Source: Candidatus Anstonellaceae archaeon (lineage in GTDB: Archaea > Micrarchaeota > Micrarchaeia > Anstonellales > Anstonellaceae). From it: DNA of 64,000 bases. The translations under genes were made by a program, and so were the position numbers. Shown piece after piece: positions 1 to 64,000 of this stretch. Numbering within the stretch: position 1 is the stretch's first letter; each line of letters begins with the position of its first letter. The stretch lies in the NCBI GenBank assembly GCA_038891035.1, contig JAWAEW010000005.1, forward strand, positions 1,425 to 65,424, in the 5' to 3' direction. The notes below the pieces were generated by a model that was given only the letters and a program-made list of their open reading frames with translations, was not told the DNA's origin and did no database searches.

Positions 1-62
1 ATTGCATTTGCTGCTCCTGCAAAAAGCAAGGAAGCAAACAACAGCACAAAGAATAATCGCAT
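1..62 (-). CDS. Partial CDS (N-terminal signal peptide only, MRLFFVLLFASLLFAGAANA...) of a secreted protein running out of the window start
   Basis: Reverse-complement of 1-62 begins ATG and encodes a classic hydrophobic signal peptide. The gene continues beyond position 1. Confidence 0.3.
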   Translation of the reverse strand, partial: MRLFFVLLFASLLFAGAANA

Positions 63-159
63 ACGATCGCCTCCACGAAGAAATTCGAAAGTAAAATTTA
101 AAAACGTGCAGTTTTGAGAGGATTAAAATTTTTGGCTCAAAAATATATGCGGGGATTTT

Positions 160-768
160 TTGTTTGCCGAATTAAAAAAGGAAGATGCATTTGCAAATGC
201 TATCATAAATCTTGCTAACCAAAAGCTTGGCTTGCCTTATGGGAAAGACGGGTATAATTGCGTTACATTAGTTTTCAGTGTTTTAAGAGAGGTTGCAAAA
301 AATGAAGGAAAAGAGTTCCGTGCGCCTTGGTTTGTTAATGGAGGAACTTTGGTGAAAACCTTAACAGAACCTACGCCGATTTATTTGCCATCTCAGCTGA
401 AAACACAGAAAGGAGATATGCTAATGAGAGTGACTGAGGCAAAAAGCTTTCGAGAAATAATGCAGCATTATAAAGCCGGGGATATGGCTCTAAGAATTAT
501 AGATGGAAAGGTACATGCAATTACGCAAGAGGAAGCTAAAAATATGTTTCTGAGAGGTGAGAAAGTTTATCTTGTAAAGCACTATCTTATTTCAACTGGA
601 GATGCAGTAATTCATGCTTCAAGCTCCAAAGATAAAGTGGTAAAGGAAAAGTTGGAAAGATACCTCGAAAAGAACAGACGCTCGTCTTTTGTTGTAATTA
701 ACCTACATGAAATATATATGTTAGGTGCCAGCACAGTTGCCAAAGCACAGCCAGGGTTTCTGGAGTGA
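160..768 (+). CDS. NlpC/P60-like putative cysteine peptidase (hypothetical)
   Basis: Y-G-KDGYNC-VTLV resembles the NlpC/P60 Cys motif (YxxGG..DCSGlv). A downstream HYLISTGDAVIHASS resembles the HvGIYiG..viHA His motif. Confidence 0.45.
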   Translation: MFAELKKEDAFANAIINLANQKLGLPYGKDGYNCVTLVFSVLREVAKNEGKEFRAPWFVNGGTLVKTLTEPTPIYLPSQLKTQKGDMLMRVTEAKSFREIMQHYKAGDMALRIIDGKVHAITQEEAKNMFLRGEKVYLVKHYLISTGDAVIHASSSKDKVVKEKLERYLEKNRRSSFVVINLHEIYMLGASTVAKAQPGFLE

Positions 769-772
769 AAGG

Positions 773-1996
773 ATGGTGGTCCCAAAAATAGGTAAAAAGG
801 CAGTAGCACTTCACAAGAGATTGCGAGGGAAGCTTGAAATCCATTCCAAGCTTGATGCTTGCAACAAATCCGGGCTTTCGCTTGCTTATACTCCCGGAGT
901 AGCATATGTTGCAGCAGAGATTGCAAAGGACTTTAACAAAGTTTATGAGATGACAATAAAGTGGAACAGCGTGGCTGTAGTATCAGATGGTACTCGTGTT
1001 CTTGGACTCGGAAATATAGGGCCTTATGCGGCTTTGCCTGTAATGGAAGGTAAAGCGCTGCTTTTCAAAGCATATGCAAATATAGATGCGTTCCCGATTT
1101 GCCTTGCATGCAGCAGCAGTCAAGAAATAATTGCTGCAACAAAAAGCATTGCTCCTTCATTTGGAGGAATAAATCTCGAGGATATCGAATCCCCTAAGTG
1201 CTTTGAAGTGGAAAGGAGGCTTCAGCAAGAATTGGACATACCAGTCTTTCATGATGACCAGCACGGCACTGCCGTAGTGGTGCTTGCTGGGCTGAAAAAC
1301 TCGCTTAAGCTTGTGGGCAAGGACAAAAAAAGGGCAAAGGTGGTAGTGGCTGGAGCAGGCGCGGCAGGATATGCAATTGCAAAACTGCTGCAAAAGGATG
1401 GCTTTGGAAATATAATTGTCTGCGACCGCAGCGGGATTTTGTACCCGAAGGAAGGCTTGCCTGCACATAAGCAGGAACTTGCTTTGCTCAATAAGGAAGG
1501 GGTACAGGGTTCTCTTTTTGATGCACTTGATGGAGCGGATGTCTTTGTTGGAGTTTCTGCCCCAAATATTTTGAAGGCAAAACACATCAAAAAAATGGCA
1601 GACTCGCCAATAGTTTTTGCGCTCTCAAATCCTATCCCCGAAATTTCTTCTAATGATGCAAAAAAAGGAGGTTGTGCTGTCTTTGGCACTGCGCGCGCAG
1701 ACCTTCCAAACCAAATTAACAATGTGCTTGGATTCCCAGGTATTTTCAGAGGCTCACTGATGGTGAGGGCAAGAAAAATAACAGATGAAATGAAGCTTGC
1801 TGCTTCTGAGGCAATTGCGAATGTAGTAGGAGAAGAAATCAGCAAAAGCAAGGTAGTGCCTGCAGCATTTGACAGAAGGGTGGTTCCTGCGGTTGCAAAA
1901 CAGGTTGCTCTTGCTGCAATAAGCTGTGGAGTAGCTCGCCTCAATAAAAGCAGAAGTGAGATAAGAAATGATTTAATAAATCTGGGATTGATATAG
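773..1996 (+). CDS. NAD(P)-dependent malic enzyme (small archaeal type)
   Basis: AYTPGVA motif, GAGAAG Rossmann motif and GFPGIFRG motif. ATG at 773 with upstream GGAG follows the stop of the previous gene. Confidence 0.85.
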   Translation: MVVPKIGKKAVALHKRLRGKLEIHSKLDACNKSGLSLAYTPGVAYVAAEIAKDFNKVYEMTIKWNSVAVVSDGTRVLGLGNIGPYAALPVMEGKALLFKAYANIDAFPICLACSSSQEIIAATKSIAPSFGGINLEDIESPKCFEVERRLQQELDIPVFHDDQHGTAVVVLAGLKNSLKLVGKDKKRAKVVVAGAGAAGYAIAKLLQKDGFGNIIVCDRSGILYPKEGLPAHKQELALLNKEGVQGSLFDALDGADVFVGVSAPNILKAKHIKKMADSPIVFALSNPIPEISSNDAKKGGCAVFGTARADLPNQINNVLGFPGIFRGSLMVRARKITDEMKLAASEAIANVVGEEISKSKVVPAAFDRRVVPAVAKQVALAAISCGVARLNKSRSEIRNDLINLGLI

Positions 1997-2001
1997 TAGC
2001 G

Positions 2002-3927
2002 GTGGTAGTAATGCGATGGTTGATGCTGCTTTTGCTTGCATCTCTTGCAAGTGCCAATTTTGTATATCTTTGGACATATAATGGGACGAATCCGGATGAA
2101 AGTAATGAGAATCTTCTTTTCTCTCAGCCTTCGGCAGTGGAGGTGCATCAGGGAAAACTTTTTGTTGCAGATGATGGAAGACGGCGCATTTATGTAATGA
2201 ATGCAACTGCTCCAGAGAACACAACTCAGCGGATAAGAATTGTCGACCCGCAAGGGGAAGAAGCTTTTGCCAATCCAATTAGGCTACAAATGGAAGGCGG
2301 CTTCCTTTACGTTGCAGATGGTAACAGTGGCAGGATAAAATACTATACGCAAGAGGGCTCTACTGTGTATGTTTGGAATACTGCAACAACCATCAAGAAG
2401 GCAAGTGGGGTAGTATTTGCTAAAGATTTTGCGTATATTGCAGACCAGGAGGAAGGGAGGATAGTTGCATATTCTCGCCAGACAAAATCCTATTCTAATA
2501 TAGTGGTTGAAAAGGGAGAGTCCGATGGTTTGCTTTCTTCGCCTTCTGACGTGCGCCTTTACAAGGATAGGTTTTATGTTTCAGACAGTGCAAAAAAAGC
2601 GATATACGTTTACAGCAAGGATTGGGAATTTGAGCAAGCAATTGGAAGAGGAAGAGGGGGCGTTGGCCTTTACTTGCCCAGAGGAATTCGGCTTTATGAG
2701 GACAAGCTTTATGTAGCAGACAGGAACGGCAATAGAATAGTGGTATTCACTTTGGATGGCTATCCAGTTGCAATTTTGAATGCAACTTCGTCAATAAACT
2801 TTTCATATCCTGAAGACATTGCAGTTTCAGATGGCAAACTGTATGTTGCGGACACCGGCAACCGCCTTGTGCATGTGTTTGCCATAAACTTCACAACAGA
2901 AAACGACACAGTTGCGCAAAGCCTTGCGATGGCAAAGCAGGAAGCAGAAAAGCTTTATGCCCTTTATGATGTGGCAAAGAAAATTGGTGCAGAATATGAA
3001 TCCTTATCTTTTGACGCAGAATTGGCAGAAGGAGAGGGATATTACAAAAGGATGCTTTATTCATCAGCAGAAAACATAGCATCCAGAGTTTACGCACAGG
3101 CAAAACAGGCAAGTGCAATCCTTGCACTTAAAATTGACGTAAAAATAAGGCAGGTAGTAAAAGGAGCAACCGATAAGTTTGCAGCAGTGCGCCAGAAAGC
3201 AAATGAAACGGTGCAACAGCAAGTGGATTCGCAGGCTTCAAAAATTCTGCAGTTGCTTAATGCAAAAGACTATGCCGCTGCTTCGGCTTCTGCTTTGGAT
3301 TTCAACCAAACGGTCGCATTGCTTGCAAAGGAAATCGAAACACAGGTGGCAAACCAGGCTAATTCTGAGTTTGAAAAGATGGTGCAAACTTTGAATTCCA
3401 GAAAGGCAAACATTGAATACCGCCTAGGCAATGTGAAGGATATGGCTCAAAAATACAGGCAAAACATAAATGTCACCAACCTTGAAAGGCTGCTTGCGCA
3501 GGCTTCACACGAGATTTCATCTGGTCTTTTTGAGGCTGCGATGCAGACGCTTGAGCTGGCTGAAACTGAAACAAAAGTGTTTGAAAATATGCTTCGCACT
3601 ACTTCGAAGGAGATAGATGCTGTGCTTCAGAACATAAGCTTGGTCGAGTTCAATATAAATAGCAGTTCCTCAAAATCGATGCTAATTTCGCCAAACCTGG
3701 CAGAAGAGTTTGAAATGCTTAAGCAGGCAAAGGAGCTGGCTTATTCCAATCCAGCAGTTGCAGCAGCAACTGCAGCAAAAATAGAGGTGGATGCGCAAAA
3801 CAAAATCAAGGAAGCCCAAACCCTTTCCATAGCTGCAGTTGCTATTATTATGATGGTTGGGCTGGTTGCTGCAATCTCTGCTGCAGTATATATTTACGTA
3901 CGCCAAAAGAAAAAGGAGAATAGATGA
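2002..3927 (+). CDS. Cell-surface NHL-repeat beta-propeller protein with coiled-coil stalk and C-terminal TM anchor
   Basis: N-terminal signal peptide. Six NHL-like repeats (LFVADDGRRRIYV, LYVADGNSGRIKYY, AYIADQEEGRIVAY, FYVSDSAKKAIYVY, LYVADRNGNRIVVF, LYVADTGNRLVHVF). Long Ala/Gln-rich helical region, then C-terminal TM followed by RQKKKENR. Confidence 0.7.
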   Translation: MVVMRWLMLLLLASLASANFVYLWTYNGTNPDESNENLLFSQPSAVEVHQGKLFVADDGRRRIYVMNATAPENTTQRIRIVDPQGEEAFANPIRLQMEGGFLYVADGNSGRIKYYTQEGSTVYVWNTATTIKKASGVVFAKDFAYIADQEEGRIVAYSRQTKSYSNIVVEKGESDGLLSSPSDVRLYKDRFYVSDSAKKAIYVYSKDWEFEQAIGRGRGGVGLYLPRGIRLYEDKLYVADRNGNRIVVFTLDGYPVAILNATSSINFSYPEDIAVSDGKLYVADTGNRLVHVFAINFTTENDTVAQSLAMAKQEAEKLYALYDVAKKIGAEYESLSFDAELAEGEGYYKRMLYSSAENIASRVYAQAKQASAILALKIDVKIRQVVKGATDKFAAVRQKANETVQQQVDSQASKILQLLNAKDYAAASASALDFNQTVALLAKEIETQVANQANSEFEKMVQTLNSRKANIEYRLGNVKDMAQKYRQNINVTNLERLLAQASHEISSGLFEAAMQTLELAETETKVFENMLRTTSKEIDAVLQNISLVEFNINSSSSKSMLISPNLAEEFEMLKQAKELAYSNPAVAAATAAKIEVDAQNKIKEAQTLSIAAVAIIMMVGLVAAISAAVYIYVRQKKKENR

Positions 3928-4565
3928 TTTCTGATGAGCTTTTTTCAAAGGCAGAACTTGCAATTGCTACAATTGCGGCAGCCGTAGGGATTTTAGGACT
4001 AATCTTGTCTGCCGTGGGCTATCTTTTGTTTTTTCTTTTTGTGCAGCAAATTGAAAATGCGGCAAAGTCGCAGATTGACTCTCTTGCAGTGCAGCTTGAG
4101 GACGCACGTCAACTGGCAAATCAAGCTGCGGCATCCACAGAAAGAGTTTCTATGATTGTAATTGGTCTTGGAGAAGGGGTTTCGCACTACTCTACTGCAA
4201 CTAAAAATCTCTCTGATTCTATGTCTGATATTGCCAAAGTTCCTCCTTTTTCACTTGATGCGAGGTTTGGTTCAGCTGTCTCAAATCTGAAGTCAGCTTC
4301 GCTTGCGCTTTCAAAAGCTGCTGTAGCAGCAAACGAAAGCAGTGCTTCAATCATCAACACTGCTGCAACTTTGAATAAAACTGCAAGCGACTTAGGAAAT
4401 GCTAAAAATTCGCTTATGGAGGCAAAAAAACAGCTGAAAGAAGCATTTGGCATGCTTAATTTGGCGGCTTTAGCGGCATTTTTTGCTCTTGCCTTGGTTT
4501 TCTTTTCTGTAATTTTGCTTTCTGCCTTGAAAATTGCAAAGCAGTATGTAAGGAAAAAAAACTAA
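3924..4565 (+). CDS. Membrane protein with N- and C-terminal TM helices and central coiled coil (hypothetical), translationally coupled to the NHL protein (ATGA overlap)
   Basis: Start overlaps the upstream stop. Hydrophobic segments at both ends. Confidence 0.5.
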   Translation: MISDELFSKAELAIATIAAAVGILGLILSAVGYLLFFLFVQQIENAAKSQIDSLAVQLEDARQLANQAAASTERVSMIVIGLGEGVSHYSTATKNLSDSMSDIAKVPPFSLDARFGSAVSNLKSASLALSKAAVAANESSASIINTAATLNKTASDLGNAKNSLMEAKKQLKEAFGMLNLAALAAFFALALVFFSVILLSALKIAKQYVRKKN

Positions 4566-5344
4566 TCATCTGCAAGCATTTGAAGTATCCTGCTGTGCTG
4601 CCTTCCATTTGAACAAAGCATTCTGGAAGTATAAAGCGACCAGGTCTTCCCCTCGAAATCTGTCACTTTTGCCCCTGCCTGCTGAGCTATAAAAGCTGCA
4701 GCTGCAAAATCATATGGCTTGAGCTTGAAAGAAAGCTGTGCATCCGCAATCCCGCATGCTACATAGCCTATTTCATATATTGTAGAGCCAAGGAATCTGG
4801 TATGCTGGCTCATCTGCTCAAGCTGAACTACCTTTTCCAAAAGACCCTGTTGCTTTATGACATGAAGCCTGCTGTCGCAAAGCAGGAAAAAATTTTCCAA
4901 AAGAGCAGTTTTTGAGACAGAAATCGGCTTTCCATCCATAATTGAGCGATTACCTTTTTCAGCAAAAAGCAACTTTTTTTGCGGAATGAAGTATATGCCA
5001 CCTGCCACTGGTTTTCCTGAGGAAAAGTATGCAACTGAAACACCGTAGATGGGAATTCCCCAGATGAAATTGTGAGTTCCGTCTATTGGGTCTATCACAA
5101 AAAGAGAGTCAGCTTCCAAATCTTGCGATGAAAAGCTTTCTTCGGAGAGGATTTTTGCATCTGGAAACTCCTTTGCTATTCTGTCTACAATGAATTTTTC
5201 TGCTGCCAAATCTGCTGAGGTTGCCATGTCGCGCCTGCCTTTGAGCTTGATTGAAAGCTTCTTTTTTGACTTTTCTATTGTTTCTGCAGCACCGATAAGA
5301 CAAGAAGTGATGAATGCTTTTAGGCTCATGACCTCAACTTGCAT
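4562..5344 (-). CDS. Inositol monophosphatase / fructose-1,6-bisphosphatase family protein (SuhB-like)
   Basis: FVIDPIDGTHNF and WGIPIYGVSVAY motifs of the IMPase/FBPase family. True start is probably a few codons inside the ORF (MSLKAF...). Confidence 0.8.
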   Translation of the reverse strand: MQVEVMSLKAFITSCLIGAAETIEKSKKKLSIKLKGRRDMATSADLAAEKFIVDRIAKEFPDAKILSEESFSSQDLEADSLFVIDPIDGTHNFIWGIPIYGVSVAYFSSGKPVAGGIYFIPQKKLLFAEKGNRSIMDGKPISVSKTALLENFFLLCDSRLHVIKQQGLLEKVVQLEQMSQHTRFLGSTIYEIGYVACGIADAQLSFKLKPYDFAAAAFIAQQAGAKVTDFEGKTWSLYTSRMLCSNGRQHSRILQMLADD

Positions 5345-5362
5345 GCAAAAAATAAAAAGGCA

Positions 5363-5944
5363 TTATTTGCTGTAAAGCATAAAGAGGGTCTGATTGTAAA
5401 TTCTCTGAGCATGATTGCGAAGACCTGCCTTTTCATAAAGCCGTTCTGCTTCTATAAAATAAATCATTTTTCTTTGCTTGCTGCAAGTGAAATTAGCAGC
5501 ATCTTCAAATGAAGCTGCCGCTGAAATAAAATCAAGCTTCTTCATAAATGAAGCGGCAGCATGGATTTGCAATTTTTCAAAAGAATCGAGCTTGTCTTCA
5601 TCTAACGACTCAAGATAAAGGATATATGTGCTTGCCCATTTTTTCAAGCTTGAGACCAAATAAAGGTCTGCAGCAAGCTTAAGTATTCTTACTTTGTAGG
5701 GAGGATTTAGAGCTGAAAAAGATACTAGCATGTCTGCTGCTTTTTTTGGCATTCCTGCTTGAAGATAAAGCAAAGCTGATTCAAGATGAAGATAAGGACT
5801 GCTGTGCCCCAAGGATGCTTTGCACTCTTTAATTTTGGCCTTCAAAAAATAAAGCGGGTGAAAAATTTTCCTTTGGTGTTGGGTTTTAAGCTGATGAAAA
5901 GTGGATGCAAGCTGTTGGAGTTTGTAAGATTGGTTCATGTGCAT
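5363..5944 (-). CDS. Hypothetical helical (TPR-like) protein
   Basis: ORF only. Helical repeat-like composition, no recognisable catalytic motif. Confidence 0.35.
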   Translation of the reverse strand: MHMNQSYKLQQLASTFHQLKTQHQRKIFHPLYFLKAKIKECKASLGHSSPYLHLESALLYLQAGMPKKAADMLVSFSALNPPYKVRILKLAADLYLVSSLKKWASTYILYLESLDEDKLDSFEKLQIHAAASFMKKLDFISAAASFEDAANFTCSKQRKMIYFIEAERLYEKAGLRNHAQRIYNQTLFMLYSK

Positions 5945-6477
5945 GCAGAAGGCTTTGGAGAGGAAAACTTATCGCATATCCAGGATTTGAGCTGCTCTTT
6001 TGGCATCTCACCTTCTGTTTTGTATTGTCCATTGATTATGAAGGTTGGAAAGCCCCTAAACATACCTTTTTCAGTATAAAATGAATACACTTGAGCAACA
6101 TCTTTGTTAGTACCTTTGTCTTCGTCTCTCCATCTTCTTACAACAAAGCGAGGGGACTGCAATTCTTTTTCAAGCTCTGCAAGCACTGGTTTCATTTTCT
6201 GGCAGTGCCCGCACCAGTCAGCATAAAGGAAATCCAAGGTGACTTCTGCTATTGGCTCAAGGTTGGGTGAGAGTTGAGTTTCCTGGGCTTGATAAGAAAG
6301 GGAAGGAGAGGAAGATGTAAATGAAATTGATCTTATGGATTTTTGTATGTTTGAAAAGCTAATGTAAATGGATGCACTTATTAGAAGAGCTGCCAAAATT
6401 ATTGCAATTGCAGTCACTAATCCTTTTTGCCTCTCATGAAAAGGAATGGGATTTTCTTCCTTAGCCACATGCACCAC
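5935..6477 (-). CDS. Membrane-anchored thioredoxin-like thiol-disulfide oxidoreductase
   Basis: N-terminal TM helix then a thioredoxin fold with WCGHCQ active site (LYADWCGHCQKMKPVL). GTG start. Confidence 0.7.
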   Translation of the reverse strand: MVHVAKEENPIPFHERQKGLVTAIAIILAALLISASIYISFSNIQKSIRSISFTSSSPSLSYQAQETQLSPNLEPIAEVTLDFLYADWCGHCQKMKPVLAELEKELQSPRFVVRRWRDEDKGTNKDVAQVYSFYTEKGMFRGFPTFIINGQYKTEGEMPKEQLKSWICDKFSSPKPSACT

Positions 6478-7630
6478 CTGCTACTGCGCCACTTGCCTGA
6501 TAAGTAAAACCGAATCCTGGCGCATATGCTTGGTTGGAGAGGGTCTTGGAACACTCAGATGGGGGAGTCGTGAATGCAGCGCAGACTGTCTTTAGTATGC
6601 TCTGCGGGTCTCGAGCTTGGTTTTCCACAACAACCCCATTGACCACAAAAGTGGGCGATCCCCTCACGTTGTATTTCTTATTTAGCTCATCATGAATAAG
6701 AAATAGTGGGTATCTTCCGCTGAGGTATTTTGATGGATCCTTAAGATTTGCTGTAATGTTGAATTCTGCATCTGTCTTGTTTGTACATTCCTGAAGTTGC
6801 GTCCTATCAACTCCAATTGCATTAAGGCATTCTTCTGATTTTGAATTGTTAAGGAAGCAAGAAAGATACTTGAAATAGAGGCTTTTGTTTTGAATTTGGA
6901 GACAGTATTGAAGCTGGTTTTCGTATGCTTCAATATCCTCATGCATTATATAGTTTACAAATCGGATGTTCCAGTTGACTTTGTCCCCTAGCAAATCAAC
7001 AACTGGGAGCATTCCTTTTTGCATTTGTGTCCCAAATGGGCAGTAGGACATTACAAAAAGCTCAACTGTTGGCTTTTCTGTTTTCTGCATGCATGAAAAG
7101 TGGGACTTGCATGCTGCGTCCTGGCAATCTGCTGCTCCATTTCCATCATCATCCAAACCATTCCCGCAGATCTCTGCTTTCGGGTCAAAAAAACCTAAAG
7201 GCAGAGAATAGTAATTTCCAGCTTTGCTTAGATACTGTGCTAGTTGGGGATAGGCTGAGGAAGAGCGCACCGAATCGTCAAAAAGAAAGAGTGGCAAAAG
7301 TTCTCTGCCACCTGCACTTTCGTAGAGTGCTTTGCCTTTGGAGTCAGAATAATCATATTGCTCTACATTAAGGTTTGGTACGAGAGAATTCAATTGTGGG
7401 AGAATCTGCGATACCGCCTGCGGGCATTCATCACAGCGCTTATCGCTAATAATGTAAAGGTTAACCTTGGAAGGCGCAGAAGATGAAACATTTTGCACAG
7501 GCGCAGCCTGAGGAAGCCGAATTCCTGAAATGGATTTTTCTATTCCACCTGAAGAAAAATAGATGGATGCCGAAACCAAAATAGCTGCCAAAAGTATAGC
7601 AATCCCTATGATATATTCTTCATCTGCCAT
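6461..7630 (-). CDS. Membrane-anchored protein with two thioredoxin-like domains joined by a Cys/Asp-rich linker
   Basis: N-terminal TM (IIGIAILLAAILVSASIYF). First domain has a CDEC CxxC motif. Linker is CGNGLDDDGNGAADCQDAAC. Second domain has YCPFG...PTFVVNG, a thioredoxin-fold cis-Pro region. Probable start is MADEEY at 7630. Confidence 0.55.
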   Translation of the reverse strand: MADEEYIIGIAILLAAILVSASIYFSSGGIEKSISGIRLPQAAPVQNVSSSAPSKVNLYIISDKRCDECPQAVSQILPQLNSLVPNLNVEQYDYSDSKGKALYESAGGRELLPLFLFDDSVRSSSAYPQLAQYLSKAGNYYSLPLGFFDPKAEICGNGLDDDGNGAADCQDAACKSHFSCMQKTEKPTVELFVMSYCPFGTQMQKGMLPVVDLLGDKVNWNIRFVNYIMHEDIEAYENQLQYCLQIQNKSLYFKYLSCFLNNSKSEECLNAIGVDRTQLQECTNKTDAEFNITANLKDPSKYLSGRYPLFLIHDELNKKYNVRGSPTFVVNGVVVENQARDPQSILKTVCAAFTTPPSECSKTLSNQAYAPGFGFTYQASGAVAGGACG

Positions 7631-7737
7631 TTTGCACCTCCGTGTGCAGATTTTCATAACAAGATTTTTAAAGCAGCCTACATGCAAAGCTGAGTCTTTG
7701 CAGTAAAGTTTTTATTTGAAGATAAAAAATTGTTAGC

Positions 7738-9711
7738 ATGACGCTTGCTCTTTCGGCTTTTGACCTAGTGCCTTCTTCGGCAAAATATCTTGAATGGCTG
7801 ATTGCAAGTGGAAATGGGGCATATTCGTCTTCAACTGTAATCGGGATGAACAGCCGCAAATATCATGGTTTGCTTATTGCTCCGCTTGAAGGCCATTACA
7901 ACAGACACATAATCCTTTCAAAGCTGGAAGAAGAAGTGACAATAGGGGAGAAGACATTTCCAATCTCAACAAACTCTTATCCCGGAGTAATCTATCCAAC
8001 TGGGTACAAATTCCAGGTTGGATTTTTCTTTCGTGCCCATCCAACTTTTGTGTATGCATTGGATTCTGTTAAGCTTGAAAAGTCTGTAAGAATGCTTTAC
8101 GGCAAAAGCACTGCAGTAATTTCCTATAGAATTGCCCAAGGCAAAGAGAGTGTAAAGCTATCCATAAGTCCTCTTCTTGCACCTAGGCAAATACATGCCG
8201 ATTTTGCAAATACTAATGTCGAGTTTCAGAAAGAAAGGGGAGGGGTTCGTATAGTGCGTCCAATTTCATTCAGGCTTTGCGCAAGCCATGGCAACTTTGA
8301 GGCAAGCCCCCAGCAGTATTACAATATGACATATGAGATTGAAAAGGAAAGAGGATATTATTATACTGAAAATTTGTTCTGTCCTGGAAAATTCATTGCT
8401 GAGCTTGGACCGAAAGAGGAACTTCATGTGGTTGCTTCGGTTGAAGGGATTTTGCCTTCTGAGGCTCTCGAAATTTTAGACAGGCAGCAAATTAGACAAG
8501 CGCATCTTTTGGAAGGATATTCTAGAACTTCTGGCGTTGATTTGACTGATTTTGCAGAGACCCTAAATTTTGCAGCAGATACTTTTGTGATTGGCACTGA
8601 AAGCCACAAAGGCATTCTTGCAGGCTACCACTGGTTCCATGAATGGGGCAGAGACAGCATGATAGCTTTGCCTGGCCTGCTTTTATGCACCGGCAGGCAT
8701 GCACTGGCAAGAGAAGTGCTCTCATTTTGGGCGCGGATGATGCAGGATGGTCTTATTCCAAATTACATAGATGAAAACAATTTTGCACACTACACCTCCT
8801 CTGATGCTTCTCTGTGGTTTTTGAATGCGGTCGGGCATTATCTTGATGCGACCGAGGATGAGAACTTCGTTAAGGAACATTTATGGAAATACATAAGAGA
8901 GGTTATCAATTCCTATGTTGAAGGCAATAGACTAGCCAGAATGGACAGCGATTTCCTAATTTACGTATTTGAGCCCGCATCCACGTGGATGGATGCCAAG
9001 GTGAATGGAGTTGCAGTCACACCAAGAAAAGGAAAGCCTGTTGAAATAAATGCGCTGTGGTACTCTGGCTTGTCGCTTGCTTTTGAGCTGGCAGAAAGAT
9101 TTGAGGATAGAAAAACGTATGACCTTGTCAAAAATATAATAGATGAAGTGGAATTGAATTTCCAGAAATTTGTCTCGACCGAAGGCTGGCTTTTTGATGT
9201 AATAGAGCCTAATGATGCCTCTTTTCGGCCAAATCAGATATTCTCAGTTGCACTTTACAAAAGTCCGCTCAATTCACTCCAGCAAAAATATGTATTCAAT
9301 ACAGTCAGATCCAAGCTTTATACCCCTTTGGGGCTGAGAACTCTTTCACCTGATGACAAAAGATATTGTGAGCATTATCGTGGAAATCAAGAAAGCAGAG
9401 ACAGGGCTTATCATCAGGGAATGATTTGGCCTTGGCTGCTTGGTCCATTTTATGATGCTCAGCTGAAAGTATATCCTGAAAGCTATGCACAAGTTCTTTC
9501 AGCCCTAAGGCCCCTTGCCGAAAAGCTGAAAGAAGGGTGCATAGGCAGCCTTCCTGAAATGTATGAGCCTGCCTCAGGAAAGCCGGCAGGTGCTGCAAGC
9601 CAAGCATGGAGCGTAGCTGAGATATTAAGGATATATACAAAAGTAAAGAAAGCAATTTCTCAAAATCCCAGGATAGCAATCCCGAACTACAATTACAGCA
9701 ACTTCAGATGA
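7738..9711 (+). CDS. Glycogen debranching enzyme (amylo-alpha-1,6-glucosidase, archaeal GDE type)
   Basis: N-terminal GDE_N-like domain (SRKYHGLLIAP). GDE_C catalytic region (GYHWFHEWGRDSMIALPGL). Confidence 0.85.
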   Translation: MTLALSAFDLVPSSAKYLEWLIASGNGAYSSSTVIGMNSRKYHGLLIAPLEGHYNRHIILSKLEEEVTIGEKTFPISTNSYPGVIYPTGYKFQVGFFFRAHPTFVYALDSVKLEKSVRMLYGKSTAVISYRIAQGKESVKLSISPLLAPRQIHADFANTNVEFQKERGGVRIVRPISFRLCASHGNFEASPQQYYNMTYEIEKERGYYYTENLFCPGKFIAELGPKEELHVVASVEGILPSEALEILDRQQIRQAHLLEGYSRTSGVDLTDFAETLNFAADTFVIGTESHKGILAGYHWFHEWGRDSMIALPGLLLCTGRHALAREVLSFWARMMQDGLIPNYIDENNFAHYTSSDASLWFLNAVGHYLDATEDENFVKEHLWKYIREVINSYVEGNRLARMDSDFLIYVFEPASTWMDAKVNGVAVTPRKGKPVEINALWYSGLSLAFELAERFEDRKTYDLVKNIIDEVELNFQKFVSTEGWLFDVIEPNDASFRPNQIFSVALYKSPLNSLQQKYVFNTVRSKLYTPLGLRTLSPDDKRYCEHYRGNQESRDRAYHQGMIWPWLLGPFYDAQLKVYPESYAQVLSALRPLAEKLKEGCIGSLPEMYEPASGKPAGAASQAWSVAEILRIYTKVKKAISQNPRIAIPNYNYSNFR

Positions 9712-10043
9712 CCCAGATATTTGTCCAGTTTCTCCTCTTGCGCCGGACCTACTGCAAAGCAGGTAATGGTGCCGGGTTCAACTTGCGTGTATCCTGCATC
9801 CTTTACAAGTGCGCAAGGAAATTGGGTGCGCACGCTTTCATAAAGTTCCAACAGTTCTTTTAAGCTTGCAACTTTAAGTACTATCTTTTTTTGCCCTTCA
9901 TTTACCCATTCATCCGCAGACTTTTTGTCTTTCTGCTGGCAGGCTTGAAATGCCAGCAATGATGCATGTGAAACTTGTGCAGCTAGCTTGCCTTTTCCCA
10001 TCTTCAAGTCAGATCGCACCACGATAGCCTGCTTTAGCCCCAT
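9693..10043 (-). CDS. pth2: Peptidyl-tRNA hydrolase, archaeal type (Pth2)
   Basis: MGLKQAIVVRSDLKMGKGKLAAQVSHAS...TCFAVGP is typical of Pth2 (~117 aa). The ORF-track N-terminal extension is probably not translated. Confidence 0.85.
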   Translation of the reverse strand: MGLKQAIVVRSDLKMGKGKLAAQVSHASLLAFQACQQKDKKSADEWVNEGQKKIVLKVASLKELLELYESVRTQFPCALVKDAGYTQVEPGTITCFAVGPAQEEKLDKYLGHLKLL

Positions 10044-10088
10044 CTCATCACAGCGCAAATAAAAACCATAACTTATTATTAAACCATT

Positions 10089-11126
10089 ATGGAGGAAGAG
10101 ATTGAGGCAATTGCAAGGCAAATCCAAAGCATTTCTTTGGAGAGGCAGCAGTTTGCAAAACTTCTTAGAGGCGAAAATTGCTGCTTTGAACAGATGCTAG
10201 AGAAACAGCTTTATTATAGAGTAGAACCCGCCAAAGCCGAAGGAAAAGTTGCTGCAGTGGATTGTGGAATTGTTGGGCAAGAATTTCATGGCTTTGATTT
10301 TCTTGTCTCTAGAACTGTTGGTGTAGTTTTTGAGTATCAAGAAAACAAGCCGAAGAAGCATTGGTATTTTCCATCTGCTTCTCCTACCTTGAAATACGAT
10401 ATAAGGGGAGGGCTTGAAAATTATGAGCTTGCTTGGCATAAAAGCTTATTTAGGCTCAAAAATGAGATTTTGTGTGCTGCTGAACTAATTTCAAAGCATA
10501 AACCAGAATACCTTTTTTTGGACGGTTCGATAGCCCCACTTATATCAGACAAGCCTTCCGAAGAATCGCAGATGCTGCCACTTTATAAGGAGGTGATAGA
10601 GCTTTACAAACACTTATATGAGTCGTGCTTAAAATCAAGCTGCACTTTATGTGGGATAATCAAAGATAGCAGAAGCAAAAGATTTGTAGAGATAGTTAGC
10701 AAGCACCCGCAAATTGGAGAAAAGCTGAAAAACACCGCTGACAGCAATTTTCTTTTTTTCCTGCTTCAGCAAGGTGAGAGGACATGCGCATTTGAATACT
10801 CATCCTGCAAGCATCATGTATTGAAGGATCTTGGGGAGTGGGCAGACAAAATTATCTCGTTTTATATTAAGCCCGTTGAAAACGATCGGCCACTACGTGT
10901 AGAATTTCTTTCAAATTCTCGCTCATTTTCTGAAATAGCCTCATTTGTGCATACTTTATCTTGCCTGCATAAAGCTTATGCCTATCCTGCAATATTGATT
11001 GAAGCTGACTTGAGGGCTGCACTTTCTTATGAAGAGGTCGAGCGAACCTATGGGCTTTTGTTTTCCAAGCTTAAAGGAATTCCCGAACTGTGGAAGCTTA
11101 GAAGGAACATGCGTCCTTTTCGCTAA
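10089..11126 (+). CDS. NurA-like 5'-3' nuclease domain protein (stand-alone)
   Basis: Conserved acidic residues of NurA/RNase H-like fold: AAVDCG, LFLDGSIAPL (DGS motif) and C-terminal YPAILIEADLRA (YPxxLxxAD/H motif). Confidence 0.55.
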   Translation: MEEEIEAIARQIQSISLERQQFAKLLRGENCCFEQMLEKQLYYRVEPAKAEGKVAAVDCGIVGQEFHGFDFLVSRTVGVVFEYQENKPKKHWYFPSASPTLKYDIRGGLENYELAWHKSLFRLKNEILCAAELISKHKPEYLFLDGSIAPLISDKPSEESQMLPLYKEVIELYKHLYESCLKSSCTLCGIIKDSRSKRFVEIVSKHPQIGEKLKNTADSNFLFFLLQQGERTCAFEYSSCKHHVLKDLGEWADKIISFYIKPVENDRPLRVEFLSNSRSFSEIASFVHTLSCLHKAYAYPAILIEADLRAALSYEEVERTYGLLFSKLKGIPELWKLRRNMRPFR

Positions 11127-11158
11127 GCCTTATATTGCTCTAAGTCAAAAACGCAATT

Positions 11159-11353
11159 ATGGATTGGATAGGAAGACCTGTGGCAGAAGGAGAAGAGTAC
11201 GAAGTAAACATTGAGGCAAAAGGGGCAAGAGGCGACGGAATTACGCATATCGAAGGCTTTGTGGTGTTTGTTCCAGGCGCAGAAGTGGGAAAGAAGGTAA
11301 AAATAAGAATCAAAACAGTAAAGAGAACGTTTGCAGTAGCTGAAATAGTATAA
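11159..11353 (+). CDS. Stand-alone TRAM domain protein (small RNA-binding OB-fold)
   Basis: [53 protein letters not shown] matches the TRAM domain consensus (EYEVeIe..g.[18 protein letters not shown].pGEkVkvrI..v.r.fAfAe). Confidence 0.75.
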
Positions 11354-11419
11354 GTATTTATTAAATTTTCGCAAATGCCATAGGAAATATTTAAAAATAA
11401 ATTTGGCAAAAGCCTGCAT

Positions 11420-13171
11420 GTGTGCGGGATAATTGGCTATGTTGGCTTTAGAAAAGCATCGCCTATAATTCATCAAGGCTTGCTTGCGCTTGAATATAGA
11501 GGATATGACTCCGCAGGAATTGCGATTTTGAATCAAAATGAGTTGAAAGTTGTAAAGGATGCTGGAAGAATTGAGCAGGTGAATGCACGGCATCGCTTTG
11601 AGCTTGTTGAAGGCAAAACAGGGATCGGACATACTAGATGGGCTACACACGGTGGGGTAAGCCAAAAAAATGCTCATCCTCACCAAGACTGCGAAGGCGA
11701 AATTGCCCTGGTGCACAATGGAGTGATTGAAAATTTTGACGAGCTTAAGATGAAACTGATTTCGCTGGGGCATGTATTTTCATCCGAAACAGATACTGAG
11801 GTTATTGCGCATCTTTTTGAGCAGGAACTTAAGAAAAAAAGCACCAAAAAAGCCTTTTTTAGGGCAATCTCGCTTCTTTCTGGCAGCTGGGCTGTTGCAG
11901 CAATAAAGAGAGGGGAAAATGCAATATATTTGGCACGAAATGGCTCTCCACTAATAATTGGGATTGGAAATGGTGAAATGTTTTGTGCAAGCGATGTGCC
12001 TGCCCTTTTGCCTTATACCAACAAAGTAATATACCTTGAAAATGGTGACAGAGCTGTAATTACTCCAAGCAGCTACCGAATATATGGCAAAGACGGGAAT
12101 ATCGTACGCCGAAAAATACACGAAGTTGAATGGACCCTCTCAATGGCGCAAAAGGGAGGATACTCACATTTTATGCTTAAGGAAATATACGAGCAGAAGG
12201 AGAAGGTAAGTGAGGCCTTGGCAGCAGATGTTGCAGAAGCAATTCAGCTTCTCAAAGGTCAAAAAAGTATATGTGTGGTTGCATGCGGAAGCTCTTATTA
12301 TGCAGGGCTGGCTTTGAAAGGACTTCTTCAGCAAAATGGGGTAGTTGTTGATGTAATTTTGGGCTCGGAATTTGCTTATCTTTGGTCAAGAAAAGAGAAA
12401 GTAGTAATTGCGATTAGCCAGTCAGGTGAAACCGCGGATACTCTTTCTGCAGTAAGGATTGCAAAAAGCCATGGGGCAAAAATAATTGCAATTACCAATG
12501 TCGCTGGGAGTTCGCTTTACCGAGAAGCTGATGTAAATGTCCTAATTGGGGCAGGGCCGGAAATAGCAGTGGTAGCAACCAAGTCTTTTACTTGCCAGCT
12601 TGCAGTGCTTATTAAGATTGCAATGTGGCTTTCCTCAAAGAAACATCAGATTGCTAAACTTCATCTTCTTGCCGGGAAGATAGATGAGATAATAAGGCAG
12701 ATAGAAAAAATAAAGGAAATTGCGGATTTAATTTCTGAAAAAAGAGATTTCTTTTTCATAGGGAGAGATCTTGCCTTTCCGACCGCACTTGAAGGAGCGC
12801 TAAAGCTAAAAGAAATAACCTATCTTCATGCAGAGGCTTATGCAGCAGGAGAACTTAAGCACGGCCCTCTTTCACTTCTTGATGAAAATGTAGTTGTGGT
12901 GGCACTTGCTCCAGCAAATCAAAGCCTGCCGAAAATGCTTTCAAACATTCAAGAATGCAAAGCTCGAGGAGCAAAGGTAATTGTATTTTCCGATAGCAAA
13001 GAAGCTCTTGCCGAAGGAGAAATTGGATTTAATATGCCTCCTTGCCAGCCGTTCGAAATCCCAATAATTTATGTTGTTCCTTTGCAGCTTTTGGCTTATT
13101 TTGTGGCAGTAAAACATGGGAAAGACCCAGACAAGCCAAGAAATCTTGCAAAGTCCGTCACTGTAGAATAA
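11420..13171 (+). CDS. glmS: Glutamine--fructose-6-phosphate aminotransferase
   Basis: N-terminal MCGIIGY Ntn-glutaminase. Two SIS domains. C-terminal KPRNLAKSVTVE. Confidence 0.95.
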   Translation: MCGIIGYVGFRKASPIIHQGLLALEYRGYDSAGIAILNQNELKVVKDAGRIEQVNARHRFELVEGKTGIGHTRWATHGGVSQKNAHPHQDCEGEIALVHNGVIENFDELKMKLISLGHVFSSETDTEVIAHLFEQELKKKSTKKAFFRAISLLSGSWAVAAIKRGENAIYLARNGSPLIIGIGNGEMFCASDVPALLPYTNKVIYLENGDRAVITPSSYRIYGKDGNIVRRKIHEVEWTLSMAQKGGYSHFMLKEIYEQKEKVSEALAADVAEAIQLLKGQKSICVVACGSSYYAGLALKGLLQQNGVVVDVILGSEFAYLWSRKEKVVIAISQSGETADTLSAVRIAKSHGAKIIAITNVAGSSLYREADVNVLIGAGPEIAVVATKSFTCQLAVLIKIAMWLSSKKHQIAKLHLLAGKIDEIIRQIEKIKEIADLISEKRDFFFIGRDLAFPTALEGALKLKEITYLHAEAYAAGELKHGPLSLLDENVVVVALAPANQSLPKMLSNIQECKARGAKVIVFSDSKEALAEGEIGFNMPPCQPFEIPIIYVVPLQLLAYFVAVKHGKDPDKPRNLAKSVTVE

Positions 13172-13204
13172 AGGTTTTTAAATTGTTATTAAAGATAAAA
13201 ACAT

Positions 13205-13777
13205 GTGGGTGAGCTTATGTTCAAAAATAAAACGCAAAAGTACGAAATAGAAAGACAGCCATTTGCACATTATGTGAAAAAGGAGATTGTAAGAGGCGTA
13301 CGTGTCAAGCTGCCTGTTTTCAAGGCTTTGATAATTAGGAGATTCAAGTCTAACCCGCACAGTGCTGCGGAATTTTATGAAAGAAAAGGCCTGGATTCAA
13401 ACAGCCTGTATGCTCTTTACTTTGCCACATTTGCATACGAAGAAAAAAGGCAGGAAGCAGAAAAAAAGATTGAAGAGATGAAGAAGGAGCATGAAAAGGA
13501 GATACACTCTTTGATGGAAAAGAAAACCAGCATAGAAAAAAGAATTGAAAACATGCATAAGGTTAACTCCTCTGCCAAGGATGAAGGAATGTCTTACGAT
13601 ATCTATCTTTTGGAAAGCCTAACGAAAAGGTTGGGAATGGTTATAAAAGAGAAAAAAGAAGCATTTGAAGAAACTTTAAAACAAAAAGCAGAGGAGTTTC
13701 AAAAAGCAGCACTTGCTGAAAGCGTTGAGAGGCTCAAAAAACTGCTGGAGCATGCAAGAAAGATAAACAAAGTGTGA
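13205..13777 (+). CDS. Hypothetical coiled-coil protein
   Basis: ORF with Lys/Glu-rich helical C-terminal half. No recognisable domain. Confidence 0.4.
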   Translation: MGELMFKNKTQKYEIERQPFAHYVKKEIVRGVRVKLPVFKALIIRRFKSNPHSAAEFYERKGLDSNSLYALYFATFAYEEKRQEAEKKIEEMKKEHEKEIHSLMEKKTSIEKRIENMHKVNSSAKDEGMSYDIYLLESLTKRLGMVIKEKKEAFEETLKQKAEEFQKAALAESVERLKKLLEHARKINKV

Positions 13778-13832
13778 CTCCGAAAAGGCAACAATTTTAA
13801 GTGCATCTTCTGATTTTTTAGTTGGTGGTTTA

Positions 13833-14081
13833 GTGGTAACTATTAGGAGAAATTTCACATGCAAGTGCGGCGCAACTGCATCATTTGAGTTCAGCTCAGA
13901 CATGCCTGTGGATGAAATTTCAGTTTCAGGTAAATGCCAAAGATGCTCTTCGAACATACACATAGCATTTTCTTCATTATTAGTTCAGCCCCAGCAAAAT
14001 CAGCCTCCATTGGGCTTGAAAGAAGAAAGTAAAGAAGTAAGTGAAAATATTGAACAGGCTGTAAGGGATTTGTTCAGGTAG
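13833..14081 (+). CDS. Small zinc-ribbon protein (CxC...CxxC)
   Basis: TCKCG...CQRCS four-Cys arrangement. Confidence 0.4.
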   Translation: MVTIRRNFTCKCGATASFEFSSDMPVDEISVSGKCQRCSSNIHIAFSSLLVQPQQNQPPLGLKEESKEVSENIEQAVRDLFR

Positions 14082-15345
14082 CCTTTATTTTATATTTGTT
14101 TGCTTGTCTGACCAGATTATCCATCTCAAAGGCAATTGTGCCAAGATGCCGTTCTGAATTTTTTGGTCGGCTGCTGATGCGCTGAGACATCTCTCCAGCC
14201 TCATTTACCAAATTGAGTGCATTGCTATAGATTTCAAAAAGATCGTTGTGGAATGACATTTTAGCAGTTTGCCTATCATTTATAATATTTTGGATCTTGT
14301 CAAAATCAGAATAAATCTTTTCCAGAAGCTGCTTTCTTGCATTTTGAAGGGCGTTTGGGGGATTAATGGTTCCTTCCATTTTTAATTTATTGGCCAGATT
14401 GAAAAGCTGATCTGAAATTGAAGGTATACTATAATTTTGGGTGGAATCATACTTCTTAATAAGAAGTGGGTTGAGGAGGGTATCTAGCTCGCGTGCTGCT
14501 GCAGCTGACAATTTAGTGCTGAACTTCTTGAATGAAAGATTTAGGAATATTAGATTTGACAAAATAGCCACACCTGGTTTGCTGGTTAGTGCTTTCCCGA
14601 CTACAACCAAAACTGAGAATACGTCTGTTATAGCCTTTGAAAAGCCTACTATTATATTGCTGCCGATTGAAGAATAAATAGCACCTGCCGCAAAAAATAC
14701 TCCGCCGATTACAAACAATTTCTTGTATACTCCATATACTGCTTCTTTTATGCCCTTTTTTATACCATCAAAAAGCGAAAGGAGTAGAAAATTAGATTCT
14801 GAAGTGGGGACCTGAAATTCCTTGCTTTTTCTGATAAATGAAACGATGTTTTCTGTAAATAGGACTGCCGCAAGCGCTATAAAGGAAGAGATAGGATTGT
14901 TCCAGATTAATTTAGCTATATCCTGACCGAATTTTGCAACATTTGACAGTGACTGATTGACAAGAATATCTACAGCACCTACTATAACCGTAGTTCTGAT
15001 TGCAGTTTCTGCAATGTTTTTAACGGTAGTTCGATTGACTATTACCGAAGTCACACAGCGAATAGATTCTTTGAGAGAATCAAATAGAGAATCAGATTGT
15101 CCATTGTTCATTTTGGCTGGGAATTTTGATTCTTCTTCAGCTTTGTTATATTGGAGAGTGTTTTCATCGCTGGCTTGCTGATTTGTAGTCTTACAAAAAA
15201 TTTCTTCATTGTCGCTACGAAATTGATTTTCCGGTTCTTTCTTCTTACTAAAATGATTAAAGAACTCCCAGAATCGTTTGCGAGACTGCCTTTCATTTGT
15301 TTCAGGGTGGCTAGAGGAATTATATTTCTTTCTGAATATGGACAT
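14074..15345 (-). CDS. Hypothetical integral membrane protein with hydrophilic N- and C-terminal domains
   Basis: Multiple hydrophobic helices centrally. Charged N-terminus. Helical C-terminus. Confidence 0.5.
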   Translation of the reverse strand: MSIFRKKYNSSSHPETNERQSRKRFWEFFNHFSKKKEPENQFRSDNEEIFCKTTNQQASDENTLQYNKAEEESKFPAKMNNGQSDSLFDSLKESIRCVTSVIVNRTTVKNIAETAIRTTVIVGAVDILVNQSLSNVAKFGQDIAKLIWNNPISSFIALAAVLFTENIVSFIRKSKEFQVPTSESNFLLLSLFDGIKKGIKEAVYGVYKKLFVIGGVFFAAGAIYSSIGSNIIVGFSKAITDVFSVLVVVGKALTSKPGVAILSNLIFLNLSFKKFSTKLSAAAARELDTLLNPLLIKKYDSTQNYSIPSISDQLFNLANKLKMEGTINPPNALQNARKQLLEKIYSDFDKIQNIINDRQTAKMSFHNDLFEIYSNALNLVNEAGEMSQRISSRPKNSERHLGTIAFEMDNLVRQANKYKIKAT

Positions 15346-15417
15346 AAATTCACCTTTATCTAAATTTTAGACGAGAAACATTTAAAAATATTTCACGAAA
15401 ATTCATTTTTTATAACA

Positions 15418-16239
15418 TTAAAAGCCAAAAAGGGTGGACAGCTCTGCTGCGCTTTCAATTACAAAGTTTGGTTTGTCAGATGAAGGGGCACGAAGCACAT
15501 CTTCTTTTTTTGCAATTCCAGAAAGCACGAGAACAGATTTCATTCCTAGCTTGTTTGCCATCCGTATGTCAATATCCAATCTATCCCCCACAAAAACTGT
15601 CTTTTTTGGGTCGAGCTTGTGTGAAGAAAGCAGAAGATGAAGAAGATAGGGCGATGGCTTCCCGACTACAAAATCTGGCTTTCTTCCAGTAGCAAAAATA
15701 AGAGAAGCTGCAATTGCGCCACTTCCTGGTGCAGGCCCTTCTTCAGTAGGCCAGGATGGATCGTTGTTTGCAAGCAGAAAAAATGCTCCAGCATTCAGGC
15801 AAAGTGCGGCTTTTTTCAGCTTTTCATAAGTAAGATGCCTGTCAAGCCCTGAAACTACTACTTCGGCATCGATGCTTTCCGTAAGTTTTGCGCAAGCAAA
15901 CGAGGAAAGTTCCTCCTTCAGGCCGCTTTCTCCAATCACAAATGCCTTCGCCCCTTTGCCGAATTTTTCAAGCACAAAATAAGCACAGCCAAAAGAAGAA
16001 GTCATTACATTGGTTTTTTGCGTAGTTATACCGAATGATGCAAGATGGGAGACCAAGGATGCTCTACTTTTTGTGCTGTTGTTTGTGAGGAAAAGGATGG
16101 GCAACTGTTTTTGCAAGTAGCTTATTTCCTGCGGAACTCCGGCAATTGGCTTCGAACCTATATAAACTACTCCATCTAAATCAAAAACTATTGCAGAAGG
16201 TTTAAGCTGCTTGTGTTGCTTTAGATTATGCTGTTGCAT
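15418..16239 (-). CDS. HAD-superfamily hydrolase, subfamily IIA (NagD/p-nitrophenyl phosphatase-like)
   Basis: VFDLDGVVY motif I. FLTNNS. VGDRLDIDI motif IV. Confidence 0.8.
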   Translation of the reverse strand: MQQHNLKQHKQLKPSAIVFDLDGVVYIGSKPIAGVPQEISYLQKQLPILFLTNNSTKSRASLVSHLASFGITTQKTNVMTSSFGCAYFVLEKFGKGAKAFVIGESGLKEELSSFACAKLTESIDAEVVVSGLDRHLTYEKLKKAALCLNAGAFFLLANNDPSWPTEEGPAPGSGAIAASLIFATGRKPDFVVGKPSPYLLHLLLSSHKLDPKKTVFVGDRLDIDIRMANKLGMKSVLVLSGIAKKEDVLRAPSSDKPNFVIESAAELSTLFGF

Positions 16240-16301
16240 TGCTTCACACTTTGCTTTTTCCTACCGCAAAACCTTTAAACCAATTTTGCTGGTGCTTGAC
16301 T

Positions 16302-17882
16302 TTATCCTAGAGAATAAACGTGCTGTTTTATTTTGTATGTTTTGTCAAGTTGTTGGTTTAAGTCTGAAAGAAGCATCTCTTTTACTTTCAGATACTGGTC
16401 TTTTGGAAGCGGGCAATTCCCTACTGCATAGGAAAGATTTTTCACATTGAAGCAGAGTATGCAATTGTGACAGTTTTCAATATTGTGGCAAAAATAGCAA
16501 TCCGAGCAGCTCCTTCCGGAATCTACTTCAAAGCATCGAGACAGATTCTTTGAAAAGTAGCATTTTATGCAAAATGCCGAAGAAAGCCCACATCCGTAAG
16601 AGCCAAAAATAGCCTCTGAGTTTCTTGGCCAAAAGTTATAAGCGCAGTATTTGGCCTTTATGTTGATTACATTCATGAAGCAGTTGGAGGAGTCTATTGA
16701 GGTTGGACAGTCTATGCAATTTTTGTTATTTCCTACTGTCCAGATTGGGCAAAAGAAAGCAATTTTGCTGATTGCAGATGCAGCATTTGAAAGGGAGATA
16801 CGGTTTACTTCTTCTTTGGATATCGAAAGTTGTGCAGCGATTTCTGCCTCATGCTCAAGCAGAAGCCTTTCATTTGGAAATTTGAAAAACAATGCATAAT
16901 CTGGCACCAATATCCTTTTGCCGCTGATGCAGGATTTTTCTTCCTTGAAAAGCGCGCCTTGCTCCAAAAGCCAGCTTTCATATTGCCTCATTGGGCTTCT
17001 GGGTTTGCCAAGCACTATTTTGCATGCCTCAGCAAAAACAGAACTAACAGAAGATAAATCTTTTGCTTCGGGAGCTAATTTTTGGTTTTTTTCCATTAAT
17101 TTTTCCAAACCATCTCGGTTTGGTTCATGCAAAGAGGCGATCTCAAACAAAGATGGAAGGCTTTTTGTCTCAGAAAGCCAATCGCGCATTTCTTCGAGCA
17201 GCTTGGCTTTGATTTTGTAATATTCATCTTTTGTAAGCTGGAGATTTCCTATGCAGTAGCTTTTGTTTTTCAGCCCAAAGCAAAAAATACATTCTCTGCA
17301 TCCTGAAAGACTGTGAGAAAAGTAAATGTCGGATGAGTAATCAACCTTGTGCACTTCCATTGTCCTCTGGCAAAGATAATTGTTTGAGCGTATTCCAAAA
17401 GAGGAGGAGGCACATTGGCAGCCAAAAAGGCATTCTGAATAAAGGCAGTGTGTCGAATAAGCGACATATTTGGATTCGAAAATCTGCTCAGAACGATACA
17501 CAAAATGAGAATCTACTACATAAGTTGATGATTCTACTTGGTTGCAATTGCCAAGTACAATACTTCCAGCATATACGATATTTTCTTTTACTGCTTCAAT
17601 AAGTGAGTCCAGATCTTTGCACTTGTTTATTGAAATGGATGGGCTTCTTGCATCAAAATTTATGTCTTCAAATGCAATCCACTTCGAGCCCAAGTATGGT
17701 ATTGCGCCATATACTGCAGTCTTTCCATTTACTTGCCTTTCCAGCGAAGGCCTCTTAAAGGATGAAAGCCATTCTGAAAAATCTTCAAGTTCACCTACTT
17801 CTCCTCCAAGAAGCACCTTGCAAGTCTCTTTCCATTTCTTGTTCAAATGAGAATATAATTTGCTTTTTAGCTCATTTTGCAT
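16302..17882 (-). CDS. Cys-rich tandem-module protein, paralogue A (uncharacterised family)
   Basis: Paralogous to 27737-29293 and 33041-34627. N-terminal motif TCKVLLGGEVGELEDFSEWL. Cys-rich repeats ending CxxCxFCFxxKNxxYxIGNxxLxKDxY. Second half repeats the module (ACKIVLGK...CSDCYFCHNIENCHNCILCFNVKN...GNCPLPKDQY). Start taken at ATG 17882 (MQNELK). Confidence 0.7.
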   Translation of the reverse strand: MQNELKSKLYSHLNKKWKETCKVLLGGEVGELEDFSEWLSSFKRPSLERQVNGKTAVYGAIPYLGSKWIAFEDINFDARSPSISINKCKDLDSLIEAVKENIVYAGSIVLGNCNQVESSTYVVDSHFVYRSEQIFESKYVAYSTHCLYSECLFGCQCASSSFGIRSNNYLCQRTMEVHKVDYSSDIYFSHSLSGCRECIFCFGLKNKSYCIGNLQLTKDEYYKIKAKLLEEMRDWLSETKSLPSLFEIASLHEPNRDGLEKLMEKNQKLAPEAKDLSSVSSVFAEACKIVLGKPRSPMRQYESWLLEQGALFKEEKSCISGKRILVPDYALFFKFPNERLLLEHEAEIAAQLSISKEEVNRISLSNAASAISKIAFFCPIWTVGNNKNCIDCPTSIDSSNCFMNVINIKAKYCAYNFWPRNSEAIFGSYGCGLSSAFCIKCYFSKNLSRCFEVDSGRSCSDCYFCHNIENCHNCILCFNVKNLSYAVGNCPLPKDQYLKVKEMLLSDLNQQLDKTYKIKQHVYSLG

Positions 17883-17939
17883 GTGACAAGTTGTTTGATA
17901 GTTAGAATTTAATAAGTAGTAGTCTAGTATAATACTACT

Positions 17940-18695
17940 ATGGAGGAAAAGGCTTACCAAAATCTTGAAAGACGCATTTGCGATGCAGGACTAAGCATGA
18001 TGGAAAGCCGTACTTATCTTGCACTAGTCCAGCTTGGCCCTTCCCCTGCGTCTTCTATAATTAGGCTTGCTGGAATGCATAAGGCTACAGTTTATCAGGC
18101 ACTTCAGTCGCTGATAGAAAAGGGGCTTGTCTCGTTTACAATTGAAGGTAAAAGGAAAGTTTTTCGCCCTGCTGAACCAAGACTCCTTCTGGAGAAGCTT
18201 GCCGAAAAAGAGTCCTCTCTGGAGCAAGCCCTTCCTGACCTTGAAAGGATTTACAAAGCACATTCACTTGGAAAACAGCAAGTGAGCGTATATGTTGGGA
18301 AAGAAGGGATTAGGTCTGTGTTGAATTCCATGATAAGAGAGATTGGGCCTGGCGGGTTTTATTGTGATTTTGGAGTGTCTGGCCTTTTTAGGAAGGTGAT
18401 GGGCTCATATTTTACATTATGGCAAAAACTCAAGCGCAAAAAGAAGATAACATCATATGTCATTTTCAACGAGAAGCTGAGAAAGGACAAGGAATTTTTC
18501 AAAGAATATTTTGGCAAAGCAAGATTTTATCCTGAAAAGTACGAAAGCTTGACAGACACTATGATTTACAATGACACTGTAATACTGCTTATCTGGACTG
18601 CAAAGCCTCCGCTTGCGATTGTGATAAAAAGTAAGGAAAATGCAAAAAGCTACCTCAATCAATTCTGGCTGATGTGGGAAAAGGCTAAGCCTTAA
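17940..18695 (+). CDS. TrmB-family transcriptional regulator
   Basis: N-terminal winged HTH (LSMMESRTYLALVQLGPSPASSIIRLAGMHKATVYQALQSLIEKGLV) and C-terminal effector domain. Divergent from paralogue A, with a 57-bp spacer. Confidence 0.75.
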   Translation: MEEKAYQNLERRICDAGLSMMESRTYLALVQLGPSPASSIIRLAGMHKATVYQALQSLIEKGLVSFTIEGKRKVFRPAEPRLLLEKLAEKESSLEQALPDLERIYKAHSLGKQQVSVYVGKEGIRSVLNSMIREIGPGGFYCDFGVSGLFRKVMGSYFTLWQKLKRKKKITSYVIFNEKLRKDKEFFKEYFGKARFYPEKYESLTDTMIYNDTVILLIWTAKPPLAIVIKSKENAKSYLNQFWLMWEKAKP

Positions 18696-18761
18696 GCAGA
18701 CTAATTGTGCAGGACTAAACTTCTGCGTTAGAATATTAACACTTATTTCCAAAAAATAAGC

Positions 18762-20462
18762 ATGGCTCCTCTAAAAGAGATAATCAGAAAGCACACACTG
18801 AAAAATGCGTATGACCACGGTCAGGCTATTCCATCAAAAGTTATAGGGAAGGTTCTTGGGGAGTGGCCGCAAGCAAAAGAAGACTTGAAAGCTACGATGA
18901 AGATGATTGAAGAAGAAACAGCAAGAGTAAATGCTCTTTCAAAAGAGCAGATTGAAGAGGAGCTTGCTCAATTCTCCTTTGAAGAAAAGGTTGAGCAAAA
19001 AAAAGAGCTTACATTGCCTGAGGCAAAACAAGGGCAGGTAGTGACTCGATTCCCTCCAGAGCCTTCAGGATACCCACATATCGGACATGCCAAAGCCGCT
19101 TGGCTGGATTTCGAATGCGCGATGAAATACGAAGGAAAGATGATATTAAGGTTTGATGATACCAATCCAGAAAAGGAAAAGCAGGAATTTGTAGATGCAA
19201 TAAAGGAAGGACTTTCATGGCTTGGAATAAGATGGCACATGGAAACTTACACCTCGGACTATATGGAACTGCTTTACGGATATGCAGAAAAACTTCTTGA
19301 AACAAGGAAAGCCTATGTTTGCAGCTGTAGCCCACAAGAGATAAAGAAAGGAAGAGAAGCAGGGCAAGAATGCGCCTGTAGGGGCAGAACTGCTAATGAG
19401 AATTTGAGGTTATTTGAGCAGATGAAGATTGGCGATTTGGAGGAGGGAGCAGCAATCGTCCGCTTCATGGGCGACATGAAATCTGAAAATACCGTAATGA
19501 GGGACCCGACTCTACTCAGAATAGTAAAAACATCGCACTACAGACAAAAAACAAAATACTGCTGCTGGCCTTCTTATGACTTTTCAGCGCCGATACTTGA
19601 CTCAGTAGAAGGAGTAACACATGCAATGCGCACCAAAGAATACGAATTGAGAGATGCGCTTTATTTTGCAATCCTGGAAGCACTTGCTCTTCGCAAGCCG
19701 CATATGATAGAATTTGCAAGGCTGGAGATAAAAAATGCTCCAGTCTCAAAGAGGCTGATACTGCCGCTGGTCCAAGAAGGGAAAGTGGATGGGTTTTCTG
19801 ACCCGCGCCTGCCAACCTTGGCAGGATTAAAAAGGCGAGGAATTTTGCCTGAGGCGATAAAGGAATTTGTGCTTGAGTTTGGACTGTCGAAAGTGGAAAG
19901 CAAGCCAGGGTATGACAAGCTTCTTTGGTACAACAGAAAATATCTGGACAATAAGGCGATCAGAAGGTTTTTCGTGCCTGCACCGGTTCGGCTGGTTGTA
20001 GAGGGTGCGACCCCACAAGGAGTCTCACTTAGGAACCACCCCAATCTTGATCTTGGCAAGCGCACTATGATAGCAGGCAAAGAATTTTACATTGCTGGAC
20101 AGGATGCATCATCAATTGCTGAAGGAGAGGTTTTCCGCCTTAAAGAACTTTACAACGTAAAGCTTGTATCAAAAACAAAAGATGGTCTGCTTGCCTCCTT
20201 CGTCAGCCAGGAAGGCGCTGTTGAGAAAAAAATCCAGTGGGTTCCTGCTGAGGGGGCAGTCAGCTGCACTGTCTACAAGCCTGGAAAGCTTTTAGACGAA
20301 AATGGCCAGTTCAACCCAAAAAGCATGCTACAGGAGGAAGGCTATTGCGAGCCTTCGTGCATCAATCTTGCAGAAGGATCAGTTGTGCAGTTTGAAAGAT
20401 ATGGCTACTGTAGGCTAGATAGGAAAGAAGCTAGCAATCTGGTTTTCATATTCTCATGCTGA
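18762..20462 (+). CDS. gltX: Glutamyl-tRNA synthetase (archaeal type)
   Basis: Class I HIGH motif (PEPSGYPHIGHAKAA), archaeal GluRS architecture. Confidence 0.9.
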   Translation: MAPLKEIIRKHTLKNAYDHGQAIPSKVIGKVLGEWPQAKEDLKATMKMIEEETARVNALSKEQIEEELAQFSFEEKVEQKKELTLPEAKQGQVVTRFPPEPSGYPHIGHAKAAWLDFECAMKYEGKMILRFDDTNPEKEKQEFVDAIKEGLSWLGIRWHMETYTSDYMELLYGYAEKLLETRKAYVCSCSPQEIKKGREAGQECACRGRTANENLRLFEQMKIGDLEEGAAIVRFMGDMKSENTVMRDPTLLRIVKTSHYRQKTKYCCWPSYDFSAPILDSVEGVTHAMRTKEYELRDALYFAILEALALRKPHMIEFARLEIKNAPVSKRLILPLVQEGKVDGFSDPRLPTLAGLKRRGILPEAIKEFVLEFGLSKVESKPGYDKLLWYNRKYLDNKAIRRFFVPAPVRLVVEGATPQGVSLRNHPNLDLGKRTMIAGKEFYIAGQDASSIAEGEVFRLKELYNVKLVSKTKDGLLASFVSQEGAVEKKIQWVPAEGAVSCTVYKPGKLLDENGQFNPKSMLQEEGYCEPSCINLAEGSVVQFERYGYCRLDRKEASNLVFIFSC

Positions 20463-20530
20463 GCTTCTGCAAAAAACAAATAACTCAAATATGAGTAATA
20501 AAGATAAAAACAGCCAGTTCGGAGTTTGAG

Positions 20531-20980
20531 ATGGTGGTTTGGATGCTTGCTGAAAATCAAAAGGTCCCAGAATTCTCTTTACCTGACCCAACAGGAAAAG
20601 ACATACGGCTTTCTGATTTCAAAGGAAAAGTGGTTGTTTTGTACTTTTATCCAAAGGACGACACTCCTGGCTGCACCACTGAGGCTTGTAATTTCAGGGA
20701 CATATACAGTGAGCTTAAGAGTTTGGGGGCCGAAGTGGTTGGAGTTTCTCCAGACAGCCCGAAATCTCATTCTGCATTTGCGTCCAAATACGGCCTTCCT
20801 TTCCTACTACTTTCTGACCAGAAAAAAGAGGTTGCAAAGCTTTTTGGAGCGCTCAAGGATGACGGCTCGATCCTTCGCTCCACTTTTATAATAGACAAGG
20901 AAGGGAGGTTGAAGAAGGCATTCTTTGGGGTGGATCCTGCAAAGCACCATCAAGAGGTACTGAAATTTTTGAGAGAATGA
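20531..20980 (+). CDS. bcp: Peroxiredoxin (Bcp / AhpC-TSA family thiol peroxidase)
   Basis: FYPKDDTPGCTTEACNFRD peroxidatic Cys motif. Confidence 0.85.
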   Translation: MVVWMLAENQKVPEFSLPDPTGKDIRLSDFKGKVVVLYFYPKDDTPGCTTEACNFRDIYSELKSLGAEVVGVSPDSPKSHSAFASKYGLPFLLLSDQKKEVAKLFGALKDDGSILRSTFIIDKEGRLKKAFFGVDPAKHHQEVLKFLRE

Positions 20981-20981
20981 G

Positions 20982-21446
20982 TCATTTTTGCTGTGCGACT
21001 ATTACTATATCAGCAGTATTTCGCAGAGCAACCGAAAAGCCAGGCTCGCTTCCGATTACAATTGTCTCTTTTCCGAGCTCTTTTGCCTTTACAAGCACTG
21101 GCCTAAAATCTATATCGCGTGTCATCAGAGCAATTGCCTGGATGTGTGGATTATAAACTTGAACCATCGCTTCTACTGCCATAGTTACATCGACATCACC
21201 AGTAGTTACTACTGGCTCATAGCCCTGATTGGTCATTGCCTCAATCAGTTTATCTGAGGCGTACTGGTCAAGAAAAATCTTGGCCACTTTTATTTGTCCA
21301 TACTGTTCGACTGCCTTTTTTACTTGCACTAAATCCAATCGGACATCCTTGCGAATCACATTCGGTCCATCAATAAAAAGGGCGATGTTTTTGTCTTTTT
21401 TCTTTTTTTGCAGCATGGATTTGATTTTGTCCAGCATGCTTGCCAT
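20982..21446 (-). CDS. NYN (LabA-like) domain protein
   Basis: NIALFIDGPNV, GDVDVTMAVEA and IALMTRDIDFRPVL match the NYN/LabA consensus. Confidence 0.75.
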   Translation of the reverse strand: MASMLDKIKSMLQKKKKDKNIALFIDGPNVIRKDVRLDLVQVKKAVEQYGQIKVAKIFLDQYASDKLIEAMTNQGYEPVVTTGDVDVTMAVEAMVQVYNPHIQAIALMTRDIDFRPVLVKAKELGKETIVIGSEPGFSVALRNTADIVIVAQQK

Positions 21447-21450
21447 ACCA

Positions 21451-22185
21451 TCACCTTTTTCCTATATTGAAAAATGAAATTGTATTGAATAAAGTTCGGT
21501 ATTTTGCTTCTTCAACCGACCAATTCTTTGCCTCTGCAATTAGCTTTATTGACTCAAATGTGTCAGATGGGGATTTGCCAATTGCAGGCGCATCAGATTC
21601 TGCCAATATGCGCTCTGGAGGAATTAGAGAAATCAGTTCTTTTCTCCTACCACTTCTCAGTGGAGGCACAGAGATCCAGCCATTTTTAGAAGTAGCTTGG
21701 GCTGCAGTTGCGGCATCTCCTGAAAAGCAGTGCAAAAGGTAGTGAAGGTTGAAGTTTTCTAAGATTTCCACGCACTCTTTTTCAGCCTGCCTGCTGTGCA
21801 CCACTACAGGAAGCCCTAGCCTTTCTGCAAGCTGAAGCTGAGATATGAAGCACTCGTGCTGTAAGTACTTTTCTTCTTCTGTTTTGCCCCAATAGTAATC
21901 CAGTCCAATTTCACCTATGCCTACAAGCTTGCCGGCAGGGGCAATTTCCTTTTCTATTGCCTCCTCCCACTCAACAAGCGAAACCTTTATCTGCTTGTGT
22001 CTGATTGCCTCCTGCGGCGAGATTCCAGCACAGATATACACGTTTGGATGCTCTTGAGCTATTTTGGCATTTCTTAAGTTGGTCTGATGAGAGGTGCCAC
22101 AGCTAATAATCAAAATATCTGGAGGGATGGGACCACTGCAGGATTCTACATGGCAGTGCGCATCTGCAAAGGTGTAACCTTCCAT
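21451..22185 (-). CDS. TatD-family metal-dependent hydrolase/DNase
   Basis: DAHCHVE N-terminal motif. GEIGLDYYW. HSRQAEKE. HCFSGD. Confidence 0.8.
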   Translation of the reverse strand: MEGYTFADAHCHVESCSGPIPPDILIISCGTSHQTNLRNAKIAQEHPNVYICAGISPQEAIRHKQIKVSLVEWEEAIEKEIAPAGKLVGIGEIGLDYYWGKTEEEKYLQHECFISQLQLAERLGLPVVVHSRQAEKECVEILENFNLHYLLHCFSGDAATAAQATSKNGWISVPPLRSGRRKELISLIPPERILAESDAPAIGKSPSDTFESIKLIAEAKNWSVEEAKYRTLFNTISFFNIGKR

Positions 22186-22192
22186 TCAATCA

Positions 22193-22540
22193 CTACTCTA
22201 CATCAGAAAGCCTTGCCCTGATTCTCTTTTTCACTAGATGATCATGCGCAAGCATTCCATGGCGTATCTTTCGAATTGCCAGGAGCAAAAGCAGAAGGAA
22301 AACGAAAAAAAATGTAGAATCAACCAGGCGCTGGCTTTCTTGCTCAAGCAACCTGAAGGTAGAAGCAAACTCTGCAGTGAAGAAGAGCAGCAAGGCTGCC
22401 ACCATTATCTGAAATGTCTTTGAAAAGGAGCTGCTTCGATCCCTCCAATACATAGGAACAATTGTCCAAATCAAATAGGCTGCCACTGCAAGATTGGCAA
22501 TGCGTATCAAAAGCTCAAGAACGCTTAAATAGTCGGTCAT
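22193..22540 (-). CDS. Small membrane protein (hypothetical, 3 predicted TM)
   Basis: Hydrophobic ORF. No domain recognised. Confidence 0.4.
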   Translation of the reverse strand: MTDYLSVLELLIRIANLAVAAYLIWTIVPMYWRDRSSSFSKTFQIMVAALLLFFTAEFASTFRLLEQESQRLVDSTFFFVFLLLLLLAIRKIRHGMLAHDHLVKKRIRARLSDVE

Positions 22541-22590
22541 AATCAGAATTTGCTTTTATCCCTTATATTCTTATCTGCTCAAACTGCTTC

Positions 22591-23124
22591 ATGAGGCTTT
22601 TTGTTGCAATTAGAGTGCCAAAGGATGCATTGCCTCAAATCCAAAGAGTATCTGCCCCGCTTGAAGGCGCACTTGGAGTAAAAATGACAAAGCCTGAAAA
22701 TCTGCACATTACTCTTCGGTTCATAGGAGAAGTAGAAACCCAACAGGCAGAAAAGATAGCTGAGGCTTTAAACCGGATTGAGTTTGAGCCTTTCGAAGTT
22801 AAGCTTTTCTTAGCAGGGGCATTTCCAAACAGACATTTTCCAAGAGCAATATGGATAGGTGGAAGCAGCCAGGAAGCAAGCCAACTTGCATCAAAGATTG
22901 ACTCAGTCTTGTCCTTTCTGAAGCTTCCGCAAGAGGAATTCAGACTGCATCTGACTGTTGCGCGTGCCCCGAAAAGTGCTGCGGATATAGATGACTTCCT
23001 CAACCAGCCACCGTTTTGCATTTCCTTTCCAGTAGATGCATTCTTTTTGATAAGAAGTAGACTTACACCGGAAGGCCCAATCTACGAAGATATAAAAAAA
23101 TACAGTGCCAACAAGCCTGCGTGA
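22591..23124 (+). CDS. ligT: 2'-5' RNA ligase / 2H phosphoesterase (LigT)
   Basis: Two H-x-T/S-x motifs (HITLRF and HLTVAR). Confidence 0.8.
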   Translation: MRLFVAIRVPKDALPQIQRVSAPLEGALGVKMTKPENLHITLRFIGEVETQQAEKIAEALNRIEFEPFEVKLFLAGAFPNRHFPRAIWIGGSSQEASQLASKIDSVLSFLKLPQEEFRLHLTVARAPKSAADIDDFLNQPPFCISFPVDAFFLIRSRLTPEGPIYEDIKKYSANKPA

Positions 23125-23761
23125 TGCCATGAGGCAAATAAAGATAGTTCCAGCGATTCTTTCCAAGACAAAGGAGGACTTTCAAGACAAGCTTAAGAGG
23201 GTGCAGTCCTTTGTGGATATGGTTCAAGTGGATGTAATGGATGGTGTTTTTGTCCCAAACAAGACTTTGGAACCTGAATTTTTTCCTAACTTTCCAAAAG
23301 GGATGAAGGTTGAATACCATCTAATGGTAAATTCTCCTTTGGAGTATGTCAAAAGGATCGGGCACAAAAAAGCAATATACGAGCTTCATGTAGAAGCCTT
23401 GACGGATATAAATAAGGCAATAAAGGAGGTGAGGGGAATGGGAGGAGATGTGGCCCTTGCTATTTCTCCAGATACCCCCTCCTCTACAGTTGAGCCTTAT
23501 CTGGACCAAATTACGCATGTACTTGTTATGACTGTTTACCCTGGCTTTTCTGGGCAGAAATATCTGCAAACGATGGAAGATAAGATAATGAGGCTTGCCA
23601 GGTTAGGCGCAATTGTTGAAATAGATGGTGGTGTTGAAGTCGGAGTGGTAAAAAGAGCGGCAGCAGCAGGTGCAACCATGTTCGCAGCAGCCTCTGCAAT
23701 ATTTTCCAAAGGAGACGTAAAGCGCGCCATAGATGAGCTTATGCAGGATGCCCAAATTTAG
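23105..23761 (+). CDS. rpe: Ribulose-phosphate 3-epimerase
   Basis: KIVPAILS...VQVDVMDGVFVPN and Rpe-type TIM barrel motifs. Confidence 0.85.
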   Translation: MPTSLRDAMRQIKIVPAILSKTKEDFQDKLKRVQSFVDMVQVDVMDGVFVPNKTLEPEFFPNFPKGMKVEYHLMVNSPLEYVKRIGHKKAIYELHVEALTDINKAIKEVRGMGGDVALAISPDTPSSTVEPYLDQITHVLVMTVYPGFSGQKYLQTMEDKIMRLARLGAIVEIDGGVEVGVVKRAAAAGATMFAAASAIFSKGDVKRAIDELMQDAQI

Positions 23762-23781
23762 CTTTAATTTTAAAGTTTGCC

Positions 23782-24663
23782 TTGCAAAGTTTGAATGGGG
23801 GCATTTTTGTGCAGCCGAGGCTTAAGACGATCAAAGAATTAAAGCTTATGGCCAACACTATCCGCTGCGACATTATCAGAATGCTTGCGGCAGCAGGCTC
23901 CGGCCATACGGCAGGTCCACTCGGACTTGCAGACATCTTTTCCATATTGTACTTTCATGAGATGGAATACGACCCTTCCAATCCCAAGGACCCAAATCGA
24001 GACAGGCTGGTGCTTTCAAATGGGCATTGCGCACCCGTGCTTTATGCTACACTGGCTCGTGCAGGCTATTTTCCAATAGAAGACACACTTTCTTTGCGCA
24101 AGCTCGGCTCGCGCTTTCAGGGCCATCCAAGCAGGCATTGGATGCCTGAAGTAGAAACTTCCTCTGGCCCGCTGGGCGAGGGACTTGCTATTGCATGCGG
24201 AATTGCGCTTGCAGGAAAACTGGATGGGCGCAATTTTCGCGTTTTCTGCATCACTTCTGATGGAGAGCATCAAGAAGGTGCTACGTGGGAGGCGGTTATG
24301 TTTGCATCAAAATACAAGCTGGATAATCTAATTGCAATTTGCGACAGAAACTACATCCAAATTGATGGGCCTACTGAAGAAGTTATGCCGGTTTTGGATT
24401 TGACAGAAAAATATCGTGCTTTTGGATGGAACGCTATCTCTGTAAATGGGCACGATTACGAAAATATAATTTCTGCTCTCAAGCAGGCAAGCAGCACAAA
24501 AGGCAAGCCTACCATGATTGTGGCCTATACCACACCAGGCAAGGGAGTTTCATTCGTAGAAAACAAGCATGAGTGGCACGGCAAGGCTCCAAAGCCCCAA
24601 GAAGCTGATTTGGCGCTGAAGGAGCTTGAAGAAGAAAGAAAAAGGATTGAGGGAGAGCTGTGA
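23782..24663 (+). CDS. Transketolase, N-terminal (TPP-binding) subunit
   Basis: GSGHTAGPLG, SNGH and GDGE TPP-binding motifs. Split tkt as in archaea. Confidence 0.9.
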   Translation: MQSLNGGIFVQPRLKTIKELKLMANTIRCDIIRMLAAAGSGHTAGPLGLADIFSILYFHEMEYDPSNPKDPNRDRLVLSNGHCAPVLYATLARAGYFPIEDTLSLRKLGSRFQGHPSRHWMPEVETSSGPLGEGLAIACGIALAGKLDGRNFRVFCITSDGEHQEGATWEAVMFASKYKLDNLIAICDRNYIQIDGPTEEVMPVLDLTEKYRAFGWNAISVNGHDYENIISALKQASSTKGKPTMIVAYTTPGKGVSFVENKHEWHGKAPKPQEADLALKELEEERKRIEGEL

Positions 24664-25643
24664 ACATTTTGCCTGAAATGCACCTTAAGGATATAAATTT
24701 TCAGCTTGCCTCTGCGGCAACGCGAGAAGCATTTGGGGACGCGCTTGCAAAAATAGGCGAGCTTGATCCAAACGTTGTCGCCTTATCTGCGGATGTTGCA
24801 GGCTCAGTCCAAATTGCAAAATTTGCCTCAAAGTTCCCAAACCGCTTTTTCAATGTCGGAGTTGCAGAGCAGAATCTTGCCTCAGTTGCTGCAGGGCTTG
24901 CATATAGCGGCAAGATTGCATTTATTGGCGCCTTTGCGGCATTCTCTCCTGGAAGGAATTGGGAGCAAATAAGGACAACCATATGCTACGGCGAAGCAAA
25001 TGTAAAAATTGAGGGCTCACATTCTGGATTAGATGTAGGCGAAGACGGAGCCACCCACCAGATGCTTGAGGATTTGGCGCTCATGCGCTGCTTGCCAAAT
25101 ATGGTAGTTGTTTCGCCGTGCGATTATAATGAAGCTTACAAGGCAACGTTTGCTGCATGGAAAACACCTGGTCCTTTTTACATAAGGTGTACTCGGGGCA
25201 AGATACCCATCTTTACTACCGAAGAGACGCCCTTTGAGCTTGGCAAGATCAACCTTCTTTGCGAAGGAAGCGATCTTGCAATTGTTGCAACTGGAAATAC
25301 GGTCTATCCTTCTTTAGTTGCGGCTTCTATGCTTGAAAATGAAGGCTTCTCGGTTGCAGTCGCAAATATGCATACGATCTCAGACCCTGACGAAAACATG
25401 CTGGAAAGGCTTGCTAGAACCTGCGGTGCAATTTTGACTGTGGAGGACCATCAAGTAAAAGGAGGATTGGGAAGCGCTGTGTGCGAGGCTCTTTCGGCTC
25501 GCTATCCTGTTCTAATAAGAAGACATGGGGTGAATATGGCCTTTGGCGAGTCTGGCAGTGGAAGCCAAGTGCTTGCAAAGTATGGATTGGATGCTAAAGG
25601 CATTGCATCGGTTGCAAAGCAGCAAATTGAGGTGAGAAAATGA
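24660..25643 (+). CDS. Transketolase, C-terminal (pyrimidine-binding) subunit
   Basis: FNVGVAEQN...EDGATHQ. Start overlaps the N-subunit stop. Confidence 0.9.
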
Positions 25644-26290
25644 AGATATTTTTGGATACTGCAGAAGTGGAAAAAATTAAGCGCTTTGCGCAGCTTGGTT
25701 TGGTGGATGGGGTTACCACAAATCCGACTCTGATACTCAAATCAGGAAGAAAGCAGAAGGAAGTGATTGAAGAAATTTGCAAAATAGTAAAAGGACCAGT
25801 CTCGGTAGAAGGGGTGGAAGAAAAAGCTGAAGGAATGGTTAAGGATGGGCGAGAATTTGCAAAGTGGGCAAAAAATGTAGTGGTCAAAATCCCTATGACT
25901 GCTGAGGGGATGAAGGCTGTAAGGATGCTTTCTGAGGAGGGGATCAAGACTAATGTGACTTTGGTATTTACTGCAAGCCAGGCACTGCTGGCTGCAAAGG
26001 CAGGGGCAACCTATGTCTCTCCATTTGTTGGTAGGCTAGATGACATCAACATAAACGGGATGGATTTGATACGCCAGATTATGAAGATATATGGCAACTA
26101 TGGCTTTAAGACTGAAGTAATAGTTGCTTCTGTCAGAAGCGAGAGGCATGTTTTGGAGGCGGCAGAAGCTGGTGCACATATTGCAACCGTTCCACCAGAG
26201 GTGCTGGAAAAAATGTTTTACCATCCACTCACAGAAAAAGGTATAAAGAAATTTTTGGAGGACTACCTTGCTGCAGCAAAGAGCAAATAG
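25640..26290 (+). CDS. Transaldolase / fructose-6-phosphate aldolase (short Tal/FSA type)
   Basis: [15 protein letters not shown] and VKIP, with Schiff-base Lys context. Confidence 0.85.
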
Positions 26291-26295
26291 GGGTT

Positions 26296-27666
26296 TTGAT
26301 GAAGTGCGCTCACCCAAATAAAGCTCAAGAAGTATTTTCCAAAGTCTTGCTCAAGATAAAACCTACTCCCAAGGAAAATGAAAAGAGTTTAAAGGCGGCT
26401 TATGTATTAATTGAGAAGCTTAAGAAAGTGGCTCCTTCTTTTGTGCGAATAGAGCTTGCAGGTTCGCTTGCAAAAGGAACCAACTTGAAAGGCAGAAATG
26501 AATTTGATATTTTCATTTTATTTCCTCGACACTACTCCCATCACGAGATAGCTTTACTGGGGCTATCTTATGCTCGCAGGGCTTTTGCCGGAATGCATTT
26601 GGAGTCACGCTATGCAGAGCATCCTTATATTCAGATCCAAACGCCTTATTACAAAGCAGATGTGGTGCCTGCATACAACATAGAAAGCATAGAGCAAAAA
26701 GGCTCATCGGTAGATCGTTCAATACTTCATACTAGATATGTAAATGCTCACCTTTCTTTGCAACAAAAAGACGAAGTAAGACTGTTAAAACGGTTTATGA
26801 AAAATTTTGGCATCTATGGAGCTGAACTTCGGGTAGAGGGATTTTCAGGCTACCTTTGTGAGCTTCTGCTAATAAAATATGGTTCGCTGCTTTCATTGAT
26901 GGAGGCTGCCTCAACATGGAGCCAGCCAACAATTGTATTTGAAGGAAGCATAAGCGAGGAAGAGGCCAGGAAGAGGTTTTCTTCGCCTCTGGTCGTAGTT
27001 GACCCTGTGGACCCAAGACGAAACGTTGCAGCAGTTGTATCTCAAACGTCTCTTTCCAGATTTATATTTGAGTGTAGGAGGTTTCTAAAGGCACCGTCCG
27101 AAAGATTCTTTTTCTTGAAAAAACCTCGCAAAAGCCCATCAGGGATAGTAAAGCACATACAAGAGAGAGGAACAGAATGCCTTGCAGTGATATTCCCTGC
27201 TCCAAAAACTATTCCAGATGTCCTTTGGCCTCAGCTGAAAAAAACTGCGCATGCGATTGTTAGGAAACTTCAAGAGCAAGATTTCGGGGTCTTTGGGTTC
27301 TACTATTGGAGCGATGGCAAAGAATGTGACATACTTCTTGAGCTTGACCGCTGGAAGCTTCCGAAAATCAAAAAACTGCAAGGCCCTTCTGTACAATTTG
27401 CCTCTGATGTAGACTCATTCATAATAAAGCACTCGAAAGCGCTCAATATCCATTTGGAACATGATAAGATAGTAGCAGTGGAAAAGCGGAAGGAAACTGA
27501 AGCAAGAAGATTTCTGTTAAAGTCTATTTCAAATACTGCTGGTATGGGTATTCCAGTTTTAATGGAAAAGCAATTAAGGTTGGCAAAAGTCCTACCTGCA
27601 TCTTTGATTGCAAACAGAAAAAGGCTTGAATTTCTTTCGGACTACTTTTTTGCAAAAATAGCATGA
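26296..27666 (+). CDS. cca: CCA-adding enzyme (class I archaeal tRNA nucleotidyltransferase)
   Basis: GSLAKGTNLKGRNEFDIFILFP nucleotidyltransferase motif. Archaeal CCA architecture. Confidence 0.85.
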   Translation: MMKCAHPNKAQEVFSKVLLKIKPTPKENEKSLKAAYVLIEKLKKVAPSFVRIELAGSLAKGTNLKGRNEFDIFILFPRHYSHHEIALLGLSYARRAFAGMHLESRYAEHPYIQIQTPYYKADVVPAYNIESIEQKGSSVDRSILHTRYVNAHLSLQQKDEVRLLKRFMKNFGIYGAELRVEGFSGYLCELLLIKYGSLLSLMEAASTWSQPTIVFEGSISEEEARKRFSSPLVVVDPVDPRRNVAAVVSQTSLSRFIFECRRFLKAPSERFFFLKKPRKSPSGIVKHIQERGTECLAVIFPAPKTIPDVLWPQLKKTAHAIVRKLQEQDFGVFGFYYWSDGKECDILLELDRWKLPKIKKLQGPSVQFASDVDSFIIKHSKALNIHLEHDKIVAVEKRKETEARRFLLKSISNTAGMGIPVLMEKQLRLAKVLPASLIANRKRLEFLSDYFFAKIA

Positions 27667-27736
27667 CATTTTTTATTTTTGAACTTGATGAAATTTGAAA
27701 ATGGCTTGCCGAAGGCTAATTTAGGGTGCTACTGAA

Positions 27737-29293
27737 ATGGATTTGCTGGATTCTGTTCTTCAAAAAGCTTGGGCTTCCACATGCCGTGTTGTTTTGAGAA
27801 GAGAGCTTGGAAGTCTGGATCTTTTTCGCCCTTGGCTACTGGAACATATCCCAAAAGTGGCTTGCAGGGATTCGGTTTATGGAAAGGTGATTCTTGCAAG
27901 GGATTGCTATCCAGAAGGAGCATCTTGCGTCCCACAGGATAGGGTAACAATCAACAAAGAATTTACTTTGAGCATAAATCAGATTAAAGACATAGATTCT
28001 ATTATTAGCGCATGCCTTGAAAGGTTTGAATATGTTGGAAACAAAGTTTTAGGAAACAGTGCATTTGTCCGAGACTCAGATATTGTAATTGATTCGCAAT
28101 ACGTAAACAGTTCAACAAACATCGAGGAGTCCTCATATATAGATTGTTCTTTCATGGTTAGGAAAGGTAGCAAATACTGCTTTGGCTCAGGCTATTGTGG
28201 CCAGTCAGAATTTTTGATACGAACAATTGGCACCTTCAACAGCAAATACTGCTTTGAGAGCTATTTTGTCACAGATTCCAGCTCTGCATACTTTTGTGAA
28301 AGCTGTCATGGGTGCAAAGAGATTATGTTCTGTTTTGGGCAGAGAAACTCTTTGTATAAGATAGGCAATCTCCAGCTTCCAAAAGACAAATATTTTTCCT
28401 TGAAAAGCAAGCTGCTTGAGGAGGTTTGCGATGAGCTTGAAAAGGAAGGCAGGTTTCCTGCACTATTTGAAATTGCTAAGGAATCTTCTGAGAGAATGGA
28501 AAAGTTGGAAATTGAAAGCAAAACAATCAAGCAGAATATGAAGATTATTGATAATGGATTTGAAAAAACTTCTAGGATCATACTAAAGCGCGGCCTTGGA
28601 CCTATAAAAGAATATGAAAATTGGCTTATGAACAATAGCCAGAACATTGCAAAAATTAAGAGTGCATTTGGAATGGAAGTAAGTATACCTTTATCATTTG
28701 CTTATTTTTCCTTTCTGCCAAAAGACAGAATAGTCAGTTTTGACGAGATGGAAAAAATAGGCCAGCAGTCGCTTTCCCAACAAGATATAGCAAGCATAAA
28801 ACAGTTGAAGCAAAAGATAGGTAAGATTGCATATTTCACCTCTGAATTTTATGCTGGCGAAAATGCAAACTATATCGACTCGCCAGTGGTCTTCTATGCA
28901 ACCAACGTATACAAGACTTATGATGCCACATATGCAGACAACATAGGCGCATCCTTCCTTGCCTTGAACTCGAAATTTATCTATGGAGGATTCCGCATAC
29001 TTGAATCCCAGTTCTCTATAAAGTGCTATAATTCACTTTACATGAACCGCTGTATGGAGATGGATTCGTGCAGCAAATGCTCAGATTCATACTTTTGCCA
29101 CAATTGTGAAAGCTTGGCGGATTGCATGTTCTGCTTTTCTGCAAAAGGAAAGAGAAATATGATAGGGAACATGCAGCTTTCAAAAGAAAGATACGCAAAA
29201 ATAAAGGATTCTCTTGTGCAACAGATGGCAGACGAGCTTGAGAAGACGAAGAGGCTGCGTTTTAGCATATACTTTGAAAGGGGAAAAGATTAG
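27737..29293 (+). CDS. Cys-rich tandem-module protein, paralogue B (uncharacterised family)
   Basis: MDLLDSVLQKAWASTCRVVLRRELGSLDLFRPWL. CESCHGCKEIMFCFGQRNSLYKIGNLQLPKDKY. Second module ends CSKCSDSYFCHNCESLADCMFCFSAKGKRNMIGNMQLSKERY. Confidence 0.7.
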   Translation: MDLLDSVLQKAWASTCRVVLRRELGSLDLFRPWLLEHIPKVACRDSVYGKVILARDCYPEGASCVPQDRVTINKEFTLSINQIKDIDSIISACLERFEYVGNKVLGNSAFVRDSDIVIDSQYVNSSTNIEESSYIDCSFMVRKGSKYCFGSGYCGQSEFLIRTIGTFNSKYCFESYFVTDSSSAYFCESCHGCKEIMFCFGQRNSLYKIGNLQLPKDKYFSLKSKLLEEVCDELEKEGRFPALFEIAKESSERMEKLEIESKTIKQNMKIIDNGFEKTSRIILKRGLGPIKEYENWLMNNSQNIAKIKSAFGMEVSIPLSFAYFSFLPKDRIVSFDEMEKIGQQSLSQQDIASIKQLKQKIGKIAYFTSEFYAGENANYIDSPVVFYATNVYKTYDATYADNIGASFLALNSKFIYGGFRILESQFSIKCYNSLYMNRCMEMDSCSKCSDSYFCHNCESLADCMFCFSAKGKRNMIGNMQLSKERYAKIKDSLVQQMADELEKTKRLRFSIYFERGKD

Positions 29294-29335
29294 ATTTTTA
29301 TATGTTGAATAGGAATCTGCAAAAGAGGCGAAAGT

Positions 29336-30202
29336 GTGAAAGCGGCAACTTTGTTTGCAGCGGTATTTCTTTTGACGGTTGGATTCGTATTTGCAGGGAC
29401 TGCAAGCTGCCAAGATGGAACCAAGCACGGCAGTTGCTCAAAGGTCAATCCTGGACTTTACTGCATAGACGGAAAACTTCATCCTTATGTTTCGTTTTGC
29501 CCTTGTAGTGCGGTGCCTGGATGGAAGCAGCAAGGAGAAGGCGAGAATGCAGTTTGTGTTCAAGAAAAATGTGCTGATGGGACTGAATCTGGCAAATGCT
29601 CTTCTGATAAGCCGAAGCAGTGCGTAGGAGGTCGGCTGATTGACAACGCAACTGCATGCGGCTGCCCGCCAGGCAAAATTATTAGCCAAAACGGACTTAC
29701 ATGCGTATTTTTGCCATGCAATGATTCTGGAGTGAGCGTGCCAGAAGGGACCTGCTCACCAAAATCAGCAGGCAAGAAATGTGTTGAAGGCAAGCTAGTA
29801 GATAAGGCTTCTGAGTGCCCGTGTGGCGCTGGAACAGTCAAAAAAGGAGAGCGATGTGTGGTGCTTTGCGAGGATGGAACAGAGGTTGGAAGCTGCTCTC
29901 CTTCTAAGCCAAAGGAATGCGTGCTTTCTGGGCTTGGAGTTGGAGTTTTGCTTGATAACGCTTCCAAATGTGGCTGCCCCCCAGGAATGGAGACACAAGG
30001 AAACAGGTGCATAGAGGCTGGCGCAAGTTTGCCTTCCTTGTCGGGAGGGGCAGAAACTTTGACAGAGACTCTGAATGGAAGTGGCACTGAACCACAGCAA
30101 GAAGAAGCGCAGCCGCTTTCATGCTTCTGCTGCCCTTCTGCATTTGCAATCCTGCTTTTGCTTGGGATGATATACAAAGCTAAAGATAGCCCCACATTGT
30201 AA
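29336..30202 (+). CDS. Secreted Cys-rich repeat protein (4 tandem ~48-aa six-Cys repeats) with C-terminal hydrophobic anchor
   Basis: GTG start and signal peptide (MKAATLFAAVFLLTVGFVFAG). Repeats built around DGTxxGxCSxxKPKxCVxGxLxDxAxxCGCPPG. Several N-x-S/T sequons. Ser/Thr/Glu-rich linker. C-terminal CCPSAFAILLLLGMIYKAK. Confidence 0.6.
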   Translation: MKAATLFAAVFLLTVGFVFAGTASCQDGTKHGSCSKVNPGLYCIDGKLHPYVSFCPCSAVPGWKQQGEGENAVCVQEKCADGTESGKCSSDKPKQCVGGRLIDNATACGCPPGKIISQNGLTCVFLPCNDSGVSVPEGTCSPKSAGKKCVEGKLVDKASECPCGAGTVKKGERCVVLCEDGTEVGSCSPSKPKECVLSGLGVGVLLDNASKCGCPPGMETQGNRCIEAGASLPSLSGGAETLTETLNGSGTEPQQEEAQPLSCFCCPSAFAILLLLGMIYKAKDSPTL

Positions 30203-31481
30203 GTCTGTCTCTGTCCTCCGCCCATCTCTTGCCAATGTCTGTGCGATAAAAAAGGTTGGGAATTATGATGTTTTTGACTCGATTGTATGCCACTTTTCTT
30301 GCTTCTTCCATGGTGGTTCCTGATCCGGTGACCACCAGTGCATAGCCGCTGTTGCCTGCAAGCTTCCAGTCGCCCTCATCCAGCTTGACATCTCCAAGAT
30401 GTATGCCTTCAAAGCTTGGCTTTTTGAATATGATGGATGCATCCTCCGAATATCTCTTGAATGCATCAGGGTCGCGGAAAGGGAAGGGTGGCACTGCAAT
30501 CACCACCCCAACTTCAAACGCCCTCTTAGTCCGAAACTCTGGTCTTTCACCCTTTGCAATACCATAAAGGAATTGCCCCCATTCAGAAAGCACTCCTTCC
30601 ATCATTATGCTTATGTGCGGGTATCCAAACCTGCTGGTGAATTCAAGCGGATAAATGCCGCGTGAGTTTACAATGCAGTTCAAATCAATGTAACCAACAT
30701 ATCCTGATTGCGCAAGCTTTTCTTTCATTTTGCCCAAGGTAGCATTAAATAATGGGCTGTTTTGCACAAAAAACATGGAAGTCCCCATTTCACCTGTGGA
30801 TGGCCCTATGTCTCCAGGAAACATCCGTTTGTGCTCAAAGTTCACATTTACAGGACTTGCAAATTCCTTTCCATTGAAAAAGGCCCCGACTGCAACTTCC
30901 ACTCCGGATATGTATTTCTGAAGCTGAAACTCCTTTATCTTCTTGCTCCATACTTTCTTGTAGCGATTGAGCATTTCCAATATATCTTTGCCGTCATCTT
31001 CTTGCCCAACAAAAAGTAACTCTTTTTCATTTTGTGCAAGCCCTGAAGGCTTCAGGACATATCTGTCTGGATTTGATTTTATGAATTCTATTGCATCGTC
31101 AAAAGAGTTGAAAATCCATTGAGGTATTATTGAAATGCCAACAGATTCCAGCTCTTTTTGGCCAAATTGCCTATCCAGCTCAAGCTTGTCAGTGTATGCG
31201 CTTCCACCTACAACTAGTTTCCCCTCCTTTCTAAGCTCATCTGCCTCTTTTCCAAATCCAACGTCGTCAAAAACAATCACGTCTGCCCAACTGACTTCGC
31301 TTTTCCAGTCCTCGCATTTTTCCACAAATCCGTCGCAGACATCCTTTTGCTCCTTGTGGTGAATGTAGTATTTTGCCTCGTACCCTTCTTTTTTTATCTG
31401 CCAGGCCAAATCTCCAATTAGTGCATCGAATGAGACAAAAAGAAACTTCAACTTCTTCTTTTCTGCATTGTTGTTTGTCAC
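30180..31481 (-). CDS. ATP-grasp protein of the phosphoribosylamine--glycine ligase (PurD) family, divergent N-terminus
   Basis: C-terminal GYALVVTGSGTTMEEARKVAYNRVKNI...FYRTDIGKR matches the PurD C-domain (GGRVLxVTAxG...AY...YRRDIG). The N-terminus lacks the canonical GGGREHAL. Confidence 0.6.
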   Translation of the reverse strand: MTNNNAEKKKLKFLFVSFDALIGDLAWQIKKEGYEAKYYIHHKEQKDVCDGFVEKCEDWKSEVSWADVIVFDDVGFGKEADELRKEGKLVVGGSAYTDKLELDRQFGQKELESVGISIIPQWIFNSFDDAIEFIKSNPDRYVLKPSGLAQNEKELLFVGQEDDGKDILEMLNRYKKVWSKKIKEFQLQKYISGVEVAVGAFFNGKEFASPVNVNFEHKRMFPGDIGPSTGEMGTSMFFVQNSPLFNATLGKMKEKLAQSGYVGYIDLNCIVNSRGIYPLEFTSRFGYPHISIMMEGVLSEWGQFLYGIAKGERPEFRTKRAFEVGVVIAVPPFPFRDPDAFKRYSEDASIIFKKPSFEGIHLGDVKLDEGDWKLAGNSGYALVVTGSGTTMEEARKVAYNRVKNIIIPNLFYRTDIGKRWAEDRDRLTMWGYL

Positions 31482-31555
31482 TTGAATGATTTTGCAGAAA
31501 TTGTTTTTAGTGAGTGTGTTACATTTGGAACTTGTCGCCTTTTTTGAAAATAGGT

Positions 31556-31604
31556 GTTAATTTGGTATTAACATTTAAAAACCCTATGTTAATATGATAT
31601 TAAC
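31556..31604 (+). promoter_or_regulatory. hsp20 promoter with two palindromic operator-like sites GTTAAT-N5-ATTAAC flanking a TTTAAAAA TATA box
   Basis: GTTAATTTGGTATTAAC (31556-31572), TATA TTTAAAAA (31574-31581) and GTTAATATGATATTAAC (31588-31604). SD GGAGGTGA before ATG 31630. Confidence 0.45.
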
Positions 31605-31629
31605 AGTAGCATCTTGCGGAGGTGAGAAT

Positions 31630-32052
31630 ATGGTTGGGCTAGTGAGGTGGAAACCGTTCCATGACTTTGGGCTCGAAAGATTCTTTGAGGATGACTTCCC
31701 GTTCTTTCCTGGAAGATCTGGATTTACCGACCTTGCAACTGATGTCTATGATGATGGCAACAACATCGTTGTCAAGATGAATGCACCTGGCTTCCAGGGA
31801 GATGCGATTGACATAACCTTTGAAGGCAACTATCTGAAAGTGACTGGCCAGCGCAAAGAAGAGAAAGAAGAAAAGCAGAAAAATTACTACTGCAAAGAAA
31901 TCCACTCTGGCTCATTTGAACGCCTAATAAGACTCCCAACTGCAGTAAAGGCAGAAAAGGCAGAGGCAGAATACAAGGACGGGGTACTCAAAATAGTCGT
32001 CCCAAAAGAAGAGCCCAAAGGCACTAAAGTAAAAGTAAAGGTCAAAAACTAA
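31630..32052 (+). CDS. Small heat-shock protein (Hsp20/alpha-crystallin family)
   Basis: Alpha-crystallin domain (DVYDDGNNIVVKMNAPGF...GVLKIVVPK). Confidence 0.9.
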   Translation: MVGLVRWKPFHDFGLERFFEDDFPFFPGRSGFTDLATDVYDDGNNIVVKMNAPGFQGDAIDITFEGNYLKVTGQRKEEKEEKQKNYYCKEIHSGSFERLIRLPTAVKAEKAEAEYKDGVLKIVVPKEEPKGTKVKVKVKN

Positions 32053-32278
32053 GCACCCCCTTTTTTTATTTTAGTTTTATTTAACACGAACAAAAAAGCA
32101 TGTCTGGAGACTGAAATTCTGCTTTCTCTACTCTTGTTCAGGCAAAGTTAGGAATTTGAAGGACATTGGCTTGCTTGCTGCTTTCTGCCAACTGCTCTCA
32201 TAGGCAGCAGAGTTTGCAGCTTTCAGAAAAAAGTAGCAACCCAAAACTAATTTATATCTAAAATAGAAAAAGAATCTT

Positions 32279-32980
32279 ATGTCCAAGCGAACTTTTAGGA
32301 TAAAAAGTGCCACTTTTGGCATTTATCACCATGACTGCCAAACATCGGAGTCTTCAGAAAAATTCCCAGGGATAACACTGAAGCAGCTAAGCCCAGTAGT
32401 ATATCTTTCAAAAAAGAACTCTAAGCTGGACTACAGCCTTATTTGGGAGGTAGAGGCAAACTCACCATCAGAACTTGAAGAATATTTGCAATACGTGAAA
32501 AATGACCCGAGGACCATTCGCCTTCGCATACTTGAGAAAGGGAGGAATAATGCACTTATCTTGCTTCGCTTTCTTGGTACAAGCTCAACTTACGGCACAA
32601 TAATTTCCAACAAAGTAACTCTTACTTCCTTAGCCAGAGCAAAGGAAGGCTTTGAAACTTACAGTATTATCTCTGAAAAACCAAACTTCGTAAAAAAGAT
32701 GCTTGAAGAGCTATCGTGCATAGGCCAGGTAAAGATCTTAAGAGTCAGTGATTTTGACCCCAAGAAAGATCTTTTTGTGCCATCAATCACTGAGAAACAG
32801 GCAGAGGCGCTCAAGATCGCTCTTATTAACAACTACTACTCTTGGCCGAAAGGAACTACGCTGGAGCGCCTTGCTTCAATTGCAAAAATAAGCAGAAGGA
32901 GCATGCAGGAACGCCTAAGAAGGGCAGAGGCAAAACTACTTCCAGTCCTTCTGAAAGACTATCTGAAAAAGAAGCTGTAA
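32279..32980 (+). CDS. Transcriptional regulator with C-terminal HTH_10 (bacterio-opsin activator-like) DNA-binding domain
   Basis: ITEKQAEALKIALINNYYSWPKGTTLERLASIAKISRRSMQERLRRAEAKLL matches the HTH_10 consensus. The N-terminal ~150 aa is a putative sensor domain. Confidence 0.65.
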   Translation: MSKRTFRIKSATFGIYHHDCQTSESSEKFPGITLKQLSPVVYLSKKNSKLDYSLIWEVEANSPSELEEYLQYVKNDPRTIRLRILEKGRNNALILLRFLGTSSTYGTIISNKVTLTSLARAKEGFETYSIISEKPNFVKKMLEELSCIGQVKILRVSDFDPKKDLFVPSITEKQAEALKIALINNYYSWPKGTTLERLASIAKISRRSMQERLRRAEAKLLPVLLKDYLKKKL

Positions 32981-33040
32981 TTGGACATATGCCCAAAATA
33001 TCATTTTAAGTGCCGTTGGCGTTTTATTTTATGTGAAAAC

Positions 33041-34627
33041 ATGGAGAGGTCAGATGATATTCAAGATATTATTGAAAAAAGATGGAGCGGCACCTGCAAA
33101 GTTGTTTTTGGGCAGGAAATTGGATCTATCAGGGATTACACCCGATGGCTAAAGGAAAAGATTGAGCCTATTGTAATTCGCACCTCGTCTATATCTGGAA
33201 AGAAGGTTGCATATGCGATTCCGAACTATTCAGAAAACTCAAAGTGGATTGGACTTGAAGAAATAGGAAACAGCAAATTTCCTCCTCTTTCCATAAATGA
33301 AATAAAAGACATAGAAAGTATTGTGTCTGCAATCAAAGATAGGATCTATTACACTGGCAACATAGTCCTTGGAAATTCAGGCTTTATATACGAAAGCTCT
33401 AGCATTTCAGATTCATTTTACATGTACCATACAGGAAAATTTGGAGATTCTAAATACCTCGCATTTTGCACCCTTGGAAGGCTTTGTGAAGATTGCTTTG
33501 GATGCAATGGGATTGGTGAAAGCCACTTTTGCATTAAAGCATATGAAACTTTCAGAGTCAAGCGGTCATTTGAATTTTGGATGGGACAGAATTGCTCGGA
33601 CTGCTACTATACTCATAATCTTTCTGGATGCTCTGATTGTATTTTCTCGTTCAATCTGAAAAACAAACACTTTGCAATTGGAAATTGCACATTACCAAAA
33701 GATAAATACCTCAGCATAAAAAATTCTCTTCTTGAGCAGCTGAGAGATTGGCTTATTAGGAAGAAAAGGGCACCTTCGTTGCTGGACCTTATTCCACTTT
33801 CAATCCCTCCAAAATTGCCAAGACTGGCAGCAGAAAGCAAGAATTCAAAAGTAAGCGACCTTGGACCGATAGAGGAAGGGTTTGCGAAAACTTGCCAAAT
33901 AATCTTTGGAAAAAGACTTTCAGGCAAGCTGGACGATTATGCTGATTGGCTTTCCAAGCATGTCAGAAAACACCAGAAACTTCACTCTGCAATAAGCGGG
34001 GAGCAGGTTTGCAGATGGGATTACTCAAATTATTTCATGCTGCCCCAAGAAAGAATTGTTTCCCAGGGTGAGGCTCTTGCGCTCGGTGAAATCCTTGCTC
34101 TTTCAAAAGATGAGATAGATACCATCTCTCTCAACAATGTAGGGGGAGTTTTAGGCAAAATTGCATTTTTCTCAACAGAATATGCAGAAGGGACAAACAT
34201 AAATGTAATAGATTGCCCTACTCCAACTCAGTCCTCAAACTGCTACCGCACTTCCCCTGTTGTCTATTCGAAATATTGCGCTTATTCTTTTTGGCCAAGA
34301 AGCTCACAGTATATTTTTGGCTCAAATGCAATATTTGACTCTGAGTTTTGTATCCACTGCTACCATTCAGTAAAGCTTAAGCGTTGTTTTGAGATGGATT
34401 CCTGCAACTCATGCTATAACTCATATTTCTGCCACAATTGCGAAAATGTAAGCGACAGCATGTTTTGCTTCAACGCCAAAAACTTGCGCTATGCAATAGG
34501 AAATGTAGAGGTCGGGCAGGAACAATTTCTTAAAATAAAAAATCTGCTTCTCTCAAAGATTCTTGCAGAGCTTGAGGCAAAGAAAAAATTCGATTTAAAC
34601 ATATACAATATAGGACAGAAAAAATAA
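33041..34627 (+). CDS. Cys-rich tandem-module protein, paralogue C (uncharacterised family)
   Basis: ATG at 33041 (MERSDDIQDIIEKRWSGTCKVVFGQEIGSIRDYTRWL), 60 bp after the HTH_10 gene stop. CSDCIFSFNLKNKHFAIGNCTLPKDKY. Second module ends CNSCYNSYFCHNCENVSDSMFCFNAKNLRYAIGN. Confidence 0.7.
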   Translation: MERSDDIQDIIEKRWSGTCKVVFGQEIGSIRDYTRWLKEKIEPIVIRTSSISGKKVAYAIPNYSENSKWIGLEEIGNSKFPPLSINEIKDIESIVSAIKDRIYYTGNIVLGNSGFIYESSSISDSFYMYHTGKFGDSKYLAFCTLGRLCEDCFGCNGIGESHFCIKAYETFRVKRSFEFWMGQNCSDCYYTHNLSGCSDCIFSFNLKNKHFAIGNCTLPKDKYLSIKNSLLEQLRDWLIRKKRAPSLLDLIPLSIPPKLPRLAAESKNSKVSDLGPIEEGFAKTCQIIFGKRLSGKLDDYADWLSKHVRKHQKLHSAISGEQVCRWDYSNYFMLPQERIVSQGEALALGEILALSKDEIDTISLNNVGGVLGKIAFFSTEYAEGTNINVIDCPTPTQSSNCYRTSPVVYSKYCAYSFWPRSSQYIFGSNAIFDSEFCIHCYHSVKLKRCFEMDSCNSCYNSYFCHNCENVSDSMFCFNAKNLRYAIGNVEVGQEQFLKIKNLLLSKILAELEAKKKFDLNIYNIGQKK

Positions 34628-34634
34628 TAATGAG

Positions 34635-34737
34635 CGCCTCGACCGGGAGTTTCGCTCGAAAGCTATCTGGCTTTTGTGGTTCGAACCCGGGTCGCGAGAT
34701 CGACAATCTCGAATGCTGACCACTACACCATCGAGGC
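34635..34737 (-). tRNA. tRNA-Asp (anticodon GTC) with apparent 31-nt non-canonical intron in the T-loop (after position ~59/60)
   Basis: Manual fold on the minus strand. Acceptor GCCTCGA/TCGAGGC, U8, D-arm GTGT-AGTGGTCA-GCAT. Anticodon arm CGAGA-TTGTCGA-TCTCG. T-stem CCGGG, T-loop TTCGAA, then the insert CCACAAAAGCCAGATAGCTTTCGAGCGAAAC (+ coordinates ~34649-34679), then T, CCCGG and acceptor. Discriminator G73. No encoded CCA. Confidence 0.7.
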
Positions 34738-34747
34738 GCACCCACAA

Positions 34748-34855
34748 TCCCGCCAGTGTGATTTGAACACACAACATCCTGATGACTGCCAGCCCGATTG
34801 CTGACCGCCGTGCTTTTCTACAGCCAGGCGCTCTACCAGGTTGAGCTATGGCGGG
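34748..34855 (-). tRNA. tRNA-Tyr (anticodon GTA) with ~34-nt intron at the canonical 37/38 position
   Basis: Manual fold. Acceptor CCCGCCA/TGGCGGG with C1:G72 and A73 (archaeal Tyr identity). D-arm GCTC-AACCTGGTA-GAGC. Anticodon stem CCTGG, loop CTGTAG(A), intron ~34783-34816 (+ coordinates), then TCAGG. T-arm GTGTG-TTCAAAT-CACAC. TATA-like TTTAAAAAG ~30 bp upstream (34884-34896). Confidence 0.75.
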
Positions 34856-34983
34856 ATCGTGCTTGAAAGCTCTTATTTTCAATCTTTTTAAATTTGTTTC
34901 CTTGGAGCAGATGGGCTTTGCATGCATGAGCTTGAGTCCAATTTTGTATAAAAATATACATTTTTGTATCTTTTTATAAATCA

Positions 34984-36312
34984 ATGCCATTAAAAATGCA
35001 AAGGATGAGAATGGAAGTCAAAATCATTTTGGATGAAAATCAGGTTCCAAAAGATTTCTACAATATAGTGCCTGATTTGCCTGGCAAGCTTGATCCGCCA
35101 CTTCATCCAGCCACAGGCAAGCCGGTTTCGCCATCTGATTTCGAGCCGATATTTCCCAAGGAGCTCATAAGACAGGAAATGAGCCAGGAAAGATTCATCC
35201 CAATACCGGCACAAGTGCGCGATGCGCTTTTGGCTGCTGGAAGGCCAACGCCGCTTTTGAGGGCAAAAAGGCTGGAGAGATATCTGAAAACTCCTGCAAG
35301 GATATACTTCAAGCATGAAGGGCTTAACCCTTGCGGCTCACACAAGCCCAATACGGCGATTGCACAGGCTTATTATAATATGAAGGAGGGTGTGGAGAAG
35401 CTTTGCACTGAGACTGGGGCAGGTCAGTGGGGAACTGCGCTTGCATATGCAACCATGCTTTTCGGCTTAAAATGCGAGGTATTTATGGTTAAAGTCAGTT
35501 TTTCTCAGAAGCCATACAGAAAGCACATTATGGAAGTTTATGGGGCCACAGTACACCCATCCCCAAGTACCTACACTTCTTTTGGAAGAAAGGTGTTGGA
35601 GAGCCAGCCAGACCATGCAGGAAGCTTGGGAATAGCAATTTCTGAGGCGATCGAGAGGGTAGTTTCTGACCCACAGAAAAAATCCAAATATGCCCTTGGG
35701 TCGGTGCTGAATCATGTTCTGTTGCATCAAACTGTAATAGGGCAAGAAGTTTCTTGCCAGCTGAAGCTGGTGGATGAGGATCCGGATTTTGTGATAGGAT
35801 GCATTGGGGGTGGAAGTAATTTCGGCGGGTTTGCATTCCCTCTGCTTTATGAGAAAGCAAAAGGCAAAAATAACGCAAAGTTTATTGCAGTCGAGCCTGC
35901 CTCTTGCCCATCCACCACTAAAGGAGAGTACAAATATGATTATGGGGACACCGCAGGCATGACCCCTCTTTTGAAGATGTACACACTTGGAAAAGATTAC
36001 ATGCCTCCGTCAATTCATGCAGGTGGACTGCGCTACCATGGCATGGCCCCAACTGTTTCGCTCCTTATAAACAAGGGTTTGGTTGAGGCCCGTGCTTATG
36101 AGCAGAGGGAGGTGTTTGAAGCCGCGGTCTTGTTTGCACGTACCGAAGGAATTATTGCTGCTCCAGAATCTGCACATGCGATAAAGGCTGCAATTGATGT
36201 TGCACGGGATTGCAAAAGAAAAGGTCAGAAGAAAACGATTGTATTTAATCTGTCAGGGCATGGGCTGCTGGACATGTATGGTTATCAGCAATATTTAGAA
36301 GGAAAAATGTGA
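34984..36312 (+). CDS. trpB: Tryptophan synthase beta chain, TrpB2 type
   Basis: PLP-dependent TrpB2 motifs ([35 protein letters not shown]). Likely start at ATG 35011. Confidence 0.9.
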
Positions 36313-36321
36313 GGTGGAAAA

Positions 36322-36507
36322 ATGCAAAGCCAAAAACAAAATTCGTCGGCCAGACAACTTCCTCAGCAAGCAAAATTTTTCAGAAAGCTGCTTGAAAAGG
36401 AAGAGTGTGGAGAAAGTGGCAGGCTGATGGAAGGAGTGCCAAGAAACCAGGTTCTGTATGAAAAGATGGCTGAGATAGTCAAGAAGAATCCTTTGCTTGG
36501 ATGTTAA
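36322..36507 (+). CDS. Small hypothetical protein (61 aa)
   Basis: ORF preceded by GAGGTGG SD-like sequence. No recognised domain. Confidence 0.25.
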   Translation: MQSQKQNSSARQLPQQAKFFRKLLEKEECGESGRLMEGVPRNQVLYEKMAEIVKKNPLLGC

Positions 36508-36508
36508 G

Positions 36509-37555
36509 CTAGCGAATAGCGTATGCAGAAGGAGAGAGGCCAAGCCGCTCCATTTGCTCTGCAGTATTGCCAAAAATCACAATTTTTGCCTTGGAAAGCG
36601 CACTCAAGTCCTTTGCTCCGCAAAGAAGCATAGTGGTTGCAAGCTCCTGCTTCCAGGTTGCAATTTCAAGTTGCGGGTTTTTTGATTTGATGAATGGGAG
36701 CGCAGCTGCTGCAAATGAAGCACCAAGGGCGATTGCTTTTGCCGCATCCAATCCGCTTCTTAAGCCCCCGCTTGCAATTGTAGGCAAAATGCCTGCACAT
36801 TGTGCAACACAGATTGCAGTTGGATTGCCCCACTCTGCAAATGTTGGCCTCTGCTTGCTTCGCAAATATTCTACCTTGCTCCAGGAAGTACCGCCTGTTC
36901 CAGAAACATCTACCATTTTCACTCCTGCCTTTTTGAGAGCATCGGCAGTCTGGCCAGAGATTCCGGCGCCTGTTTCCTTGACGATTACGGGCAGGCTGAT
37001 TTCATTGCAAAATTGCTCTATTTTTGCAAGAATACCTGAAAATTTCCTGTCTCCTTCGGGCTGCACCATTTCTTGAAGCGGATTTAGATGGATGGCAAGT
37101 GCATCTGCTTCCACTTTGTCCAATACTTCCTGCACTTTCGCTGGCTCGAAAAATGAAAGCTGGCATGCCCCAATATTTCCAATTATTGGAATGGATGGGG
37201 CTACTTTGCGCACTTTGTAGGTCGAAGCAGTTTCTGGATGCTCAAGCATAGCTCTCTGTGAGCCAAGCCCAAATGCGACCCCTTCCTTTTCTGCAGCAGC
37301 TGCAAGAGCAAGATTAATTGCCTTTGCACGAGGATATCCACCAGTCATGCCAGAAATTACAATTGGTGCAGCAAGCTTTTTGGAAAAAAATTTGCAAGTA
37401 AGGTCTATATCATTATAATCAATCTCTGGTAGTGAATTGTGCACAAACCGAATCTCCGAAAAGCCGCTGCTGGTGAAATATTCTACCTGCTTTTTCATTG
37501 CAGCATCCACATGTTGCTTCTTGCGAGTTTTTATTTTCATAGCTTCAGCCAACAC
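36509..37555 (-). CDS. fni: Isopentenyl-diphosphate delta-isomerase, type 2 (FMN-dependent)
   Basis: Characteristic IDI-2 motifs: LPEIDYNDIDLTCKFF, ISGMTGG, AIHLNPLQEMVQPEGD and VKETGAGIS. Confidence 0.85.
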   Translation of the reverse strand: MLAEAMKIKTRKKQHVDAAMKKQVEYFTSSGFSEIRFVHNSLPEIDYNDIDLTCKFFSKKLAAPIVISGMTGGYPRAKAINLALAAAAEKEGVAFGLGSQRAMLEHPETASTYKVRKVAPSIPIIGNIGACQLSFFEPAKVQEVLDKVEADALAIHLNPLQEMVQPEGDRKFSGILAKIEQFCNEISLPVIVKETGAGISGQTADALKKAGVKMVDVSGTGGTSWSKVEYLRSKQRPTFAEWGNPTAICVAQCAGILPTIASGGLRSGLDAAKAIALGASFAAAALPFIKSKNPQLEIATWKQELATTMLLCGAKDLSALSKAKIVIFGNTAEQMERLGLSPSAYAIR

Positions 37556-37591
37556 ATAGGAATTTTAAATTCCTTTGCAAATTTGGAAAGT

Positions 37592-38227
37592 ATGGCGAAG
37601 GCTTTTGAACTAATTGAAGAAAGAGCGATCTACATTTTTGTGGTTATCCTTCTTGGTTGCATAATACTTGTAGTGTGGTTATTTCACAGTGGAAAAATCG
37701 ATGTGGAAGCTGCACGAATATACCTTCAAGCCTTGACCGGCATTGCCACTCTTGCGCTGCTTTATTTTGCATATTTCAATGTGATGTCAAAAAAAGAAGA
37801 AGATACTGCACGGCTGGAGCTTGCAGTCAGGCCAATTCTAGTATGGGAACTTCAAAGCAAAAATAGTGGTGCGGAATTCATCTATAAGGCACTAAAACAT
37901 CCAATTTACGATTTGCAGGCAAGTATCCAGCTTAACAACGAGATAATGCGCATCGAGGAGAGGCATTTGGATGCCGCAGATAGCAACCCTTGGGCAGAAA
38001 GGAAAATTGAACTTGGCTCATTTATTTTGAAGGGATTGGGAAAGAACAATGAAGGCACTATTAGGATTAGGTTTTCGTATCACTCAGAAGTTGGAGGAAA
38101 ATATGAATTTTCATTCACAAAAGAAGTGGTGCGCAAGCAGAAAGGATTTCTGTTTCAGCATCGCAAGATAGTATCTGCAAAATACCCTTGGAAGCAAAAG
38201 GAAATAGAATTTTCCAACGACTTATGA
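37592..38227 (+). CDS. Hypothetical membrane protein (single N-terminal TM)
   Basis: ATG 37592 (MAKAFELIEERAIYIFVVILLGCIILVVWLF). The ORF-track extension overlaps fni. Confidence 0.4.
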   Translation: MAKAFELIEERAIYIFVVILLGCIILVVWLFHSGKIDVEAARIYLQALTGIATLALLYFAYFNVMSKKEEDTARLELAVRPILVWELQSKNSGAEFIYKALKHPIYDLQASIQLNNEIMRIEERHLDAADSNPWAERKIELGSFILKGLGKNNEGTIRIRFSYHSEVGGKYEFSFTKEVVRKQKGFLFQHRKIVSAKYPWKQKEIEFSNDL

Positions 38228-39034
38228 GATTGCAAGCGAAGCATAAGCCACTACGCTTTCGAAATCACCTGAGGTTTGCCCGGAGTTTGTGTAGTTGAGA
38301 AGCTCGCATTTTTTTGCGCTCGCATATTTTGCATAATGAAGCGCTGCAGCAATAGGTCCATGCCCGCAAATCGAAAGGTTTTCTCTTTCCACTATCTGCT
38401 GAAATCCTGCTTCGTCAAGAGAAAGCAGGAATTTGATTGCTTTCATGTCTTTGTTTTCTGCAATCTTTGCAGGCTCATAATGCGTAAAATCTGAGGAGGC
38501 AACCACTAGGATGTCTCTTTTTGTTTTTTTTGCAGCCTCAAAAATTGCCCGTCCTAAATCCTGCGATGAGGGCAAATCCTGCCAACCCATGCAGATACTT
38601 ACGATCTTCGAGGAAGAAGAGCAAAGCTGCAAGAAAGGAATCTGCACTTCGCAGGAATGCTCATAAAAATGCGCCTGCTCGTCTTTGCGTGCGATTTTGC
38701 TGCAGGAAACGATCGCCTGCGCAAGCTCCAGGTCGCAGCCTACAACCCCAAGCGGGGTCTGCCAATCCTCAAAAGAGACGGAAATAGGAAGCCCAAGGCC
38801 TGTGTGGTTTGGGCCAATGATTACAACTGAGAGGTTCTTTTTGGACCAATTAGAGCAAGCAGCGTAAGAATAAGCAGCACACCTGCCAGAATAGATATAG
38901 CCTGCATGCGGAGAAATGATTGCGATGCGTTGTGAAGGTTTAACTTCAGCCTCCTCAAGAAAGTTTTTCACCATTTGCCTCAGCTGGTGTGCGGAGGATG
39001 GATAAAAGCTTCCTGCAACAGCTGGATGCCTCAT
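38222..39034 (-). CDS. MEMO1-family protein (AmmeMemoRadiSam system protein B-like)
   Basis: AGSFYP N-terminus and IISPHAGYIYSG are typical of Memo-like dioxygenase-fold proteins. Confidence 0.7.
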   Translation of the reverse strand: MRHPAVAGSFYPSSAHQLRQMVKNFLEEAEVKPSQRIAIISPHAGYIYSGRCAAYSYAACSNWSKKNLSVVIIGPNHTGLGLPISVSFEDWQTPLGVVGCDLELAQAIVSCSKIARKDEQAHFYEHSCEVQIPFLQLCSSSSKIVSICMGWQDLPSSQDLGRAIFEAAKKTKRDILVVASSDFTHYEPAKIAENKDMKAIKFLLSLDEAGFQQIVERENLSICGHGPIAAALHYAKYASAKKCELLNYTNSGQTSGDFESVVAYASLAIS

Positions 39035-39085
39035 AAGAATAATTGGAATCGCTAAATTTATAAGTTTCAGACAAGAAAGGCAAGC

Positions 39086-39814
39086 ATGGCAGAAAATATC
39101 CTTTCTTATTCGCTTAAGGCATATTTGGAGAATATCAAGCTCATATCGCTTTTTTCTATCCCTGCCTTAATTGCATTTCTTATCCCTATTTTAGTCAACA
39201 CTCCGGTTTTCATTGCACTTGGCGGAAGCTTCCTTAGGACAGGTAGCATACCAGACATGAGCGCGTATGAAATCGCTTTTGTGATTTTTGCGCTTCTTGC
39301 AAGCCTTTATTTGATTTCATTTGCGATAGTCAACATTAATATCGTGATAAAAAGCCAGCGCACAAAAACCAGCATAAAAAACGAGGTGCTGAAAGGCATC
39401 ACTGGACACACATTGAATGTCTTTTTGCTTTTCTTGCTTGGCAGCATTATGCTTTTGATAATTCAGCTCTTGACATTTGAAATTGGGGCGCAAAGCTGGC
39501 TTTCGCCTATGCTTTCGCTTGTGGTATGGATGCCACTTTTTTATGCACCTGCAGCTCTTGTAATAGATGAGCTTCGCCCATTTAGGGCAGCTGAGAAGTC
39601 TTTCAACATGATTTTCAGCAAATTCCACTATTTTCTGCTTTGGAACATAATTGGGATTACTTTGCTTTCTTTGGTTAATGTGATATTTTTGAGTATGCTT
39701 CCGCACAAATTGGGCTCGCTTGTAGTTTTAGTGATAAACTCCTTGGTAGTTATGCCGTTTTTGGTGGTGTTGCAGACTCAGATGTACCTAAGCAAGTACA
39801 CTATATTGGATTGA
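39086..39814 (+). CDS. Hypothetical polytopic membrane protein
   Basis: About 6 hydrophobic helices. No motif recognised. Confidence 0.45.
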   Translation: MAENILSYSLKAYLENIKLISLFSIPALIAFLIPILVNTPVFIALGGSFLRTGSIPDMSAYEIAFVIFALLASLYLISFAIVNINIVIKSQRTKTSIKNEVLKGITGHTLNVFLLFLLGSIMLLIIQLLTFEIGAQSWLSPMLSLVVWMPLFYAPAALVIDELRPFRAAEKSFNMIFSKFHYFLLWNIIGITLLSLVNVIFLSMLPHKLGSLVVLVINSLVVMPFLVVLQTQMYLSKYTILD

Positions 39815-40087
39815 CTACTTAAGCAAAGTAGAGGATTGCTCTGCGATTAGATTGGCAGCACCGGTTATTGCAGCAACCACTATTCCACCTGTAATCAAGG
39901 CATAAGCAGTAGTAATGAATTTGCCTCGCTGGTCTGCAGGCTGTATTTGAGCAAACCCGTACGAAAGGCCGCCAAGCACAATAAGTATCACAGAGATTAT
40001 CGGTCCTATATCAAGAAGTGCCCCTTCAATACCAGCTAAAGTCTCAACAAGCGACATTTTCATTCCTCCCAGCAGATTCTCCAACAC
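39815..40087 (-). CDS. Small membrane protein (2 TM, hypothetical)
   Basis: Hydrophobic ORF. Confidence 0.35.
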   Translation of the reverse strand: MLENLLGGMKMSLVETLAGIEGALLDIGPIISVILIVLGGLSYGFAQIQPADQRGKFITTAYALITGGIVVAAITGAANLIAEQSSTLLK

Positions 40088-40166
40088 TGAAATATAAAAT
40101 CATGACGTCACATGCCAAATCCTTTTATATATTTTTCCATTTTTATACCTGCCAAGAGGTGTGCTT

Positions 40167-40283
40167 ATGGCAAGCCCGTACAAATTTCCGATTTACCGTA
40201 TAGACGAAGAAGAGGAGGAGGAAGAGGAAGAAGACGAAGACGAAGATTTTGATGAGGATTGGGAGGAGGAAGAAGAGGAATAA
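40167..40283 (+). CDS. Micro-ORF encoding a 38-aa protein with an extreme poly-acidic tail (MASPYKFPIYRIDEEEEEEEEEDEDEDFDEDWEEEEEE)
   Basis: ATG preceded by AGAGGTG SD and an AT-rich TATA-like sequence (TTTTATATATTTTT). Below the ORF-track length cut-off. Confidence 0.3.
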   Translation: MASPYKFPIYRIDEEEEEEEEEDEDEDFDEDWEEEEEE

Positions 40284-40334
40284 GTCTGCTTTTTTGAGTG
40301 GCATCCTAGTCTGGATTGATTTAAATATGCTTGG

Positions 40335-40622
40335 ATGCCACTTCTTTTTATGGCCAGCGTGGAGGAGGAGATAGTACATTGGTGGAAAGATGAAAAAGGA
40401 GAATCTCACAGAAATGTGCTTAGGATAGAGTCCGAGCCTGCTTGTGAGTATGGTGGCTTTCCGCGCGACGGCATAATTACTTTGAGGATAATGAACAGTG
40501 CATCTCAACAGGCGATAAAGCTTTCTCCTGAAGAAGCACTGCGCATTAGCACCCAGCTACTGGCAGTAGCAAAAGACCTTTTGAACCAAAAAAGACAGCT
40601 TTGGAACCACCACGATGATTAA
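40335..40622 (+). CDS. Hypothetical protein
   Basis: ORF only. Confidence 0.3.
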   Translation: MPLLFMASVEEEIVHWWKDEKGESHRNVLRIESEPACEYGGFPRDGIITLRIMNSASQQAIKLSPEEALRISTQLLAVAKDLLNQKRQLWNHHDD

Positions 40623-40692
40623 AGAATGGCAATGGGTCTTCTAATGTTGGGCGTAGCTAATTTTATAAGTCAATTCAAGCAAATCTACTGCA

Positions 40693-41865
40693 ATGGAAAC
40701 TTTTGATATAGCTATAATAGGTGCTGGCCCCGGAGGCACTTATGCTGCGTATTGGGCTGCAAAGCTTGGCTGCAGTGTTGCAGTATTTGAAGAGCACGAA
40801 AAGGTTGGTGAACCGGTACACTGTGGGGAATGTCTTTCCAAGCTTGCAGCAGAAAGGCTGGGCCTTCAGCTTCCGCAGGAAGCAATCTCCTGCGAGGTGG
40901 AAGGAATCAAAGTCATATGGCCAAGCAGAGGCTTTTCATTCATTAAGGAACCAGGATACACACTTGAAAAGGACAAGTTCGAACAATATCTTGCAAAGCT
41001 TGGAAGCGAAATGGGCGCATCTTATTTTATGAGGCATCGGGTAACTGGACTCAAAAGACAGGACAATTGGCAAATAGCAACTACGAAGGGAGAGTACGGC
41101 GCAAAAATAGTTATTGATGCATCTGGAGTATCTGCAGTGGCTTCAAATCTTCTTAAGCTTAATCCTCCCATGAAAACTGTAATTGGGCTGCAATATGAGC
41201 TTTCTGATATTGACTTCGGAGGATTTGTTGAATTTTTCCTTTGGCCTTCCTTTGCGCCACACGGATATCTGTGGATAATACCAAAAAGCAGTAGAAGGGC
41301 AAATGTTGGATTGGTGACTGATGACCTGCCCAACACAAGAAGTCGGCTCGAGAAATTTGTTTCAGAATATGGTCTTGCTCAGAAAAGCAAAGTGGGGAGG
41401 ATCGCCTTCGGAGGTAAAATTCCTGCTTCAGGGCCAGTACCCAAGACTTACGATGATGGTTTGCTTTTGGTTGGAGATGCTGCTGGCTTTACTTCGCCAA
41501 TGTTTGAGGGCGGCACCGCACTTGCAATGACTTCAGGCAAATTTGCAGCAGAAGTGGCATCGCAAGCAATAACGAAAGGAGATATCGGCAAGGCTTTCCT
41601 TTCGAAGTACGAAATGCTGTGGAAAGCCGAATTTCCGGATTACTCTGCCCTTCTGAATGGGAAAGAAGCAGCTTACAGATACAGCGATGGTGAATGGAAC
41701 AAAATCGGCATGCTGATACCGCAAGATTTGACTGATCTTTCTGCTTTGCAAAAGCTTGCAATTGGTGCAAAGGTGCTCTTTCAAGCACCAGGAATTTTCT
41801 TTAAAGGCTTCGTTCCTGCTATGGAAGCCCTCGGAAAGTCGCGCGCAAAATATTACGGCTGGTAA
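40693..41865 (+). CDS. Geranylgeranyl reductase family FAD-dependent oxidoreductase
   Basis: FDIAIIGAGPGG Rossmann motif. GDAAG. GGR-family length. Confidence 0.85.
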   Translation: METFDIAIIGAGPGGTYAAYWAAKLGCSVAVFEEHEKVGEPVHCGECLSKLAAERLGLQLPQEAISCEVEGIKVIWPSRGFSFIKEPGYTLEKDKFEQYLAKLGSEMGASYFMRHRVTGLKRQDNWQIATTKGEYGAKIVIDASGVSAVASNLLKLNPPMKTVIGLQYELSDIDFGGFVEFFLWPSFAPHGYLWIIPKSSRRANVGLVTDDLPNTRSRLEKFVSEYGLAQKSKVGRIAFGGKIPASGPVPKTYDDGLLLVGDAAGFTSPMFEGGTALAMTSGKFAAEVASQAITKGDIGKAFLSKYEMLWKAEFPDYSALLNGKEAAYRYSDGEWNKIGMLIPQDLTDLSALQKLAIGAKVLFQAPGIFFKGFVPAMEALGKSRAKYYGW

Positions 41866-41937
41866 CGCTGTCTTCTTTGTGCTTTAATTGGCTTGCCTTA
41901 CACACTTTTATATTATTTATAGGAGAAAGGTAGCTTT

Positions 41938-43248
41938 ATGGAGGCACTTGAAACTGACTTTTCCAAGATAGGCATTATACTTTCAGGGCTTTTGAATGAC
42001 AAAAAAGTAAAAATTCGTGGGTGGGTTCATCGAAGCAGGACCTCTGGCGGTGTGTGTTTTTTGGTAATTAGAGATTCGACAGGAATTATTCAGTGTGCCA
42101 TCAAAAAGGATGTGGTTGGAGAAGACAGCTTCAAGCAGGCCACTGAAGCTTATTTGGAATCCAGCATTATGGTTGAAGGGATGGTCCGACAGGATGCGCG
42201 AGCTCCTGGAGGATATGAGATCTCTGCGACCCAGGTCAGGCTGATTGGAAAAGGAGAACCTTTTCCAATTTCAAAGGACCAATCAGTTGAGTTTTTACTG
42301 GATAAGCGGCACCTTTGGCTGAGAAGCCAAAGACTTACTGCAATAATGAAAGCAAGGCACAAAATAGTTTTTTATCTGAGGGAATTCCTTGAGAAAGAAG
42401 GATTTTGGGAACTTGCACCACCGATAATTACTGGAGCTGCTTGTGAAGGCGGAGCCACTCTTTTTGAGCTGAATTATTTTGGACAAAAGGCCTTTCTTAC
42501 CCAAAGCAGCCAGCTTTATGCAGAAGTATTCACCACTGCTCTTGAGAGAGTATATGTTTTTGCGCCATCCTTTCGGGCTGAGCCCTCTCGCACAGTAAGG
42601 CATTTGTGCGAATATTGGCATCTTGAGCCTGAGATGGCGTTTTACAACCAAAAAATGAATATGGAACTTCAGGAAAGGATGATTGAGTATGTTGCACAAA
42701 AAATGGCAGACAACCATACTGATTTACTTATTTTTTTGGGAAGGGAGCCTGAGAAGCTTAAGGCTGTGAGAGCACCATTTAAGAGAATGACATATGAGGA
42801 AGCAATTGATCTTGCTGCAAGCAAAGGGGCAAACATAAAAAGTGGGCAGGATCTGGGCGCAGATGAGGAGGCCTTACTCACAGAAGGAGAAGATAAGCCG
42901 ATTTTTGTTACAAACTTCCCTGCCAAAATAAAAGCCTTCTATATGAGGGAAGACCCACAAAATCCTGGCACTGTGCTGAATGCAGATATGCTTGCACCAG
43001 AGGGGCATGGAGAGATAATCGGCGGTTCTGAAAGAATTTGGGAGTATGATGAGCTGATGCGCAAAATAAAGGAGAATAATCTTAATCCGAGAGAGTATGA
43101 ATGGTACATTGATTTGAGGAAATATGGTCCGGTTCCGCACTCTGGATTTGGGCTTGGGATTGAGCGGTTGGTCAAGTGGCTGCTTGATTTAGACCATATA
43201 AGGGATGCTATCCCATTCCCACGAACTATAAATAGGGTGTATCCATGA
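41938..43248 (+). CDS. aspS: Aspartyl-tRNA synthetase (archaeal class IIb; Asn/Asp family)
   Basis: N-terminal OB anticodon-binding domain. Class II motifs (FRAE...R, QSSQLY, GFGLGIERLVKWLL...PFPR). Confidence 0.85.
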   Translation: MEALETDFSKIGIILSGLLNDKKVKIRGWVHRSRTSGGVCFLVIRDSTGIIQCAIKKDVVGEDSFKQATEAYLESSIMVEGMVRQDARAPGGYEISATQVRLIGKGEPFPISKDQSVEFLLDKRHLWLRSQRLTAIMKARHKIVFYLREFLEKEGFWELAPPIITGAACEGGATLFELNYFGQKAFLTQSSQLYAEVFTTALERVYVFAPSFRAEPSRTVRHLCEYWHLEPEMAFYNQKMNMELQERMIEYVAQKMADNHTDLLIFLGREPEKLKAVRAPFKRMTYEEAIDLAASKGANIKSGQDLGADEEALLTEGEDKPIFVTNFPAKIKAFYMREDPQNPGTVLNADMLAPEGHGEIIGGSERIWEYDELMRKIKENNLNPREYEWYIDLRKYGPVPHSGFGLGIERLVKWLLDLDHIRDAIPFPRTINRVYP

Positions 43249-43790
43249 ATGCGCGCCAGCTTTATTTGTGGTGTGTTGAAAACAACGGCCTTTCAGACCA
43301 TGATATGGAAAAATTAAGCCCAAATCAAAGAAAGCTGCTAAGTAGAGGGGAAAATGGTAAATTTTGGCTTTCAAGAAAAGAAAGGGAAAAATTCACAGTG
43401 GCTCTTACTGGTGGTGCATTTGATCTTTTGCATATGGGCCACATCATTACTTTGAGAGAAGCAAAAAAGCAGGCTGATTTGCTTGTGGTTGTGGTTGCCA
43501 CTGATGAACGCGTGAGGGAACTGAAAAAAAGGCCGCCGATACACAATTGTGAGTACCGCACTCAGATGGTTTCTGCGATAAGATGGGTGGATTTGGCAAT
43601 TCAAGGCTCGCATGATATAATGGAAACCTTTTATCGGGTAAGGCCAGATGTGGTTGTGTTTGGCTACGACCAGCAGCCCATGAAGCTTCCTGTCCCAGTA
43701 AAAATAGTGCATCTAAAAGATGTTGTATTTGATGAAAAGCTTGCAAAGACCAGCAGGCTCCTCAGCCAGCTTGGCTTGGGTAAGGATTAA
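43245..43790 (+). CDS. Cytidylyltransferase-family protein, RibL-like (archaeal FAD synthetase)
   Basis: ALTGGAFDLLHMGHI nucleotidyltransferase HxGH motif. VVVATDERV. Confidence 0.7.
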   Translation: MNARQLYLWCVENNGLSDHDMEKLSPNQRKLLSRGENGKFWLSRKEREKFTVALTGGAFDLLHMGHIITLREAKKQADLLVVVVATDERVRELKKRPPIHNCEYRTQMVSAIRWVDLAIQGSHDIMETFYRVRPDVVVFGYDQQPMKLPVPVKIVHLKDVVFDEKLAKTSRLLSQLGLGKD

Positions 43791-43830
43791 AAAACATTAT
43801 CACGAATTAGAGGCAGTGGGGATTGAGAAG

Positions 43831-44193
43831 GTGACGCACTCAGCTAACACCAACATCCATCACAATATTTCTAATTCTGCTGATGATTTTACCAATGCGA
43901 TAAAGATGCTTAAGGAAGCTGAAAAAGTAGCAGCAGAAAAAGTGCAGCAGGCGATGAAAGAGGCGAGCCAGATCGAGGCGCAGGCGCGTGAAAAGGCAGT
44001 TGAAATTTCCTCGCGGAATGCCGAAAAAATTGTTCAGGCAAAAAATGAAATCCTGGCAGAAGGAAGGGCAAAGACAGAGCGCGAAATTCGAGAAATAATT
44101 GGAGAAGCAAACAGGTATGCGGGCAGAATCAGGGCAAAAAAGCTGGATGCACAAGAAGCAAAGGCTCTTGCAGCGCAAATTTTAGAAGGTTGA
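43831..44193 (+). CDS. atpH: A-type ATP synthase subunit H
   Basis: Ala/Glu/Lys-rich helical protein of ~120 aa at the head of the atp operon. GTG start assumed. The ORF-track N-terminus overlaps the previous gene. Confidence 0.55.
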   Translation: MTHSANTNIHHNISNSADDFTNAIKMLKEAEKVAAEKVQQAMKEASQIEAQAREKAVEISSRNAEKIVQAKNEILAEGRAKTEREIREIIGEANRYAGRIRAKKLDAQEAKALAAQILEG

Positions 44194-44197
44194 TAGG

Positions 44198-46096
44198 ATG
44201 CTTAGGCCAGTAAGAATGCGGAAAGTCAGGCTAATCTGTATAAAATCGGTTGCTTCGAATCTAATAAAGGAATTGCACCAGCTTTCTGTTGTCCACATTA
44301 AGGATGCAGAGCTTCCGCAGACATTCAAAACAGGCCCACTTGCAACATATGACGAAATCTCCTCGCGTTTAATTCGCATAAGGTCTTTGAAAGAGATGCT
44401 TCAGAATGTATATCATATTCAGCCACCAAAAAAGAAAATCACATTTGAAAAACTCATAAAGCAGGCAGATGAGCTTTTGGGCCAGGAAAGCACATTGCAG
44501 GAGATCCTTCAGCAACAGCAGCAAGCATTGGAGCAGCTTGAAGCTATTTCAGCATCAAAACATGCTCTCTCCGACATCGCAAATCTGAATGTTGATTTTT
44601 CTGAGCTTTACTCAGAAAGCCTGCAGTTTGTTTTGCTTAAGGCAACCAAAGAGCAGGCAAGCAGGCTCGTGAAGCTGTTTTCGGAGAGGCAAAATTGCCA
44701 ACTTCTATCCGCACCTTGCAAAGATGGACATGAAATTGTTCTTGTTGCACTCCAAAAATCTGATGACCCAAGGTTTTTGGAAAAATTTGGTTCGCTTCTG
44801 CAGCTTCCTCAGATTGAAGGCAGACCTGCGCAGCAGCTAAAGCAGCTTGAGCAAAAGGAAAATGAAGTCAAAAAAGCGCTGGAACAGGCAAATACCAAGC
44901 TTGCAAAATTTGCACAAAAATACGGCCCGCTTCTGATTGCTGCGCAGGAGGCATTGGAAATAGAGGCAGACCGCGCGCGAATTGCTTCATTTTTTTCTGC
45001 TACGGATACCCTTTACATAATCGAAGGATGGGTGGAAAAGAAGAAGATGGATTTGTTGAAAACCAAGATTGAAGAAAAATTTGGCAAAAAAGTGCTTATA
45101 ACTGAGGCAAAAGTAGACGAACATCATGAAACTCCCCCCACGTTGCTTTCCAATCCAAAGCCTATTCGCCCTTTTCAATTTATTGTTGAATTCCTTTCTA
45201 CCACTCATTATAATGAGATAGACCCAAGCCCTCTGCTTGCACTTTTCATCCCTATTTTGTATGCAATGATATTAGGTGATGCAGGTTATGCAATAATATC
45301 GTTCATGCTCTCATCTTATCTTGTAATTATTTCAAAGCGAGGAAGCCTTTTGAGGCAGGTTTCAAGAATCTGGCAAATATCCTCAATTCCTGCTTTCTTG
45401 TTTGGGGCTGCATTTGATGAATGGTTTGGATTCACGCATGCTGCGTTTTTTGAAAAGATTGGGTTTGGCAAAGTGAGCTTTTATTCTGCTTTGCTTCATC
45501 GAGTTCACCAAATTGAAACACTTATCTTGCTGGTAATAATAGTTGGAGCAATCCATCTTGGCATAGGATTTTTGCTTGGCGCAATAAATGAATTTGGGCA
45601 TTCTCGCAAGCATGCAATTGCAAAGCTTGCTTGGCTGGGAATAGAAATAGGTGGGTTTTTTTCAGTTGCTGGGCTGATGTTTGGCACATTTCCGGAATTG
45701 ACTGCGCCTGCCTTGGCTTTACTTGTAATTTCAGCTACTGTAATGATTTTGAGTGAAGGATTTATTGGGGCTTTTGAAATACCTGGCCTTGCTTCAAATA
45801 TAATGTCTTATATCCGTATTGCTGCAGTTGGGGTTGGGGGAGTGATACTTGCAGAAGCAATAAATGAGCTTCTGTTTCCAAAGTGGGATTTCAGTCTAGG
45901 TGGCATAATTGCCTTTGTAATTGGGATGGTCGCCTATCTTGGAGTTCACCTTCTGTCTTGTATAATTGCAATGTTTGAATCATTCATACATGGGACAAGG
46001 CTTAATGTAGTGGAGTTCTTCGGGAAGTTTTACAAAGGCAACGGAATAAAGTTTTCTCCGTTCTCGCTTACTAGGCTTTATAGCCGTGAAATTTGA
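44198..46096 (+). CDS. atpI: A-type ATP synthase subunit I (membrane a-subunit homologue)
   Basis: Cytoplasmic coiled-coil N-domain plus C-terminal polytopic membrane domain. Confidence 0.85.
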   Translation: MLRPVRMRKVRLICIKSVASNLIKELHQLSVVHIKDAELPQTFKTGPLATYDEISSRLIRIRSLKEMLQNVYHIQPPKKKITFEKLIKQADELLGQESTLQEILQQQQQALEQLEAISASKHALSDIANLNVDFSELYSESLQFVLLKATKEQASRLVKLFSERQNCQLLSAPCKDGHEIVLVALQKSDDPRFLEKFGSLLQLPQIEGRPAQQLKQLEQKENEVKKALEQANTKLAKFAQKYGPLLIAAQEALEIEADRARIASFFSATDTLYIIEGWVEKKKMDLLKTKIEEKFGKKVLITEAKVDEHHETPPTLLSNPKPIRPFQFIVEFLSTTHYNEIDPSPLLALFIPILYAMILGDAGYAIISFMLSSYLVIISKRGSLLRQVSRIWQISSIPAFLFGAAFDEWFGFTHAAFFEKIGFGKVSFYSALLHRVHQIETLILLVIIVGAIHLGIGFLLGAINEFGHSRKHAIAKLAWLGIEIGGFFSVAGLMFGTFPELTAPALALLVISATVMILSEGFIGAFEIPGLASNIMSYIRIAAVGVGGVILAEAINELLFPKWDFSLGGIIAFVIGMVAYLGVHLLSCIIAMFESFIHGTRLNVVEFFGKFYKGNGIKFSPFSLTRLYSREI

Positions 46097-46136
46097 TGCT
46101 AATCCGGGCTTGCTGCCCGGCCAGAGAGGTGTAAAT

Positions 46137-46379
46137 ATGGTATTGTTGGAAAACACAGGTGCGCTTGGAATTGCAGCCGCTTTGTCCATGGTAGGGGGGG
46201 CTCTTGGAACCGCATGGGCGCAGGCATCCATAGGATCTTCTATCATGGGGGTGCTTGCAGAAAAGCCGGAAGAAGCATTCAAGCTCATAGTATATATTGC
46301 GCTTCCTGAGCTGATAGTGCTTCTTGGTTTCGTCATAGCATTCCTGCTGGTAGGCAAGATCGAAGGAGTAGCGCACTAA
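46137..46379 (+). CDS. atpK: A-type ATP synthase subunit K (proteolipid, one hairpin)
   Basis: GALGTAWAQ. Conserved Glu in the second helix (IALPELIVLLGF). Confidence 0.8.
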   Translation: MVLLENTGALGIAAALSMVGGALGTAWAQASIGSSIMGVLAEKPEEAFKLIVYIALPELIVLLGFVIAFLLVGKIEGVAH

Positions 46380-46390
46380 GGAGGCTTCAG

Positions 46391-46951
46391 ATGGGATTTG
46401 AAGAGCTTGCACAGCAAATTCAAAAAAACGCAGAAGCTGAAGGCAGGAGAATAATCCATACTGCACAAAAGAACGCAGAAAAAATAGTTGAAGCTGCCTC
46501 CAAAAATGCAGATGAAAACCTCAAGAAGGCAAAAGCTGAGGCGGCAGCCTTAGTGAAGCAGGAGCACGCAGAAAGAGTTACTTCAGCAAAGCTTGCGGCA
46601 AAAAAGATAATAAGCGAAGCAAAGGATGATGCTGTAGAGGCAGCTGTTCAAGAAGTGTGGAAAGAATTTGTTGCTACTGCAACAAAAAAATCCACCTACC
46701 CTTCGCTGCTTGCAAAGCTTGTGCAAGAAGGACTTAAGGAGCTTGGCACAAAGGAAGCAGTTCTTTATGTAAGAGATGAAGATCGCTATTTAGTTTCAGG
46801 CTATCAGCTTGCTAAGCTTCCTTCTGAGTACGCTGGCGGCGTGATTGTAGAGTCAACGGACGGCAAAGTGAGGGTAAACAAGACCTTAGATGAGATATTT
46901 TTGAGAAAGAAGGACTGGTTGCGTAAGCAAATATACGAGAAGCTTTTCTGA
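46391..46951 (+). CDS. atpE: A-type ATP synthase subunit E
   Basis: Operon position, length, helical N-terminus. Confidence 0.75.
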   Translation: MGFEELAQQIQKNAEAEGRRIIHTAQKNAEKIVEAASKNADENLKKAKAEAAALVKQEHAERVTSAKLAAKKIISEAKDDAVEAAVQEVWKEFVATATKKSTYPSLLAKLVQEGLKELGTKEAVLYVRDEDRYLVSGYQLAKLPSEYAGGVIVESTDGKVRVNKTLDEIFLRKKDWLRKQIYEKLF

Positions 46952-46960
46952 GGGGGGTAG

Positions 46961-48109
46961 ATGCTGAAGCTTTGGAAATTTGCCGACAGTATTTGCCGGA
47001 GGCTTGCCTTCAAGCCTCTCATCTACGGTTATGCAAACGCACGCGTTCGGGCAATGCGTACTGCCTTACTTAGCCGCAGGCAGGCAGAAGAGCTCATCAG
47101 AATAAAGACGAATGCTGGGATAGCAGAATATCTAACTAGAACTCCTTATAAAGAAGACTTTGCCGGGATACCTCCAGGTATAAATGATGAAGAAAGGATT
47201 GAAATTGCAGTTTCAAAAAATTTTGCAAGAGTTGCGCAAAAGCTTCTGCGCATTACCCCAAAACAAGCAAAGCCTCTAATGCTTGCTTTGCTTGGAAGAT
47301 ACGACGTGCACAATATAAAGACCATATTGCTTGCAAGAAAGCTTGGAAAATCCAGGCAGGAGACTGAGATGCTTCTTTTGCCTGCAGGAAGCATAAAGGC
47401 ACACGAACTCGAAAGAATGATGTCTGCGAAAAATGCAGATGAGCTTTATGATGCCATAAAAAGCACACATTTTGGCAAGAAATTTCTGGCGTCCGAATTC
47501 AGCAAACATTTGACAAAAGCGCAAATCCAGCATGCTTTGCAGGCACAAGAGGGTATGTTGGAGCTGCTTCTTTCGGCAATTGATTCATACCATTATTCTG
47601 TAGTGTCATCTGAAATTGTGCCGGAGGATAATGATTCAAAGGTGGTGCTTGAACTAGTGCAAAAGGAGGCAGATGCAAAAAACATAATGACAATAATGAG
47701 GCTCAAGCAAGGCAAAGCAGACAAACAAGAGATTCCTAAGATGATGGTTTGGGGAGGAAGCCTGCCACCAAAGCAGCTTGAAAAAATGATTGCAGCAAAG
47801 GATGTATTAGAGGTTGCAATGCTTGCGGCAGATTTTTTTGCTTCACACACAGGAAAGGAAGAGTTTGAAAAGACGCAAAAAAAATATGAGCAGGATCACA
47901 GGCTTTCCCACTTTGAGGTGGCATTTGAAAGCTCGCTTGCACGAAAAAGCCTGAGAGCTCTTCGAAGAAGCATGATGTCGGTTGGAACTATCGCCGGTTT
48001 CCTGTTCCTAAAAGAAGAGGAGATGAACAACATACGCAAGATTGTAAGAGGTAAGGCACTTGGGCTTTCTGCTGACCAGATAGCACAAATGCTTGTATTG
48101 GTGGAATAA
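46961..48109 (+). CDS. atpC: A-type ATP synthase subunit C
   Basis: Operon position, ~380 aa helical protein. Confidence 0.8.
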   Translation: MLKLWKFADSICRRLAFKPLIYGYANARVRAMRTALLSRRQAEELIRIKTNAGIAEYLTRTPYKEDFAGIPPGINDEERIEIAVSKNFARVAQKLLRITPKQAKPLMLALLGRYDVHNIKTILLARKLGKSRQETEMLLLPAGSIKAHELERMMSAKNADELYDAIKSTHFGKKFLASEFSKHLTKAQIQHALQAQEGMLELLLSAIDSYHYSVVSSEIVPEDNDSKVVLELVQKEADAKNIMTIMRLKQGKADKQEIPKMMVWGGSLPPKQLEKMIAAKDVLEVAMLAADFFASHTGKEEFEKTQKKYEQDHRLSHFEVAFESSLARKSLRALRRSMMSVGTIAGFLFLKEEEMNNIRKIVRGKALGLSADQIAQMLVLVE

Positions 48110-48432
48110 TGAAGGAAAAGATTGCAGTGATTGCAGATTCTGCCACATGCGCAGGTTTTCGGCTGGCAGGGGCAGAACATACGTTTGCTTTGGCGGGAAA
48201 GGAGGCAGAAGAGAAGCTTTCCCAGCTTTTAGCTGATCCAAGCTTCGGAATAATTATTGTGACAGAAAAGTTGCTTGAGGGCTGTGACTGGAGACTAAAA
48301 AAGAAGGTGGAAGCGACCGCCAAGCCTATTGTAGTGCCAATTCCAGATGCACAAGGCCCAATAGAGCAATCAGAATCGCTTTCTGTTCTTATAAAAAGAG
48401 CCTTAGGTTTGGATTTAAGCAAAAAGAAGTGA
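48109..48432 (+). CDS. atpF: A-type ATP synthase subunit F
   Basis: MKEKIAVIADSATCAGFRLAGAEH is typical of AtpF. Confidence 0.8.
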   Translation: MKEKIAVIADSATCAGFRLAGAEHTFALAGKEAEEKLSQLLADPSFGIIIVTEKLLEGCDWRLKKKVEATAKPIVVPIPDAQGPIEQSESLSVLIKRALGLDLSKKK

Positions 48433-48435
48433 GGG

Positions 48436-50172
48436 ATGTGTATGGGTATATTGCATAGGATTTCTGGGCCTGTGGTGCAGGCAAAGGAGATGACTGGTGC
48501 AAAGATGTATGACCTTGTCAAAGTCGGCTATGAAGGCTTGACTGGGGAGATTATAAGAATTGTTGGAGATACCGCAACTATTCAAGTGTATGAGGAAACC
48601 AGTGGCCTGCGGCCGGGGGAGCCCGTAGAAAGCACTGGCCAACCTCTTTCTGTGGAGCTTGCACCAGGACTGCTCACCTCAATTTATGATGGCATCCAAA
48701 GGCCGCTTAATCTGCTTGCAGAAAAAGGCGGGGATTTCATTACCAGAGGGCTGAGCGTGCCTGCAATTGATAGAAACAAGAAATGGGAGTTTGTGCCTGT
48801 TGCGAAAAACGGTCAAAAAGTAAAAGTTGGCGACATAATAGGGACAGTCCAGGAAACTGAAATAATAACGCATAAGATAATGGCTCCATGGGAAGGAGAA
48901 GTGGCAAATATACGAGAAGGGAACTTCACTGTAGAGGAAACTATTTGCGAAATTGGTGGAAAACCCATGCAAATGCTTCAGAAATGGTTTGTGAGGAAAA
49001 GCAGGCCAGTTGCAGAAAAATTCGACCCCAACATCCCGCTTATAACCGGCCAGCGGATTGTGGATATGTTTTTCCCGATTGCAAAAGGAGGCACTGTTTG
49101 CGTTCCGGGACCATTTGGATCAGGCAAAACTGTCACCCAGCACCAGTTTGCAAAATGGTCTGACACCCAAATTGTGGTGTATGTAGGGTGCGGGGAAAGA
49201 GGAAATGAGATGACTGAGGTGCTTACAGAGTTTCCACATCTTGAGGATCCTTACACCAAAAAGCCTCTCATGCAGCGCACTGTGCTAATTGCAAACACTT
49301 CGAACATGCCTGTTGCTGCACGTGAAGCATCAATCTATACGGCAGTTACCATTGCAGAATACTACCGTGATATGGGATATGACGTGGCATTAATGGCAGA
49401 TTCCACAAGCAGGTGGGCAGAAGCAATGAGGGAAATTGGTGGAAGGCTGGAAGAAATGCCTGGAGAAGAAGGCTATCCAGCTTATCTTGGAAGGCGCCTT
49501 GCTGAATTTTACGAGAGGGCAGGTAGAGTACAGTGCCTTGGCTCAGACAAAAGAATTGGAAGCATAACTATAATTGGTGCAGTCTCCCCTCCTGGAGGAG
49601 ACATAAACGAACCAGTCTCACAAAACACTTTAAGAGTTACCAAGGTGTTCTTGGCTTTGGATGCGGCGTTGGCGCAGCGCAGGCACTTTCCTGCATTCAA
49701 CTGGCTAAGAAGCTATTCTCTTTATACAGATACCCTTGAGCAGTATTATATAAATAATATCTCATCTGATTGGGTTGAGCTGAGAAAGGAAGCGATGGCG
49801 CTCCTTCAAAAAGAGGCAGAGCTTCAGGAAATTGTCCAGCTGGTTGGTCCAGATGCTCTTCCTGAAAAAGAGCAGGCTATTCTCCTTTCTGCAAAGATGA
49901 TACGTGAAGACTATCTGCAGCAGTCTGCCTACCATGAAGTGGATACCTATTCTTCCATGAAAAAGGAATACCTGCTTCTGAAAAACATAATGAAGTTTCA
50001 TCATCGGGCGCTGGCAGCAGTGGAGATGGGAATTCAGCTGAAAAAAATTGCTGAGATGCCAATCAGGGAAAGAATTGCAAGGGCAAAGGAAATTCCTGAA
50101 GACAAAATAAAGGAAATTGAGACGATTGCAAATGAGATAGATAAGGCATTTGACTCTCTTGCCAAAGGGTGA
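48436..50172 (+). CDS. atpA: A-type ATP synthase catalytic subunit A
   Basis: Walker A GPFGSGKT. Non-homologous region insertion. Confidence 0.95.
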
Positions 50173-51563
50173 TTATGATGAAAGAATACAAAACAATTAC
50201 TCAGATTGCAGGTCCTCTTGTATTTGTAGAGGGCGTTACAGATGTTGCTTATGGAGAGATAGTGGAAATAAAGCTGCCTTCTGGGGAAACCAGAAAAGGG
50301 CAGGTGCTTGATTCGGCAAAAGGAATAGCAGTAATTCAAGTTTTTGGTTCAACTGCCGGGATAAACACCACAGATACCTCAGTTAAATTTCTAGGAGAAA
50401 CCATGAAGCTTGGCGTCTCAATTGAGATGCTGGGAAGAGTATTCAATGGGCTGGGAGAGCCGAAGGATAAAGGCCCTGCAATCATTCCTGAAAAAAGGCT
50501 TGACATAAATGGGGCTCCAATCAATCCTTACGCACGCGATGAGCCTCGTGATTTCATCCAGACAGGAATATCTACAATTGATGGGATGAATACATTAGTG
50601 AGAGGGCAGAAGCTGCCGATCTTTTCAGGCTCAGGTCTACCTCACAATGCATTGGCAGTCCAAATTGCAAGGCAGGCAAAAGTGGTTTCAACAAAGGAAA
50701 AGGATGAGCAGTTTGCAGTGGTGTTTGCTGCGATTGGAATAACGAATGAAGAAGCTCTTTTTTTCATGAGAGATTTTGAAAGGACGGGTGCTCTTGAGAG
50801 GGCCGTGCTTTTCCTCAATTTGGCAGATGACCCTTCTGTGGAAAGGCTAATTACCCCAAGGCTTGCGCTTACTACTGCAGAATTCCTTGCATATGAGAAA
50901 GATATGCACGTGCTTGTTATAATTACTGACATGACTAACTACTGTGAAGCGTTGAGAGAAATCGCAGCTGCAAGGGAGGAGGTCCCAGGAAGAAGAGGCT
51001 ATCCAGGATATATGTACACTGACCTTTCCACAATATACGAGAGGGCAGGAAGAATAAAAGGCCGAAAAGGAACGGTCACTCAGCTTTCGATTTTGACCAT
51101 GCCTGGCGATGACATTACTCATCCAATTGCTGACCTTACAGGATATATCACAGAGGGACAGATAGTGCTGAGTAGAGATTTGCACAGGAAAAACATATAT
51201 CCGCCTGTAGACGTGCTTCCTTGCCTTTCCCGGCTGATGAATCTTGGTATAGGAAAGGATAGAACAAGGGAAGACCACAGGGGGGTTGCTGATCAGCTTT
51301 ATGCTGCGTATGCAACTGGCAGAGACTTGCGTTCGCTTGCTGCTGTGGTTGGTGAAGAGGCTCTTTCTGCAACAGACAAGCTTTACTTGAAGTTTGCAGA
51401 CATATTTGAGGAAAGATTTATCAAGCAAGGACCGAACGAAGAGAGGACAATTGAGCAGACTCTTGAGCTGGGCTGGGAGCTGCTTTCGATGTTCCCAGAA
51501 AGCGAACTGAAGAGAGTCAAAAAGGAGTTCATTGAAAAGTATGGCAAAAAGTACAGAAAATAA
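50169..51563 (+). CDS. atpB: A-type ATP synthase subunit B
   Basis: Regulatory B-subunit motifs. Confidence 0.95.
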
Positions 51564-52214
51564 ATGGTGCAGTATATGGCAGAAACCCCCAACCCGACAA
51601 GGATGGAGCTGCTGAAAGCAAGGACAAGAGTTAGATTGGCAAGGAAAGGTCACAAGCTTCTCAAGCAAAAAAGAGATGCACTAATAATGGAATTTTTCAA
51701 GATTCTCTCCAAAGCTCAAGATTTGCGCCATGAGCTGAATGAAAAAATGAAGCAGGCCTACACTGCACTTGCAGTTGCGCAGGCATACCATGGCATGCAA
51801 GAAATTGAAGCGGCAGCTCTTGCAGTAAAGCGCGCCCCAGGAGTAAAAGTTGAGGTGCGCAATATAATGGGAGTGAAAATACCCTCACTTGAAGTTGCAG
51901 AAAGCAGAAAGCAGCTTCTTCAAAGAGGGTATTCAATAATAGGAACCAGCGCGAAAATAGACGAGGTGGCAGAAGCTTTCGAAGGGGCATTGGATATTGT
52001 CTTTAAGCTGTCCCAGACCGAAAATGCAATTAGAAGGCTCATTTTGGAAATAGAAAAAACAAAAAGAAGAGTAAATGCACTGGAATATGTGCTAATACCG
52101 CGGCTGGAAGGTCAAGCAAAGCTGATCGCATTTCGACTTGAAGAGATGGAAAGAGACAACTTTGTGATGCTCAAAAGTATAAAAAGGAAGCTTCAGAAGG
52201 AGCAAGGAAGCTGA
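51564..52214 (+). CDS. atpD: A-type ATP synthase subunit D
   Basis: Central stalk helical protein. Operon position. Confidence 0.85.
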   Translation: MVQYMAETPNPTRMELLKARTRVRLARKGHKLLKQKRDALIMEFFKILSKAQDLRHELNEKMKQAYTALAVAQAYHGMQEIEAAALAVKRAPGVKVEVRNIMGVKIPSLEVAESRKQLLQRGYSIIGTSAKIDEVAEAFEGALDIVFKLSQTENAIRRLILEIEKTKRRVNALEYVLIPRLEGQAKLIAFRLEEMERDNFVMLKSIKRKLQKEQGS

Positions 52215-52218
52215 GAAA

Positions 52219-52542
52219 ATGAATGGCAAGAAAAAGATGATATACCTAATGTATGATTTTGATGAGTTATGCGGAGTATTTTCTTCGCTTGACCTTGCAA
52301 AAAAAGCAGTAGATCAACATCTTCTTCATATAAAAAACTATGTCCAAAGGAAATCATTGCAGCTTGGCTTTGGAGAAGTGGATTTTGAAATCTTTGAAGA
52401 AAAGAGTGAAAACAAACACATCTACGCTGTGCTTGCAAAGGCAAAAAATGGCAAAGATGTCCACAGAAGAAAAATAGTGGTGTTTGGAAGGCAGCAGGAC
52501 ACGTATGATTCTACCATAAAAAGGCTCTCGGAATCAATCTAA
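52219..52542 (+). CDS. Hypothetical protein (107 aa) immediately downstream of atpD
   Basis: ORF only. Confidence 0.4.
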   Translation: MNGKKKMIYLMYDFDELCGVFSSLDLAKKAVDQHLLHIKNYVQRKSLQLGFGEVDFEIFEEKSENKHIYAVLAKAKNGKDVHRRKIVVFGRQQDTYDSTIKRLSESI

Positions 52543-52817
52543 TAGGGATTTCCTTTTTCTTTTTGAAATTCAGCTTGCAGATCCTTCCATGTGCGACCTG
52601 AAAATGACTCTTCAAGCTTATGTCTGCATCGTCTGGCAGCCTCTGTCTGCCCAAGCTTTTCAAAAAGCTTGAGTGCTTTTTCAAAATCACCGCCTTTTTC
52701 ATATGCTTCTGCGGCTTCTTTTTCCATTCCTACCGAAAGATAAACTTCTGCTGCCTTTACAAAAAACTGCTTGTTTTCGAGCCTGCGAGCCTTTTCAAGA
52801 AGTGCTTGCTTTTCCAT
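52539..52817 (-). CDS. Small TPR-repeat protein
   Basis: AAEAYEKGGDFEKALKLFEKLGQ TPR-like repeats. Confidence 0.45.
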   Translation of the reverse strand: MEKQALLEKARRLENKQFFVKAAEVYLSVGMEKEAAEAYEKGGDFEKALKLFEKLGQTEAARRCRHKLEESFSGRTWKDLQAEFQKEKGNPY

Positions 52818-52879
52818 ATAACCGAATAAAAACCGAACAATTTAAATGGGTGCTCATTCACAAGCCAGACGGTGAAAAC

Positions 52880-55021
52880 ATGCGTAAGGTTTTTGTGGTT
52901 TCATTGACAATTTTCTTTTTGCTATTTGTAGGCTGCCTCTCCCCTTCAAAAAATGAAGCACCTCTCAGTAGAATGTCTTCTGCAATCCATAAATTTTCTT
53001 CATGGGATGAAATTTCTGATTTGCTGCGGCTTTCCTCGGGTGGAGTTTCCGGAATGCCGCTTGTCACAACCACCATCCCTTCAGCAGTCGAACGTCAACT
53101 TTCGCAAGGTGTTTCTGTGCAGAAAACAGAGGCCCAAGCAGAGTATGCAGGAAGATACTCTCAGACAAACGTGCAAGTTGAAGGGGTGGATGAAGCAGAT
53201 ATCGTAAAAAATGATGGCAAGTATATTTATTTTGTATACAACACACCTGTAGATTTTGTCATTGCTGGGATAAGCGTATATGAAGCGGTTGGAAATATTG
53301 CAATCGTTGAAGCCTATCCACCGCAAAGGATGAATAAGGTTGGGCAGATAAGCATCCAAGACGCATACATCCAGCAGATATTTGTAAATAAAGACAAACT
53401 AGTAGTTTTTGGAAGGAAGGAAAGCCAATATTTTAGGCCGATGCCCATTGGCATCTGCCGAAGCTGCATAGTTCCGCCACGTTACTACCAGCCTCTTTCT
53501 TTTATAAGAGTGTACGACATTTCGGACAGATCAGATCCAAAGCTCCAAAAAGAAATCGAGGTGAAAGGAGATTATTTCAACTCCAGAATGATACAAAACC
53601 AAGTTTATGCGATATTTACAGATTATCCGACTTATTATGACCCTTTCCCATTTTATCGTGTGGATGGAGTTGCTAAAAAAATAGAGCCGCACGAGATTTC
53701 ATACTTTGATATTCCTTCTGAAAATTATGTATACCACCACTTTTTTGCAATTGATTTGGATAATCTGCAGGAAGAAAAAAGGCACAGGATAATTATGCTG
53801 GGCTATGGTCAGACTATTTATGTCTCATCGGAAAATATTTACATTGCGGCTGCAGATTACCCGTTTTACAGCCCATATGAAGAGGCAGCTATTGACATAC
53901 TCTACGACATCCTTCCAAAAGAAGAAAAAGATGAAATAAATAAGATTGAAAAACAAAATATTTCTGCGTGGCAGCGCAAGCTTGCAAAAACGGAAGCGAT
54001 AATTGCAGCAAGCAAAAAGCAGATACGGAAGATGAATGAAAGTGAGATTAGAAGGATTAATGAGCGATACGAACAGAAAGTAGACAGTTTGCCCAAGGAT
54101 TGGACATCTGAGAAGACGAAAATATACAAGATCTCGCTTTCTGATTTTGAGCCTTCTGGGTGGGGCGAGGTACCAGGAAGATTAATCAACCAATTTGCAA
54201 TGGATGAACAGAGTCCATATTTGCGAGTTGCAACCACTAAAACTGGGCAAGTAAGCACAAGCGGAGTATATGTCTTGGACGCAGAGTTAAAAGTTGTAGG
54301 CAAAACAGAAGGAATAGCCCCTGGAGAAAGCATTTATTCAGTAAGATTTTTAGGAGATAAGGCATACTTAGTGACGTTCAAAAGGATAGACCCGTTTTTT
54401 GTGATCGACCTGAGCGATCCTACATCTCCAAAGGTTAAGGGGAAACTAAAAATACCTGGGTACTCAACTTACCTTCACCCATACGATGAATACTACATCA
54501 TAGGCATAGGAAAGGAGGCTGTTGAGGCTAAAGAAGGAGACTTTGCTTGGCAGCAAGGGATGAAGCTTTCTCTTTTTGATGTGAGAGAACCAGAAAATCC
54601 CGTAGAGGTTGCAAAAATCGAAATAGGTGACCGTGGGACTGAATCTTATGCACTGACAGACCATAAGGCGTTTTTGTTTGACAAAGAAAAGAAACTGCTT
54701 GTGATGCCGATTCTTTTGGCAGAAATTGACAAACAAAGATATGGAGATGAAGTGCCATCTCACATCTATGGGGACTATGTATTTCAGGGAGCTTATGTTT
54801 TCGAGGTTAGCCCGGATAAAGGATTTGTTTTGCTTGGAAGAATAACACATACAACTGAAGAAGAACTTCTAAAAAGTGGGCTGTATTTCTACTCTGATGC
54901 AGAGGTCAAAAGAAGCATATACATGGACGAATATATTTATACAGTCTCAGATAGAATGATAAAGGCAAACAGGTTGCCGAACCTTGAGGAGATTGCAGCT
55001 GTAAAGCTTCAGAAAAACTGA
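52880..55021 (+). CDS. Secreted lipoprotein-like beta-propeller domain protein (COG4880/PF09826-like)
   Basis: ATG 52880 (MRKVFVVSLTIFFLLFVGCLS, lipobox-like Cys). IDLSDPTSPKVKGKLKIPGYSTYLHPYDEYYIIGIG is characteristic of this beta-propeller family. Confidence 0.65.
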   Translation: MRKVFVVSLTIFFLLFVGCLSPSKNEAPLSRMSSAIHKFSSWDEISDLLRLSSGGVSGMPLVTTTIPSAVERQLSQGVSVQKTEAQAEYAGRYSQTNVQVEGVDEADIVKNDGKYIYFVYNTPVDFVIAGISVYEAVGNIAIVEAYPPQRMNKVGQISIQDAYIQQIFVNKDKLVVFGRKESQYFRPMPIGICRSCIVPPRYYQPLSFIRVYDISDRSDPKLQKEIEVKGDYFNSRMIQNQVYAIFTDYPTYYDPFPFYRVDGVAKKIEPHEISYFDIPSENYVYHHFFAIDLDNLQEEKRHRIIMLGYGQTIYVSSENIYIAAADYPFYSPYEEAAIDILYDILPKEEKDEINKIEKQNISAWQRKLAKTEAIIAASKKQIRKMNESEIRRINERYEQKVDSLPKDWTSEKTKIYKISLSDFEPSGWGEVPGRLINQFAMDEQSPYLRVATTKTGQVSTSGVYVLDAELKVVGKTEGIAPGESIYSVRFLGDKAYLVTFKRIDPFFVIDLSDPTSPKVKGKLKIPGYSTYLHPYDEYYIIGIGKEAVEAKEGDFAWQQGMKLSLFDVREPENPVEVAKIEIGDRGTESYALTDHKAFLFDKEKKLLVMPILLAEIDKQRYGDEVPSHIYGDYVFQGAYVFEVSPDKGFVLLGRITHTTEEELLKSGLYFYSDAEVKRSIYMDEYIYTVSDRMIKANRLPNLEEIAAVKLQKN

Positions 55022-55510
55022 AACTATTCAAGTATCTTATTCAAAGAAAAGAGTGTTGAACGCAGGCTCTAACGGTAAATTTGGATTTTTATTATGCTCT
55101 TCTGCACTTCTTAATAGCTCAACAACATCTAGTTAGCCTGCCACTAGATGCAGTATGTGGACCCTTTCTTGAAAGCTGCAATTGGATTAAAAAAGTGCTT
55201 GCAAGATGAATTGCTAAAAGAGAATCCTGCTTTGCCGCATGACTAAGTGAGGCCGAAACATAACCAAAGTTGAAAATTTTCCAGATGCCATGCGTGTAAT
55301 GATCCAGTGGGTAGATACCGAAAGAGGCTACCACTACTTCTAAGCCAAGACAGATTCAAATGGAATATTTTCCTGAATTCGCCAAACATACAAAATCTGC
55401 AAGCATCTTTCCTAATTCGGTTTTTCGCATAAATTCTTCGGTTTGGATAGAGGAGGAATCTGGCAAAATAAATGCATCAAAATGCCTTACTTGAGCATTA
55501 TAGGCAGAAG

Positions 55511-55583
55511 TAGCCCCGGACGGATTCGAACCGCCGTTCCCGGGTCCAAAGCCCGGTGTCCTTGGCCGCTAGACGACGGGGCT
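55511..55583 (-). tRNA. tRNA-Gln (anticodon TTG), intron-less
   Basis: Manual fold. Acceptor AGCCCCG/CGGGGCT (A1:U72). D-arm GTCT-AGCGGCCAA-GGAC. Anticodon arm CCGGG-CTTTGGA-CCCGG. T-arm GGCGG-TTCGAAT-CCGTC. A73. Confidence 0.8.
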
Positions 55584-57018
55584 AGTATTGCTTTGCCACA
55601 TAGACTAATGCAGATGCCTTTTTGCCGCAAATTATGCATTTGCCTTCTGGTTTTTCTTCCTTTCCAAACCTTATTCCTCTCACATCTCCAGAAGTGCCTT
55701 CTTTGAGGTTTGATGCACAATCCTTTCCATCATTTTCTATAGAGCAAAATGGTACTGAAACCAGCTTTCCTGCCTCAAGCAAACTCTTTAAATGCTGCAA
55801 ATCAGAAGTAAAAGCAAGGCGCGATTCGAATTCTGCGAGTGCCTTCTGCTTCATATCCGAGATCTGCTGGAGGGCCTGCTGGAATATGAAAGATGAAATT
55901 TGGCTTTGTGGAACTTTATATTTGGTTCTGGTATCACGCCTAAATACGGTAAATATGCCACTTTCAACTTCTTGCTGCCCGACTTCAATTCTAAATGGAA
56001 CTCCTTGCAGTTCCCACTGATTATATTTGAAGCCGGGGGTATTTTGGGACAAATCAGCCTCTGCTAAAATACCTTCAGAAGAAAGTTGGTGTACAAGTTC
56101 AGAGGCTTTCTTCTCAACCTCAGCTTCATTTCCTTTTTTGGGTATGGGAACTACGATTACTTGGAGAGGAGCAAGCTCAAACGGCAGGACAAGCCCAAAA
56201 TCATCTCCATGTGTAGAAATCATTGCTGCATAGATGCGGGAAATTGCAGGGCCATAGCAAGTCTGCCAGCAATATTGGCTTTTGCCAGTTTCATCAAGGA
56301 ATTTGACGTTGAATGCCTTGGCAAAGTTTTGCCCCAAAAAATGTGTAGATGGCAGCTGCAAAACCCTTCCATCTGGCATCATGCAATCTGCTGCATATGT
56401 ATGGACAGCACCAGGAAACTTATCCCATTCTGGGCGCTGGAAAAATATGAACGGAACTCCGAACCTTTCGAAAATGACATTTTGGCTCATTTGCATATCT
56501 TGCATAACTTGAGCCTCGGCTTCTTCTTTGGTGGCAAAGGCATCGTGAGATTCTATCCAATAAAATTCGCGAGAACGGATAAATGGCCTGGTTGCTTTTG
56601 TTTCATATCTCCACACCTGGGCTGAGTGATAAACCTTAAGTGGAAGGTCTGACTTGCCTTGTATCCAAAGAGAAAACATCTGATACATTGCAGTTTCTGA
56701 AGTTGGGCGCAGTGCCAGTCTCTCCTCAAGAACTGTATCCCCTGCTTTTTCTACCCAAAAGACTTGCGGAGTGAAGCCTTCCACATGTTGTGCTTCCTTG
56801 TAGAAGTTGCTTTCTGGAATAAGAGCTGGAAACCAAGTTGGCCTGTGTCCTGTTCTTTCCAGCTCCCGCTCATAAATCGAGTACATCTTTTTCATAGTTG
56901 AAACTGCCCAAGGAAGAAACACTACAAAGCCTTTTACATTATAGCGGAGGTCGCAAAGCTTAGCCTCTTTTAGAAGCTCGCTGTACCATTCGGAAAATTC
57001 AGCTTTCTTGTTTTTCAT
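55582..57018 (-). CDS. proS: Prolyl-tRNA synthetase (archaeal/eukaryal type)
   Basis: Class II motifs, C-terminal zinc-binding domain ending ...YVAKQY. Start taken at MKNKKAEFSEWYSELL. Confidence 0.9.
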   Translation of the reverse strand: MKNKKAEFSEWYSELLKEAKLCDLRYNVKGFVVFLPWAVSTMKKMYSIYERELERTGHRPTWFPALIPESNFYKEAQHVEGFTPQVFWVEKAGDTVLEERLALRPTSETAMYQMFSLWIQGKSDLPLKVYHSAQVWRYETKATRPFIRSREFYWIESHDAFATKEEAEAQVMQDMQMSQNVIFERFGVPFIFFQRPEWDKFPGAVHTYAADCMMPDGRVLQLPSTHFLGQNFAKAFNVKFLDETGKSQYCWQTCYGPAISRIYAAMISTHGDDFGLVLPFELAPLQVIVVPIPKKGNEAEVEKKASELVHQLSSEGILAEADLSQNTPGFKYNQWELQGVPFRIEVGQQEVESGIFTVFRRDTRTKYKVPQSQISSFIFQQALQQISDMKQKALAEFESRLAFTSDLQHLKSLLEAGKLVSVPFCSIENDGKDCASNLKEGTSGDVRGIRFGKEEKPEGKCIICGKKASALVYVAKQY

Positions 57019-57109
57019 GAAAAACAATGGAAGGATAATGAATAAAAATAAATGCAGCCTCCATGATACTGCTTTATAAAATTGCAATGAGTTTGGAGAG
57101 TGCCTTGAT

Positions 57110-57126
57110 TCTGCCTTAAAGGCAGA
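57110..57126. promoter_or_regulatory. Perfect 17-bp palindrome TCTGCCTTAAAGGCAGA in the divergent proS / ACT-gene intergenic region
   Basis: Read directly from sequence. An adjacent TGCCTTGATTCTGCCTT half-site repeat. Confidence 0.35.
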
Positions 57127-57189
57127 GGGGTTGATTTTCTGCCGACTATTGCAAATGTAGTAAGGCTTTATCTGAAAAGAAGACCGCAG

Positions 57190-57744
57190 ATGCTTTGGCT
57201 TGTAAATAATGGACTTTGCAACTATTCTGCGCTTGCAAGAAAACTTCAAAAGGAGCTTTATCCTAACAAAAAGAACGCCTTTGTCGCAATAAAGGCTGCT
57301 TTGCTTCGAACAGCAAAAGAATACGGGGAACTTGCGCAAAGGGACTGGGAGAAAGAAGTCGAAAGGATACTTAAGGCAAGTTCTGTTGAGATACGAACGC
57401 ATGTTGCAGTTGCATCAAGCAAAGGCAGCATAGGTGTGCCCGTAATTGCTACTGCAAGCAGCAAATCAGGAGTGATGAGTGTAGTGGATGCTGCCTACGT
57501 GCCCCAGCTGAAGAAAAAAGGGGTTAAAGTGACTGACGATTTGACGCTTGTTATACTTTGCAGCCCACCGCAGCTTCAGGAGACTCCTGGTTGCGTTGCT
57601 GCAATACTTGATGCAATCGCCACTGAAGGGATAAATGTGCTTCAGTTTATCTCTTGCCATACTGATACTTTGATGGTAATGCGTAACAGCGATGCTATGA
57701 GGGCATATGAAATATTGATGGAATTGACTGGAAAGGTAGACTAA
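57190..57744 (+). CDS. Hypothetical protein with C-terminal ACT-like domain
   Basis: VAAILDAIATEGINVLQFISCHTDTLMVMRNSDAMRAYEIL resembles an ACT regulatory fold. Confidence 0.4.
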   Translation: MLWLVNNGLCNYSALARKLQKELYPNKKNAFVAIKAALLRTAKEYGELAQRDWEKEVERILKASSVEIRTHVAVASSKGSIGVPVIATASSKSGVMSVVDAAYVPQLKKKGVKVTDDLTLVILCSPPQLQETPGCVAAILDAIATEGINVLQFISCHTDTLMVMRNSDAMRAYEILMELTGKVD

Positions 57745-58040
57745 AGCGGCACCCCAAAAAAAGAAAGCAGCAGAACAAGTAGCACTCCCAGTACTCCACC
57801 AAATGCAGCAATCAAGAAGGTGGCAAGATCAATTGGGACCTGAATAATTCCAAGAAATGAAAAAAGCCAAAAAATTGCAATCCCTGCAATACCATGTAAA
57901 ACCAGTGGGAGAACTTTTTTTAACAAGTGGAAAATAGAGGCCGCAATAAGAACTGAAACAACTAATGCAAGAATAATACCCCAACTCATGAAAGAAGAAA
58001 CGGAAAAAAAGAATAAAGGCTTATTGGGCAAGTTTTCCAA
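57741..58040 (-). CDS. Small membrane protein (3 TM, hypothetical)
   Basis: Hydrophobic ORF. Confidence 0.35.
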   Translation of the reverse strand: MENLPNKPLFFFSVSSFMSWGIILALVVSVLIAASIFHLLKKVLPLVLHGIAGIAIFWLFSFLGIIQVPIDLATFLIAAFGGVLGVLLVLLLSFFGVPL

Positions 58041-58437
58041 TTAGCTTTGCCTCTAAAACCAAAATATCCACTTTTGAAAAGCCATGCTGCCCTACAAATG
58101 CAACTTCAAATTTGTCAGGAGAACCGCAAAGGGAAGAAAAGACAGACTTTCCTCCGGGATGCTTCGGGATGAACTCTGTTATATCAAAAACTTCACCTTT
58201 ATAGACTACCCAGCAATCGGTAAGTGAAGAATGCTTTGCAAGTTCGTCTGTGGAAATCTCTGGCTGCTGCGAAAGGGAGGATTGAGGTTTCTGTTGGTTT
58301 TGAGTTTGCTCAGATTGGATTGGTTGATGCCCTTTTTCATCTAAATTTTGGTTTTCTTTAGTATTGCCCATCTTGCTTTCAGGGATGCTGCACCCTGATA
58401 AAAGCAGCATGCATAAAACTATGAAAGTCCAAAACAA
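58021..58437 (-). CDS. Secreted/lipoprotein cytochrome b5-like heme-binding domain protein
   Basis: Signal peptide with LLLSGCSIP lipobox-like. DCWVVYKGEVFDITEFIPKHPGG matches the cyt b5 heme-binding motif. Confidence 0.65.
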   Translation of the reverse strand: MFWTFIVLCMLLLSGCSIPESKMGNTKENQNLDEKGHQPIQSEQTQNQQKPQSSLSQQPEISTDELAKHSSLTDCWVVYKGEVFDITEFIPKHPGGKSVFSSLCGSPDKFEVAFVGQHGFSKVDILVLEAKLIGKLAQ

Positions 58438-58441
58438 AACG

Positions 58442-59158
58442 TCACCTCAGATAGTTTAGGTTCTGAATAGTGAAAAATTTTAAATATCTTTGCTGGGCTG
58501 CTGATATTTTAACTACTGCAAAATTCCAATGTGATGCAACCAAATCTCCGACTTTTATATTTTGTCCAATGGAAACATCTTTACATTTCAGCTTCCATGC
58601 CTTTTTTGTGGGGACAAGCCTGAACCCTAACTTGTCTTTGACTATCTTTTGAGAATCAACATAAAGTAGATCTTCTTTCTTTTTGAGAACCTTGCCCCAA
58701 CTGATCCTGCACAAATCAGCAGTTTTCAAGCTTGAAGGAAGTTTGCCACTTATGCTGCGAATGAAGAAAACGTGAAAGGAATGGTGTGGAAAGATTTGTT
58801 CAGGTAAATCCAACACTAATTTTTCAGCCTGTTTTCTTGAAAGAAAGCCAGGTGCGCAAAAATCATGCAAGATCATCTCTCTTACACTTTCTTTTTTAAC
58901 ATTTGAAAGGAGACTGTTTCCTATCCAAAAGGCTTCACAAACCTTAAGGTCAAAAGGTTGAAGGCCATTTTCTTTAGCAATGAGACGAAGATAAGAATAA
59001 TGCGCTCTGAATTTCATAAGCTGCAGCTCAAGCGGCCTACAAAAAAGTCTTTTATGCTTAAGGAATGATTTAAATGCTGGTAAAAATGATTTTGTTCCGC
59101 AGTATGAAAGGATATTTGGCGGCAAAGCAAAGCGCGCAGCCAGTTCTACTCCAAGCAT
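58442..59158 (-). CDS. Hypothetical protein
   Basis: ORF only. Confidence 0.4.
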   Translation of the reverse strand: MLGVELAARFALPPNILSYCGTKSFLPAFKSFLKHKRLFCRPLELQLMKFRAHYSYLRLIAKENGLQPFDLKVCEAFWIGNSLLSNVKKESVREMILHDFCAPGFLSRKQAEKLVLDLPEQIFPHHSFHVFFIRSISGKLPSSLKTADLCRISWGKVLKKKEDLLYVDSQKIVKDKLGFRLVPTKKAWKLKCKDVSIGQNIKVGDLVASHWNFAVVKISAAQQRYLKFFTIQNLNYLR

Positions 59159-59162
59159 AACA

Positions 59163-60083
59163 TCATAACCGAAGCACTGCCTTTGCCTTCTGCTTCACCC
59201 AATATGCTGCTGAGAGTGTTTCTGCTGCACCTATGCTAACCACTGCTCCAAACGCAAGCAAAAGAAATCCTGCCGCCTGAAGAGGGAGAAGGGCCTTGCC
59301 TGCAAAGGCAAAAGAGAACAGAGCGCTTATTGGGCCTCCTAATGTTAATGCTGCAGTAGCAAAGATGAGCGATGTGCTTGCAAGGGCAGAGTACCACAGA
59401 GTGACAAATAGAGTAAGAAAACCTACTGAAATTGCTATCCATCCCAAAGAGGATGGGCTAATATCAAGCAGTGAATCTGCTTTGCCCTGCGTCAAAACCA
59501 CTGCAAGCAAAAGCAAAGCCCCAATTCCCATTCTGGCTGCCGCAACCGAAAGAGGAGAGAGGGTGGCTGTGAGTTTCTTGGAAAGTGCATATTCAAAGGC
59601 CCAAATGATTGTTGCTGCAAGCACCAGAAGTGAACCTGTAGAATAGCTCAGGGGGGAGGAAGGGCCAAGCAAAAGAAAGTTCCCTAAAATTACGCTGAAC
59701 GCACCTAAGGCGATTTTCCAATTTATTTTCTCTTTGAAAAGAACTACAGCTGCAATTATAGAGAAAATGAAAAGCAAGCGAAAAATGAATGAGCCTTCTG
59801 CCCCGCTTATTGAAGAAAGGCCGCTGAAAAATAGAGCAAAAGCAACACCACCGCCAAACAAGCCTACAAACAAAAGCATAAGCAACTGCTTTATGTCCAG
59901 AAGCAGAAATTCCTTCCATCTTCCCCATAGGATGCAAAGCGAAGCAAGAATGGATGCTACAAGTAAGTTTCTAACAAACGCATAGGAGGTGGCATCCATG
60001 CTTACCACACCAAAACTATTTACAAAAACAGAAATGCCGCTTACTAAAGCAGCAAGATAAGCCAACGCTACGCCATTGCTCAT
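59163..60083 (-). CDS. DMT-superfamily (EamA-like) transporter
   Basis: About 10 TM helices in two repeated 5-TM halves. Confidence 0.7.
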   Translation of the reverse strand: MSNGVALAYLAALVSGISVFVNSFGVVSMDATSYAFVRNLLVASILASLCILWGRWKEFLLLDIKQLLMLLFVGLFGGGVAFALFFSGLSSISGAEGSFIFRLLFIFSIIAAVVLFKEKINWKIALGAFSVILGNFLLLGPSSPLSYSTGSLLVLAATIIWAFEYALSKKLTATLSPLSVAAARMGIGALLLLAVVLTQGKADSLLDISPSSLGWIAISVGFLTLFVTLWYSALASTSLIFATAALTLGGPISALFSFAFAGKALLPLQAAGFLLLAFGAVVSIGAAETLSAAYWVKQKAKAVLRL

Positions 60084-60101
60084 GTGCTGATTTAAAGGTT
60101 T

Positions 60102-60614
60102 TTGATTTATAAATTTAAGTGCAAACCAAAGTATGTGAAAAAGCTTGCCATCTCTTGGGTGACATTTGCCTGCTGTGAGGATTCCACTATCCTTTTTGTT
60201 GAGTTGCTAAACAAACATTTCTTTGAGTGGAAAGACAAAATAGAGTTTAGATATTGTCCTTTCCTAAAAGGGAAAGGGAATGATTTTGAGGGAAGCGACG
60301 TAACTTTTGTTGAAGGTGCAATTGCAACTAAGGAAGATGAACAGTTGCTTTTGAAAATTCGACAACAAAGCAAAAGAATAGTTGCAATAGGTTCCTGCGC
60401 ATGCACGGGTCTACCATCTGCCCAGCGAAATACGTTTGACGAATCCACCAAGCGAGAAATAATGATGATTGTAGAACGCTTTGGACATCTGGAAAAAGTG
60501 CATCCAATAAAGGATTTGATAAAAGTAGACTACCAAGTATCTGGCTGTCCGATGGATGAGAAGCTCTTTCTTTCCACTTTGCAAAAGTTGTTTGATGAAT
60601 TTGGAGTAAAATAA
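60102..60614 (+). CDS. [NiFe]-hydrogenase small subunit (NuoB-like, 170 aa)
   Basis: Proximal FeS ligands: FACCEDS (CCxxE), GSCACTGLP and SGCPMDE (GCPP-type). Confidence 0.75.
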   Translation: MIYKFKCKPKYVKKLAISWVTFACCEDSTILFVELLNKHFFEWKDKIEFRYCPFLKGKGNDFEGSDVTFVEGAIATKEDEQLLLKIRQQSKRIVAIGSCACTGLPSAQRNTFDESTKREIMMIVERFGHLEKVHPIKDLIKVDYQVSGCPMDEKLFLSTLQKLFDEFGVK

Positions 60615-60623
60615 GGTGATAGA

Positions 60624-61967
60624 TTGCACAAAGAAGGAGAATTTGATATAGACATAAAGCATCTTTCAAAAATAGAAGGCCACACTGACCTTGAAGTAAA
60701 GGTCAAGAATGGAGTAGTTCAGTATGCACATCTGAAAATAAGCGAATCCAAGCGGTTTTTCACTCAGGCGGTTAGAGGCAAATCATGTCTTAATGTAGCA
60801 CAGCTTGTTTCAAGAATATGCGGCACCTGTTCAATTGCGCACCTGATCACTTGCATTCAAGCAGTGGAAGATGCCTTAGGTATAGTTCCTACAGAGCAGA
60901 CAATGACACTGCGGCATCTTACGGAAGATGGGTTGATGATTCGTGACCATGCTATGCATCTTTACATATTTTGCTTGCCGGATATTATGAATGCTGATTC
61001 CATCCTTGAGCTTGCAGAAACCCACAAGGGATTGATTGAGAAAGCATTGGAAGTCAAATCTGCAGGAAATGAGCTTTCCAAGCTGATTGCAGGGAGGGCT
61101 GTCCATGCGCCCTATCCAGTAGTTGGTGGGTACACCAAAATTCCAGATAACCAAAGTTGCAGGGAGATGGCCCATGTTCTAAGCCATGCACGTGAGCATG
61201 CACTCGAATTCGTTGATCTTTTCAGGGAGACCCTTCCTTCGTATGAAAGGAAGACACATTTCGTTGCTCTCAAAAATCCAAAGTACGAATATATTGGAGG
61301 TGAGATTTGTTCTTCTGAAGGATATTGCGTTTCAAAAGAAAACTTTTGGAATCATCTATACAGAGTAGTAGTCCCATATTCTCAGTCCACGGGATTTGAA
61401 TTTGAAGGAAAAGAATATATGGTTGGTGCACTTGCAAGGATGAATCTGAACAAGGAGGCGCTTCATAAAGATACGAAAAAAGATGTGAGTGCCTGTTTGC
61501 CATTGTTCCCCTCGAACAACATCTTTGCAAATAATTTGGCTCAGGCAATAGAAATAGTAAACAGCATAGATCATGCAATTGAGATACTAGAAAGCTATGA
61601 TTTTAAGGCAGAACCATACAAGACTCCACAGGTGAAAGCAGGGACTGGCATAGGTGTAACTGAAGCTCCGCGGGGCACGCTTTATTATGCCCTTAAAATA
61701 AACGAACAAGGACTGGTAGAATATATCAACCTTGTAATACCGACTGCACAGAACATGGTAAATATAGAAAAGGATATGGCTCAAATAGTGCAGCGAGGAA
61801 TTGATGAAGGCAAAGAAAAAGAAGAGCTTTCTATGGAGGTAGAACGTCTTGTGCGAGCATATGATCCATGTATGAGCTGTGCCACTCACTTTTTGAGGCT
61901 AAGAATAAAAGAAACTAAAAGAAGTGGCAGACCAAAAGATTATATACGGCCATTTATCCTACGCTGA
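60624..61967 (+). CDS. [NiFe]-hydrogenase large subunit
   Basis: N-terminal RICGTCSIAH (L1 motif) and C-terminal DPCMSCATH (L2 motif) Ni-Fe ligands. TTG start after AAGGTGA SD. Confidence 0.85.
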   Translation: MHKEGEFDIDIKHLSKIEGHTDLEVKVKNGVVQYAHLKISESKRFFTQAVRGKSCLNVAQLVSRICGTCSIAHLITCIQAVEDALGIVPTEQTMTLRHLTEDGLMIRDHAMHLYIFCLPDIMNADSILELAETHKGLIEKALEVKSAGNELSKLIAGRAVHAPYPVVGGYTKIPDNQSCREMAHVLSHAREHALEFVDLFRETLPSYERKTHFVALKNPKYEYIGGEICSSEGYCVSKENFWNHLYRVVVPYSQSTGFEFEGKEYMVGALARMNLNKEALHKDTKKDVSACLPLFPSNNIFANNLAQAIEIVNSIDHAIEILESYDFKAEPYKTPQVKAGTGIGVTEAPRGTLYYALKINEQGLVEYINLVIPTAQNMVNIEKDMAQIVQRGIDEGKEKEELSMEVERLVRAYDPCMSCATHFLRLRIKETKRSGRPKDYIRPFILR

Positions 61968-62345
61968 GTCGACCATGCTTTTTATCAGCTTTTCTACTTT
62001 TTTGATGTGTGTAAGCGGCTTTTTAGGAGGAACCCCGATTATAATGGCCTCTTTCAATTTGCCAAGCTTTTTTAGCAAGAGCAGATTCCACAGCAAATCA
62101 AAGCCATGCAAAGACAATGGAGCATCTGCAAGCTCAAGCTCATCAATCTTAACAACGCGTGGCTCTTTTAGTCCAATCACCACATCAAGGAGTGTAATTC
62201 TTTCTCCTTCCTTTTCTAAATCTTCTGAGGTGTCAAAAGGCACAAACTCAACCTCTCTTAACCTACTGGAAAGTCTCTTCGCAATTTTTATTGCAGCAGA
62301 ATCTTGCAAAGCAAGTGGGTTTCCAAAGACAAGAACTCTCAGCAT
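61959..62345 (-). CDS. Hydrogenase maturation endopeptidase (HycI/HybD family)
   Basis: MLRVLVFGNPLALQDSAAIKIA N-terminus and SLHGFDL region. Size 128 aa. Confidence 0.65.
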   Translation of the reverse strand: MLRVLVFGNPLALQDSAAIKIAKRLSSRLREVEFVPFDTSEDLEKEGERITLLDVVIGLKEPRVVKIDELELADAPLSLHGFDLLWNLLLLKKLGKLKEAIIIGVPPKKPLTHIKKVEKLIKSMVDSA

Positions 62346-62353
62346 AATGACAC

Positions 62354-62935
62354 CTAAAGCCGCGAAGCCTCAAACCCTCTTGCAGAAAGTGAAAGTGAAA
62401 GGCGCCGAGCCTTCCTAAAGCAAGCATGAAGTACCGGAATTATAATTGCAATGATGGAAAATGAAGAGCAGCCTCTACATCTTTGAGCAAGGTATGTTTT
62501 GTGTATCTTTCTCATTATGAATGGCACAGAAATGAAAGAGAGTGAAAACAGGAATGAAAGCCTTTTTGAAAGCCCAAAAGACTGTAAGGTAGATGCAATT
62601 TGGGCAGGCGAGGTGGTGAGTGCAAAAATCAGTGGTAGAAACACGATTGAAAATGCGAAAAAGAAATTATGGAGGGCAAAATAAATATTTGCAGGAACAA
62701 GAACTCCAAGCAGTTCTACCTTACCTGTCTGTGTAAGCAGACGCACCAGCGCCGGAAAAAGAGGTAAGACCAAAAGATAGGAATGAAGTCGAATCAACTT
62801 CAGTATGCTTAATGATGAAAGCCTATAGATCAAAAGAGTAAAAAGAAAAAACAGTGCACCATATTCAAGAGGAAGAATGATTTGAAGCAGTATGAGCAAA
62901 ATTAATAAGCCGAGCTTATACCGCGCATCGATCAT
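62354..62935 (-). CDS. ECF/cobalt transporter transmembrane component (EcfT/CbiQ-like)
   Basis: Polytopic membrane protein downstream of the ABC ATPase. Start assumed at MIDARYKLG. Confidence 0.6.
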   Translation of the reverse strand: MIDARYKLGLLILLILLQIILPLEYGALFFLFTLLIYRLSSLSILKLIRLHSYLLVLPLFPALVRLLTQTGKVELLGVLVPANIYFALHNFFFAFSIVFLPLIFALTTSPAQIASTLQSFGLSKRLSFLFSLSFISVPFIMRKIHKTYLAQRCRGCSSFSIIAIIIPVLHACFRKARRLSLSLSARGFEASRL

Positions 62936-62976
62936 ATGAATGATTGAATTCTTCTTGGAATAAATATTCACTAAAC

Positions 62977-63723
62977 CTACCTCACTGGCATCCTCAAACC
63001 CAAATTTTGTAATTTCTTGCTGAAAAGCAAGGAAGGCTTTCCTTGTGCAACTAACTTGCCGTCTGCCAATACTACTATTCTGGTTGCGTACTTTGCCAAA
63101 AGGCAGGTATCCTGCTCTGTTATTATTACTGTCTTGCCCTCTTTTGCCATTTTTGAAAGTATGGAATAAATCTCGCATGCTGATTTCCAATCAAGGCTTG
63201 CAACAGGCTCATCAAGAAGTAAAATTGGGCTTTCCTGCGCAATTGCACAAGCAAGAGCAACTTTTTGCTTTTGACCGACAGAAAGTTCAGTTGGATCTGC
63301 ATCCGCAAGATTGTCTAGACCGATTTTTTTGAGTGCTTCGAACGCTTTTTGCTTTGCCTTTTCTTGACTTATTTCTTGAGTGCAAAAAAGGCCAAAAGCT
63401 ACTTCGTCAATTACAGTCATGTTGAATATCTGATCGTCTGCATCTTGGAATACCATGGAAGAAAGCTTTGCAATTTCCCTGAACGGTAGGGAAGAGACCT
63501 CTTTGCCAAAAATTTTTACACTTCCGGAAAACTTGCCTTTAATTTCTTTTGGTATCAGTCCGTTGCAACAATAAAGGAGAGAGGTTTTCCCAGAGCCGAC
63601 AGGCCCAATAATGCCTACAAACTCCCCTTGAAAGAATGAGAGCGATATGTTGGATAAAGCTTGTTTTTCTTTGCCTTCGTATGAAAATGACACCTCTTTT
63701 ATTTCAAGCACTTTTTGTGGCAT
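62977..63723 (-). CDS. ABC transporter ATP-binding protein (EcfA/CbiO-like)
   Basis: Walker A GPVGSGKTS. Signature LSVGQKQKVALACAIA. Walker B LLLDEP. Confidence 0.85.
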   Translation of the reverse strand: MPQKVLEIKEVSFSYEGKEKQALSNISLSFFQGEFVGIIGPVGSGKTSLLYCCNGLIPKEIKGKFSGSVKIFGKEVSSLPFREIAKLSSMVFQDADDQIFNMTVIDEVAFGLFCTQEISQEKAKQKAFEALKKIGLDNLADADPTELSVGQKQKVALACAIAQESPILLLDEPVASLDWKSACEIYSILSKMAKEGKTVIITEQDTCLLAKYATRIVVLADGKLVAQGKPSLLFSKKLQNLGLRMPVR

Positions 63724-63727
63724 AAAA

Positions 63728-64000
63728 TCAACAACTGGAATACTTCCTTGCAAACCCAAGCTTGAAAGCAATCAGCCACGCCAATCCAAGCTCGACTGCT
63801 GCCTGAATTGCGTTGAAGAAAAAGATTGCGATATACCATATTGCACCTGAGCCAAAAAAAAGCAAGTCAGATGAGCTTACCAATTCAACAAATTGCTCCG
63901 TGGTCATCTTGAAGTAAAGTGGGCCTGCAAAATAAAAATTGGCAACCACCATGGAAATCCCGCGGATAACGATCGCAATTGGCGCAAGTAGAAGAATCGT
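63728..64000 (-). CDS. Membrane component of the same transporter operon (partial, continues beyond window end)
   Basis: Hydrophobic reading frame open to position 64000 on the minus strand. Confidence 0.4.
   Translation of the reverse strand, partial: TILLLAPIAIVIRGISMVVANFYFAGPLYFKMTTEQFVELVSSSDLLFFGSGAIWYIAIFFFNAIQAAVELGLAWLIAFKLGFARKYSSC

What the first reader, a model, noticed from the sequence alone, without database searches (positions are those of the whole stretch)
16302..34627. Three dispersed paralogues of an uncharacterised cytoplasmic Cys-rich protein family, each an internal tandem duplication
Three ORFs (16302-17882 minus strand, 27737-29293, 33041-34627) share a two-module architecture. 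Each ~250-aa module opens with a conserved (T/A)CK(V/I)(V/I)xGxxxGxxxx(Y/F)xxWL motif. It continues with ~24-aa Ser/Tyr/Cys-rich repeats (H-C-x4-C-x3-C-x-C, C-x2-C-x2-C patterns). It ends in CxxCx(F/M)CFxxKNxxYxIGNxxLxKDxYxxIKxxLL. The module is duplicated within each protein. None has a signal peptide, so the Cys clusters are likely metal (Zn or Fe-S) ligands rather than disulfides. I cannot assign the module to any known family from sequence. Retention of three copies within 18 kb of a small compact genome, two of them beside transcription factors, suggests a regulated function rather than junk.
Basis: seen in the sequence. Interest (0 to 1): 0.8.

Follow-up and report, generated by a model that had tools for sequence, protein, structure and literature searches.

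The report
Micrarchaeota-specific twin beta-solenoid protein family
The three genes are real, strongly conserved members of an undescribed protein family found only in Micrarchaeota, in which each protein is two copies of a very narrow 12-residue-per-turn beta-helix; the many cysteines appear to line the core rather than bind metal, and the function is still unknown.

Summary
Three paralogues (35-41% identical) each consist of two homologous ~260-aa modules. No Pfam, NCBIfam, PADLOC or PDB family matches.

The interpretation needs correcting in three ways.
- The cysteines are not obligate metal ligands. Across 346-450 members no Cys column exceeds 81%. Cys is replaced by Ser, Val, Ile or Ala. 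Members carry 2-36 Cys, and Cys co-occur as stacked i/i+12 ladders.
- The copies are remnants of a tandem array. Relatives carry at least 13 copies, sometimes as separate adjacent N-type and C-type genes.

The residues conserved family-wide form a polar patch on the C-module (D453, H465, N466, E468, N478, K480). Paralogue A keeps a divergent TrmB regulator and C an upstream HTH_10 regulator in other genomes. dN/dS is 0.09-0.15.

My best guess, at low confidence, is a regulated cytoplasmic ligand-binding or catalytic pseudo-dimer. The family is new; the fold class is known.

The parts
16302..17882 (-). Paralogue A (526 aa). The N-type module is encoded by 17097-17882 and the C-type module by 16305-17096.
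   Evidence: AF2 model: pLDDT 88.3, pTM 0.89. Orthologues reach 60-61% identity.
17915..17939 (.). Imperfect palindrome AGTAGTAGTCTA-g-TATAATACTACT in the 57-bp A/TrmB divergent intergenic region. It is a candidate operator.
   Evidence: The orthologous intergenic region in L079 has TGTAGTCTT-N4-AAGACTACA, which shares the GTAGTCT half-site.
17940..18695 (+). TrmB-family regulator, divergent from A.
   Evidence: Pfam TrmB, 1.5e-14. The same divergent pairing occurs next to A's orthologue in L079, although the other neighbours differ.
27737..29293 (+). Paralogue B (518 aa). The N-type module is encoded by 27737-28501 and the C-type module by 28502-29290.
   Evidence: Orthologues reach 81% and 53-58% identity. 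dN/dS is 0.09 against L080.
32279..32980 (+). HTH_10-family regulator directly upstream of C.
   Evidence: Pfam HTH_10, 4e-13. It lies upstream of C orthologues in at least 12 loci.
33041..34627 (+). Paralogue C (528 aa). The N-type module is encoded by 33041-33826 and the C-type module by 33827-34624.
   Evidence: AF2 model: pLDDT 79, pTM 0.82. There are 810 homologues at E<=1e-3. dN/dS is 0.15.
33341..33688 (+). N-module solenoid of C (aa 101-216), about ten 12-residue coils.
34160..34510 (+). C-module solenoid of C (aa 374-490), about ten 12-residue coils.
34397..34480 (+). Codons for the polar patch conserved family-wide: D453, H465, N466, E468, N478 and K480.
   Evidence: Weighted conservation is 85-97% in 346 members.

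Best explanation
The three ORFs are functional genes of an undescribed family that was seen only in Micrarchaeota among the records shown. Each protein is a fused pseudo-heterodimer of an N-type and a C-type module.

Each module has three parts:
- a ~100-aa alpha/beta cap;
- a narrow beta-solenoid of about ten 12-residue coils;
- a long C-terminal helix that packs back on the cap.

Every third position of a coil is small or aliphatic (Ser/Cys, Val/Cys, Ser/Cys/Asn, Ile/Leu). I infer, by analogy with the 12-residue beetle antifreeze beta-helix, that these positions fill the core. On that reading the cysteines form stacked core ladders and are not an obligate metal-ligand set.

The functional inference is low-confidence. 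The conserved surface patch on the last coils of the C-module (E451, D453, H465, N466, E468, N478, K480) is probably completed by K89/D90 of N-domain 1. It would form one ligand-binding or catalytic site per protein. The symmetric site on the N-module is degenerate.

Each ancient paralogue is controlled by its own adjacent regulator: TrmB for A and HTH_10 for C. The paralogues therefore probably perform the same chemistry or binding on different ligands or under different conditions.

I put the structural part at about 0.85 and the functional part at about 0.3.
For: Real, constrained genes. There are 810, 164 (E<=1e-20) and 138 (E<=1e-10) homologues of uniform 520-540 aa length. There are 322 cluster representatives at E<=1e-30. 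dN/dS is 0.09 for B and 0.15 for C, similar to the housekeeping neighbours.

Fold.
- AF2 gives pTM 0.82 and 0.89, with strands every 6 residues in model A.
- Profile autocorrelation peaks at an offset of 12.
- In DCA, 29 of the top 130 couplings lie at a separation of exactly 12 and form a continuous ladder. They include stacked salt bridges K138-E150 and R175-D187.
- The register table shows small or aliphatic residues at columns 1, 4, 7 and 10.

Cys as core residues.

The two modules act together. Split versions always occur as adjacent N-then-C genes (25 N-only and 30 C-only ORFs, against 138 fused proteins). Inter-module DCA couplings include S64-Q526, E39-I486, G76-V489, I98-C458 and D90-I486.

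The patch is conserved and the N-module equivalent is degenerate (H192 is only 35% conserved).

Regulator pairing is conserved while the other neighbours change. A palindrome is shared between the orthologous A/TrmB intergenic regions.
Against: - No homologue with a known function was found, so the function rests on conservation pattern and gene context only.
- The Cys-rich last coils are the least confident part of both models (pLDDT 55-79).
- I could not inspect coordinates. Side-chain orientation and the proximity of K89/D90 to the patch are inferred from a TmAFP-like geometry and from modestly ranked couplings; D90-I486 ranks 182.
- Period-12 couplings can be inflated by repeat-register misalignment.
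- A 12-residue coil offers no obvious active-site cleft.
- Within the C orthogroup several Cys are 90-100% conserved, so subgroup-specific metal binding is not excluded.
Confidence: 0.5

Rival explanations
1. The proteins are metalloproteins. The CxxC and CxxCxxC clusters would ligate Zn or Fe-S centres, and the repeats would be metal knuckles.
For: - Cys content is 4.2-5.7%, against 1.6% background.
- CxxC spacing of 3 or 9 residues is common.
- 6 of 61 members weakly match zf-CXXC, best E 6e-5.
- One member is named 'zinc ribbon domain-containing' by NCBI and one 'predicted metal-binding transcription factor' by JGI.
- In the C orthogroup, C440, C449, C458 and C476 are 92-100% conserved.
Against: - Family-wide, no Cys column exceeds 0.81, and Cys is replaced by V, I, L, A or S.
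- Members carry 2-36 Cys, and 25 of 346 have fewer than 10.
- No Cys is invariant across the six half-modules of the window.
- Cys co-occurrence is strongest at i/i+12 stacking rather than in quartets. The best-conserved four Cys lie on different coils.
- The automated names were not reproduced with NCBIfam.
- No Fe-S or Zn Pfam model reaches its threshold.
Confidence: 0.15
2. The family belongs to a conflict or host-interaction system. It would comprise effector or immunity-type paralogues, possibly handled by the HerA/FtsK-like ATPase found next to many arrays, for example by translocation into a host cell.
For: - The family is lineage-specific and lies in a DPANN symbiont lineage.
- Tandem arrays reach 9 genes, and one genome carries at least 13 copies.
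- A HerA/FtsK/TrwB-like P-loop ATPase is adjacent in 24 of 78 loci, in several orientations.
- 50 of 72 members match the viral family phrog_15341, best E 2e-8.
Against: - dN/dS of 0.09-0.15 and orthologues at ~60% identity across genera indicate conservation, not diversification.
- Length is uniform.
- There is no secretion signal.
- No PADLOC hit was found for the family.
- The ATPase is absent from this window.
- No relatives were found in phage genomes, IMG/VR or plasmids.
- The ATPase adjacency may be inherited synteny.
Confidence: 0.17
3. The solenoid is stabilised by disulfides. It would be a TmAFP-like beta-helix with an intra-coil disulfide ladder, giving a rigid or thermostable structural rod or polymer.
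For: - The coils are 12 residues long with small residues at every third position.
- The best PDB hit of the module profile is TmAFP 1ezg, at E=0.17.
- The MAG probably comes from a geothermal spring. The supporting points are an Anstonellales study of geothermal springs (PMC12892359) and my own inference from the locus tag.
Against: - The number of Cys per protein shows no bias towards even values (212 of 450; p=0.24).
- Cys pairs at i/i+6 are negatively associated.
- The proteins are predicted to be cytoplasmic.
- The N-terminal cap and C-terminal helix appear to cover both solenoid ends and so argue against end-to-end polymerisation. This is inferred.
Confidence: 0.08
4. The ORFs are spurious or decaying and have no function.
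For: There is no annotation and no experimental evidence of expression.
Against: The ORFs are conserved and full-length in at least 44 species-level genomes. dN/dS is far below 1. The AF2 models are confident.
Confidence: 0.01

Closest known systems
Beetle antifreeze protein TmAFP / DAFP (PDB 1ezg), a 12-residue-per-coil beta-helix
   Same: Both have a 12-residue coil with a small residue at every third position; TmAFP has C2, S5, C8 and A11 (my knowledge). Both are Cys-rich. TmAFP is the top, non-significant, PDB sequence hit of the module profile.
   Different: - There is no significant homology (E=0.17).
- The TmAFP i/i+6 disulfide pattern is not supported.
- There is no TxT ice-binding ladder.
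- The proteins are cytoplasmic rather than secreted.
- The solenoid is flanked by cap domains and is duplicated within each protein.
Left-handed beta-helix (hexapeptide-repeat) acyltransferases such as LpxA, GlmU and PglD
   Different: - DCA shows a 12-residue coil, not 18; only one of the top 130 couplings lies at separation 18.
- No Hexapep Pfam hit was found.
- The assembly is a pseudo-dimer of two modules rather than a trimer.
Curli CsgA and other two-sheet beta-solenoids
   Different: CsgA has ~20-residue coils with a Gln/Asn-rich amyloid core and is secreted. No sequence similarity was found.
phrog_15341, a viral protein family of unknown function
   Same: The only database family with reproducible sequence similarity: 50 of 72 members match, best E 2e-8, over the C-module solenoid.
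   Different: The match covers only positions 38-123 of a 276-position profile. The function is unknown. No member could be retrieved by tblastn or through IMG/VR. The similarity may reflect the shared Cys-rich repeat alone.

Membership tests
Zinc-finger / zinc-ribbon / zf-CXXC | An invariant set of four Cys/His ligands per metal ion | tested here: not met
   No Cys column exceeds 0.81 and Cys is replaced by V, I, A or S. Members carry 2-36 Cys. zf-CXXC matches only 6 of 61 members, and weakly.
Fe-S cluster proteins (ferredoxin-type CxxCxxCxxxC) | A conserved Cys motif and a profile match | tested here: not met
   No Fe-S family appears in the Pfam or NCBIfam searches. Cys are not conserved.
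TmAFP-type 12-residue beta-helix | A 12-residue coil with small residues at every third position | tested here: met
   Autocorrelation, the DCA ladder at separation 12 and the register table.
TmAFP-type 12-residue beta-helix | One intra-coil i/i+6 disulfide per coil | tested here: not met
   Cys pairs at i/i+6 are negatively associated, and Cys counts show no bias towards even values. This is a sequence-statistics test only.
TmAFP-type 12-residue beta-helix | Sequence homology, a TxT ice-binding face, and secretion | tested here: not met
   E=0.17. The outward ladders are aromatic or charged. No signal peptide is present.
Hexapeptide-repeat LbH acyltransferases / gamma-carbonic anhydrases | An 18-residue triangular coil and the [LIV]-G-x4 hexapeptide profile | tested here: not met
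SufB/SufD beta-helix Fe-S scaffold | A fold or profile match to SufBD | tested here: not met
phrog_15341 | A profile match over most of the family model | tested here: inconclusive
   50 of 72 members match at E<=0.01, but over only ~86 of 276 profile positions.
COG4008 / methanogenesis marker protein 9 (JGI name for P0468) | A profile match to the family | tested here: inconclusive
   NCBIfam gave no hit for P0468 or for A, B and C. I had no COG profile and no Mmp9 sequence to compare.
Known anti-phage defence proteins (PADLOC) | A profile match | tested here: not met
   The only hit was a chance-level match to a CARF model, E 0.018.

The most novel reading that the evidence does not exclude
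Micrarchaeota would have independently evolved, and then expanded to as much as ~2% of a ~1-Mb genome, the narrowest known class of beta-helix (12 residues per turn). That class is otherwise known only from beetle antifreeze proteins. Here it would serve as a cytoplasmic pseudo-dimeric enzyme or sensor, with the active site on the solenoid surface around D453 and H465. Alternatively it would be cargo of the HerA/FtsK-type ATPase that flanks the arrays. In either case this would be a new functional class of solenoid protein, with stacked cysteine ladders possibly giving it redox or metal responsiveness.
Probability: 0.2. Interest if true: 0.8.

Novelty: new variant of a known kind. Interest (0 to 1): 0.55.

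Why it matters
These genes are among the most expanded lineage-specific families in Micrarchaeota, a DPANN lineage with genomes of about 1 Mb. One genome holds at least 13 copies, roughly 20 kb of sequence. The family has no annotation and no mention in the literature I could search. It is conserved as tightly as housekeeping genes, and its ancient paralogues have dedicated regulators. It therefore probably performs a core function specific to this lineage.

Structurally, it would place a 12-residue beta-helix in cytoplasmic prokaryotic proteins and provide a natural model of Cys/Ser ladder cores. The practical result here is a set of testable predictions:
- the conserved His/Asp/Glu/Asn/Lys patch, rather than the cysteines, is the place to mutate;
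- the N-type and C-type modules should form an obligate pair;
- the TrmB and HTH_10 regulators should bind the adjacent promoters.

Tried and rejected
**Searches that found nothing useful**
- Pfam, NCBIfam and PADLOC scans of A, B and C.
- PDB sequence searches with single sequences and with profiles.
- Foldseek against PDB and against the BFVD viral set; every hit had E>2.
- tblastn against phage genomes, run twice, and against plasmids.
- The IMG/VR scan.
- Literature searches on Micrarchaeota, DPANN and Anstonella.

**Limits of the tools**
- The afdb50 library was unavailable.
- The representative-library search gave counts (322 / 697 / 2043), but its top 150 were all core family members. 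The ~1,350 distant matches could not be examined.

**Leads rejected or left inconclusive**
- The search for specificity-determining positions between the A and C orthogroups failed because the groups were too coarse.
- The weak tblastn hit at 11132-11389 lies in an ORF that overlaps other ORFs on the opposite strand, so I read it as a spurious antisense ORF.
- The 'zinc ribbon' and 'methanogenesis marker 9' names given to two members were not reproducible.
- The HerA-like neighbour matches known families only around its Walker A motif.
- The relative orientation of the two solenoids could not be resolved from DCA.
Full report
**1. Observation**

The three ORFs are present at the stated coordinates and translate to 526 aa (A, 16302-17882, minus strand), 518 aa (B, 27737-29293) and 528 aa (C, 33041-34627). 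They align over their full length at 35-41% identity.

BLASTP of the six half-proteins shows that every N half matches every C half, at 24-33% identity over ~240 residues and 64-117 bits. The internal tandem duplication is therefore real. The N halves group together and the C halves group together, so the duplication predates the paralogues.

Only three copies occur in the window. None has a hydrophobic segment, and pI is about 7.6-8.3. Cys makes up 4.2-5.7% of residues, against 1.6% in 35 other ORFs of the window.

**2. Family and distribution**

The window comes from a Candidatus Anstonellaceae MAG (Micrarchaeia, DPANN): P0001, P0121 and P0379 are 100% identical to C, A and B, with locus tags QXN37_02080, _01990 and _02055 on a 66.9-kb contig.

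- C has 810 homologues at E<=1e-3. A has 164 at E<=1e-20 and B has 138 at E<=1e-10. Nearly all are 520-540 aa, and all but two are unnamed or 'hypothetical'.
- A module profile finds 322 cluster representatives at E<=1e-30 and 2043 at E<=1e-3 among 1.84 billion.
- A scan of one genome per GTDB species confirmed 259 stretches. The best 78 loci come from 44 genomes, all labelled Micrarchaeota/Micrarchaeia, Anstonellaceae or Bilamarchaeaceae, or simply 'archaeon'; two loci are from a MAG labelled 'ainarchaeum sp.', a name the NCBI taxonomy copy did not hold.
- No relatives appeared in phage genomes, IMG/VR or plasmids.
- No paper I could search mentions the family.

**3. No known family**

Pfam, NCBIfam, PADLOC, PDB sequence searches (single sequence and profile) and Foldseek against PDB and BFVD gave nothing significant.

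The only reproducible database similarity is to phrog_15341, a viral family of unknown function. It is matched by 50 of 72 members (best E 2e-8), but over only about a third of its profile.

Weak zf-CXXC hits in 6 of 61 members appear to reflect the CxxCxxC spacing. Two automated names, 'zinc ribbon domain-containing' and 'predicted metal-binding transcription factor (methanogenesis marker protein 9)', were not reproducible with NCBIfam.

**4. Fold**

- AF2 on C with 61 sequences gave pLDDT 79 and pTM 0.82.
- AF2 on A with a more diverse 72-sequence alignment gave pLDDT 88.3 and pTM 0.89.

Both models show the same layout in each module: an alpha/beta N-domain of ~100 aa, a ~115-aa repeat region, and a long helix. 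In model A the repeat region carries short strands every six residues (103-174).

Three independent sequence analyses fix the coil length at 12:
- Profile autocorrelation peaks at an offset of 12, with a 3-residue sub-period.
- Mean-field direct-coupling analysis of 729 modules (Meff 581) puts 29 of the top 130 couplings at a separation of exactly 12 and only one at 18. They form a continuous ladder across the repeat region. The strongest are charge pairs, K138-E150 and R175-D187. Full-length DCA repeats this result.
- Writing the sequence in rows of 12 shows ladders. Columns 1, 4, 7 and 10 are Ser/Cys, Val/Cys, Ser/Cys/Asn and Ile/Leu. Columns 3 and 5 are aromatic.

'Every third residue small' in a 12-residue coil is the architecture of the beetle antifreeze protein TmAFP (consensus TCTxSxxCxxAx; my knowledge). 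TmAFP is the top, non-significant, PDB hit of the module profile (E=0.17).

One caveat applies: period-length couplings in repeat proteins can be inflated by register errors. I also had no coordinates to inspect.

**5. The cysteines**

- In a weighted alignment of 346 two-module members, no Cys column exceeds 0.81. The common replacements are Ser, Val, Ile, Ala and Leu.
- Members carry from 2 to 36 Cys (median 24), and 25 of 346 have fewer than 10.
- No Cys is invariant across the window's six half-modules.
- In 450 members there is no excess of even Cys counts (212 even; p=0.24).
- After stratifying by total Cys, pairs at i/i+6 are negatively associated (median log odds ratio -0.75). Pairs at i/i+12 are the most positively associated (+1.03).

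This is what stacked core ladders predict. Fixed Zn or Fe-S ligand quartets or TmAFP-style intra-coil disulfides would give a different pattern. Within the C orthogroup some Cys are 92-100% conserved, so metal binding in a subgroup is not excluded.

**6. What is conserved instead**

Residues conserved at >=0.9 family-wide are mostly structural Gly, Phe, Leu and Tyr, plus:
- K89 and D90 in N-domain 1;
- R175, E178 and D187 in solenoid 1;
- E451 and H465 in solenoid 2;
- the Asn of the terminal IGN motif, N215 and N488.

On the C-module, D453 (88%), H465 (97%), N466 (90%), E468 (88%), N478 (85%) and K480 (90%) sit in columns 8, 9 and 11 of three successive coils. That would be a contiguous surface under the 12-residue geometry. 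The equivalent N-module positions are degenerate; H192, for example, is only 35% conserved.

Inter-module couplings place N-domain 1 against the last coils and helix of module 2: S64-Q526 (rank 1), E39-I486, G76-V489, I98-C458 and D90-I486. They place the end of solenoid 1 against N-domain 2: K222-D360, N205-A345 and I201-L364.

In 78 loci I found 138 fused proteins, 25 N-only ORFs and 30 C-only ORFs. Away from locus ends, the single-module ORFs lie as adjacent N-then-C gene pairs. This argues that the two module types work as an obligate pair.

**7. Genomic context**

Relatives carry long co-directional arrays with overlapping stops and starts: 9 consecutive genes in L033 and at least 13 copies in one genome.

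The window is a reduced version of such an array.
- In L003 the order is B-orthologue, HTH_10, C-orthologue.
- In L001 two more paralogues sit between the B-orthologue and HTH_10.
- In the closest relative, L080, the order is CCA-adding enzyme, B, an unknown secreted protein, HTH_10, C.
- In the window, PurD and Hsp20 additionally separate B from HTH_10-C.

HTH_10 lies immediately upstream of C orthologues in at least 12 loci.

A's orthologue (61% identical, L079) keeps the divergent TrmB gene although every other neighbour differs. Both A/TrmB intergenic regions carry a palindrome built on GTAGTCT.

Other family members sit next to a tandem Lrp/AsnC regulator (15 loci). A HerA/FtsK/TrwB-like P-loop ATPase is adjacent in 24 of 78 loci, in several orientations, but it is absent from this window.

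Against L080, dN/dS is 0.09 for B and 0.15 for C. The CCA-adding enzyme gives 0.12 and HTH_10 gives 0.09.

**8. Mechanism**

*Shown:*
- The genes are real and constrained.
- Each protein has two homologous modules.
- The coils are 12 residues long.
- The Cys are exchangeable.
- The C-module has a conserved polar patch.
- Regulator pairing is conserved.

*Inferred:*
- The two modules form a pseudo-heterodimer with one conserved composite site. It comprises the C-module patch and probably K89/D90, and it binds a ligand or catalyses a reaction.
- The paralogues differ in ligand or condition, and each is switched by its own regulator.

I put the structural reading at ~0.85 and this functional reading at ~0.3.

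*Rivals:*
- Metal-cluster protein (0.15).
- Conflict or host-interaction family linked to the HerA-like ATPase (0.17). Strong purifying selection and the absence of secretion signals argue against it.
- Disulfide-stabilised structural rod (0.08).
- Non-functional ORFs (0.01).

**9. Comparison and novelty**

The closest analogue in architecture is the TmAFP-type 12-residue beta-helix. The closest structural matches are CsgA and hexapeptide-repeat transferases. Membership of each was tested and not met on at least one defining feature (see the membership table).

The fold class, beta-solenoid, is known. The family itself, its twin-module organisation with cap domains, its cytoplasmic Cys/Ser ladder core and its expansion in Micrarchaeota are, as far as these tools show, undescribed. 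I therefore rate it a new variant of a known kind, with moderate interest (0.55). It is a solid, testable dark-matter family rather than a demonstrated new mechanism.

Noticed in passing
window 29336-30202 (+): A 288-aa ORF with no Pfam, NCBIfam or PADLOC hit. It has an N-terminal signal-like hydrophobic segment, four ~45-aa Cys-rich repeats (C.DGT..G.CS...P..C..G.L......C.CP.G) and a C-terminal hydrophobic anchor, so it is probably a surface protein. It is unrelated to the solenoid family (HMM E=7). It keeps its position between B and HTH_10 in the closest relative L080, at only 48% identity.
   Followed up: partly
window 34748-34855 (-): Rfam finds a 108-nt tRNA (53.8 bits) just downstream of paralogue C that ARAGORN did not report. 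Its length suggests an intron-containing archaeal tRNA.
   Followed up: no
window 17915-17939; L079 5942-5963: Palindromes sharing the half-site GTAGTCT lie in the divergent intergenic regions between the TrmB gene and paralogue A or its orthologue. They are a candidate TrmB operator. A chance match is not excluded.
   Followed up: partly
L001 7597-10179, L007 2348-4402 and 22 other loci: A 650-920-aa HerA/FtsK/TrwB-like P-loop ATPase, some with a low-complexity Pro/Gln/Glu-rich C-terminus, flanks the family arrays in 24 of 78 loci in several orientations. Only the Walker A region matches known families (DUF87, CedD, mad8). No copy is present in this window.
   Followed up: partly
L017, L042, L058, L067, L070 and others; P0002: The family also exists as separate ~255-aa N-type and C-type genes, always adjacent in N-then-C order, sometimes as repeated N-C-N-C runs. 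One contig-truncated protein (P0002, 730 aa) has at least three modules.
   Followed up: yes
window 33041-34627 compared with L080 10236-11840: Paralogue C is 89% identical to its orthologue with dS 0.37. The neighbouring genes (B, CCA-adding enzyme) have dS 1.2-1.5 and 73-81% identity. This could reflect recent recombination or transfer at the C locus, or unusual synonymous constraint.
   Followed up: no
window 32279-34627: The HTH_10 ORF and paralogue C are in the same reading frame, separated by one stop codon and 20 codons. In L023 the two genes are in different frames, so this is probably coincidence rather than read-through.
   Followed up: partly
P0468 and P0418: Two family members carry automated names: JGI 'predicted metal-binding transcription factor (methanogenesis marker protein 9)' and NCBI 'zinc ribbon domain-containing protein'. 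Neither was reproduced with NCBIfam. A possible remote link to COG4008 remains untested.
   Followed up: partly
window 11123-11773 (-): This 216-aa ORF gave a weak tblastn hit to the family (E~0.4). It overlaps ORFs 10089-11126 and 11420-13171 on the opposite strand and looks like a spurious antisense ORF.
   Followed up: yes
L002, L009, L015, L019, L028, L034, L055, L075 and others: A ~320-aa regulator with two AsnC-type HTH domains and an Lrp/AsnC ligand-binding domain lies in 15 loci, upstream of and divergent from a family gene in at least 7 of them. It is a third regulator type paired with the family and is not present next to the window's copies.
   Followed up: partly

Follow-up and report, generated by a model that had tools for sequence, protein, structure and literature searches.

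Paralogues A and C of an uncharacterised Cys-rich protein family are probably controlled separately, each by the transcription factor encoded next to it and through a palindrome specific to that factor, with no shared motif linking them. The three paralogues (A, B and C) lie in a 64-kb stretch of a Candidatus Anstonellaceae (Micrarchaeota, DPANN) genome, referred to as the window. The original prediction had instead proposed a common regulatory input through a bipartite element, GAATTTGAA-N2-6-TGGCTTGC, upstream of the family. The genes and sequence strings that it named were all found in the window, and the features are collected in Table 1. The sequence of this genome used here comprised the window and loci L001 and L074; scans for motifs and palindromes covered the window and L074.

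Table 1. Features of the window discussed in the text (window coordinates).
Feature	Position	Strand	Description
Paralogue A	16302..17882	-	526 aa; uncharacterised Cys-rich family; aligns with B and C
TATA-like box TAGAATTTAATAAG	17903..17916	.	Within the 57-bp spacer of the divergent pair; each start codon is about 27 nt away
Palindrome AGTAGTCT-N6-ATACTACT (right arm AKACTACT)	17918..17939	.	Inverted repeats, after the TATA-like box and ahead of the trmB ATG; candidate operator
TrmB-like regulator	17940..18695	+	251 aa; winged-helix domain and unassigned C-terminal part; PF01978
Motif copy 1 GAAATTTGAAAATGGCTTGCC	27690..27710	+	First half is promoter-proximal sequence of B; second half in a lineage-specific 36-nt insertion
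Paralogue B	27737..29293	+	518 aa; no adjoining regulator, neither palindrome upstream
Cys-rich repeat protein	29336..30202	+	288 aa; hydrophobic N- and C-termini; fast-diverged
GARS/ATP-grasp-like gene	30180-31481	-	Pfam assignment
hsp20	31594-32052	+	Pfam assignment
Gene remnant	32095..32236	+	Decayed 3' end of an ancestral 275-aa gene; includes an in-frame TAG and, at 32151-32174, motif copy 2
AT-rich box AATTTATATC	32249..32258	+	About 27 nt 5' of the HTH_10 ATG; predicted TATA box
HTH_10 regulator	32279-32980	+	233 aa; tandem alpha/beta N-terminal region and C-terminal HTH_10 domain; PF04967
Palindrome TTGGACATATGCCCAA	32981..32996	.	Candidate HTH_10 operator, directly 5' of the AT-rich box of C
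Remainder of HTH_10-C spacer	32997..33040	+	AT-rich boxes AAATATCATTTTAAG and TTTTATTTTAT; predicted own promoter of C
Paralogue C	33041..34627	+	528 aa; aligns with A and B

The three paralogues share 35-41% pairwise identity in alignments, and C is 90% identical to its counterpart in the syntenic sister genome (L081). None of the three matched Pfam or NCBIfam, and the family gave no match in PADLOC or in a sequence-profile search of the PDB. An AlphaFold2 (AF2) model of paralogue C (pTM 0.86) was compared with PDB and BFVD using Foldseek, and no match was found. No description of the family was found in a literature search. Clustering at 50% identity divides it into about 1,500 clusters; it appears to be confined to Micrarchaeota, and its members frequently occur in tandem arrays.

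The gene preceding paralogue C encodes a protein with a C-terminal HTH_10 domain (PF04967, E 4e-13, 49.4 bits against a Pfam gathering cut-off of 23.1, residues 170-221). Bat, the bacterio-opsin activator, is an HTH_10 regulator of Halobacteria. The window protein had been labelled Bat-like, and it shares with Bat and the halobacterial HTH_10 proteins the C-terminal domain and a gene position beside the candidate target. The label is nevertheless unsupported: neither PAS, GAF nor any other Pfam domain was detected in residues 1-165, even at E 10. In the AF2 model (pLDDT 92) the N-terminal 165 residues form two alpha/beta units in tandem, with an H17-x2-C20 motif whose histidine and cysteine are invariant across 54 homologues. 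The best structural neighbours were weak (Ta1207 at TM 0.42, and M20-peptidase chains).

Paralogue C starts 60 bp past the stop codon of the HTH_10 gene on the same strand, as predicted. A co-oriented family gene follows an HTH_10 gene in 11 of 15 cases; the figure for other genes is 37 of 433 (Fisher p 7e-9). The pairing was also seen in regulator-first look-ups (L081, L082, L084). B-type orthologues lead co-oriented clusters with an HTH_10 gene and a C-type gene (L015, L029, L033, L011, L081). Distant HTH_10 homologues (at most 42% identity) have no family gene as neighbour. Conservation of the regulator-paralogue adjacency in relatives had been named beforehand as a test, and both the HTH_10-C and the TrmB-A pairings are kept.

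The spacer between the HTH_10 gene and C begins with a palindrome, TTGGRCATATGYCCAA, of which the window copy has one asymmetric position (A5/C12). We know of no earlier description of this site. With this HTH_10 clade it is found in more than 12 genomes, whose HTH_10 proteins are 43-87% identical to that of the window. It has the corresponding location in L081, L035, L015, L020, L022, L025, L029/L080, L033, L011, L079, L082 and L084. Eleven of 13 matches lie at most 90 nt upstream of the start of a family or HTH_10 gene, and such upstream regions make up 3.9% of the sequence (enrichment p 2e-14). A second HTH_10 subfamily carries another palindrome, CCGCTC-N2-GAGCGG, at the equivalent place; the site changes with the factor. 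In the window the HTH_10-type palindrome is a single site and is absent upstream of paralogues A and B. Alignment with the sister genome gives 96% identity for the stretch that takes in the spacer and its surroundings, compared with 86% for the whole collinear block.

The HTH_10 gene and C had been described as a likely two-gene operon. The shared strand and the 60-bp gap stand, but a plain operon is probably too simple a description, as the palindrome precedes C together with an AT-rich box whose distance to the ATG is that of a promoter. These two conserved elements argue for an internal promoter that would serve C. If the two genes were nevertheless a simple operon, the palindrome could be an RNA hairpin acting in termination, attenuation or processing. 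Such a reading is improbable, even though the genes are co-oriented, the gap to the family gene is 8-83 bp in most relatives (down to 8-12 bp in some), and the palindrome could fold into a short hairpin. The window, L015 and L022 share the asymmetric bases GGAC...GCCC and show no compensating changes, and the palindrome is also present in a divergent family-gene/HTH_10 spacer that is not transcribed through (L087). It is found 5' of HTH_10 genes without a family neighbour (L086, L088), and it stays with the C-type gene where the HTH_10 gene lies 3.4 kb away (L079). An AT-rich box is always located 3' of the palindrome in the relatives, 30-45 nt before the start codon.

Under the preferred reading of separate regulator-site pairs, the HTH_10 protein, probably as a dimer, would recognise TTGGRCATATGYCCAA 5' of the TATA/BRE region of C. 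This position would be compatible with activation, or with repression by competition with TFB. C would then be a separately controlled target and not merely the second gene of an operon. A candidate site 5' of the TATA region, as would be consistent with an activator, is a further feature in common with Bat and the halobacterial HTH_10 regulators. The archaeal upstream activators Ptr2 of M. jannaschii and TFB-RF1 of P. furiosus (PMC4158304) offer a similar arrangement, with the factor site directly 5' of BRE/TATA, although the protein families are unrelated and activation in the window is suggested by position.

The HTH_10 gene itself may be transcribed without a leader from the AT-rich box listed in Table 1, at which the sister genome has GATTTAAATAG in the alignment. 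TATA-like words are enriched 18-39 nt upstream of start codons throughout the window; this positional signal is broad, and the promoter elements and leaderless starts proposed here are predictions from spacing. No sign of a structured RNA was found in the 226 nt preceding the HTH_10 gene: Rfam gave no match, and the z-scores for folding were +1.2 and -0.6.

At the other locus, paralogue A (start 17882) and the TrmB-like gene are divergent across the predicted 57-bp spacer (17883-17939). The regulator carries an N-terminal TrmB winged-helix domain (PF01978, E 1.5e-14, 54 bits over residues 17-80, cut-off 25.6). It falls outside the sugar-sensing TrmB, TrmBL1 and TrmBL2 groups: four NCBIfam equivalog models matched its DNA-binding part only, and their scores of 46, 27.8, 24.2 and 23.5 bits fall well short of the respective cut-offs (650, 600, 530 and 500). 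Unlike the TrmB family, it is just 251 aa long, has no detectable sugar-binding effector domain, and has orthologues (50-77% identity) spread over DPANN. In three Micrarchaeota genomes, represented by the window, L090 and L091, the gene is divergent from an A-type family gene; the A orthologues are 80% identical in L090 and 60% in L091. In other DPANN lineages the TrmB-like orthologue was found without a family gene beside it. The description of both regulators as dedicated to the family is apt for the HTH_10 clade and does not suit the TrmB-like protein. In Woesearchaeota the divergent neighbour is a radical-SAM-like gene unrelated to the family; its candidacy as a family member was rejected (profile search E 0.68; CxxxCxxC radical-SAM-like motif).

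The spacer contains two conserved elements. The first, TAGAATTTAATAAG, had been presented as a relative of the proposed shared motif. It was found at 17903-17916, two bases from the predicted 17901. It has only GAATTT-A in common with the motif and lacks TGGCTTGC, and its ATTTAA does not vary among the window, L090, L091 and the Woesearchaeota locus L092. It is more readily interpreted as the TATA box of the spacer. The second is the palindrome GTAGTCT-N4-8-AGACTAC, which is aligned in the same four genomes (AGTAGTCTAATATAAGACTACT in L090, TGTAGTCTTGAATAAGACTACA in L091 and TGTAGTCTTAATCAAGATGACA in L092) and so reaches Woesearchaeota. The inner arms of the window copy are weaker than in the sister genome. 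It is a single site in the window, and none was found there upstream of paralogues B and C.

Described sites of the TrmB family are TACT-N3-AGTA for P. furiosus TrmB, TGM for TrmBL1/Tgr and TACT-N7-8-GAGTA for H. salinarum VNG1451C (PMC4158304). The window repeat is not a described motif, yet it resembles these in being an inverted repeat with AGTA...TACT at its outer ends, and the regulator gene likewise adjoins its candidate target. In this family a site downstream of TATA leads to repression and one upstream of BRE/TATA to activation (PMC4158304). The palindrome follows the single AT-rich box of the spacer and precedes the start of the regulator gene. This is the classic archaeal repressing position, and the palindrome is a candidate operator of the TrmB-like protein. 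By binding GTAGTCT...AGACTAC the protein would probably repress its own gene. Paralogue A may be a further target; it appears to share this AT-rich box, used in the opposite direction.

We infer the assignment of each palindrome to the adjoining factor from their co-occurrence. The palindromes could instead be genuine sites of other factors, the gene adjacency reflecting, for example, a protein-protein partnership with the family protein. This is unlikely. The retention of the TrmB-like protein opposite an unrelated radical-SAM-like gene fits such a view in that the factor is not tied to the family, but the TrmB-type palindrome is still found beside the TrmB-like gene in Woesearchaeota. For the HTH_10 factors, the type of palindrome changes with the subfamily, and the palindrome is also present at HTH_10 genes without a family gene in their vicinity.

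The proposed shared element was evaluated separately. Its strings are in place (GAAATTTGAAAATGGCTTGCC before B and GGAATTTGAAGGACATTGGCTTGC before the HTH_10 gene). The pattern AATTTGAA-N(0-12)-TGGCTTGC has exactly two matches in 64 kb, with spacings of N2 and N6, against 0.01 expected; this expectation flatters the motif because the pattern was defined from those same two sites. A fairer null asked for any pair of the four family upstream regions with two collinear exact 8-mers in common, which was obtained in 140 of 20,000 dinucleotide shuffles (about 0.007, post hoc). Comparable bipartite matches were present in 5 of 325 real intergenic pairs of the window. A null based on gapped local alignment was discarded as uninformative, since cheap gaps and the Markov resampler inflated the scores, and the exact bipartite 8+8 statistic was used instead. 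Neither half alone is enriched in the window, or upstream of family genes at 78 related loci. No copy lies directly before paralogue C. With TGGCTTGC missing from the A/trmB spacer and only two sites in the window, the motif is not upstream of all members of the supposed regulon.

Comparison with the sister genome, where the element is missing at both orthologous places, points to the origin of each copy. At copy 1 only AAATTTGA is conserved, and the window sequence at about 27697-27732 is absent there, so that the second half of the motif falls within a 36-nt indel. Copy 2 lies in a gene remnant that aligns at the DNA level with the coding 3' end of a 275-aa gene of the sister genome. Residues 220-275 of that gene matched the remnant in tblastn (39% identity, E 0.1), the translated frame reads ...WLACCFLPTALIGSRVCSFQKK against PLACCCLPTALIGIAGFAAFRKK in the sister genome, and the collinear blastn block starts at 32169. 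In the coding homologue of the sister genome the halves of copy 2 have 2+2 mismatches and 25 extra bases between them. The distances to the ATG are also inconsistent, at 28-47 nt for B and 105-128 nt for the HTH_10 gene. Near-matches to the motif inside family genes had suggested a relic of the [FY]-x-x-W-L coding signature of the family; this origin was rejected, as tblastn with A, B and C gave no hit at the two sites and the copy 2 remnant proved to derive from a different gene.

It is accordingly very improbable that the motif is a functional operator giving the family one input, present at the B promoter and the HTH_10-C unit alike and in degenerate form at A/trmB, in spite of the low shuffle probability and of two exact matches that both lie on the sense strand upstream of family units. 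The motif is best read as a coincidence of promoter-proximal or leader sequence of B with a pseudogene remnant 5' of the HTH_10 gene. The two regulators could still convey a common input in trans, for example by sensing one signal. The suggestion of a redox or metal stress regulon is speculative. Paralogue B lacks a local regulator as well as both palindromes.

The region between B and the HTH_10 gene differs between the two genomes. In the sister genome the order is CCA enzyme, B, 275-aa gene, HTH_10 and C, and the GARS/ATP-grasp-like gene and hsp20 are missing at this position (blastn blocks). The 288-aa protein of the window is 52% identical to the product of positions 6028-6855 in that genome, and the neighbouring genes are much more conserved.

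A broader reading is advanced more tentatively: members of the Cys-rich family may be controlled by a clade of HTH_10 regulators with the undescribed operator TTGGRCATATGYCCAA and by a TrmB-like factor with an operator of its own, which regulates itself and is conserved in several DPANN lineages. To our knowledge, almost nothing is known of gene regulation in DPANN archaea. One false lead, a motif that would have passed for the signature of a regulon, is removed by the analysis, which provides instead two testable regulator-site pairs, backed by comparison of many genomes, that both point to a large Micrarchaeota family of unknown function. The family could represent an inducible system specific to this lineage, with a role perhaps in stress or in interaction with a host. 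The two sites could be used to define regulons in complete genomes and may give the first functional hint on the family. If correct, the pairs would offer an experimentally tractable regulatory handle in organisms with almost no known regulation.

The genes and spacings on which the original prediction was built were all in place in the window (coordinates are collected in the table below), and the adjacency of regulators to the Cys-rich family genes was confirmed and strengthened by its conservation in relatives. The survey covered 78 related loci from other Micrarchaeota genomes (L-numbers) and was supplemented with regulator-first look-ups, which remove the sampling bias of family-first loci. 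Among the 78 loci, HTH_10 homologues were always on the strand of the locus-defining family gene, and a co-oriented family gene followed directly in 11 of 15 cases, against a background of 37/433 other genes (Fisher p 7e-9). Regulator-first, HTH_10 homologues at 43-87% identity again preceded a family gene (L081, L082/83, L084/85); the homologue of L087 (44%) had a divergent family gene, and three remoter ones (30-42% identity) were not adjacent to any. TrmB-type genes of the related loci were divergent from a family gene in 5/10 cases, versus 26/373 (p 5e-4).

Features of the window discussed in the text
Feature	Position	Strand
Paralogue A	16302-17882	minus
TrmB-like palindrome (inverted repeat, A/trmB spacer)	17915-17939	
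TrmB-like gene	17940-18695	plus
Bipartite element, copy 1	27690-27710	
36 extra bases relative to sister genome	~27697-27732	
Paralogue B	27737-29293	
Cys-rich repeat protein gene	29336-30202	
Block inserted relative to sister genome	30146-32094	
GARS-like gene and hsp20	30180-32052	minus (GARS-like gene)
Remnant of 275-aa gene	32095-32236	
Bipartite element, copy 2	32151-32174	
HTH_10 gene	32279-32980	plus
HTH_10 palindrome	32981-32996	
Paralogue C	33041-34627	
Rfam tRNA match	34748-34855	minus

Orthologues of the TrmB-like gene were found across DPANN at 50-77% identity, with Woesearchaeota, Nanoarchaeota and Pacearchaeota among the source names. The gene was again divergent from an A-type gene in the syntenic sister genome (GCA_038895505.1; L090, A-type gene product 80% identical to paralogue A) and in another Micrarchaeia genome (L091, A-type gene product 60% identical). 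Its divergent neighbour in Woesearchaeota (L092/93, 2298-3893) was a 531-aa radical-SAM-like protein with a CHIGCDGCYK motif, not a family member. Because regulator and palindrome are paired with that protein there, the regulator predates its link to the family. Paralogue B has no adjoining regulator. In relatives, B-type genes stand first in co-oriented clusters that also hold a C-type gene and HTH_10, which makes it probable that B and C formerly belonged to a single cluster.

Paralogues A, B and C are Cys-rich, share 35-41% pairwise identity, and are each an internal duplication with two halves of ~260 aa. None gave a Pfam, NCBIfam or PADLOC match, and for the AF2 model of C (pTM 0.86) Foldseek found nothing similar in PDB or BFVD. 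A profile search yielded 1,539 clusters at 50% identity, with one His and seven Cys invariant or nearly so. All homologues with a taxon name came from Micrarchaeota-lineage MAGs; locus L001 of MAG JAWAKW01 was 99% identical to paralogue A. The window itself belongs to a Candidatus Anstonellaceae archaeon (Micrarchaeota, DPANN), a taxon for which a protein record identical to C exists. In relatives, as many as seven family genes stand in tandem, some of them half-length members (~255 aa) that occur as adjacent pairs (L009-L013, L033, L040, L051, L068). A PLD-like (PLDc_2) gene was found immediately 5' of B-type genes in several genomes (L015, L029/L080, L056), and a DUF87/TrwB-type ATPase adjoins the array of L080. 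Just downstream of C, an Rfam tRNA match (108 nt, 53.8 bits), absent from the ARAGORN output, is probably an intron-containing archaeal tRNA.

The HTH_10-C spacer opens with TTGGACATATGCCCAA, a 16-bp palindrome that occurred once in the window with three mismatches allowed. The sister-genome locus with B, HTH_10 and C (L081) had it in the same place and perfectly symmetric, in a spacer stretch aligned at 96% identity. It was also found in L035, L015, L020, L022, L025, L029/L080, L033, L011, L082/83 and L084, always 30-45 nt before the family gene start codon and with an AT-rich box after it, within ~5-15 nt. In L079 it still preceded a C-type gene although the HTH_10 gene was 3.4 kb off, in L087 it was in the divergent family-gene/HTH_10 spacer, and in L086 and L088 variants preceded HTH_10 genes without a family neighbour. 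When 802 kb of non-redundant sequence were scanned (≤2 mismatches), 11 of 13 matches were in the 90 nt that precede the start of a family or HTH_10 gene, windows amounting to 3.9% of the sequence (p 2e-14); the twelfth abutted an HTH_10 stop codon at a locus end. Several genomes share the same asymmetric bases, with no compensating changes, which argues for recognition as DNA rather than as an RNA hairpin. A second HTH_10 subfamily (L050, L055, L066, L070), ~25% identical to that of the window, had a different conserved palindrome, CCGCTC-N2-GAGCGG, in the equivalent place, right after the HTH_10 stop codon, with an AT-rich box and then a family gene following it.

The TrmB-like palindrome also occurred once in the window. 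An ATTTAA box, then GTAGTCT...AGAC/TxAC, stood directly before the regulator start codon in 4/4 genomes (window, L090, L091, L092/93). Other TrmB subfamilies adjoining family genes had a different spacer palindrome, CCCCCTAGGGGG. Divergent spacers of other TrmB-type and family genes (L017 3895-3988, L052 3954-4048, L060 3832-3979) had CTTCCCCCTAGGGGGTCGTAGTAG-like palindromes in common, and L017 and L046 also had TGACATATGTCA palindromes. Neither the HTH_10 nor the TrmB-like palindrome was found upstream of B.

The original prediction had placed a shared bipartite element upstream of B (copy 1) and of the HTH_10-C unit (copy 2), with a related string in the A/trmB spacer, as a sign of common regulatory input. 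The strings are present in the window, the A/trmB one offset by 2 nt. AATTTGAA-N(0-12)-TGGCTTGC had exactly 2 matches in the window against 0.01 expected. As the pattern was derived from those two sites, a fairer null was used: does any pair among the four family upstream regions have two collinear exact 8-mers in common? This occurred in 140 of 20,000 dinucleotide shuffles. Of 325 real intergenic pairs of the window, 5 had such a match too, four of the 5 unrelated to the family. At about 0.01, the match is thus unusual in nominal terms without being compelling.

The gene order of L081 is CCA enzyme, B, 275-aa gene, HTH_10, C, with blastn identity to the window of 73% in the left block and 86% in the HTH_10-C block. 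Upstream of B, AAATTTGA alone is conserved, abutting the start codon in L081, where B appears leaderless; the 36 extra bases of the window contain TGGCTTGC. Two further features of the window come from this indel: a short ORF of seven codons with its ATG at 27700, and a Shine-Dalgarno-like AGGGTG ahead of the ATG of B. On the HTH_10 side, upstream of that gene, the remnant can be aligned to the 3'-terminal coding sequence of the L081 275-aa gene. Hand translation in the tblastn frame gives ...EFEGHWLACCFLPTALIGSRVCSFQKK, with a stop codon in frame just ahead of it; the C-terminus of the L081 protein is LEDEGEGQKGLTPLACCCLPTALIGIAGFAAFRKK. The L081 counterparts of the motif halves, GGAAGATGAAGG and TCCGCTTGC, are 25 nt further apart than in the window. 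Copy 2 is thus part of a once-coding sequence in decay, copy 1 falls largely in an indel, and their origins are unrelated. As for the "related" TAGAATTTAATAAG, it is the AT-rich box conserved in the A/trmB spacer. With the motif absent from L081 and, in other genomes, neither half over-represented upstream of family genes, a shared motif and common input were not supported.

The GARS-like gene and hsp20, between the 288-aa Cys-rich repeat protein gene of the window and the remnant, are missing from L081; the inserted block, with the GARS/ATP-grasp-like gene and hsp20, left what had been the 3' end of the 275-aa gene as the remnant. In the Cys-rich repeat protein (counterpart at L081 6028-6855) the N-terminus is hydrophobic, and a C-terminal PL-x-C-x-C-x-P-[ST]-A motif precedes a hydrophobic stretch and basic residues. 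The protein is fast-evolving or replaced, being ~50% identical between the two genomes versus 80-90% for its neighbours.

In archaea, factor sites that lie between TATA box and transcription start prevent recruitment of the polymerase, while those placed directly upstream of BRE/TATA correspond to the activator arrangement; TrmB-family proteins provide documented cases of both (PMC4158304). Judged by where its site lies, the TrmB-like protein is most likely a repressor of its own gene. A, too, may be under its control; A seems to use the same single AT-rich box, which lies ~27 nt from each start codon. The HTH_10 protein would most likely act from directly upstream of C's TATA region, as activator or TFB competitor, with autoregulation probable in genomes where the palindrome precedes the HTH_10 gene. 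Its N-terminal 165 residues form two alpha/beta units (high-confidence AF2 model, pLDDT 92) and include an invariant His17-x2-Cys20, the only hint, a weak one, of a metal or redox signal. On this reading, the region would hold two local modules of regulator, site and target, both ordinary examples of a kind known from archaea. The candidate HTH_10 and TrmB-like sites are, as far as could be found, undescribed, and both modules adjoin genes of the uncharacterised Cys-rich family.

Follow-up and report, generated by a model that had tools for sequence, protein, structure and literature searches.

Two copies of one palindrome bracket the TATA box of the small heat-shock protein gene hsp20 in Candidatus Anstonellaceae archaeon (Micrarchaeota, DPANN), raising the question of which regulator, if any, would read them and what it would control. 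The window, by which we mean the whole 64-kb stretch of DNA that was analysed, contains GTTAAT-N5-ATTAAC exactly at 31556–31572 and at 31588–31604, with centres 32 bp apart and the consensus TATA box TTTAAAAA between them at 31574–31581, just as an earlier note on this DNA had described. The arms are longer than the 6 bp given in that note. They extend over 7 bp in both copies (TGTTAAT-N5-ATTAACA at 31555–31573 and 31587–31605), and the second copy is a perfect 8-3-8 palindrome, TGTTAATA-TGA-TATTAACA. The 19-bp consensus form of the operator that flanks TTTAAAAA, TGTTAATA-N3-TATTAACA, is equivalent to GTTAAT-N5-ATTAAC. Across 31550–31632 the window reads ataggTGTTAATTTGGTATTAACA-TTTAAAAA-cccta-TGTTAATATGATATTAACA-gtagcatcttgcGGAGGTGAgaatATG, and the features of the promoter and gene are as follows.

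31555–31573, no strand: operator site 1 (S1), TGTTAATTTGGTATTAACA; the right arm, ATTAACA, runs up to the TATA box, at the BRE position.
31574–31581, + strand: putative TATA box TTTAAAAA, between S1 and S2, assigned a function from its position and consensus.
31587–31605, no strand: operator site 2 (S2), TGTTAATATGATATTAACA, over the expected start region.
31601–31606, + strand: expected transcription start, ~24–28 bp 3′ of the TATA centre, the usual archaeal TATA–start distance.
31618–31625, + strand: Shine–Dalgarno (SD) sequence GGAGGTGA; GGAGGTG or GGGGGTG is kept in the leaders of hsp20 orthologues.
31630–32052, + strand: hsp20, small heat-shock protein of 140 aa with its ATG at 31630; Pfam HSP20, PF00011, E = 1.8e-21.
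32061–32082, + strand: oligo-T tract after the hsp20 stop, TTTTTTTATTTTAGTTTTATTT, a likely archaeal terminator.

The Pfam match bears out the earlier naming of the downstream gene as a small heat-shock protein, and its product is 100% identical to NCBI MEM4348334.1 from Candidatus Anstonellaceae archaeon. The oligo-T tract, if it terminates transcription as its sequence suggests, would make hsp20 monocistronic; upstream lies a divergent purD-like ATP-grasp gene. Whether such a palindrome might simply be frequent by chance had been raised as an objection, and the counts answer it: the 64 kb hold two exact matches where dinucleotide shuffles predict 0.01, and two or more were never reached in a shuffle. 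With up to two mismatches allowed, four matches are observed against 2.47 expected in 64 kb, both extra matches being at chance level. We found no other regulon members in the window, whose large open reading frames (ORFs) are housekeeping genes without chaperones, and no further sites.

To follow the element through related genomes, we fetched the three nearest hsp20 homologues by protein homology (86, 76 and 73% identity; loci L081, L082 and L083). The arrangement S1–TATA–S2 is present before hsp20 in all three of these related Micrarchaeota contigs, where the neighbouring genes are partly or wholly different and the flanks have diverged. The corresponding promoter blocks are given below.

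L081, hsp20 promoter block: TGTTAATTTGGTATTAACA tttataaacccta TGTTAATATGATATTAACA
L082, hsp20 promoter block: TGTTAATAATGTATTAACA tttttaaatata TGTTAATATAATATTAACA
L083, hsp20 promoter block: TGTTAATATCGTATTAACA tttataaatatt TGTCAATATCATATTAACA

In the alignment of the hsp20 upstream regions, the invariant columns cluster in the palindromes, the TATA box and the SD and ATG, with few in the flanks. The element travels with hsp20 and not with the locus. A family search of L081, L082 and L083 revealed no recognisable DNA-binding protein beside hsp20. The unannotated neighbours of hsp20 (200 aa in L082, 263 aa in L081, 281 aa in L083 and others) were considered as regulators and rejected, since they match no DNA-binding family and are not homologous to one another.

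Comparison of the window with L081 also shows how the surroundings of hsp20 have changed. A Cys-rich protein of 282–288 aa with a signal peptide and without a Pfam family lies beside purD in both (window 29336–30202, + strand; L081 1915–2763). Relative to L081, the window has gained a 518-aa Cys-rich gene and a pair consisting of an HTH_10 gene and a 548-aa gene, and it is without the 263-aa ORF that separates purD from hsp20 in L081. Beyond the four close Micrarchaeota orthologues, the next hsp20 homologues, at ~45–57% identity, include a protein of Candidatus Parcubacteria (CPR; P0118) and many 135-aa proteins on long contigs among the matches listed (L210), which hints at exchange of small heat-shock protein genes between DPANN archaea and CPR bacteria.

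A scan of metagenomes with the twin pattern led to a second class of promoter and to a candidate regulator. The relevant contigs among the matches listed, L097 and L159, carry S1–TATA–S2 before the gene for a 150-aa protein that is not hsp20 and that has a winged helix of the ArsR/TrmB type. Six further members of this winged-helix (wHTH) family were then fetched by protein homology only, without reference to the motif (L204–L209). In all six genomes the wHTH gene, encoding ~150 aa, comes first in a wHTH-grpE-dnaK operon, and a twin operator with 31-bp spacing surrounds a TATA-like box directly upstream of it; with L097 included, operators lie immediately upstream of the wHTH gene in seven of seven genomes. 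The regulator promoter of L205, for example, reads TGTTAATATTGTATTAACG tttttaaatctt TGTTAATAATATATTAACA gtggtttt ATG. The arrangement reaches further than the earlier note had described. Across the Micrarchaeota loci compared, the palindrome stands in two or three phased copies around the TATA box of just two classes of promoter, those of hsp20 and of wHTH-grpE-dnaK, and two metagenome-assembled genomes (MAGs) hold both: GCA_026414185.1 (L206 and L083) and GCA_026413765.1 (L207 and L081). It had also been said that the repressor could not be recognised in the window, and this stands, as a protein search found no homologue of the candidate wHTH protein there. The nearest genome with the wHTH regulator shown is the sister Anstonellaceae MAG GCA_038895505.1 (L205; MEM4633–4634xxx proteins), whose HTH_10 protein is 87% identical to that of the window. 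The search gathered 111 family members, 58–90% identical over most of their length (for example, MEM4634057.1), and every named source is a member of the Micrarchaeota.

Several further features were noted at the regulator operons. An unannotated ORF of 106–111 aa, with no Pfam match on record, lies between grpE and dnaK in L204 (9820–10149), L208 (11123–11443) and L209 (11057–11392); L205 and L207 lack it, and none of the fetched wHTH-grpE-dnaK operons showed a dnaJ. The intergenic region of the operon is shared with a divergent gene for a lipoprotein-like protein of 186–194 aa (signal peptide and Cys, with an AFGPG...PN motif), found at the following positions.

L204, 8001–8561, − strand: divergent lipoprotein-like gene.
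L206, 699–1259, − strand: divergent lipoprotein-like gene.
L207, 9295–9867, − strand: divergent lipoprotein-like gene.
L208, 9292–9873, − strand: divergent lipoprotein-like gene.
L159, 201–785: divergent lipoprotein-like gene.

This neighbour was considered as the regulator and set aside: it is syntenic with the regulator operon, but it does not occur at the hsp20 loci, nor is it a DNA-binding protein. One to three genes further upstream, lonB lies in conserved synteny. An unrelated palindromic repeat family was also encountered, which shares the GTTAAT-N5-ATTAAC core by coincidence. It comprises a 52-nt class, GTTAATGGGAGATTAACTCCCATTAATTAATGGGAGTTAATCTCCCATTAAC, and a 46-nt class, has a REP- or MITE-type look suggestive of another organism, and is spread over well over 100 contigs among the matches listed, from few metagenomes (L085–L203; Ga0209780, Ga0209363, Ga0066187, Ga0209782, Ga0209366 and others).

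The specificity of the element was assessed with a symmetrised weight matrix built from 16 sites, on which known sites score 22–29 bits. In the window S1 scores 25.5 bits and S2 29.3 bits, and no other position reaches 12 bits, with 0.07 matches per 64 kb in simulated sequence. About 170 kb of control Micrarchaeota loci gave no site of at least 12 bits except one marginal match of 13.5 bits, and the matrix found no other site in the ±10-kb flanks of the regulator loci, the nearby lonB promoter included. An hsp20 of 49% identity, on a contig of different gene content, is likewise without an operator site in the matrix scan.

Information content, computed across nine non-redundant promoters, is concentrated in the arms, at 1.8–1.9 bits per position, compared with 0.6–0.7 in the central 3 bp, a mean of 1.51 in the spacer that holds the TATA box and 0.5–0.8 in the flanks. 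The arms of S1 reach 1.86 bits per position against 0.82 in the upstream flank, and those of S2 1.8 against 0.48 downstream. A centre of 3 bp that is free to vary between fixed arms is typical of protein contacts, and the spacing of 11 bp between arm centres fits a wHTH dimer in successive major grooves. The operators are AT-rich and invariant across genomes of 42–53% GC.

The geometry of the promoter is equally constrained among the 11 promoters compared (4 of hsp20 and 7 of the wHTH gene). S1 is kept in all 11; the TATA box is kept as TTTATAAA, TTTTTAAA or TTTTAAAT in all related promoters; and S2 lies 6–24 bp downstream of the TATA box in 11/11, where the start is expected. S1 and S2 lie three helical turns apart throughout, at 31 bp in nine of the promoters and at 32 bp in those of the window and L081. 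From the end of S2 to the ATG there are 23–28 nt at hsp20, with an SD sequence, and 8–18 nt at the regulator gene, the latter implying a short leader. In several regulator promoters a third, weaker operator-like site, scoring up to 20 bits, lies 20 bp upstream of S1 and could be a cooperative auxiliary site.

L097, 913–931: third operator-like site.
L204, 8615–8633: third operator-like site.
L207, 9922–9940: third operator-like site.
L209, 9913–9931: third operator-like site.

The hsp20 promoters keep no more than a TGT at the corresponding place (−22 to −20 from S1; window 31533–31535), and the T at −22 is invariant in 9/9.

An AlphaFold2 (AF2) model of the wHTH regulator, built from a 45-sequence alignment (pLDDT 83.6), predicts a canonical winged helix of the H-H-H-wing type followed by a 45-residue C-terminal helix. 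The elements are a helix at residues 17–27, helices at 39–50 and 58–65, the recognition helix at 69–82, the wing at 85–94 and a single helix at 99–143. Two features mark the family, an invariant N-terminal LCRxMRLMSERDTDATLPQVLK and a lone C-terminal helix that is long and charged. The residues N68, R69, T71, H74, H75 and R78, in or next to the recognition helix, are invariant across the 45 sequences, matching the invariance of the operator arms across genomes. The family member P0199 has a Pfam HTH_5 domain (PF01022, E = 2.5e-5, 24.5 bits against a cutoff of 22), and scores of 17–21 bits on NCBIfam HTH_metalloreg, where the cutoff is 55, place the protein with ArsR/SmtB at the superfamily level only. 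A PDB profile search returned PH1932 (1uly; 1.3e-4, HTH region) and ArsR (6j0e; 1.4e-4), and Foldseek matched the model to ST1889, MarR, SmtB and TrmBL2, all generic wHTH relatives.

The protein also lies outside the Phr family. On the NCBIfam model NF053602 (Phr_regulator), five regulators scored 10.6–17.7 bits or had no match against a cutoff of 320, and the matches cover only the HTH (model positions 16–61 of 191). Scores so far under the cutoff indicate that the wHTH regulator is not a member of that family. Phr itself (2p4w) is reached at E = 0.058 by the PDB profile search, in the HTH only, and ranks 14th by Foldseek with a TM score of 0.25–0.34. The best PDB profile match of the family is PH1932 of Pyrococcus horikoshii (PDB 1uly and 2cwe), a match that may reflect no more than generic HTH similarity. 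A 2023 study lists P. furiosus PF1932 as a predicted transcriptional regulator with a Phr motif and strong heat induction (PMC10746257).

The same pair of sites before wHTH-grpE-dnaK and before hsp20 probably marks the operator of a self-regulating archaeal heat-shock repressor that has hitherto been undescribed. More specifically, we consider the twin 19-bp palindromes to be operators of a dimeric ~150-aa wHTH repressor, encoded elsewhere, at the head of wHTH-grpE-dnaK, and we put the probability of this reading at roughly 0.7. In the absence of stress, one wHTH dimer would sit on S1, overlapping the BRE position and abutting the TATA box, and a second would sit on S2, covering roughly −17 to +2 at the expected start; both would face the same side of the DNA, separated by three helical turns. 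The bound dimers would block binding of TBP/TFB and/or recruitment of RNA polymerase (RNAP) at hsp20. S1 would exclude TFB/TBP and S2 would exclude RNAP, extending what has been reported for Phr and HSR1. The site pair before the operon of the regulator would provide negative autoregulation and couple hsp20 to the Hsp70 system. Under heat or proteotoxic stress, repression might then be lifted in one of two ways: the repressor may itself be thermolabile, as has been proposed for Phr and HSR1, or the chaperones encoded with it may titrate it, for which HspR with DnaK is the precedent. The heat-shock label of the regulon comes from the identity of its genes, and its predicted extent from the two promoter classes found in the loci scanned.

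Four other readings have to be weighed. The operators could be real and yet be bound by another, unlinked transcription factor, with the wHTH gene merely co-regulated. We infer the wHTH protein to be the binder from the logic of autoregulation, and other small HTH genes (HTH_20/HTH_5, MarR and PadR) lie near the operon in L204 and L207–L209, so that such a factor is conceivable. We nevertheless think it unlikely, because the operators stand directly before the wHTH gene in all seven genomes, this gene is the only one for a DNA-binding protein in the regulated units, and its recognition helix is as invariant as the operator arms; autoregulation of this kind is common to the known heat-shock repressors HrcA, HspR, Phr and HSR1 (PMC9133787).

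The wHTH repressor could also be replaced by an activator or a dual-mode factor, with S1–S2, or S1 alone, acting positively, in that a factor bound 5′ of the TATA box would bring in TFB/TBP after heat shock. S1 lies directly upstream of the BRE/TATA region, where archaeal activator sites sit, and the third upstream site in several regulator promoters would suit an activator too. Yet S1 overlaps the BRE position instead of lying upstream of it, S2 lies over the expected start, where only repressive sites are known, and an activator of its own operon, unchecked by any repressing site, would set up runaway feedback. Positive action at these sites is thus quite improbable.

Even closer to hand is a DNA-binding protein overlooked by the earlier note: an HTH_10 (Bat-type) protein (PF04967, E = 4e-13) is encoded at 32279–32980 on the same strand, 226 bp downstream of hsp20, and might bind the palindromes. 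The pool of HTH_10 orthologues comprises 84 proteins, all from Micrarchaeota, and the 22 located in genomes (L001–L022) have neither hsp20 within 4 kb nor a palindrome. Instead, 19 of the 22 loci have the gene next to a homologue of the Cys-rich 548-aa gene, which assigns it to a different conserved two-gene module. The three other operator-bearing hsp20 loci lack an HTH_10 neighbour, and in the window the hsp20 and HTH_10 genes are separated by the oligo-T tract and a separate TATA-like element. With linkage to hsp20 or the operator in 0/22 and Cys-rich pairing in 19/22, the HTH_10 protein is a decoy, unrelated to the operators, and very improbable as their repressor. In the window the module consists of the HTH_10 gene (32279–32980, + strand; 233 aa with a C-terminal HTH_10 domain) followed by the Cys-rich gene (32981–34627, + strand; 548 aa). 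Cys-rich proteins of this kind, ~520–550 aa in length, have many CxxC-like motifs and no Pfam or NCBIfam family, and a second paralogue in the window (27737–29293, + strand) is without an HTH partner.

We give almost no weight to the palindromes acting as an RNA thermometer, hairpin or DNA structure, or being remnants of a mobile element: they can form hairpins (the fold of 31550–31640 pairs S1 with S2 at −20.6 kcal/mol, z = −1.66) and their core pattern recurs in the abundant, unrelated metagenomic repeat, but S1 and the greater part of S2 precede the expected start and would be left out of the transcript, the predicted leader is of ordinary stability (z = −0.02) with an SD sequence outside the palindromes, S2 ends 8–18 nt before the regulator ATG with no SD evident there, the central 3 bp vary between fixed arms, and the repeat differs in spacer and flanks and has no TATA box.

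How the proposed wHTH repressor relates to known systems can be judged against the two archaeal precedents. These two, Phr and HSR1, repress both hsp20 and their own genes from palindromes at or just 3′ of the TATA box and start, and the Phr site overlaps the start and blocks RNAP recruitment (PMC9133787, PMC2396416). HSR1 recognises CTAAC-N5-GTTAG, and Phr a 29-bp site with TTTA, TGGTAA and AAAA (PMC2396416, PMC9133787). Reviews name these two as the only archaeal heat-shock transcription regulators, both from hyperthermophilic Euryarchaeota, and none from Crenarchaeota (PMC9133787, PMC10653856, PMC10746257). In the literature searched, we found no description of a heat-shock regulator in Micrarchaeota or DPANN archaea, nor of the operator reported here.

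The system predicted here would share several traits with Phr (Pyrococcus furiosus PF1790, Thermococcus) and HSR1 (Archaeoglobus fulgidus AF1298). Autoregulation and control of hsp20 would be common to them, the evidence here being the motif (4/4 hsp20 promoters, 7/7 wHTH gene promoters and two MAGs with both), and a similar architecture, an N-terminal winged helix with a C-terminal helical region, is predicted for the wHTH regulator by the AF2 model (PMC9133787, PMC2396416, PMC10653856). The half-site letters GTTA and TAAC recur, and S2, lying over the expected start, may match the position of the single palindrome of Phr and HSR1. The differences are as clear. The arms of the HSR1 operator are inverted in orientation relative to GTTAAT-N5-ATTAAC, and the operator here is of neither the HSR1 nor the Phr type; Phr and HSR1 have one site 3′ of the TATA box, whereas here two or three sites are present with S1 and S2 bracketing it; grpE-dnaK is missing or not so regulated in their organisms and belongs to the predicted regulon here; and their hosts are hyperthermophilic Euryarchaeota, in contrast to the mesophilic-type DPANN archaea considered here. 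The earlier proposal that twin repressor operators occlude TBP/TFB/RNAP in the manner of Phr or HSR1 therefore gains comparative support for its operators (hsp20 in 3/3 and wHTH-grpE-dnaK in 6/6), and its likeness to those regulators is functional only, given the regulator's result on the Phr family model and the opposite orientation of its arms.

A second resemblance is to the bacterial HrcA/CIRCE system, in which the repressor gene heads a regulator-grpE-dnaK operon and is autoregulated through an inverted repeat in its promoter, with that repeat reused at a second chaperone promoter. CIRCE is TTAGCACTC-N9-GAGTGCTAA, and the operator described here is unrelated to it in sequence, lies in an archaeal TATA promoter and has hsp20, not groESL, as its second target. 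HrcA is absent among the Pfam and NCBIfam results for the wHTH regulator. The predicted system thus falls outside both Phr/HSR1 and HrcA/CIRCE, sharing its predicted function with the former and its operon order with the latter. In the HspR/HAIR system of Streptomyces and Helicobacter, the gene for HspR sits inside the dnaK operon, which HspR represses by way of inverted repeats and with DnaK as corepressor, and RheA of Streptomyces albus is a thermosensing repressor of the divergently transcribed small heat-shock gene hsp18. HspR is a MerR-family protein encoded by the last gene of its operon and RheA belongs to a different family; neither resembles the wHTH regulator or the operator described here. 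ArsR/SmtB and MarR-type repressors give the best sequence and fold matches of the wHTH regulator and bind palindromes of ~19 bp as dimers, but the regulator lacks a recognisable metal- or ligand-sensing module.

We tentatively suggest, while holding it somewhat less probable than its negation, that the wHTH protein represents a third archaeal heat-shock family, in Micrarchaeota (DPANN) and independent of Phr and HSR1. It would be a lineage-specific wHTH repressor in the HrcA slot of a bacterial-type grpE-dnaK operon, with a minimal regulon (hsp20 and its own Hsp70 operon) controlled from twin or triple operators on either side of the TATA box, and it may be tuned by DnaK/GrpE titration rather than by intrinsic thermolability. 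The prediction of the cis-element and its regulon is well supported by the sequence comparisons, and the operator matrix could help in annotating the heat-shock regulons of Micrarchaeota MAGs. For a third lineage beyond those of Phr and HSR1, the comparisons provide a candidate regulator–operator pair, a ~150-aa protein and 51 bp of DNA, that is cheap to test in a group with tiny genomes and no cultivated genetic system. The pair would also show how a horizontally acquired, bacterial-type Hsp70 operon may be wired into archaeal TATA/BRE-type transcription, with a gene order convergent on hrcA-grpE-dnaK.

Follow-up and report, generated by a model that had tools for sequence, protein, structure and literature searches.

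A predicted bulge-helix-bulge intron of 31 nt at T-loop site 59/60 in the tRNA-Asp(GUC) gene of a Micrarchaeota archaeon

The window (the whole 64-kb stretch of DNA that was analysed) carries a complete tRNA-Asp(GUC) gene on the minus strand at 34635..34737 (G1 = 34737, G73 = 34635), which was identified by ARAGORN on the spliced form, by covariance model R1, and by comparison with orthologues. On the minus strand, the gene reads GCCTCGA-TG-GTGT-AGTGGTCA-GCAT-T-CGAGA-TTGTCGA-TCTCG-CGAC-CCGGG-TTCGAA-[31 nt]-T-CCCGG-TCGAGGC-G. Exon 1 (tRNA positions 1-59, minus strand, 34680..34737) was delimited by a search pattern common to 33 related genes and by alignment A1, and comprises the acceptor 5' strand, the D arm, the anticodon arm with GUC, a 4-nt variable loop, the T stem 5' strand, and the T-loop segment UUCGAA. 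Exon 2 (positions 60-73, minus strand, 34635..34648) consists of U60, the T stem 3' strand CCCGG, the acceptor 3' strand UCGAGGC, and the discriminator G73. The two exons are collinear and 31 nt apart, which is not the arrangement of a split or permuted tRNA gene. The precursor body of 103 nt would be reduced to 72 nt once spliced, and CCA is not encoded.

The 31 nt between positions 59 and 60, CCACAAAAGCCAGATAGCTTTCGAGCGAAAC (minus strand, 34649..34679), are read as a bulge-helix-bulge (BHB) intron and are missing, with a clean junction, from 31 of the 33 orthologues. When CCACAAAAGCCAGATAGCTTTCGAGCGAAAC was deleted, ARAGORN folded the remaining sequence as a 72-nt tRNA-Asp(gtc) having a perfect 7-bp acceptor stem, U8, G10-U25, the G18G19 pair, U33, G37, G53-C61, the T-loop UUCGAAU, and G73, i.e. 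a complete cloverleaf tRNA with its conserved nucleotides restored. An earlier reading made from the sequence alone (the sequence-only reading) had described a tRNA-Asp(GTC) with a 31-nt insert at 59/60, and its coordinates and description were exact to the base; the clean arms, G73, U8, and perfect 7-bp acceptor that it had listed for the excised form agree with the ARAGORN fold. No second tRNA-Asp was found within the 64-kb window by ARAGORN, the Rfam tRNA model, or covariance model R1.

The intron is present as a single copy in the window, where no further copy was found at up to 3 mismatches, and a search of 262 kb of related loci for a homologue gave no significant match. The splicing signal was read on the minus strand with the 5-bp T stem CCGGG/CCCGG as the outer helix. 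In the local minimum free energy (MFE) fold, the 5' strand UUCG of the central helix H (T-loop positions 54-57, 34682..34685) pairs with the 3' strand CGAA (H', intron nucleotides 26-29, 34651..34654). Reading the sequence by the 3-4-3 geometry gives A58 A59 / C (34679..34681) as the 5' bulge, with a predicted cut after A59 (34680/34679), and A C / U60 (34648..34650) as the 3' bulge, which is also seen in the local MFE fold, with a predicted cut before U60 (34649/34648). The inner helix h' and the intron loop (34655..34678; RNAfold MFE and suboptimal folds) start with C-G, A·A, C-G, and A·C, followed by AAAGC/GCUUU closing the loop CAGAUA. For the T arm plus intron, RNAfold gave an MFE of − 12.9 kcal/mol, for a structure that contains the T stem and the inner hairpin together with the 4-bp helix and a 3' bulge of 3 nt.

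In this modelled structure, the junctions form a strict 3-4-3 hBHBh' motif: both bulges have 3 nt, the helix has 4 bp, h and h' flank it, and the cut falls after the second bulge nucleotide. With its strict 3-4-3 geometry and four Watson-Crick pairs, the motif does not belong to the relaxed class (hBH / HBh'). Only 0.9% of intron shuffles had a Watson-Crick complement of UUCG in the required register (also a support for the H' strand), and only 0.5% had in addition the start of the inner helix. The 3-4-3 rule, when applied to the adjacent tRNA-Tyr, correctly recovered the canonical 37/38 junction. A BHB-compatible structure at both junctions, which the sequence-only reading had put forward as its refuting test, is thus present and strict.

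The GCU-UUCG-AGC hairpin assigned to the insert by the same reading can be drawn, but the MFE fold prefers AAAGC/GCUUU with the loop CAGAUA. The last C of that hairpin is the first nucleotide of the 3' central-helix strand, and the hairpin competes with the inner helix. The MFE fold of the full-length precursor is not a cloverleaf (− 35.9 kcal/mol, z = − 1.8). However, with the acceptor, anticodon, and T stems imposed as constraints, the precursor adopts the BHB at − 33.8 kcal/mol, and because this is within 2.1 kcal/mol of the MFE, the non-cloverleaf fold was not counted against the gene. Energy gaps of such size between MFE and cloverleaf folds are common for tRNAs. No C or D box of a C/D-box guide RNA was seen on reading the intron sequence, and the intron most likely has no function of its own.

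The gene was missed by ARAGORN both with default settings and with the intron option; for the whole window, default ARAGORN reported a tRNA-Gln only. The Rfam tRNA model aligned only the first 58 nt of the gene and scored 22.6 bits, below the gathering score of 29, while the uninterrupted orthologue in the related locus L002 scored 62.2 bits. The expectation that standard finders might miss the gene was therefore borne out. Covariance model R1, built from eight distinct uninterrupted orthologue sequences only, recovered the window gene with a score of 56.3 bits (E = 2.3e-11), and the alignment has 32 nt where the model has a single T-loop position. Annotation based on ARAGORN or Rfam would report tRNA-Asp as missing from the genome, and completeness estimates of Micrarchaeota MAGs, as well as codon-table inferences, need intron-aware tRNA detection. 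With its intron option, ARAGORN also called a "tRNA-Asp(gtc) with a 19-nt intron" at 34747-34856. This call was rejected in favour of tRNA-Tyr(GUA); the gene shows C1-G72 and A73 and carries a 37/38 intron of 34 nt. Both tRNA genes are overlapped by an ORF of 131 aa (window 34595-34990, minus strand; L035 9989-10384), which is without a Pfam match and which the Logan annotation lists as a gene. The ORF is almost certainly spurious and a by-product of two intron-containing tRNA genes.

The tRNA-Tyr(GUA) gene (34748..34855, minus strand; Rfam tRNA 53.8 bits) has C1-G72 and A73 and lies 10 nt upstream of tRNA-Asp. Its canonical 37/38 BHB intron of 34 nt (34784..34817, minus strand) has the central helix CUGU/GCAG and the bulges AG|A and UC|A. 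Removing these 34 nt gives the anticodon loop CUGUAGA and with it the identity Tyr(GUA), and the intron is homologous to the tRNA-Tyr 37/38 intron conserved in relatives. Reading of the sequence showed an A/T-rich TTTAAAAA (34885..34892, minus strand) that precedes the 5' end of tRNA-Tyr by 30-37 nt and is a candidate archaeal TATA box, and a UUAUUAUUUUUU run (34619..34630, minus strand) that begins 5 nt past G73 of tRNA-Asp and is a candidate oligo-U terminator. The two genes are probably co-transcribed as a dicistronic transcript.

In nine of the ten relatives found in the genome scan (L002-L006 and L008-L011), the T-loop of tRNA-Tyr holds a second intron, 36-132 nt long, which the tRNA-Tyr of the window lacks. 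The register of these introns fits 58/59 best, with a GUUC/GAAC or GUUC/GGAC helix and an oversized 3' bulge. The pattern of tRNA-Tyr is the opposite of that of tRNA-Asp, in which the window has a T-loop intron and most relatives have none. In the three two-intron loci scanned (L002, L004, and L008), no tRNA-Tyr reached the Rfam gathering threshold. The Tyr-to-Asp spacer, only 10 nt in the window, is 87-228 nt long in L002, L005, L006, L009, L010, L015, L021-L025, L027, and L032-L034. The spacers of the relatives contain two to six tight hairpins with 8-11 bp stems and 3-4 nt loops, parted by short GTCC, ATCC, or GATCC linkers (RNAfold approximately − 36 to − 100 kcal/mol). Scanning two loci with such hairpin-array spacers (L002 and L004) gave no match to an Rfam family.

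Other genes of the window include an RNA 2',3'-cyclic phosphodiesterase of the LigT/ThpR type (22591-23124, plus strand; TIGR02258, 137 bits) and an archaeal class I CCA-adding enzyme (26296-27666, plus strand). Both lie within approximately 12 kb of the tRNA pair, and both enzymes act on RNA ends of the kind made in tRNA processing. The window also encodes GluRS, ProRS, AsnRS, and Pth2, as well as an A-type ATPase operon, IPP isomerase type 2, and geranylgeranyl reductase. The class II aminoacyl-tRNA synthetase at 41938-43248 (plus strand) is AspRS-like by Pfam, scores 498.7 bits against a cut-off of 414 with the NCBIfam asparagine-tRNA ligase model, and clears one of two non-discriminating AspRS models (374.6 against 353); it is most likely AsnRS. 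A 548-aa ORF (32981-34627, plus strand) ends 8 nt from the tRNA-Asp 3' end and has no Pfam or NCBIfam match. Together with HTH_10 and Hsp20 genes, it makes up a variable region adjoining the tRNA genes (31.5-34.6 kb), and for none of the three did tblastx against the equivalent interval of the closest relative, L002, give a match at E <= 1e-10.

Related loci were collected with a scan pattern that begins at the D arm and ends with A59. A search of prokaryotic genomes, with each species represented by one, gave 10 loci, and the same pattern applied to JGI metagenomes gave 23 further loci. Nine of the 10 genome-scan matches were Candidatus Micrarchaeota or Micrarchaeia MAGs. In L002, the gene order is as in the window (TrpB2-like, tRNA-Tyr, tRNA-Asp, purD), and the flanking proteins share 79% and 85% identity with their counterparts in the window. 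The best non-self match of the TrpB2-like protein was 79% identical, the named matches were from Micrarchaeota, and the homologue in Candidatus Bilamarchaeum dharawalense was 74% identical; no tRNA-Asp was found near the TrpB2-like homologues at the two loci retrieved. By these comparisons, the host is placed in the DPANN phylum Micrarchaeota, as an archaeon whose species or genus has otherwise not been sampled. The Thermoproteota/TACK setting that had been brought up for the non-canonical intron does not apply, given the genome matches, the L002 flanking proteins, and the TrpB2-like relatives. One contig, L011 (JBAZMO010000062.1), is labelled as a Patescibacteria group bacterium and carries an archaeal two-intron tRNA-Tyr together with tRNA-Asp; its length, match position, and tRNA-Asp sequence are the same as in the JGI contig L019. 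It is probably a mis-binned Micrarchaeota contig.

Among the related tRNA-Asp genes, 31 of 33 are uninterrupted, with the junction GGGTTCGAA|TCCCGG, which is the predicted spliced junction of the window gene. All 23 JGI metagenome loci are of this kind, and a metagenome scan demanding an insert of 12-42 nt at 59/60 gave no match. The nearest variant (L002, L012, and L022) has two differences from the spliced product of the window. Relative to L002, the window has C20 for U20 in the D-loop and A69 for G69, the latter turning the U4·G69 wobble into a Watson-Crick U4-A69 pair.

Inserts occur in three of the 34 tRNA-Asp genes when that of the window is included, all at 59/60 (31 nt in the window, 41 nt in L004, and 77 nt in L007). 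The L004 and L007 inserts are unrelated in sequence to the window intron and to each other; they keep the spacing of 4 + 3 nt per strand between the T stem and the inner helix that is seen in the window. In the BHB register, three of four central pairs are present in L007 and two of four in L004, and both motifs are relaxed. Local alignment of the window intron with the T-loop introns of the relatives' tRNA-Tyr and with the L004 and L007 inserts revealed no convincing similarity, the best being a 9-nt exact match with L003 (p approximately 0.014 before correction for 12 comparisons).

The sequence-only reading had regarded the intron as a lineage marker. At the level of the tRNA-Asp gene this does not hold, the insert being found in only three of the 34 genes of the clade and not in the closest relative, L002. 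The intron appears to have been gained recently and in this lineage only, at a site hit repeatedly in the clade. The exons of L004 are identical to the uninterrupted gene of L023, and since both the window and L004 have uninterrupted counterparts with near-identical or identical exons, three separate gains are provisionally favoured over many losses. Tentatively, and with more doubt than confidence, it may be put forward that introns of independent and recent origin have repeatedly targeted tRNA-Asp 59/60 in Micrarchaeota. Should the inserts be true gains and not the outcome of many parallel losses, the clade would lend itself naturally to observing how BHB introns move, and it could be used to test T-loop introns as a protection of tRNA genes against integrating elements. 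The presence/absence polymorphism shown here is between relatives whose flanking proteins are approximately 80% identical.

The following course of processing is proposed. In the precursor, U54-G57 would pair with CGAA of the intron to give a 4-bp central helix, with the T stem outside it, the intron hairpin inside it, and the bulges AA|C and AC|U left unpaired. EndA would cut after the second nucleotide of each bulge, an RtcB-type ligase would join A59 to U60, and the CCA-adding enzyme of the window (26296-27666) would add the 3' end, yielding a normal 72-nt tRNA-Asp. Neither an EndA nor an RtcB gene was found among the 64 window ORFs scanned against Pfam.

The EndA of this phylum is most likely of the three-unit ε2 type, in which an ε protomer of approximately 390 aa has the units αN-α-βC and an ARMAN-specific loop. 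A search with segments of the ARMAN-2 EndA returned at least 1415 homologues. The best 120 of these 1415 were almost all approximately 385-390 aa long (range 368-406) and 54-62% identical to the query (one 88%), and the named ones among these 120 were mostly from Micrarchaeota; a few were named Marsarchaeota or Nitrososphaerota and may be binning errors. The M. jannaschii EndA had no tblastn match in the collected related loci. A phylum-wide ε2 EndA in Micrarchaeota is thus well supported, and for the present genome we infer it from the phylum. In 2018, the ε2 type was known only from ARMAN-1/-2 and Mancarchaeum (PMC5829648). The structure of the ARMAN-2 ε2 endonuclease and its RNA complex have been solved (4FZ2, 9W2K; PMC3488258, PMC12397907).

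An endonuclease of relaxed specificity had been taken as a requirement for splicing this gene. The motif is strict, with four Watson-Crick central pairs, and because of this strict 3-4-3 form the intron by itself does not demand such an enzyme. The need for one is suggested only by the relaxed motifs of the relatives (L004, L007, and the tRNA-Tyr T-loop introns). Strict archaeal endonucleases recognise strict motifs independently of the mature domain. Strict 3-4-3 motifs are described as substrates of all archaeal EndA types (PMC3239211), and α4 enzymes are used by other DPANN lineages (PMC5829648). The intron could be real and BHB-type and yet be processed by a strict α4-type endonuclease (with or without the L3 loop) instead of ε2, and both the strict hBHBh' form of the motif and the α4 enzymes of other DPANN lineages would suit this. 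Such an enzyme is nevertheless unlikely here: the top matches to the ARMAN-2 ε2 EndA are approximately 385-390 aa long and the named ones mostly from Micrarchaeota, and relaxed motifs do occur in the clade, with two of four central pairs in L004 and the oversized 3' bulge in the tRNA-Tyr T-loop.

The locus could also be a pseudogene, i.e. a tRNA-Asp disrupted by a 31-nt insertion, with the working copy elsewhere in the genome, of which 64 kb are visible. The interrupted state is indeed the exception, with an uninterrupted gene in 31 of 33 relatives. Against this, the exons are without damaging change (only C20 and G69A relative to L002), the insert contains a register-perfect BHB expected in fewer than 1% of random inserts, and the window holds no other tRNA-Asp. 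Genomes of the phylum are also small, and the cultured ARM-1 has 46 tRNA genes (PMC8784108); in small Micrarchaeota genomes, tRNA genes would usually be single-copy. On this evidence, we regard a pseudogene as very improbable.

Mobile elements classically integrate into the 3' halves of tRNA genes. The insert might accordingly be taken for a scar or junction dating from the integration of such an element in the T-arm region (an att-site remnant), not a spliced intron, and the region downstream of tRNA-Asp (31.5-34.6 kb) is without a tblastx match in L002. This is scarcely credible for an insert of only 31 nt that forms a BHB in the correct register, at a locus with no duplication of the tRNA 3' part and no integrase nearby. 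An assembly or chimera artefact, for which the metagenome source and the occurrence of the contig in one sample only might speak, can practically be dismissed: the tRNA-Tyr/tRNA-Asp stretch recurs without any change in the independent Logan assembly of SRR27730023, which over 12.7 kb is 99.99% identical to the window, the flanking exon sequence is intact with no loss or duplication, and two other genomes have inserts at the same site.

Taken together, we are confident in reading the locus as a functional Micrarchaeota (DPANN) tRNA-Asp(GUC) gene with a 31-nt BHB intron between T-loop positions 59 and 60. Within the window, its closest comparison is the canonical 37/38 intron of tRNA-Tyr (34784-34817), which has the identical 3-4-3 geometry. 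Position 59/60 in the T arm is the structural counterpart of 37/38, with a 5-bp stem, four loop nucleotides in the helix, and a cut after the sixth loop nucleotide. The two differ in that the 59/60 intron sits in the T arm, a site not modelled by standard finders, and with the insert there the T-loop, including its T54-A58 and G18/G19 contacts, cannot form until the intron is removed.

The non-canonical introns of Thermoproteales and other TACK archaea with (αβ)2 EndA are likewise outside 37/38, with 59/60 as a recurrent site and presence/absence polymorphism, and transposition has been proposed as the route by which they were gained late (cited in PMC3239211). They belong to another phylum and presumably involve another enzyme, (αβ)2 with a Crenarchaea-specific loop as opposed to ε2.

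The nearest known system is that of ARMAN-2 (Candidatus Micrarchaeum acidiphilum), placed in the class Micrarchaeia by NCBI, in which 56% of the tRNA genes contain introns (Fujishima et al. 2011, PMC3239211). Its pre-tRNA-Cys(GCA) has a 13-nt 59/60 intron with a relaxed hBH motif, and its pre-tRNA-Pro(GGG) has strict hBHBh' introns at 53/54 and 59/60; the tRNA-Cys 59/60 substrate was cleaved in vitro by the three-unit ε2 endonuclease (PMC3239211). The ARMAN-2 59/60 introns share the phylum, the T-loop site, and the BHB-type signal with the window gene, and that of tRNA-Pro(GGG) is also a strict hBHBh'. The tRNAs concerned are Cys and Pro in ARMAN-2 and Asp in the window, and the tRNA-Cys intron, with 13 nt and a relaxed hBH motif, contrasts with the 31 nt and strict motif found here. 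ARMAN-2 is from an acid mine, whereas the host of the window is an uncultured relative of Bilamarchaeum-like Micrarchaeota with a GC content of approximately 42%. An intron at 59/60 and its cleavage by ε2 have been known in the phylum since 2011 from ARMAN-2, and what is known of the mechanism is unchanged by the present gene, which extends the range of 59/60 introns in Micrarchaeota to tRNA-Asp.
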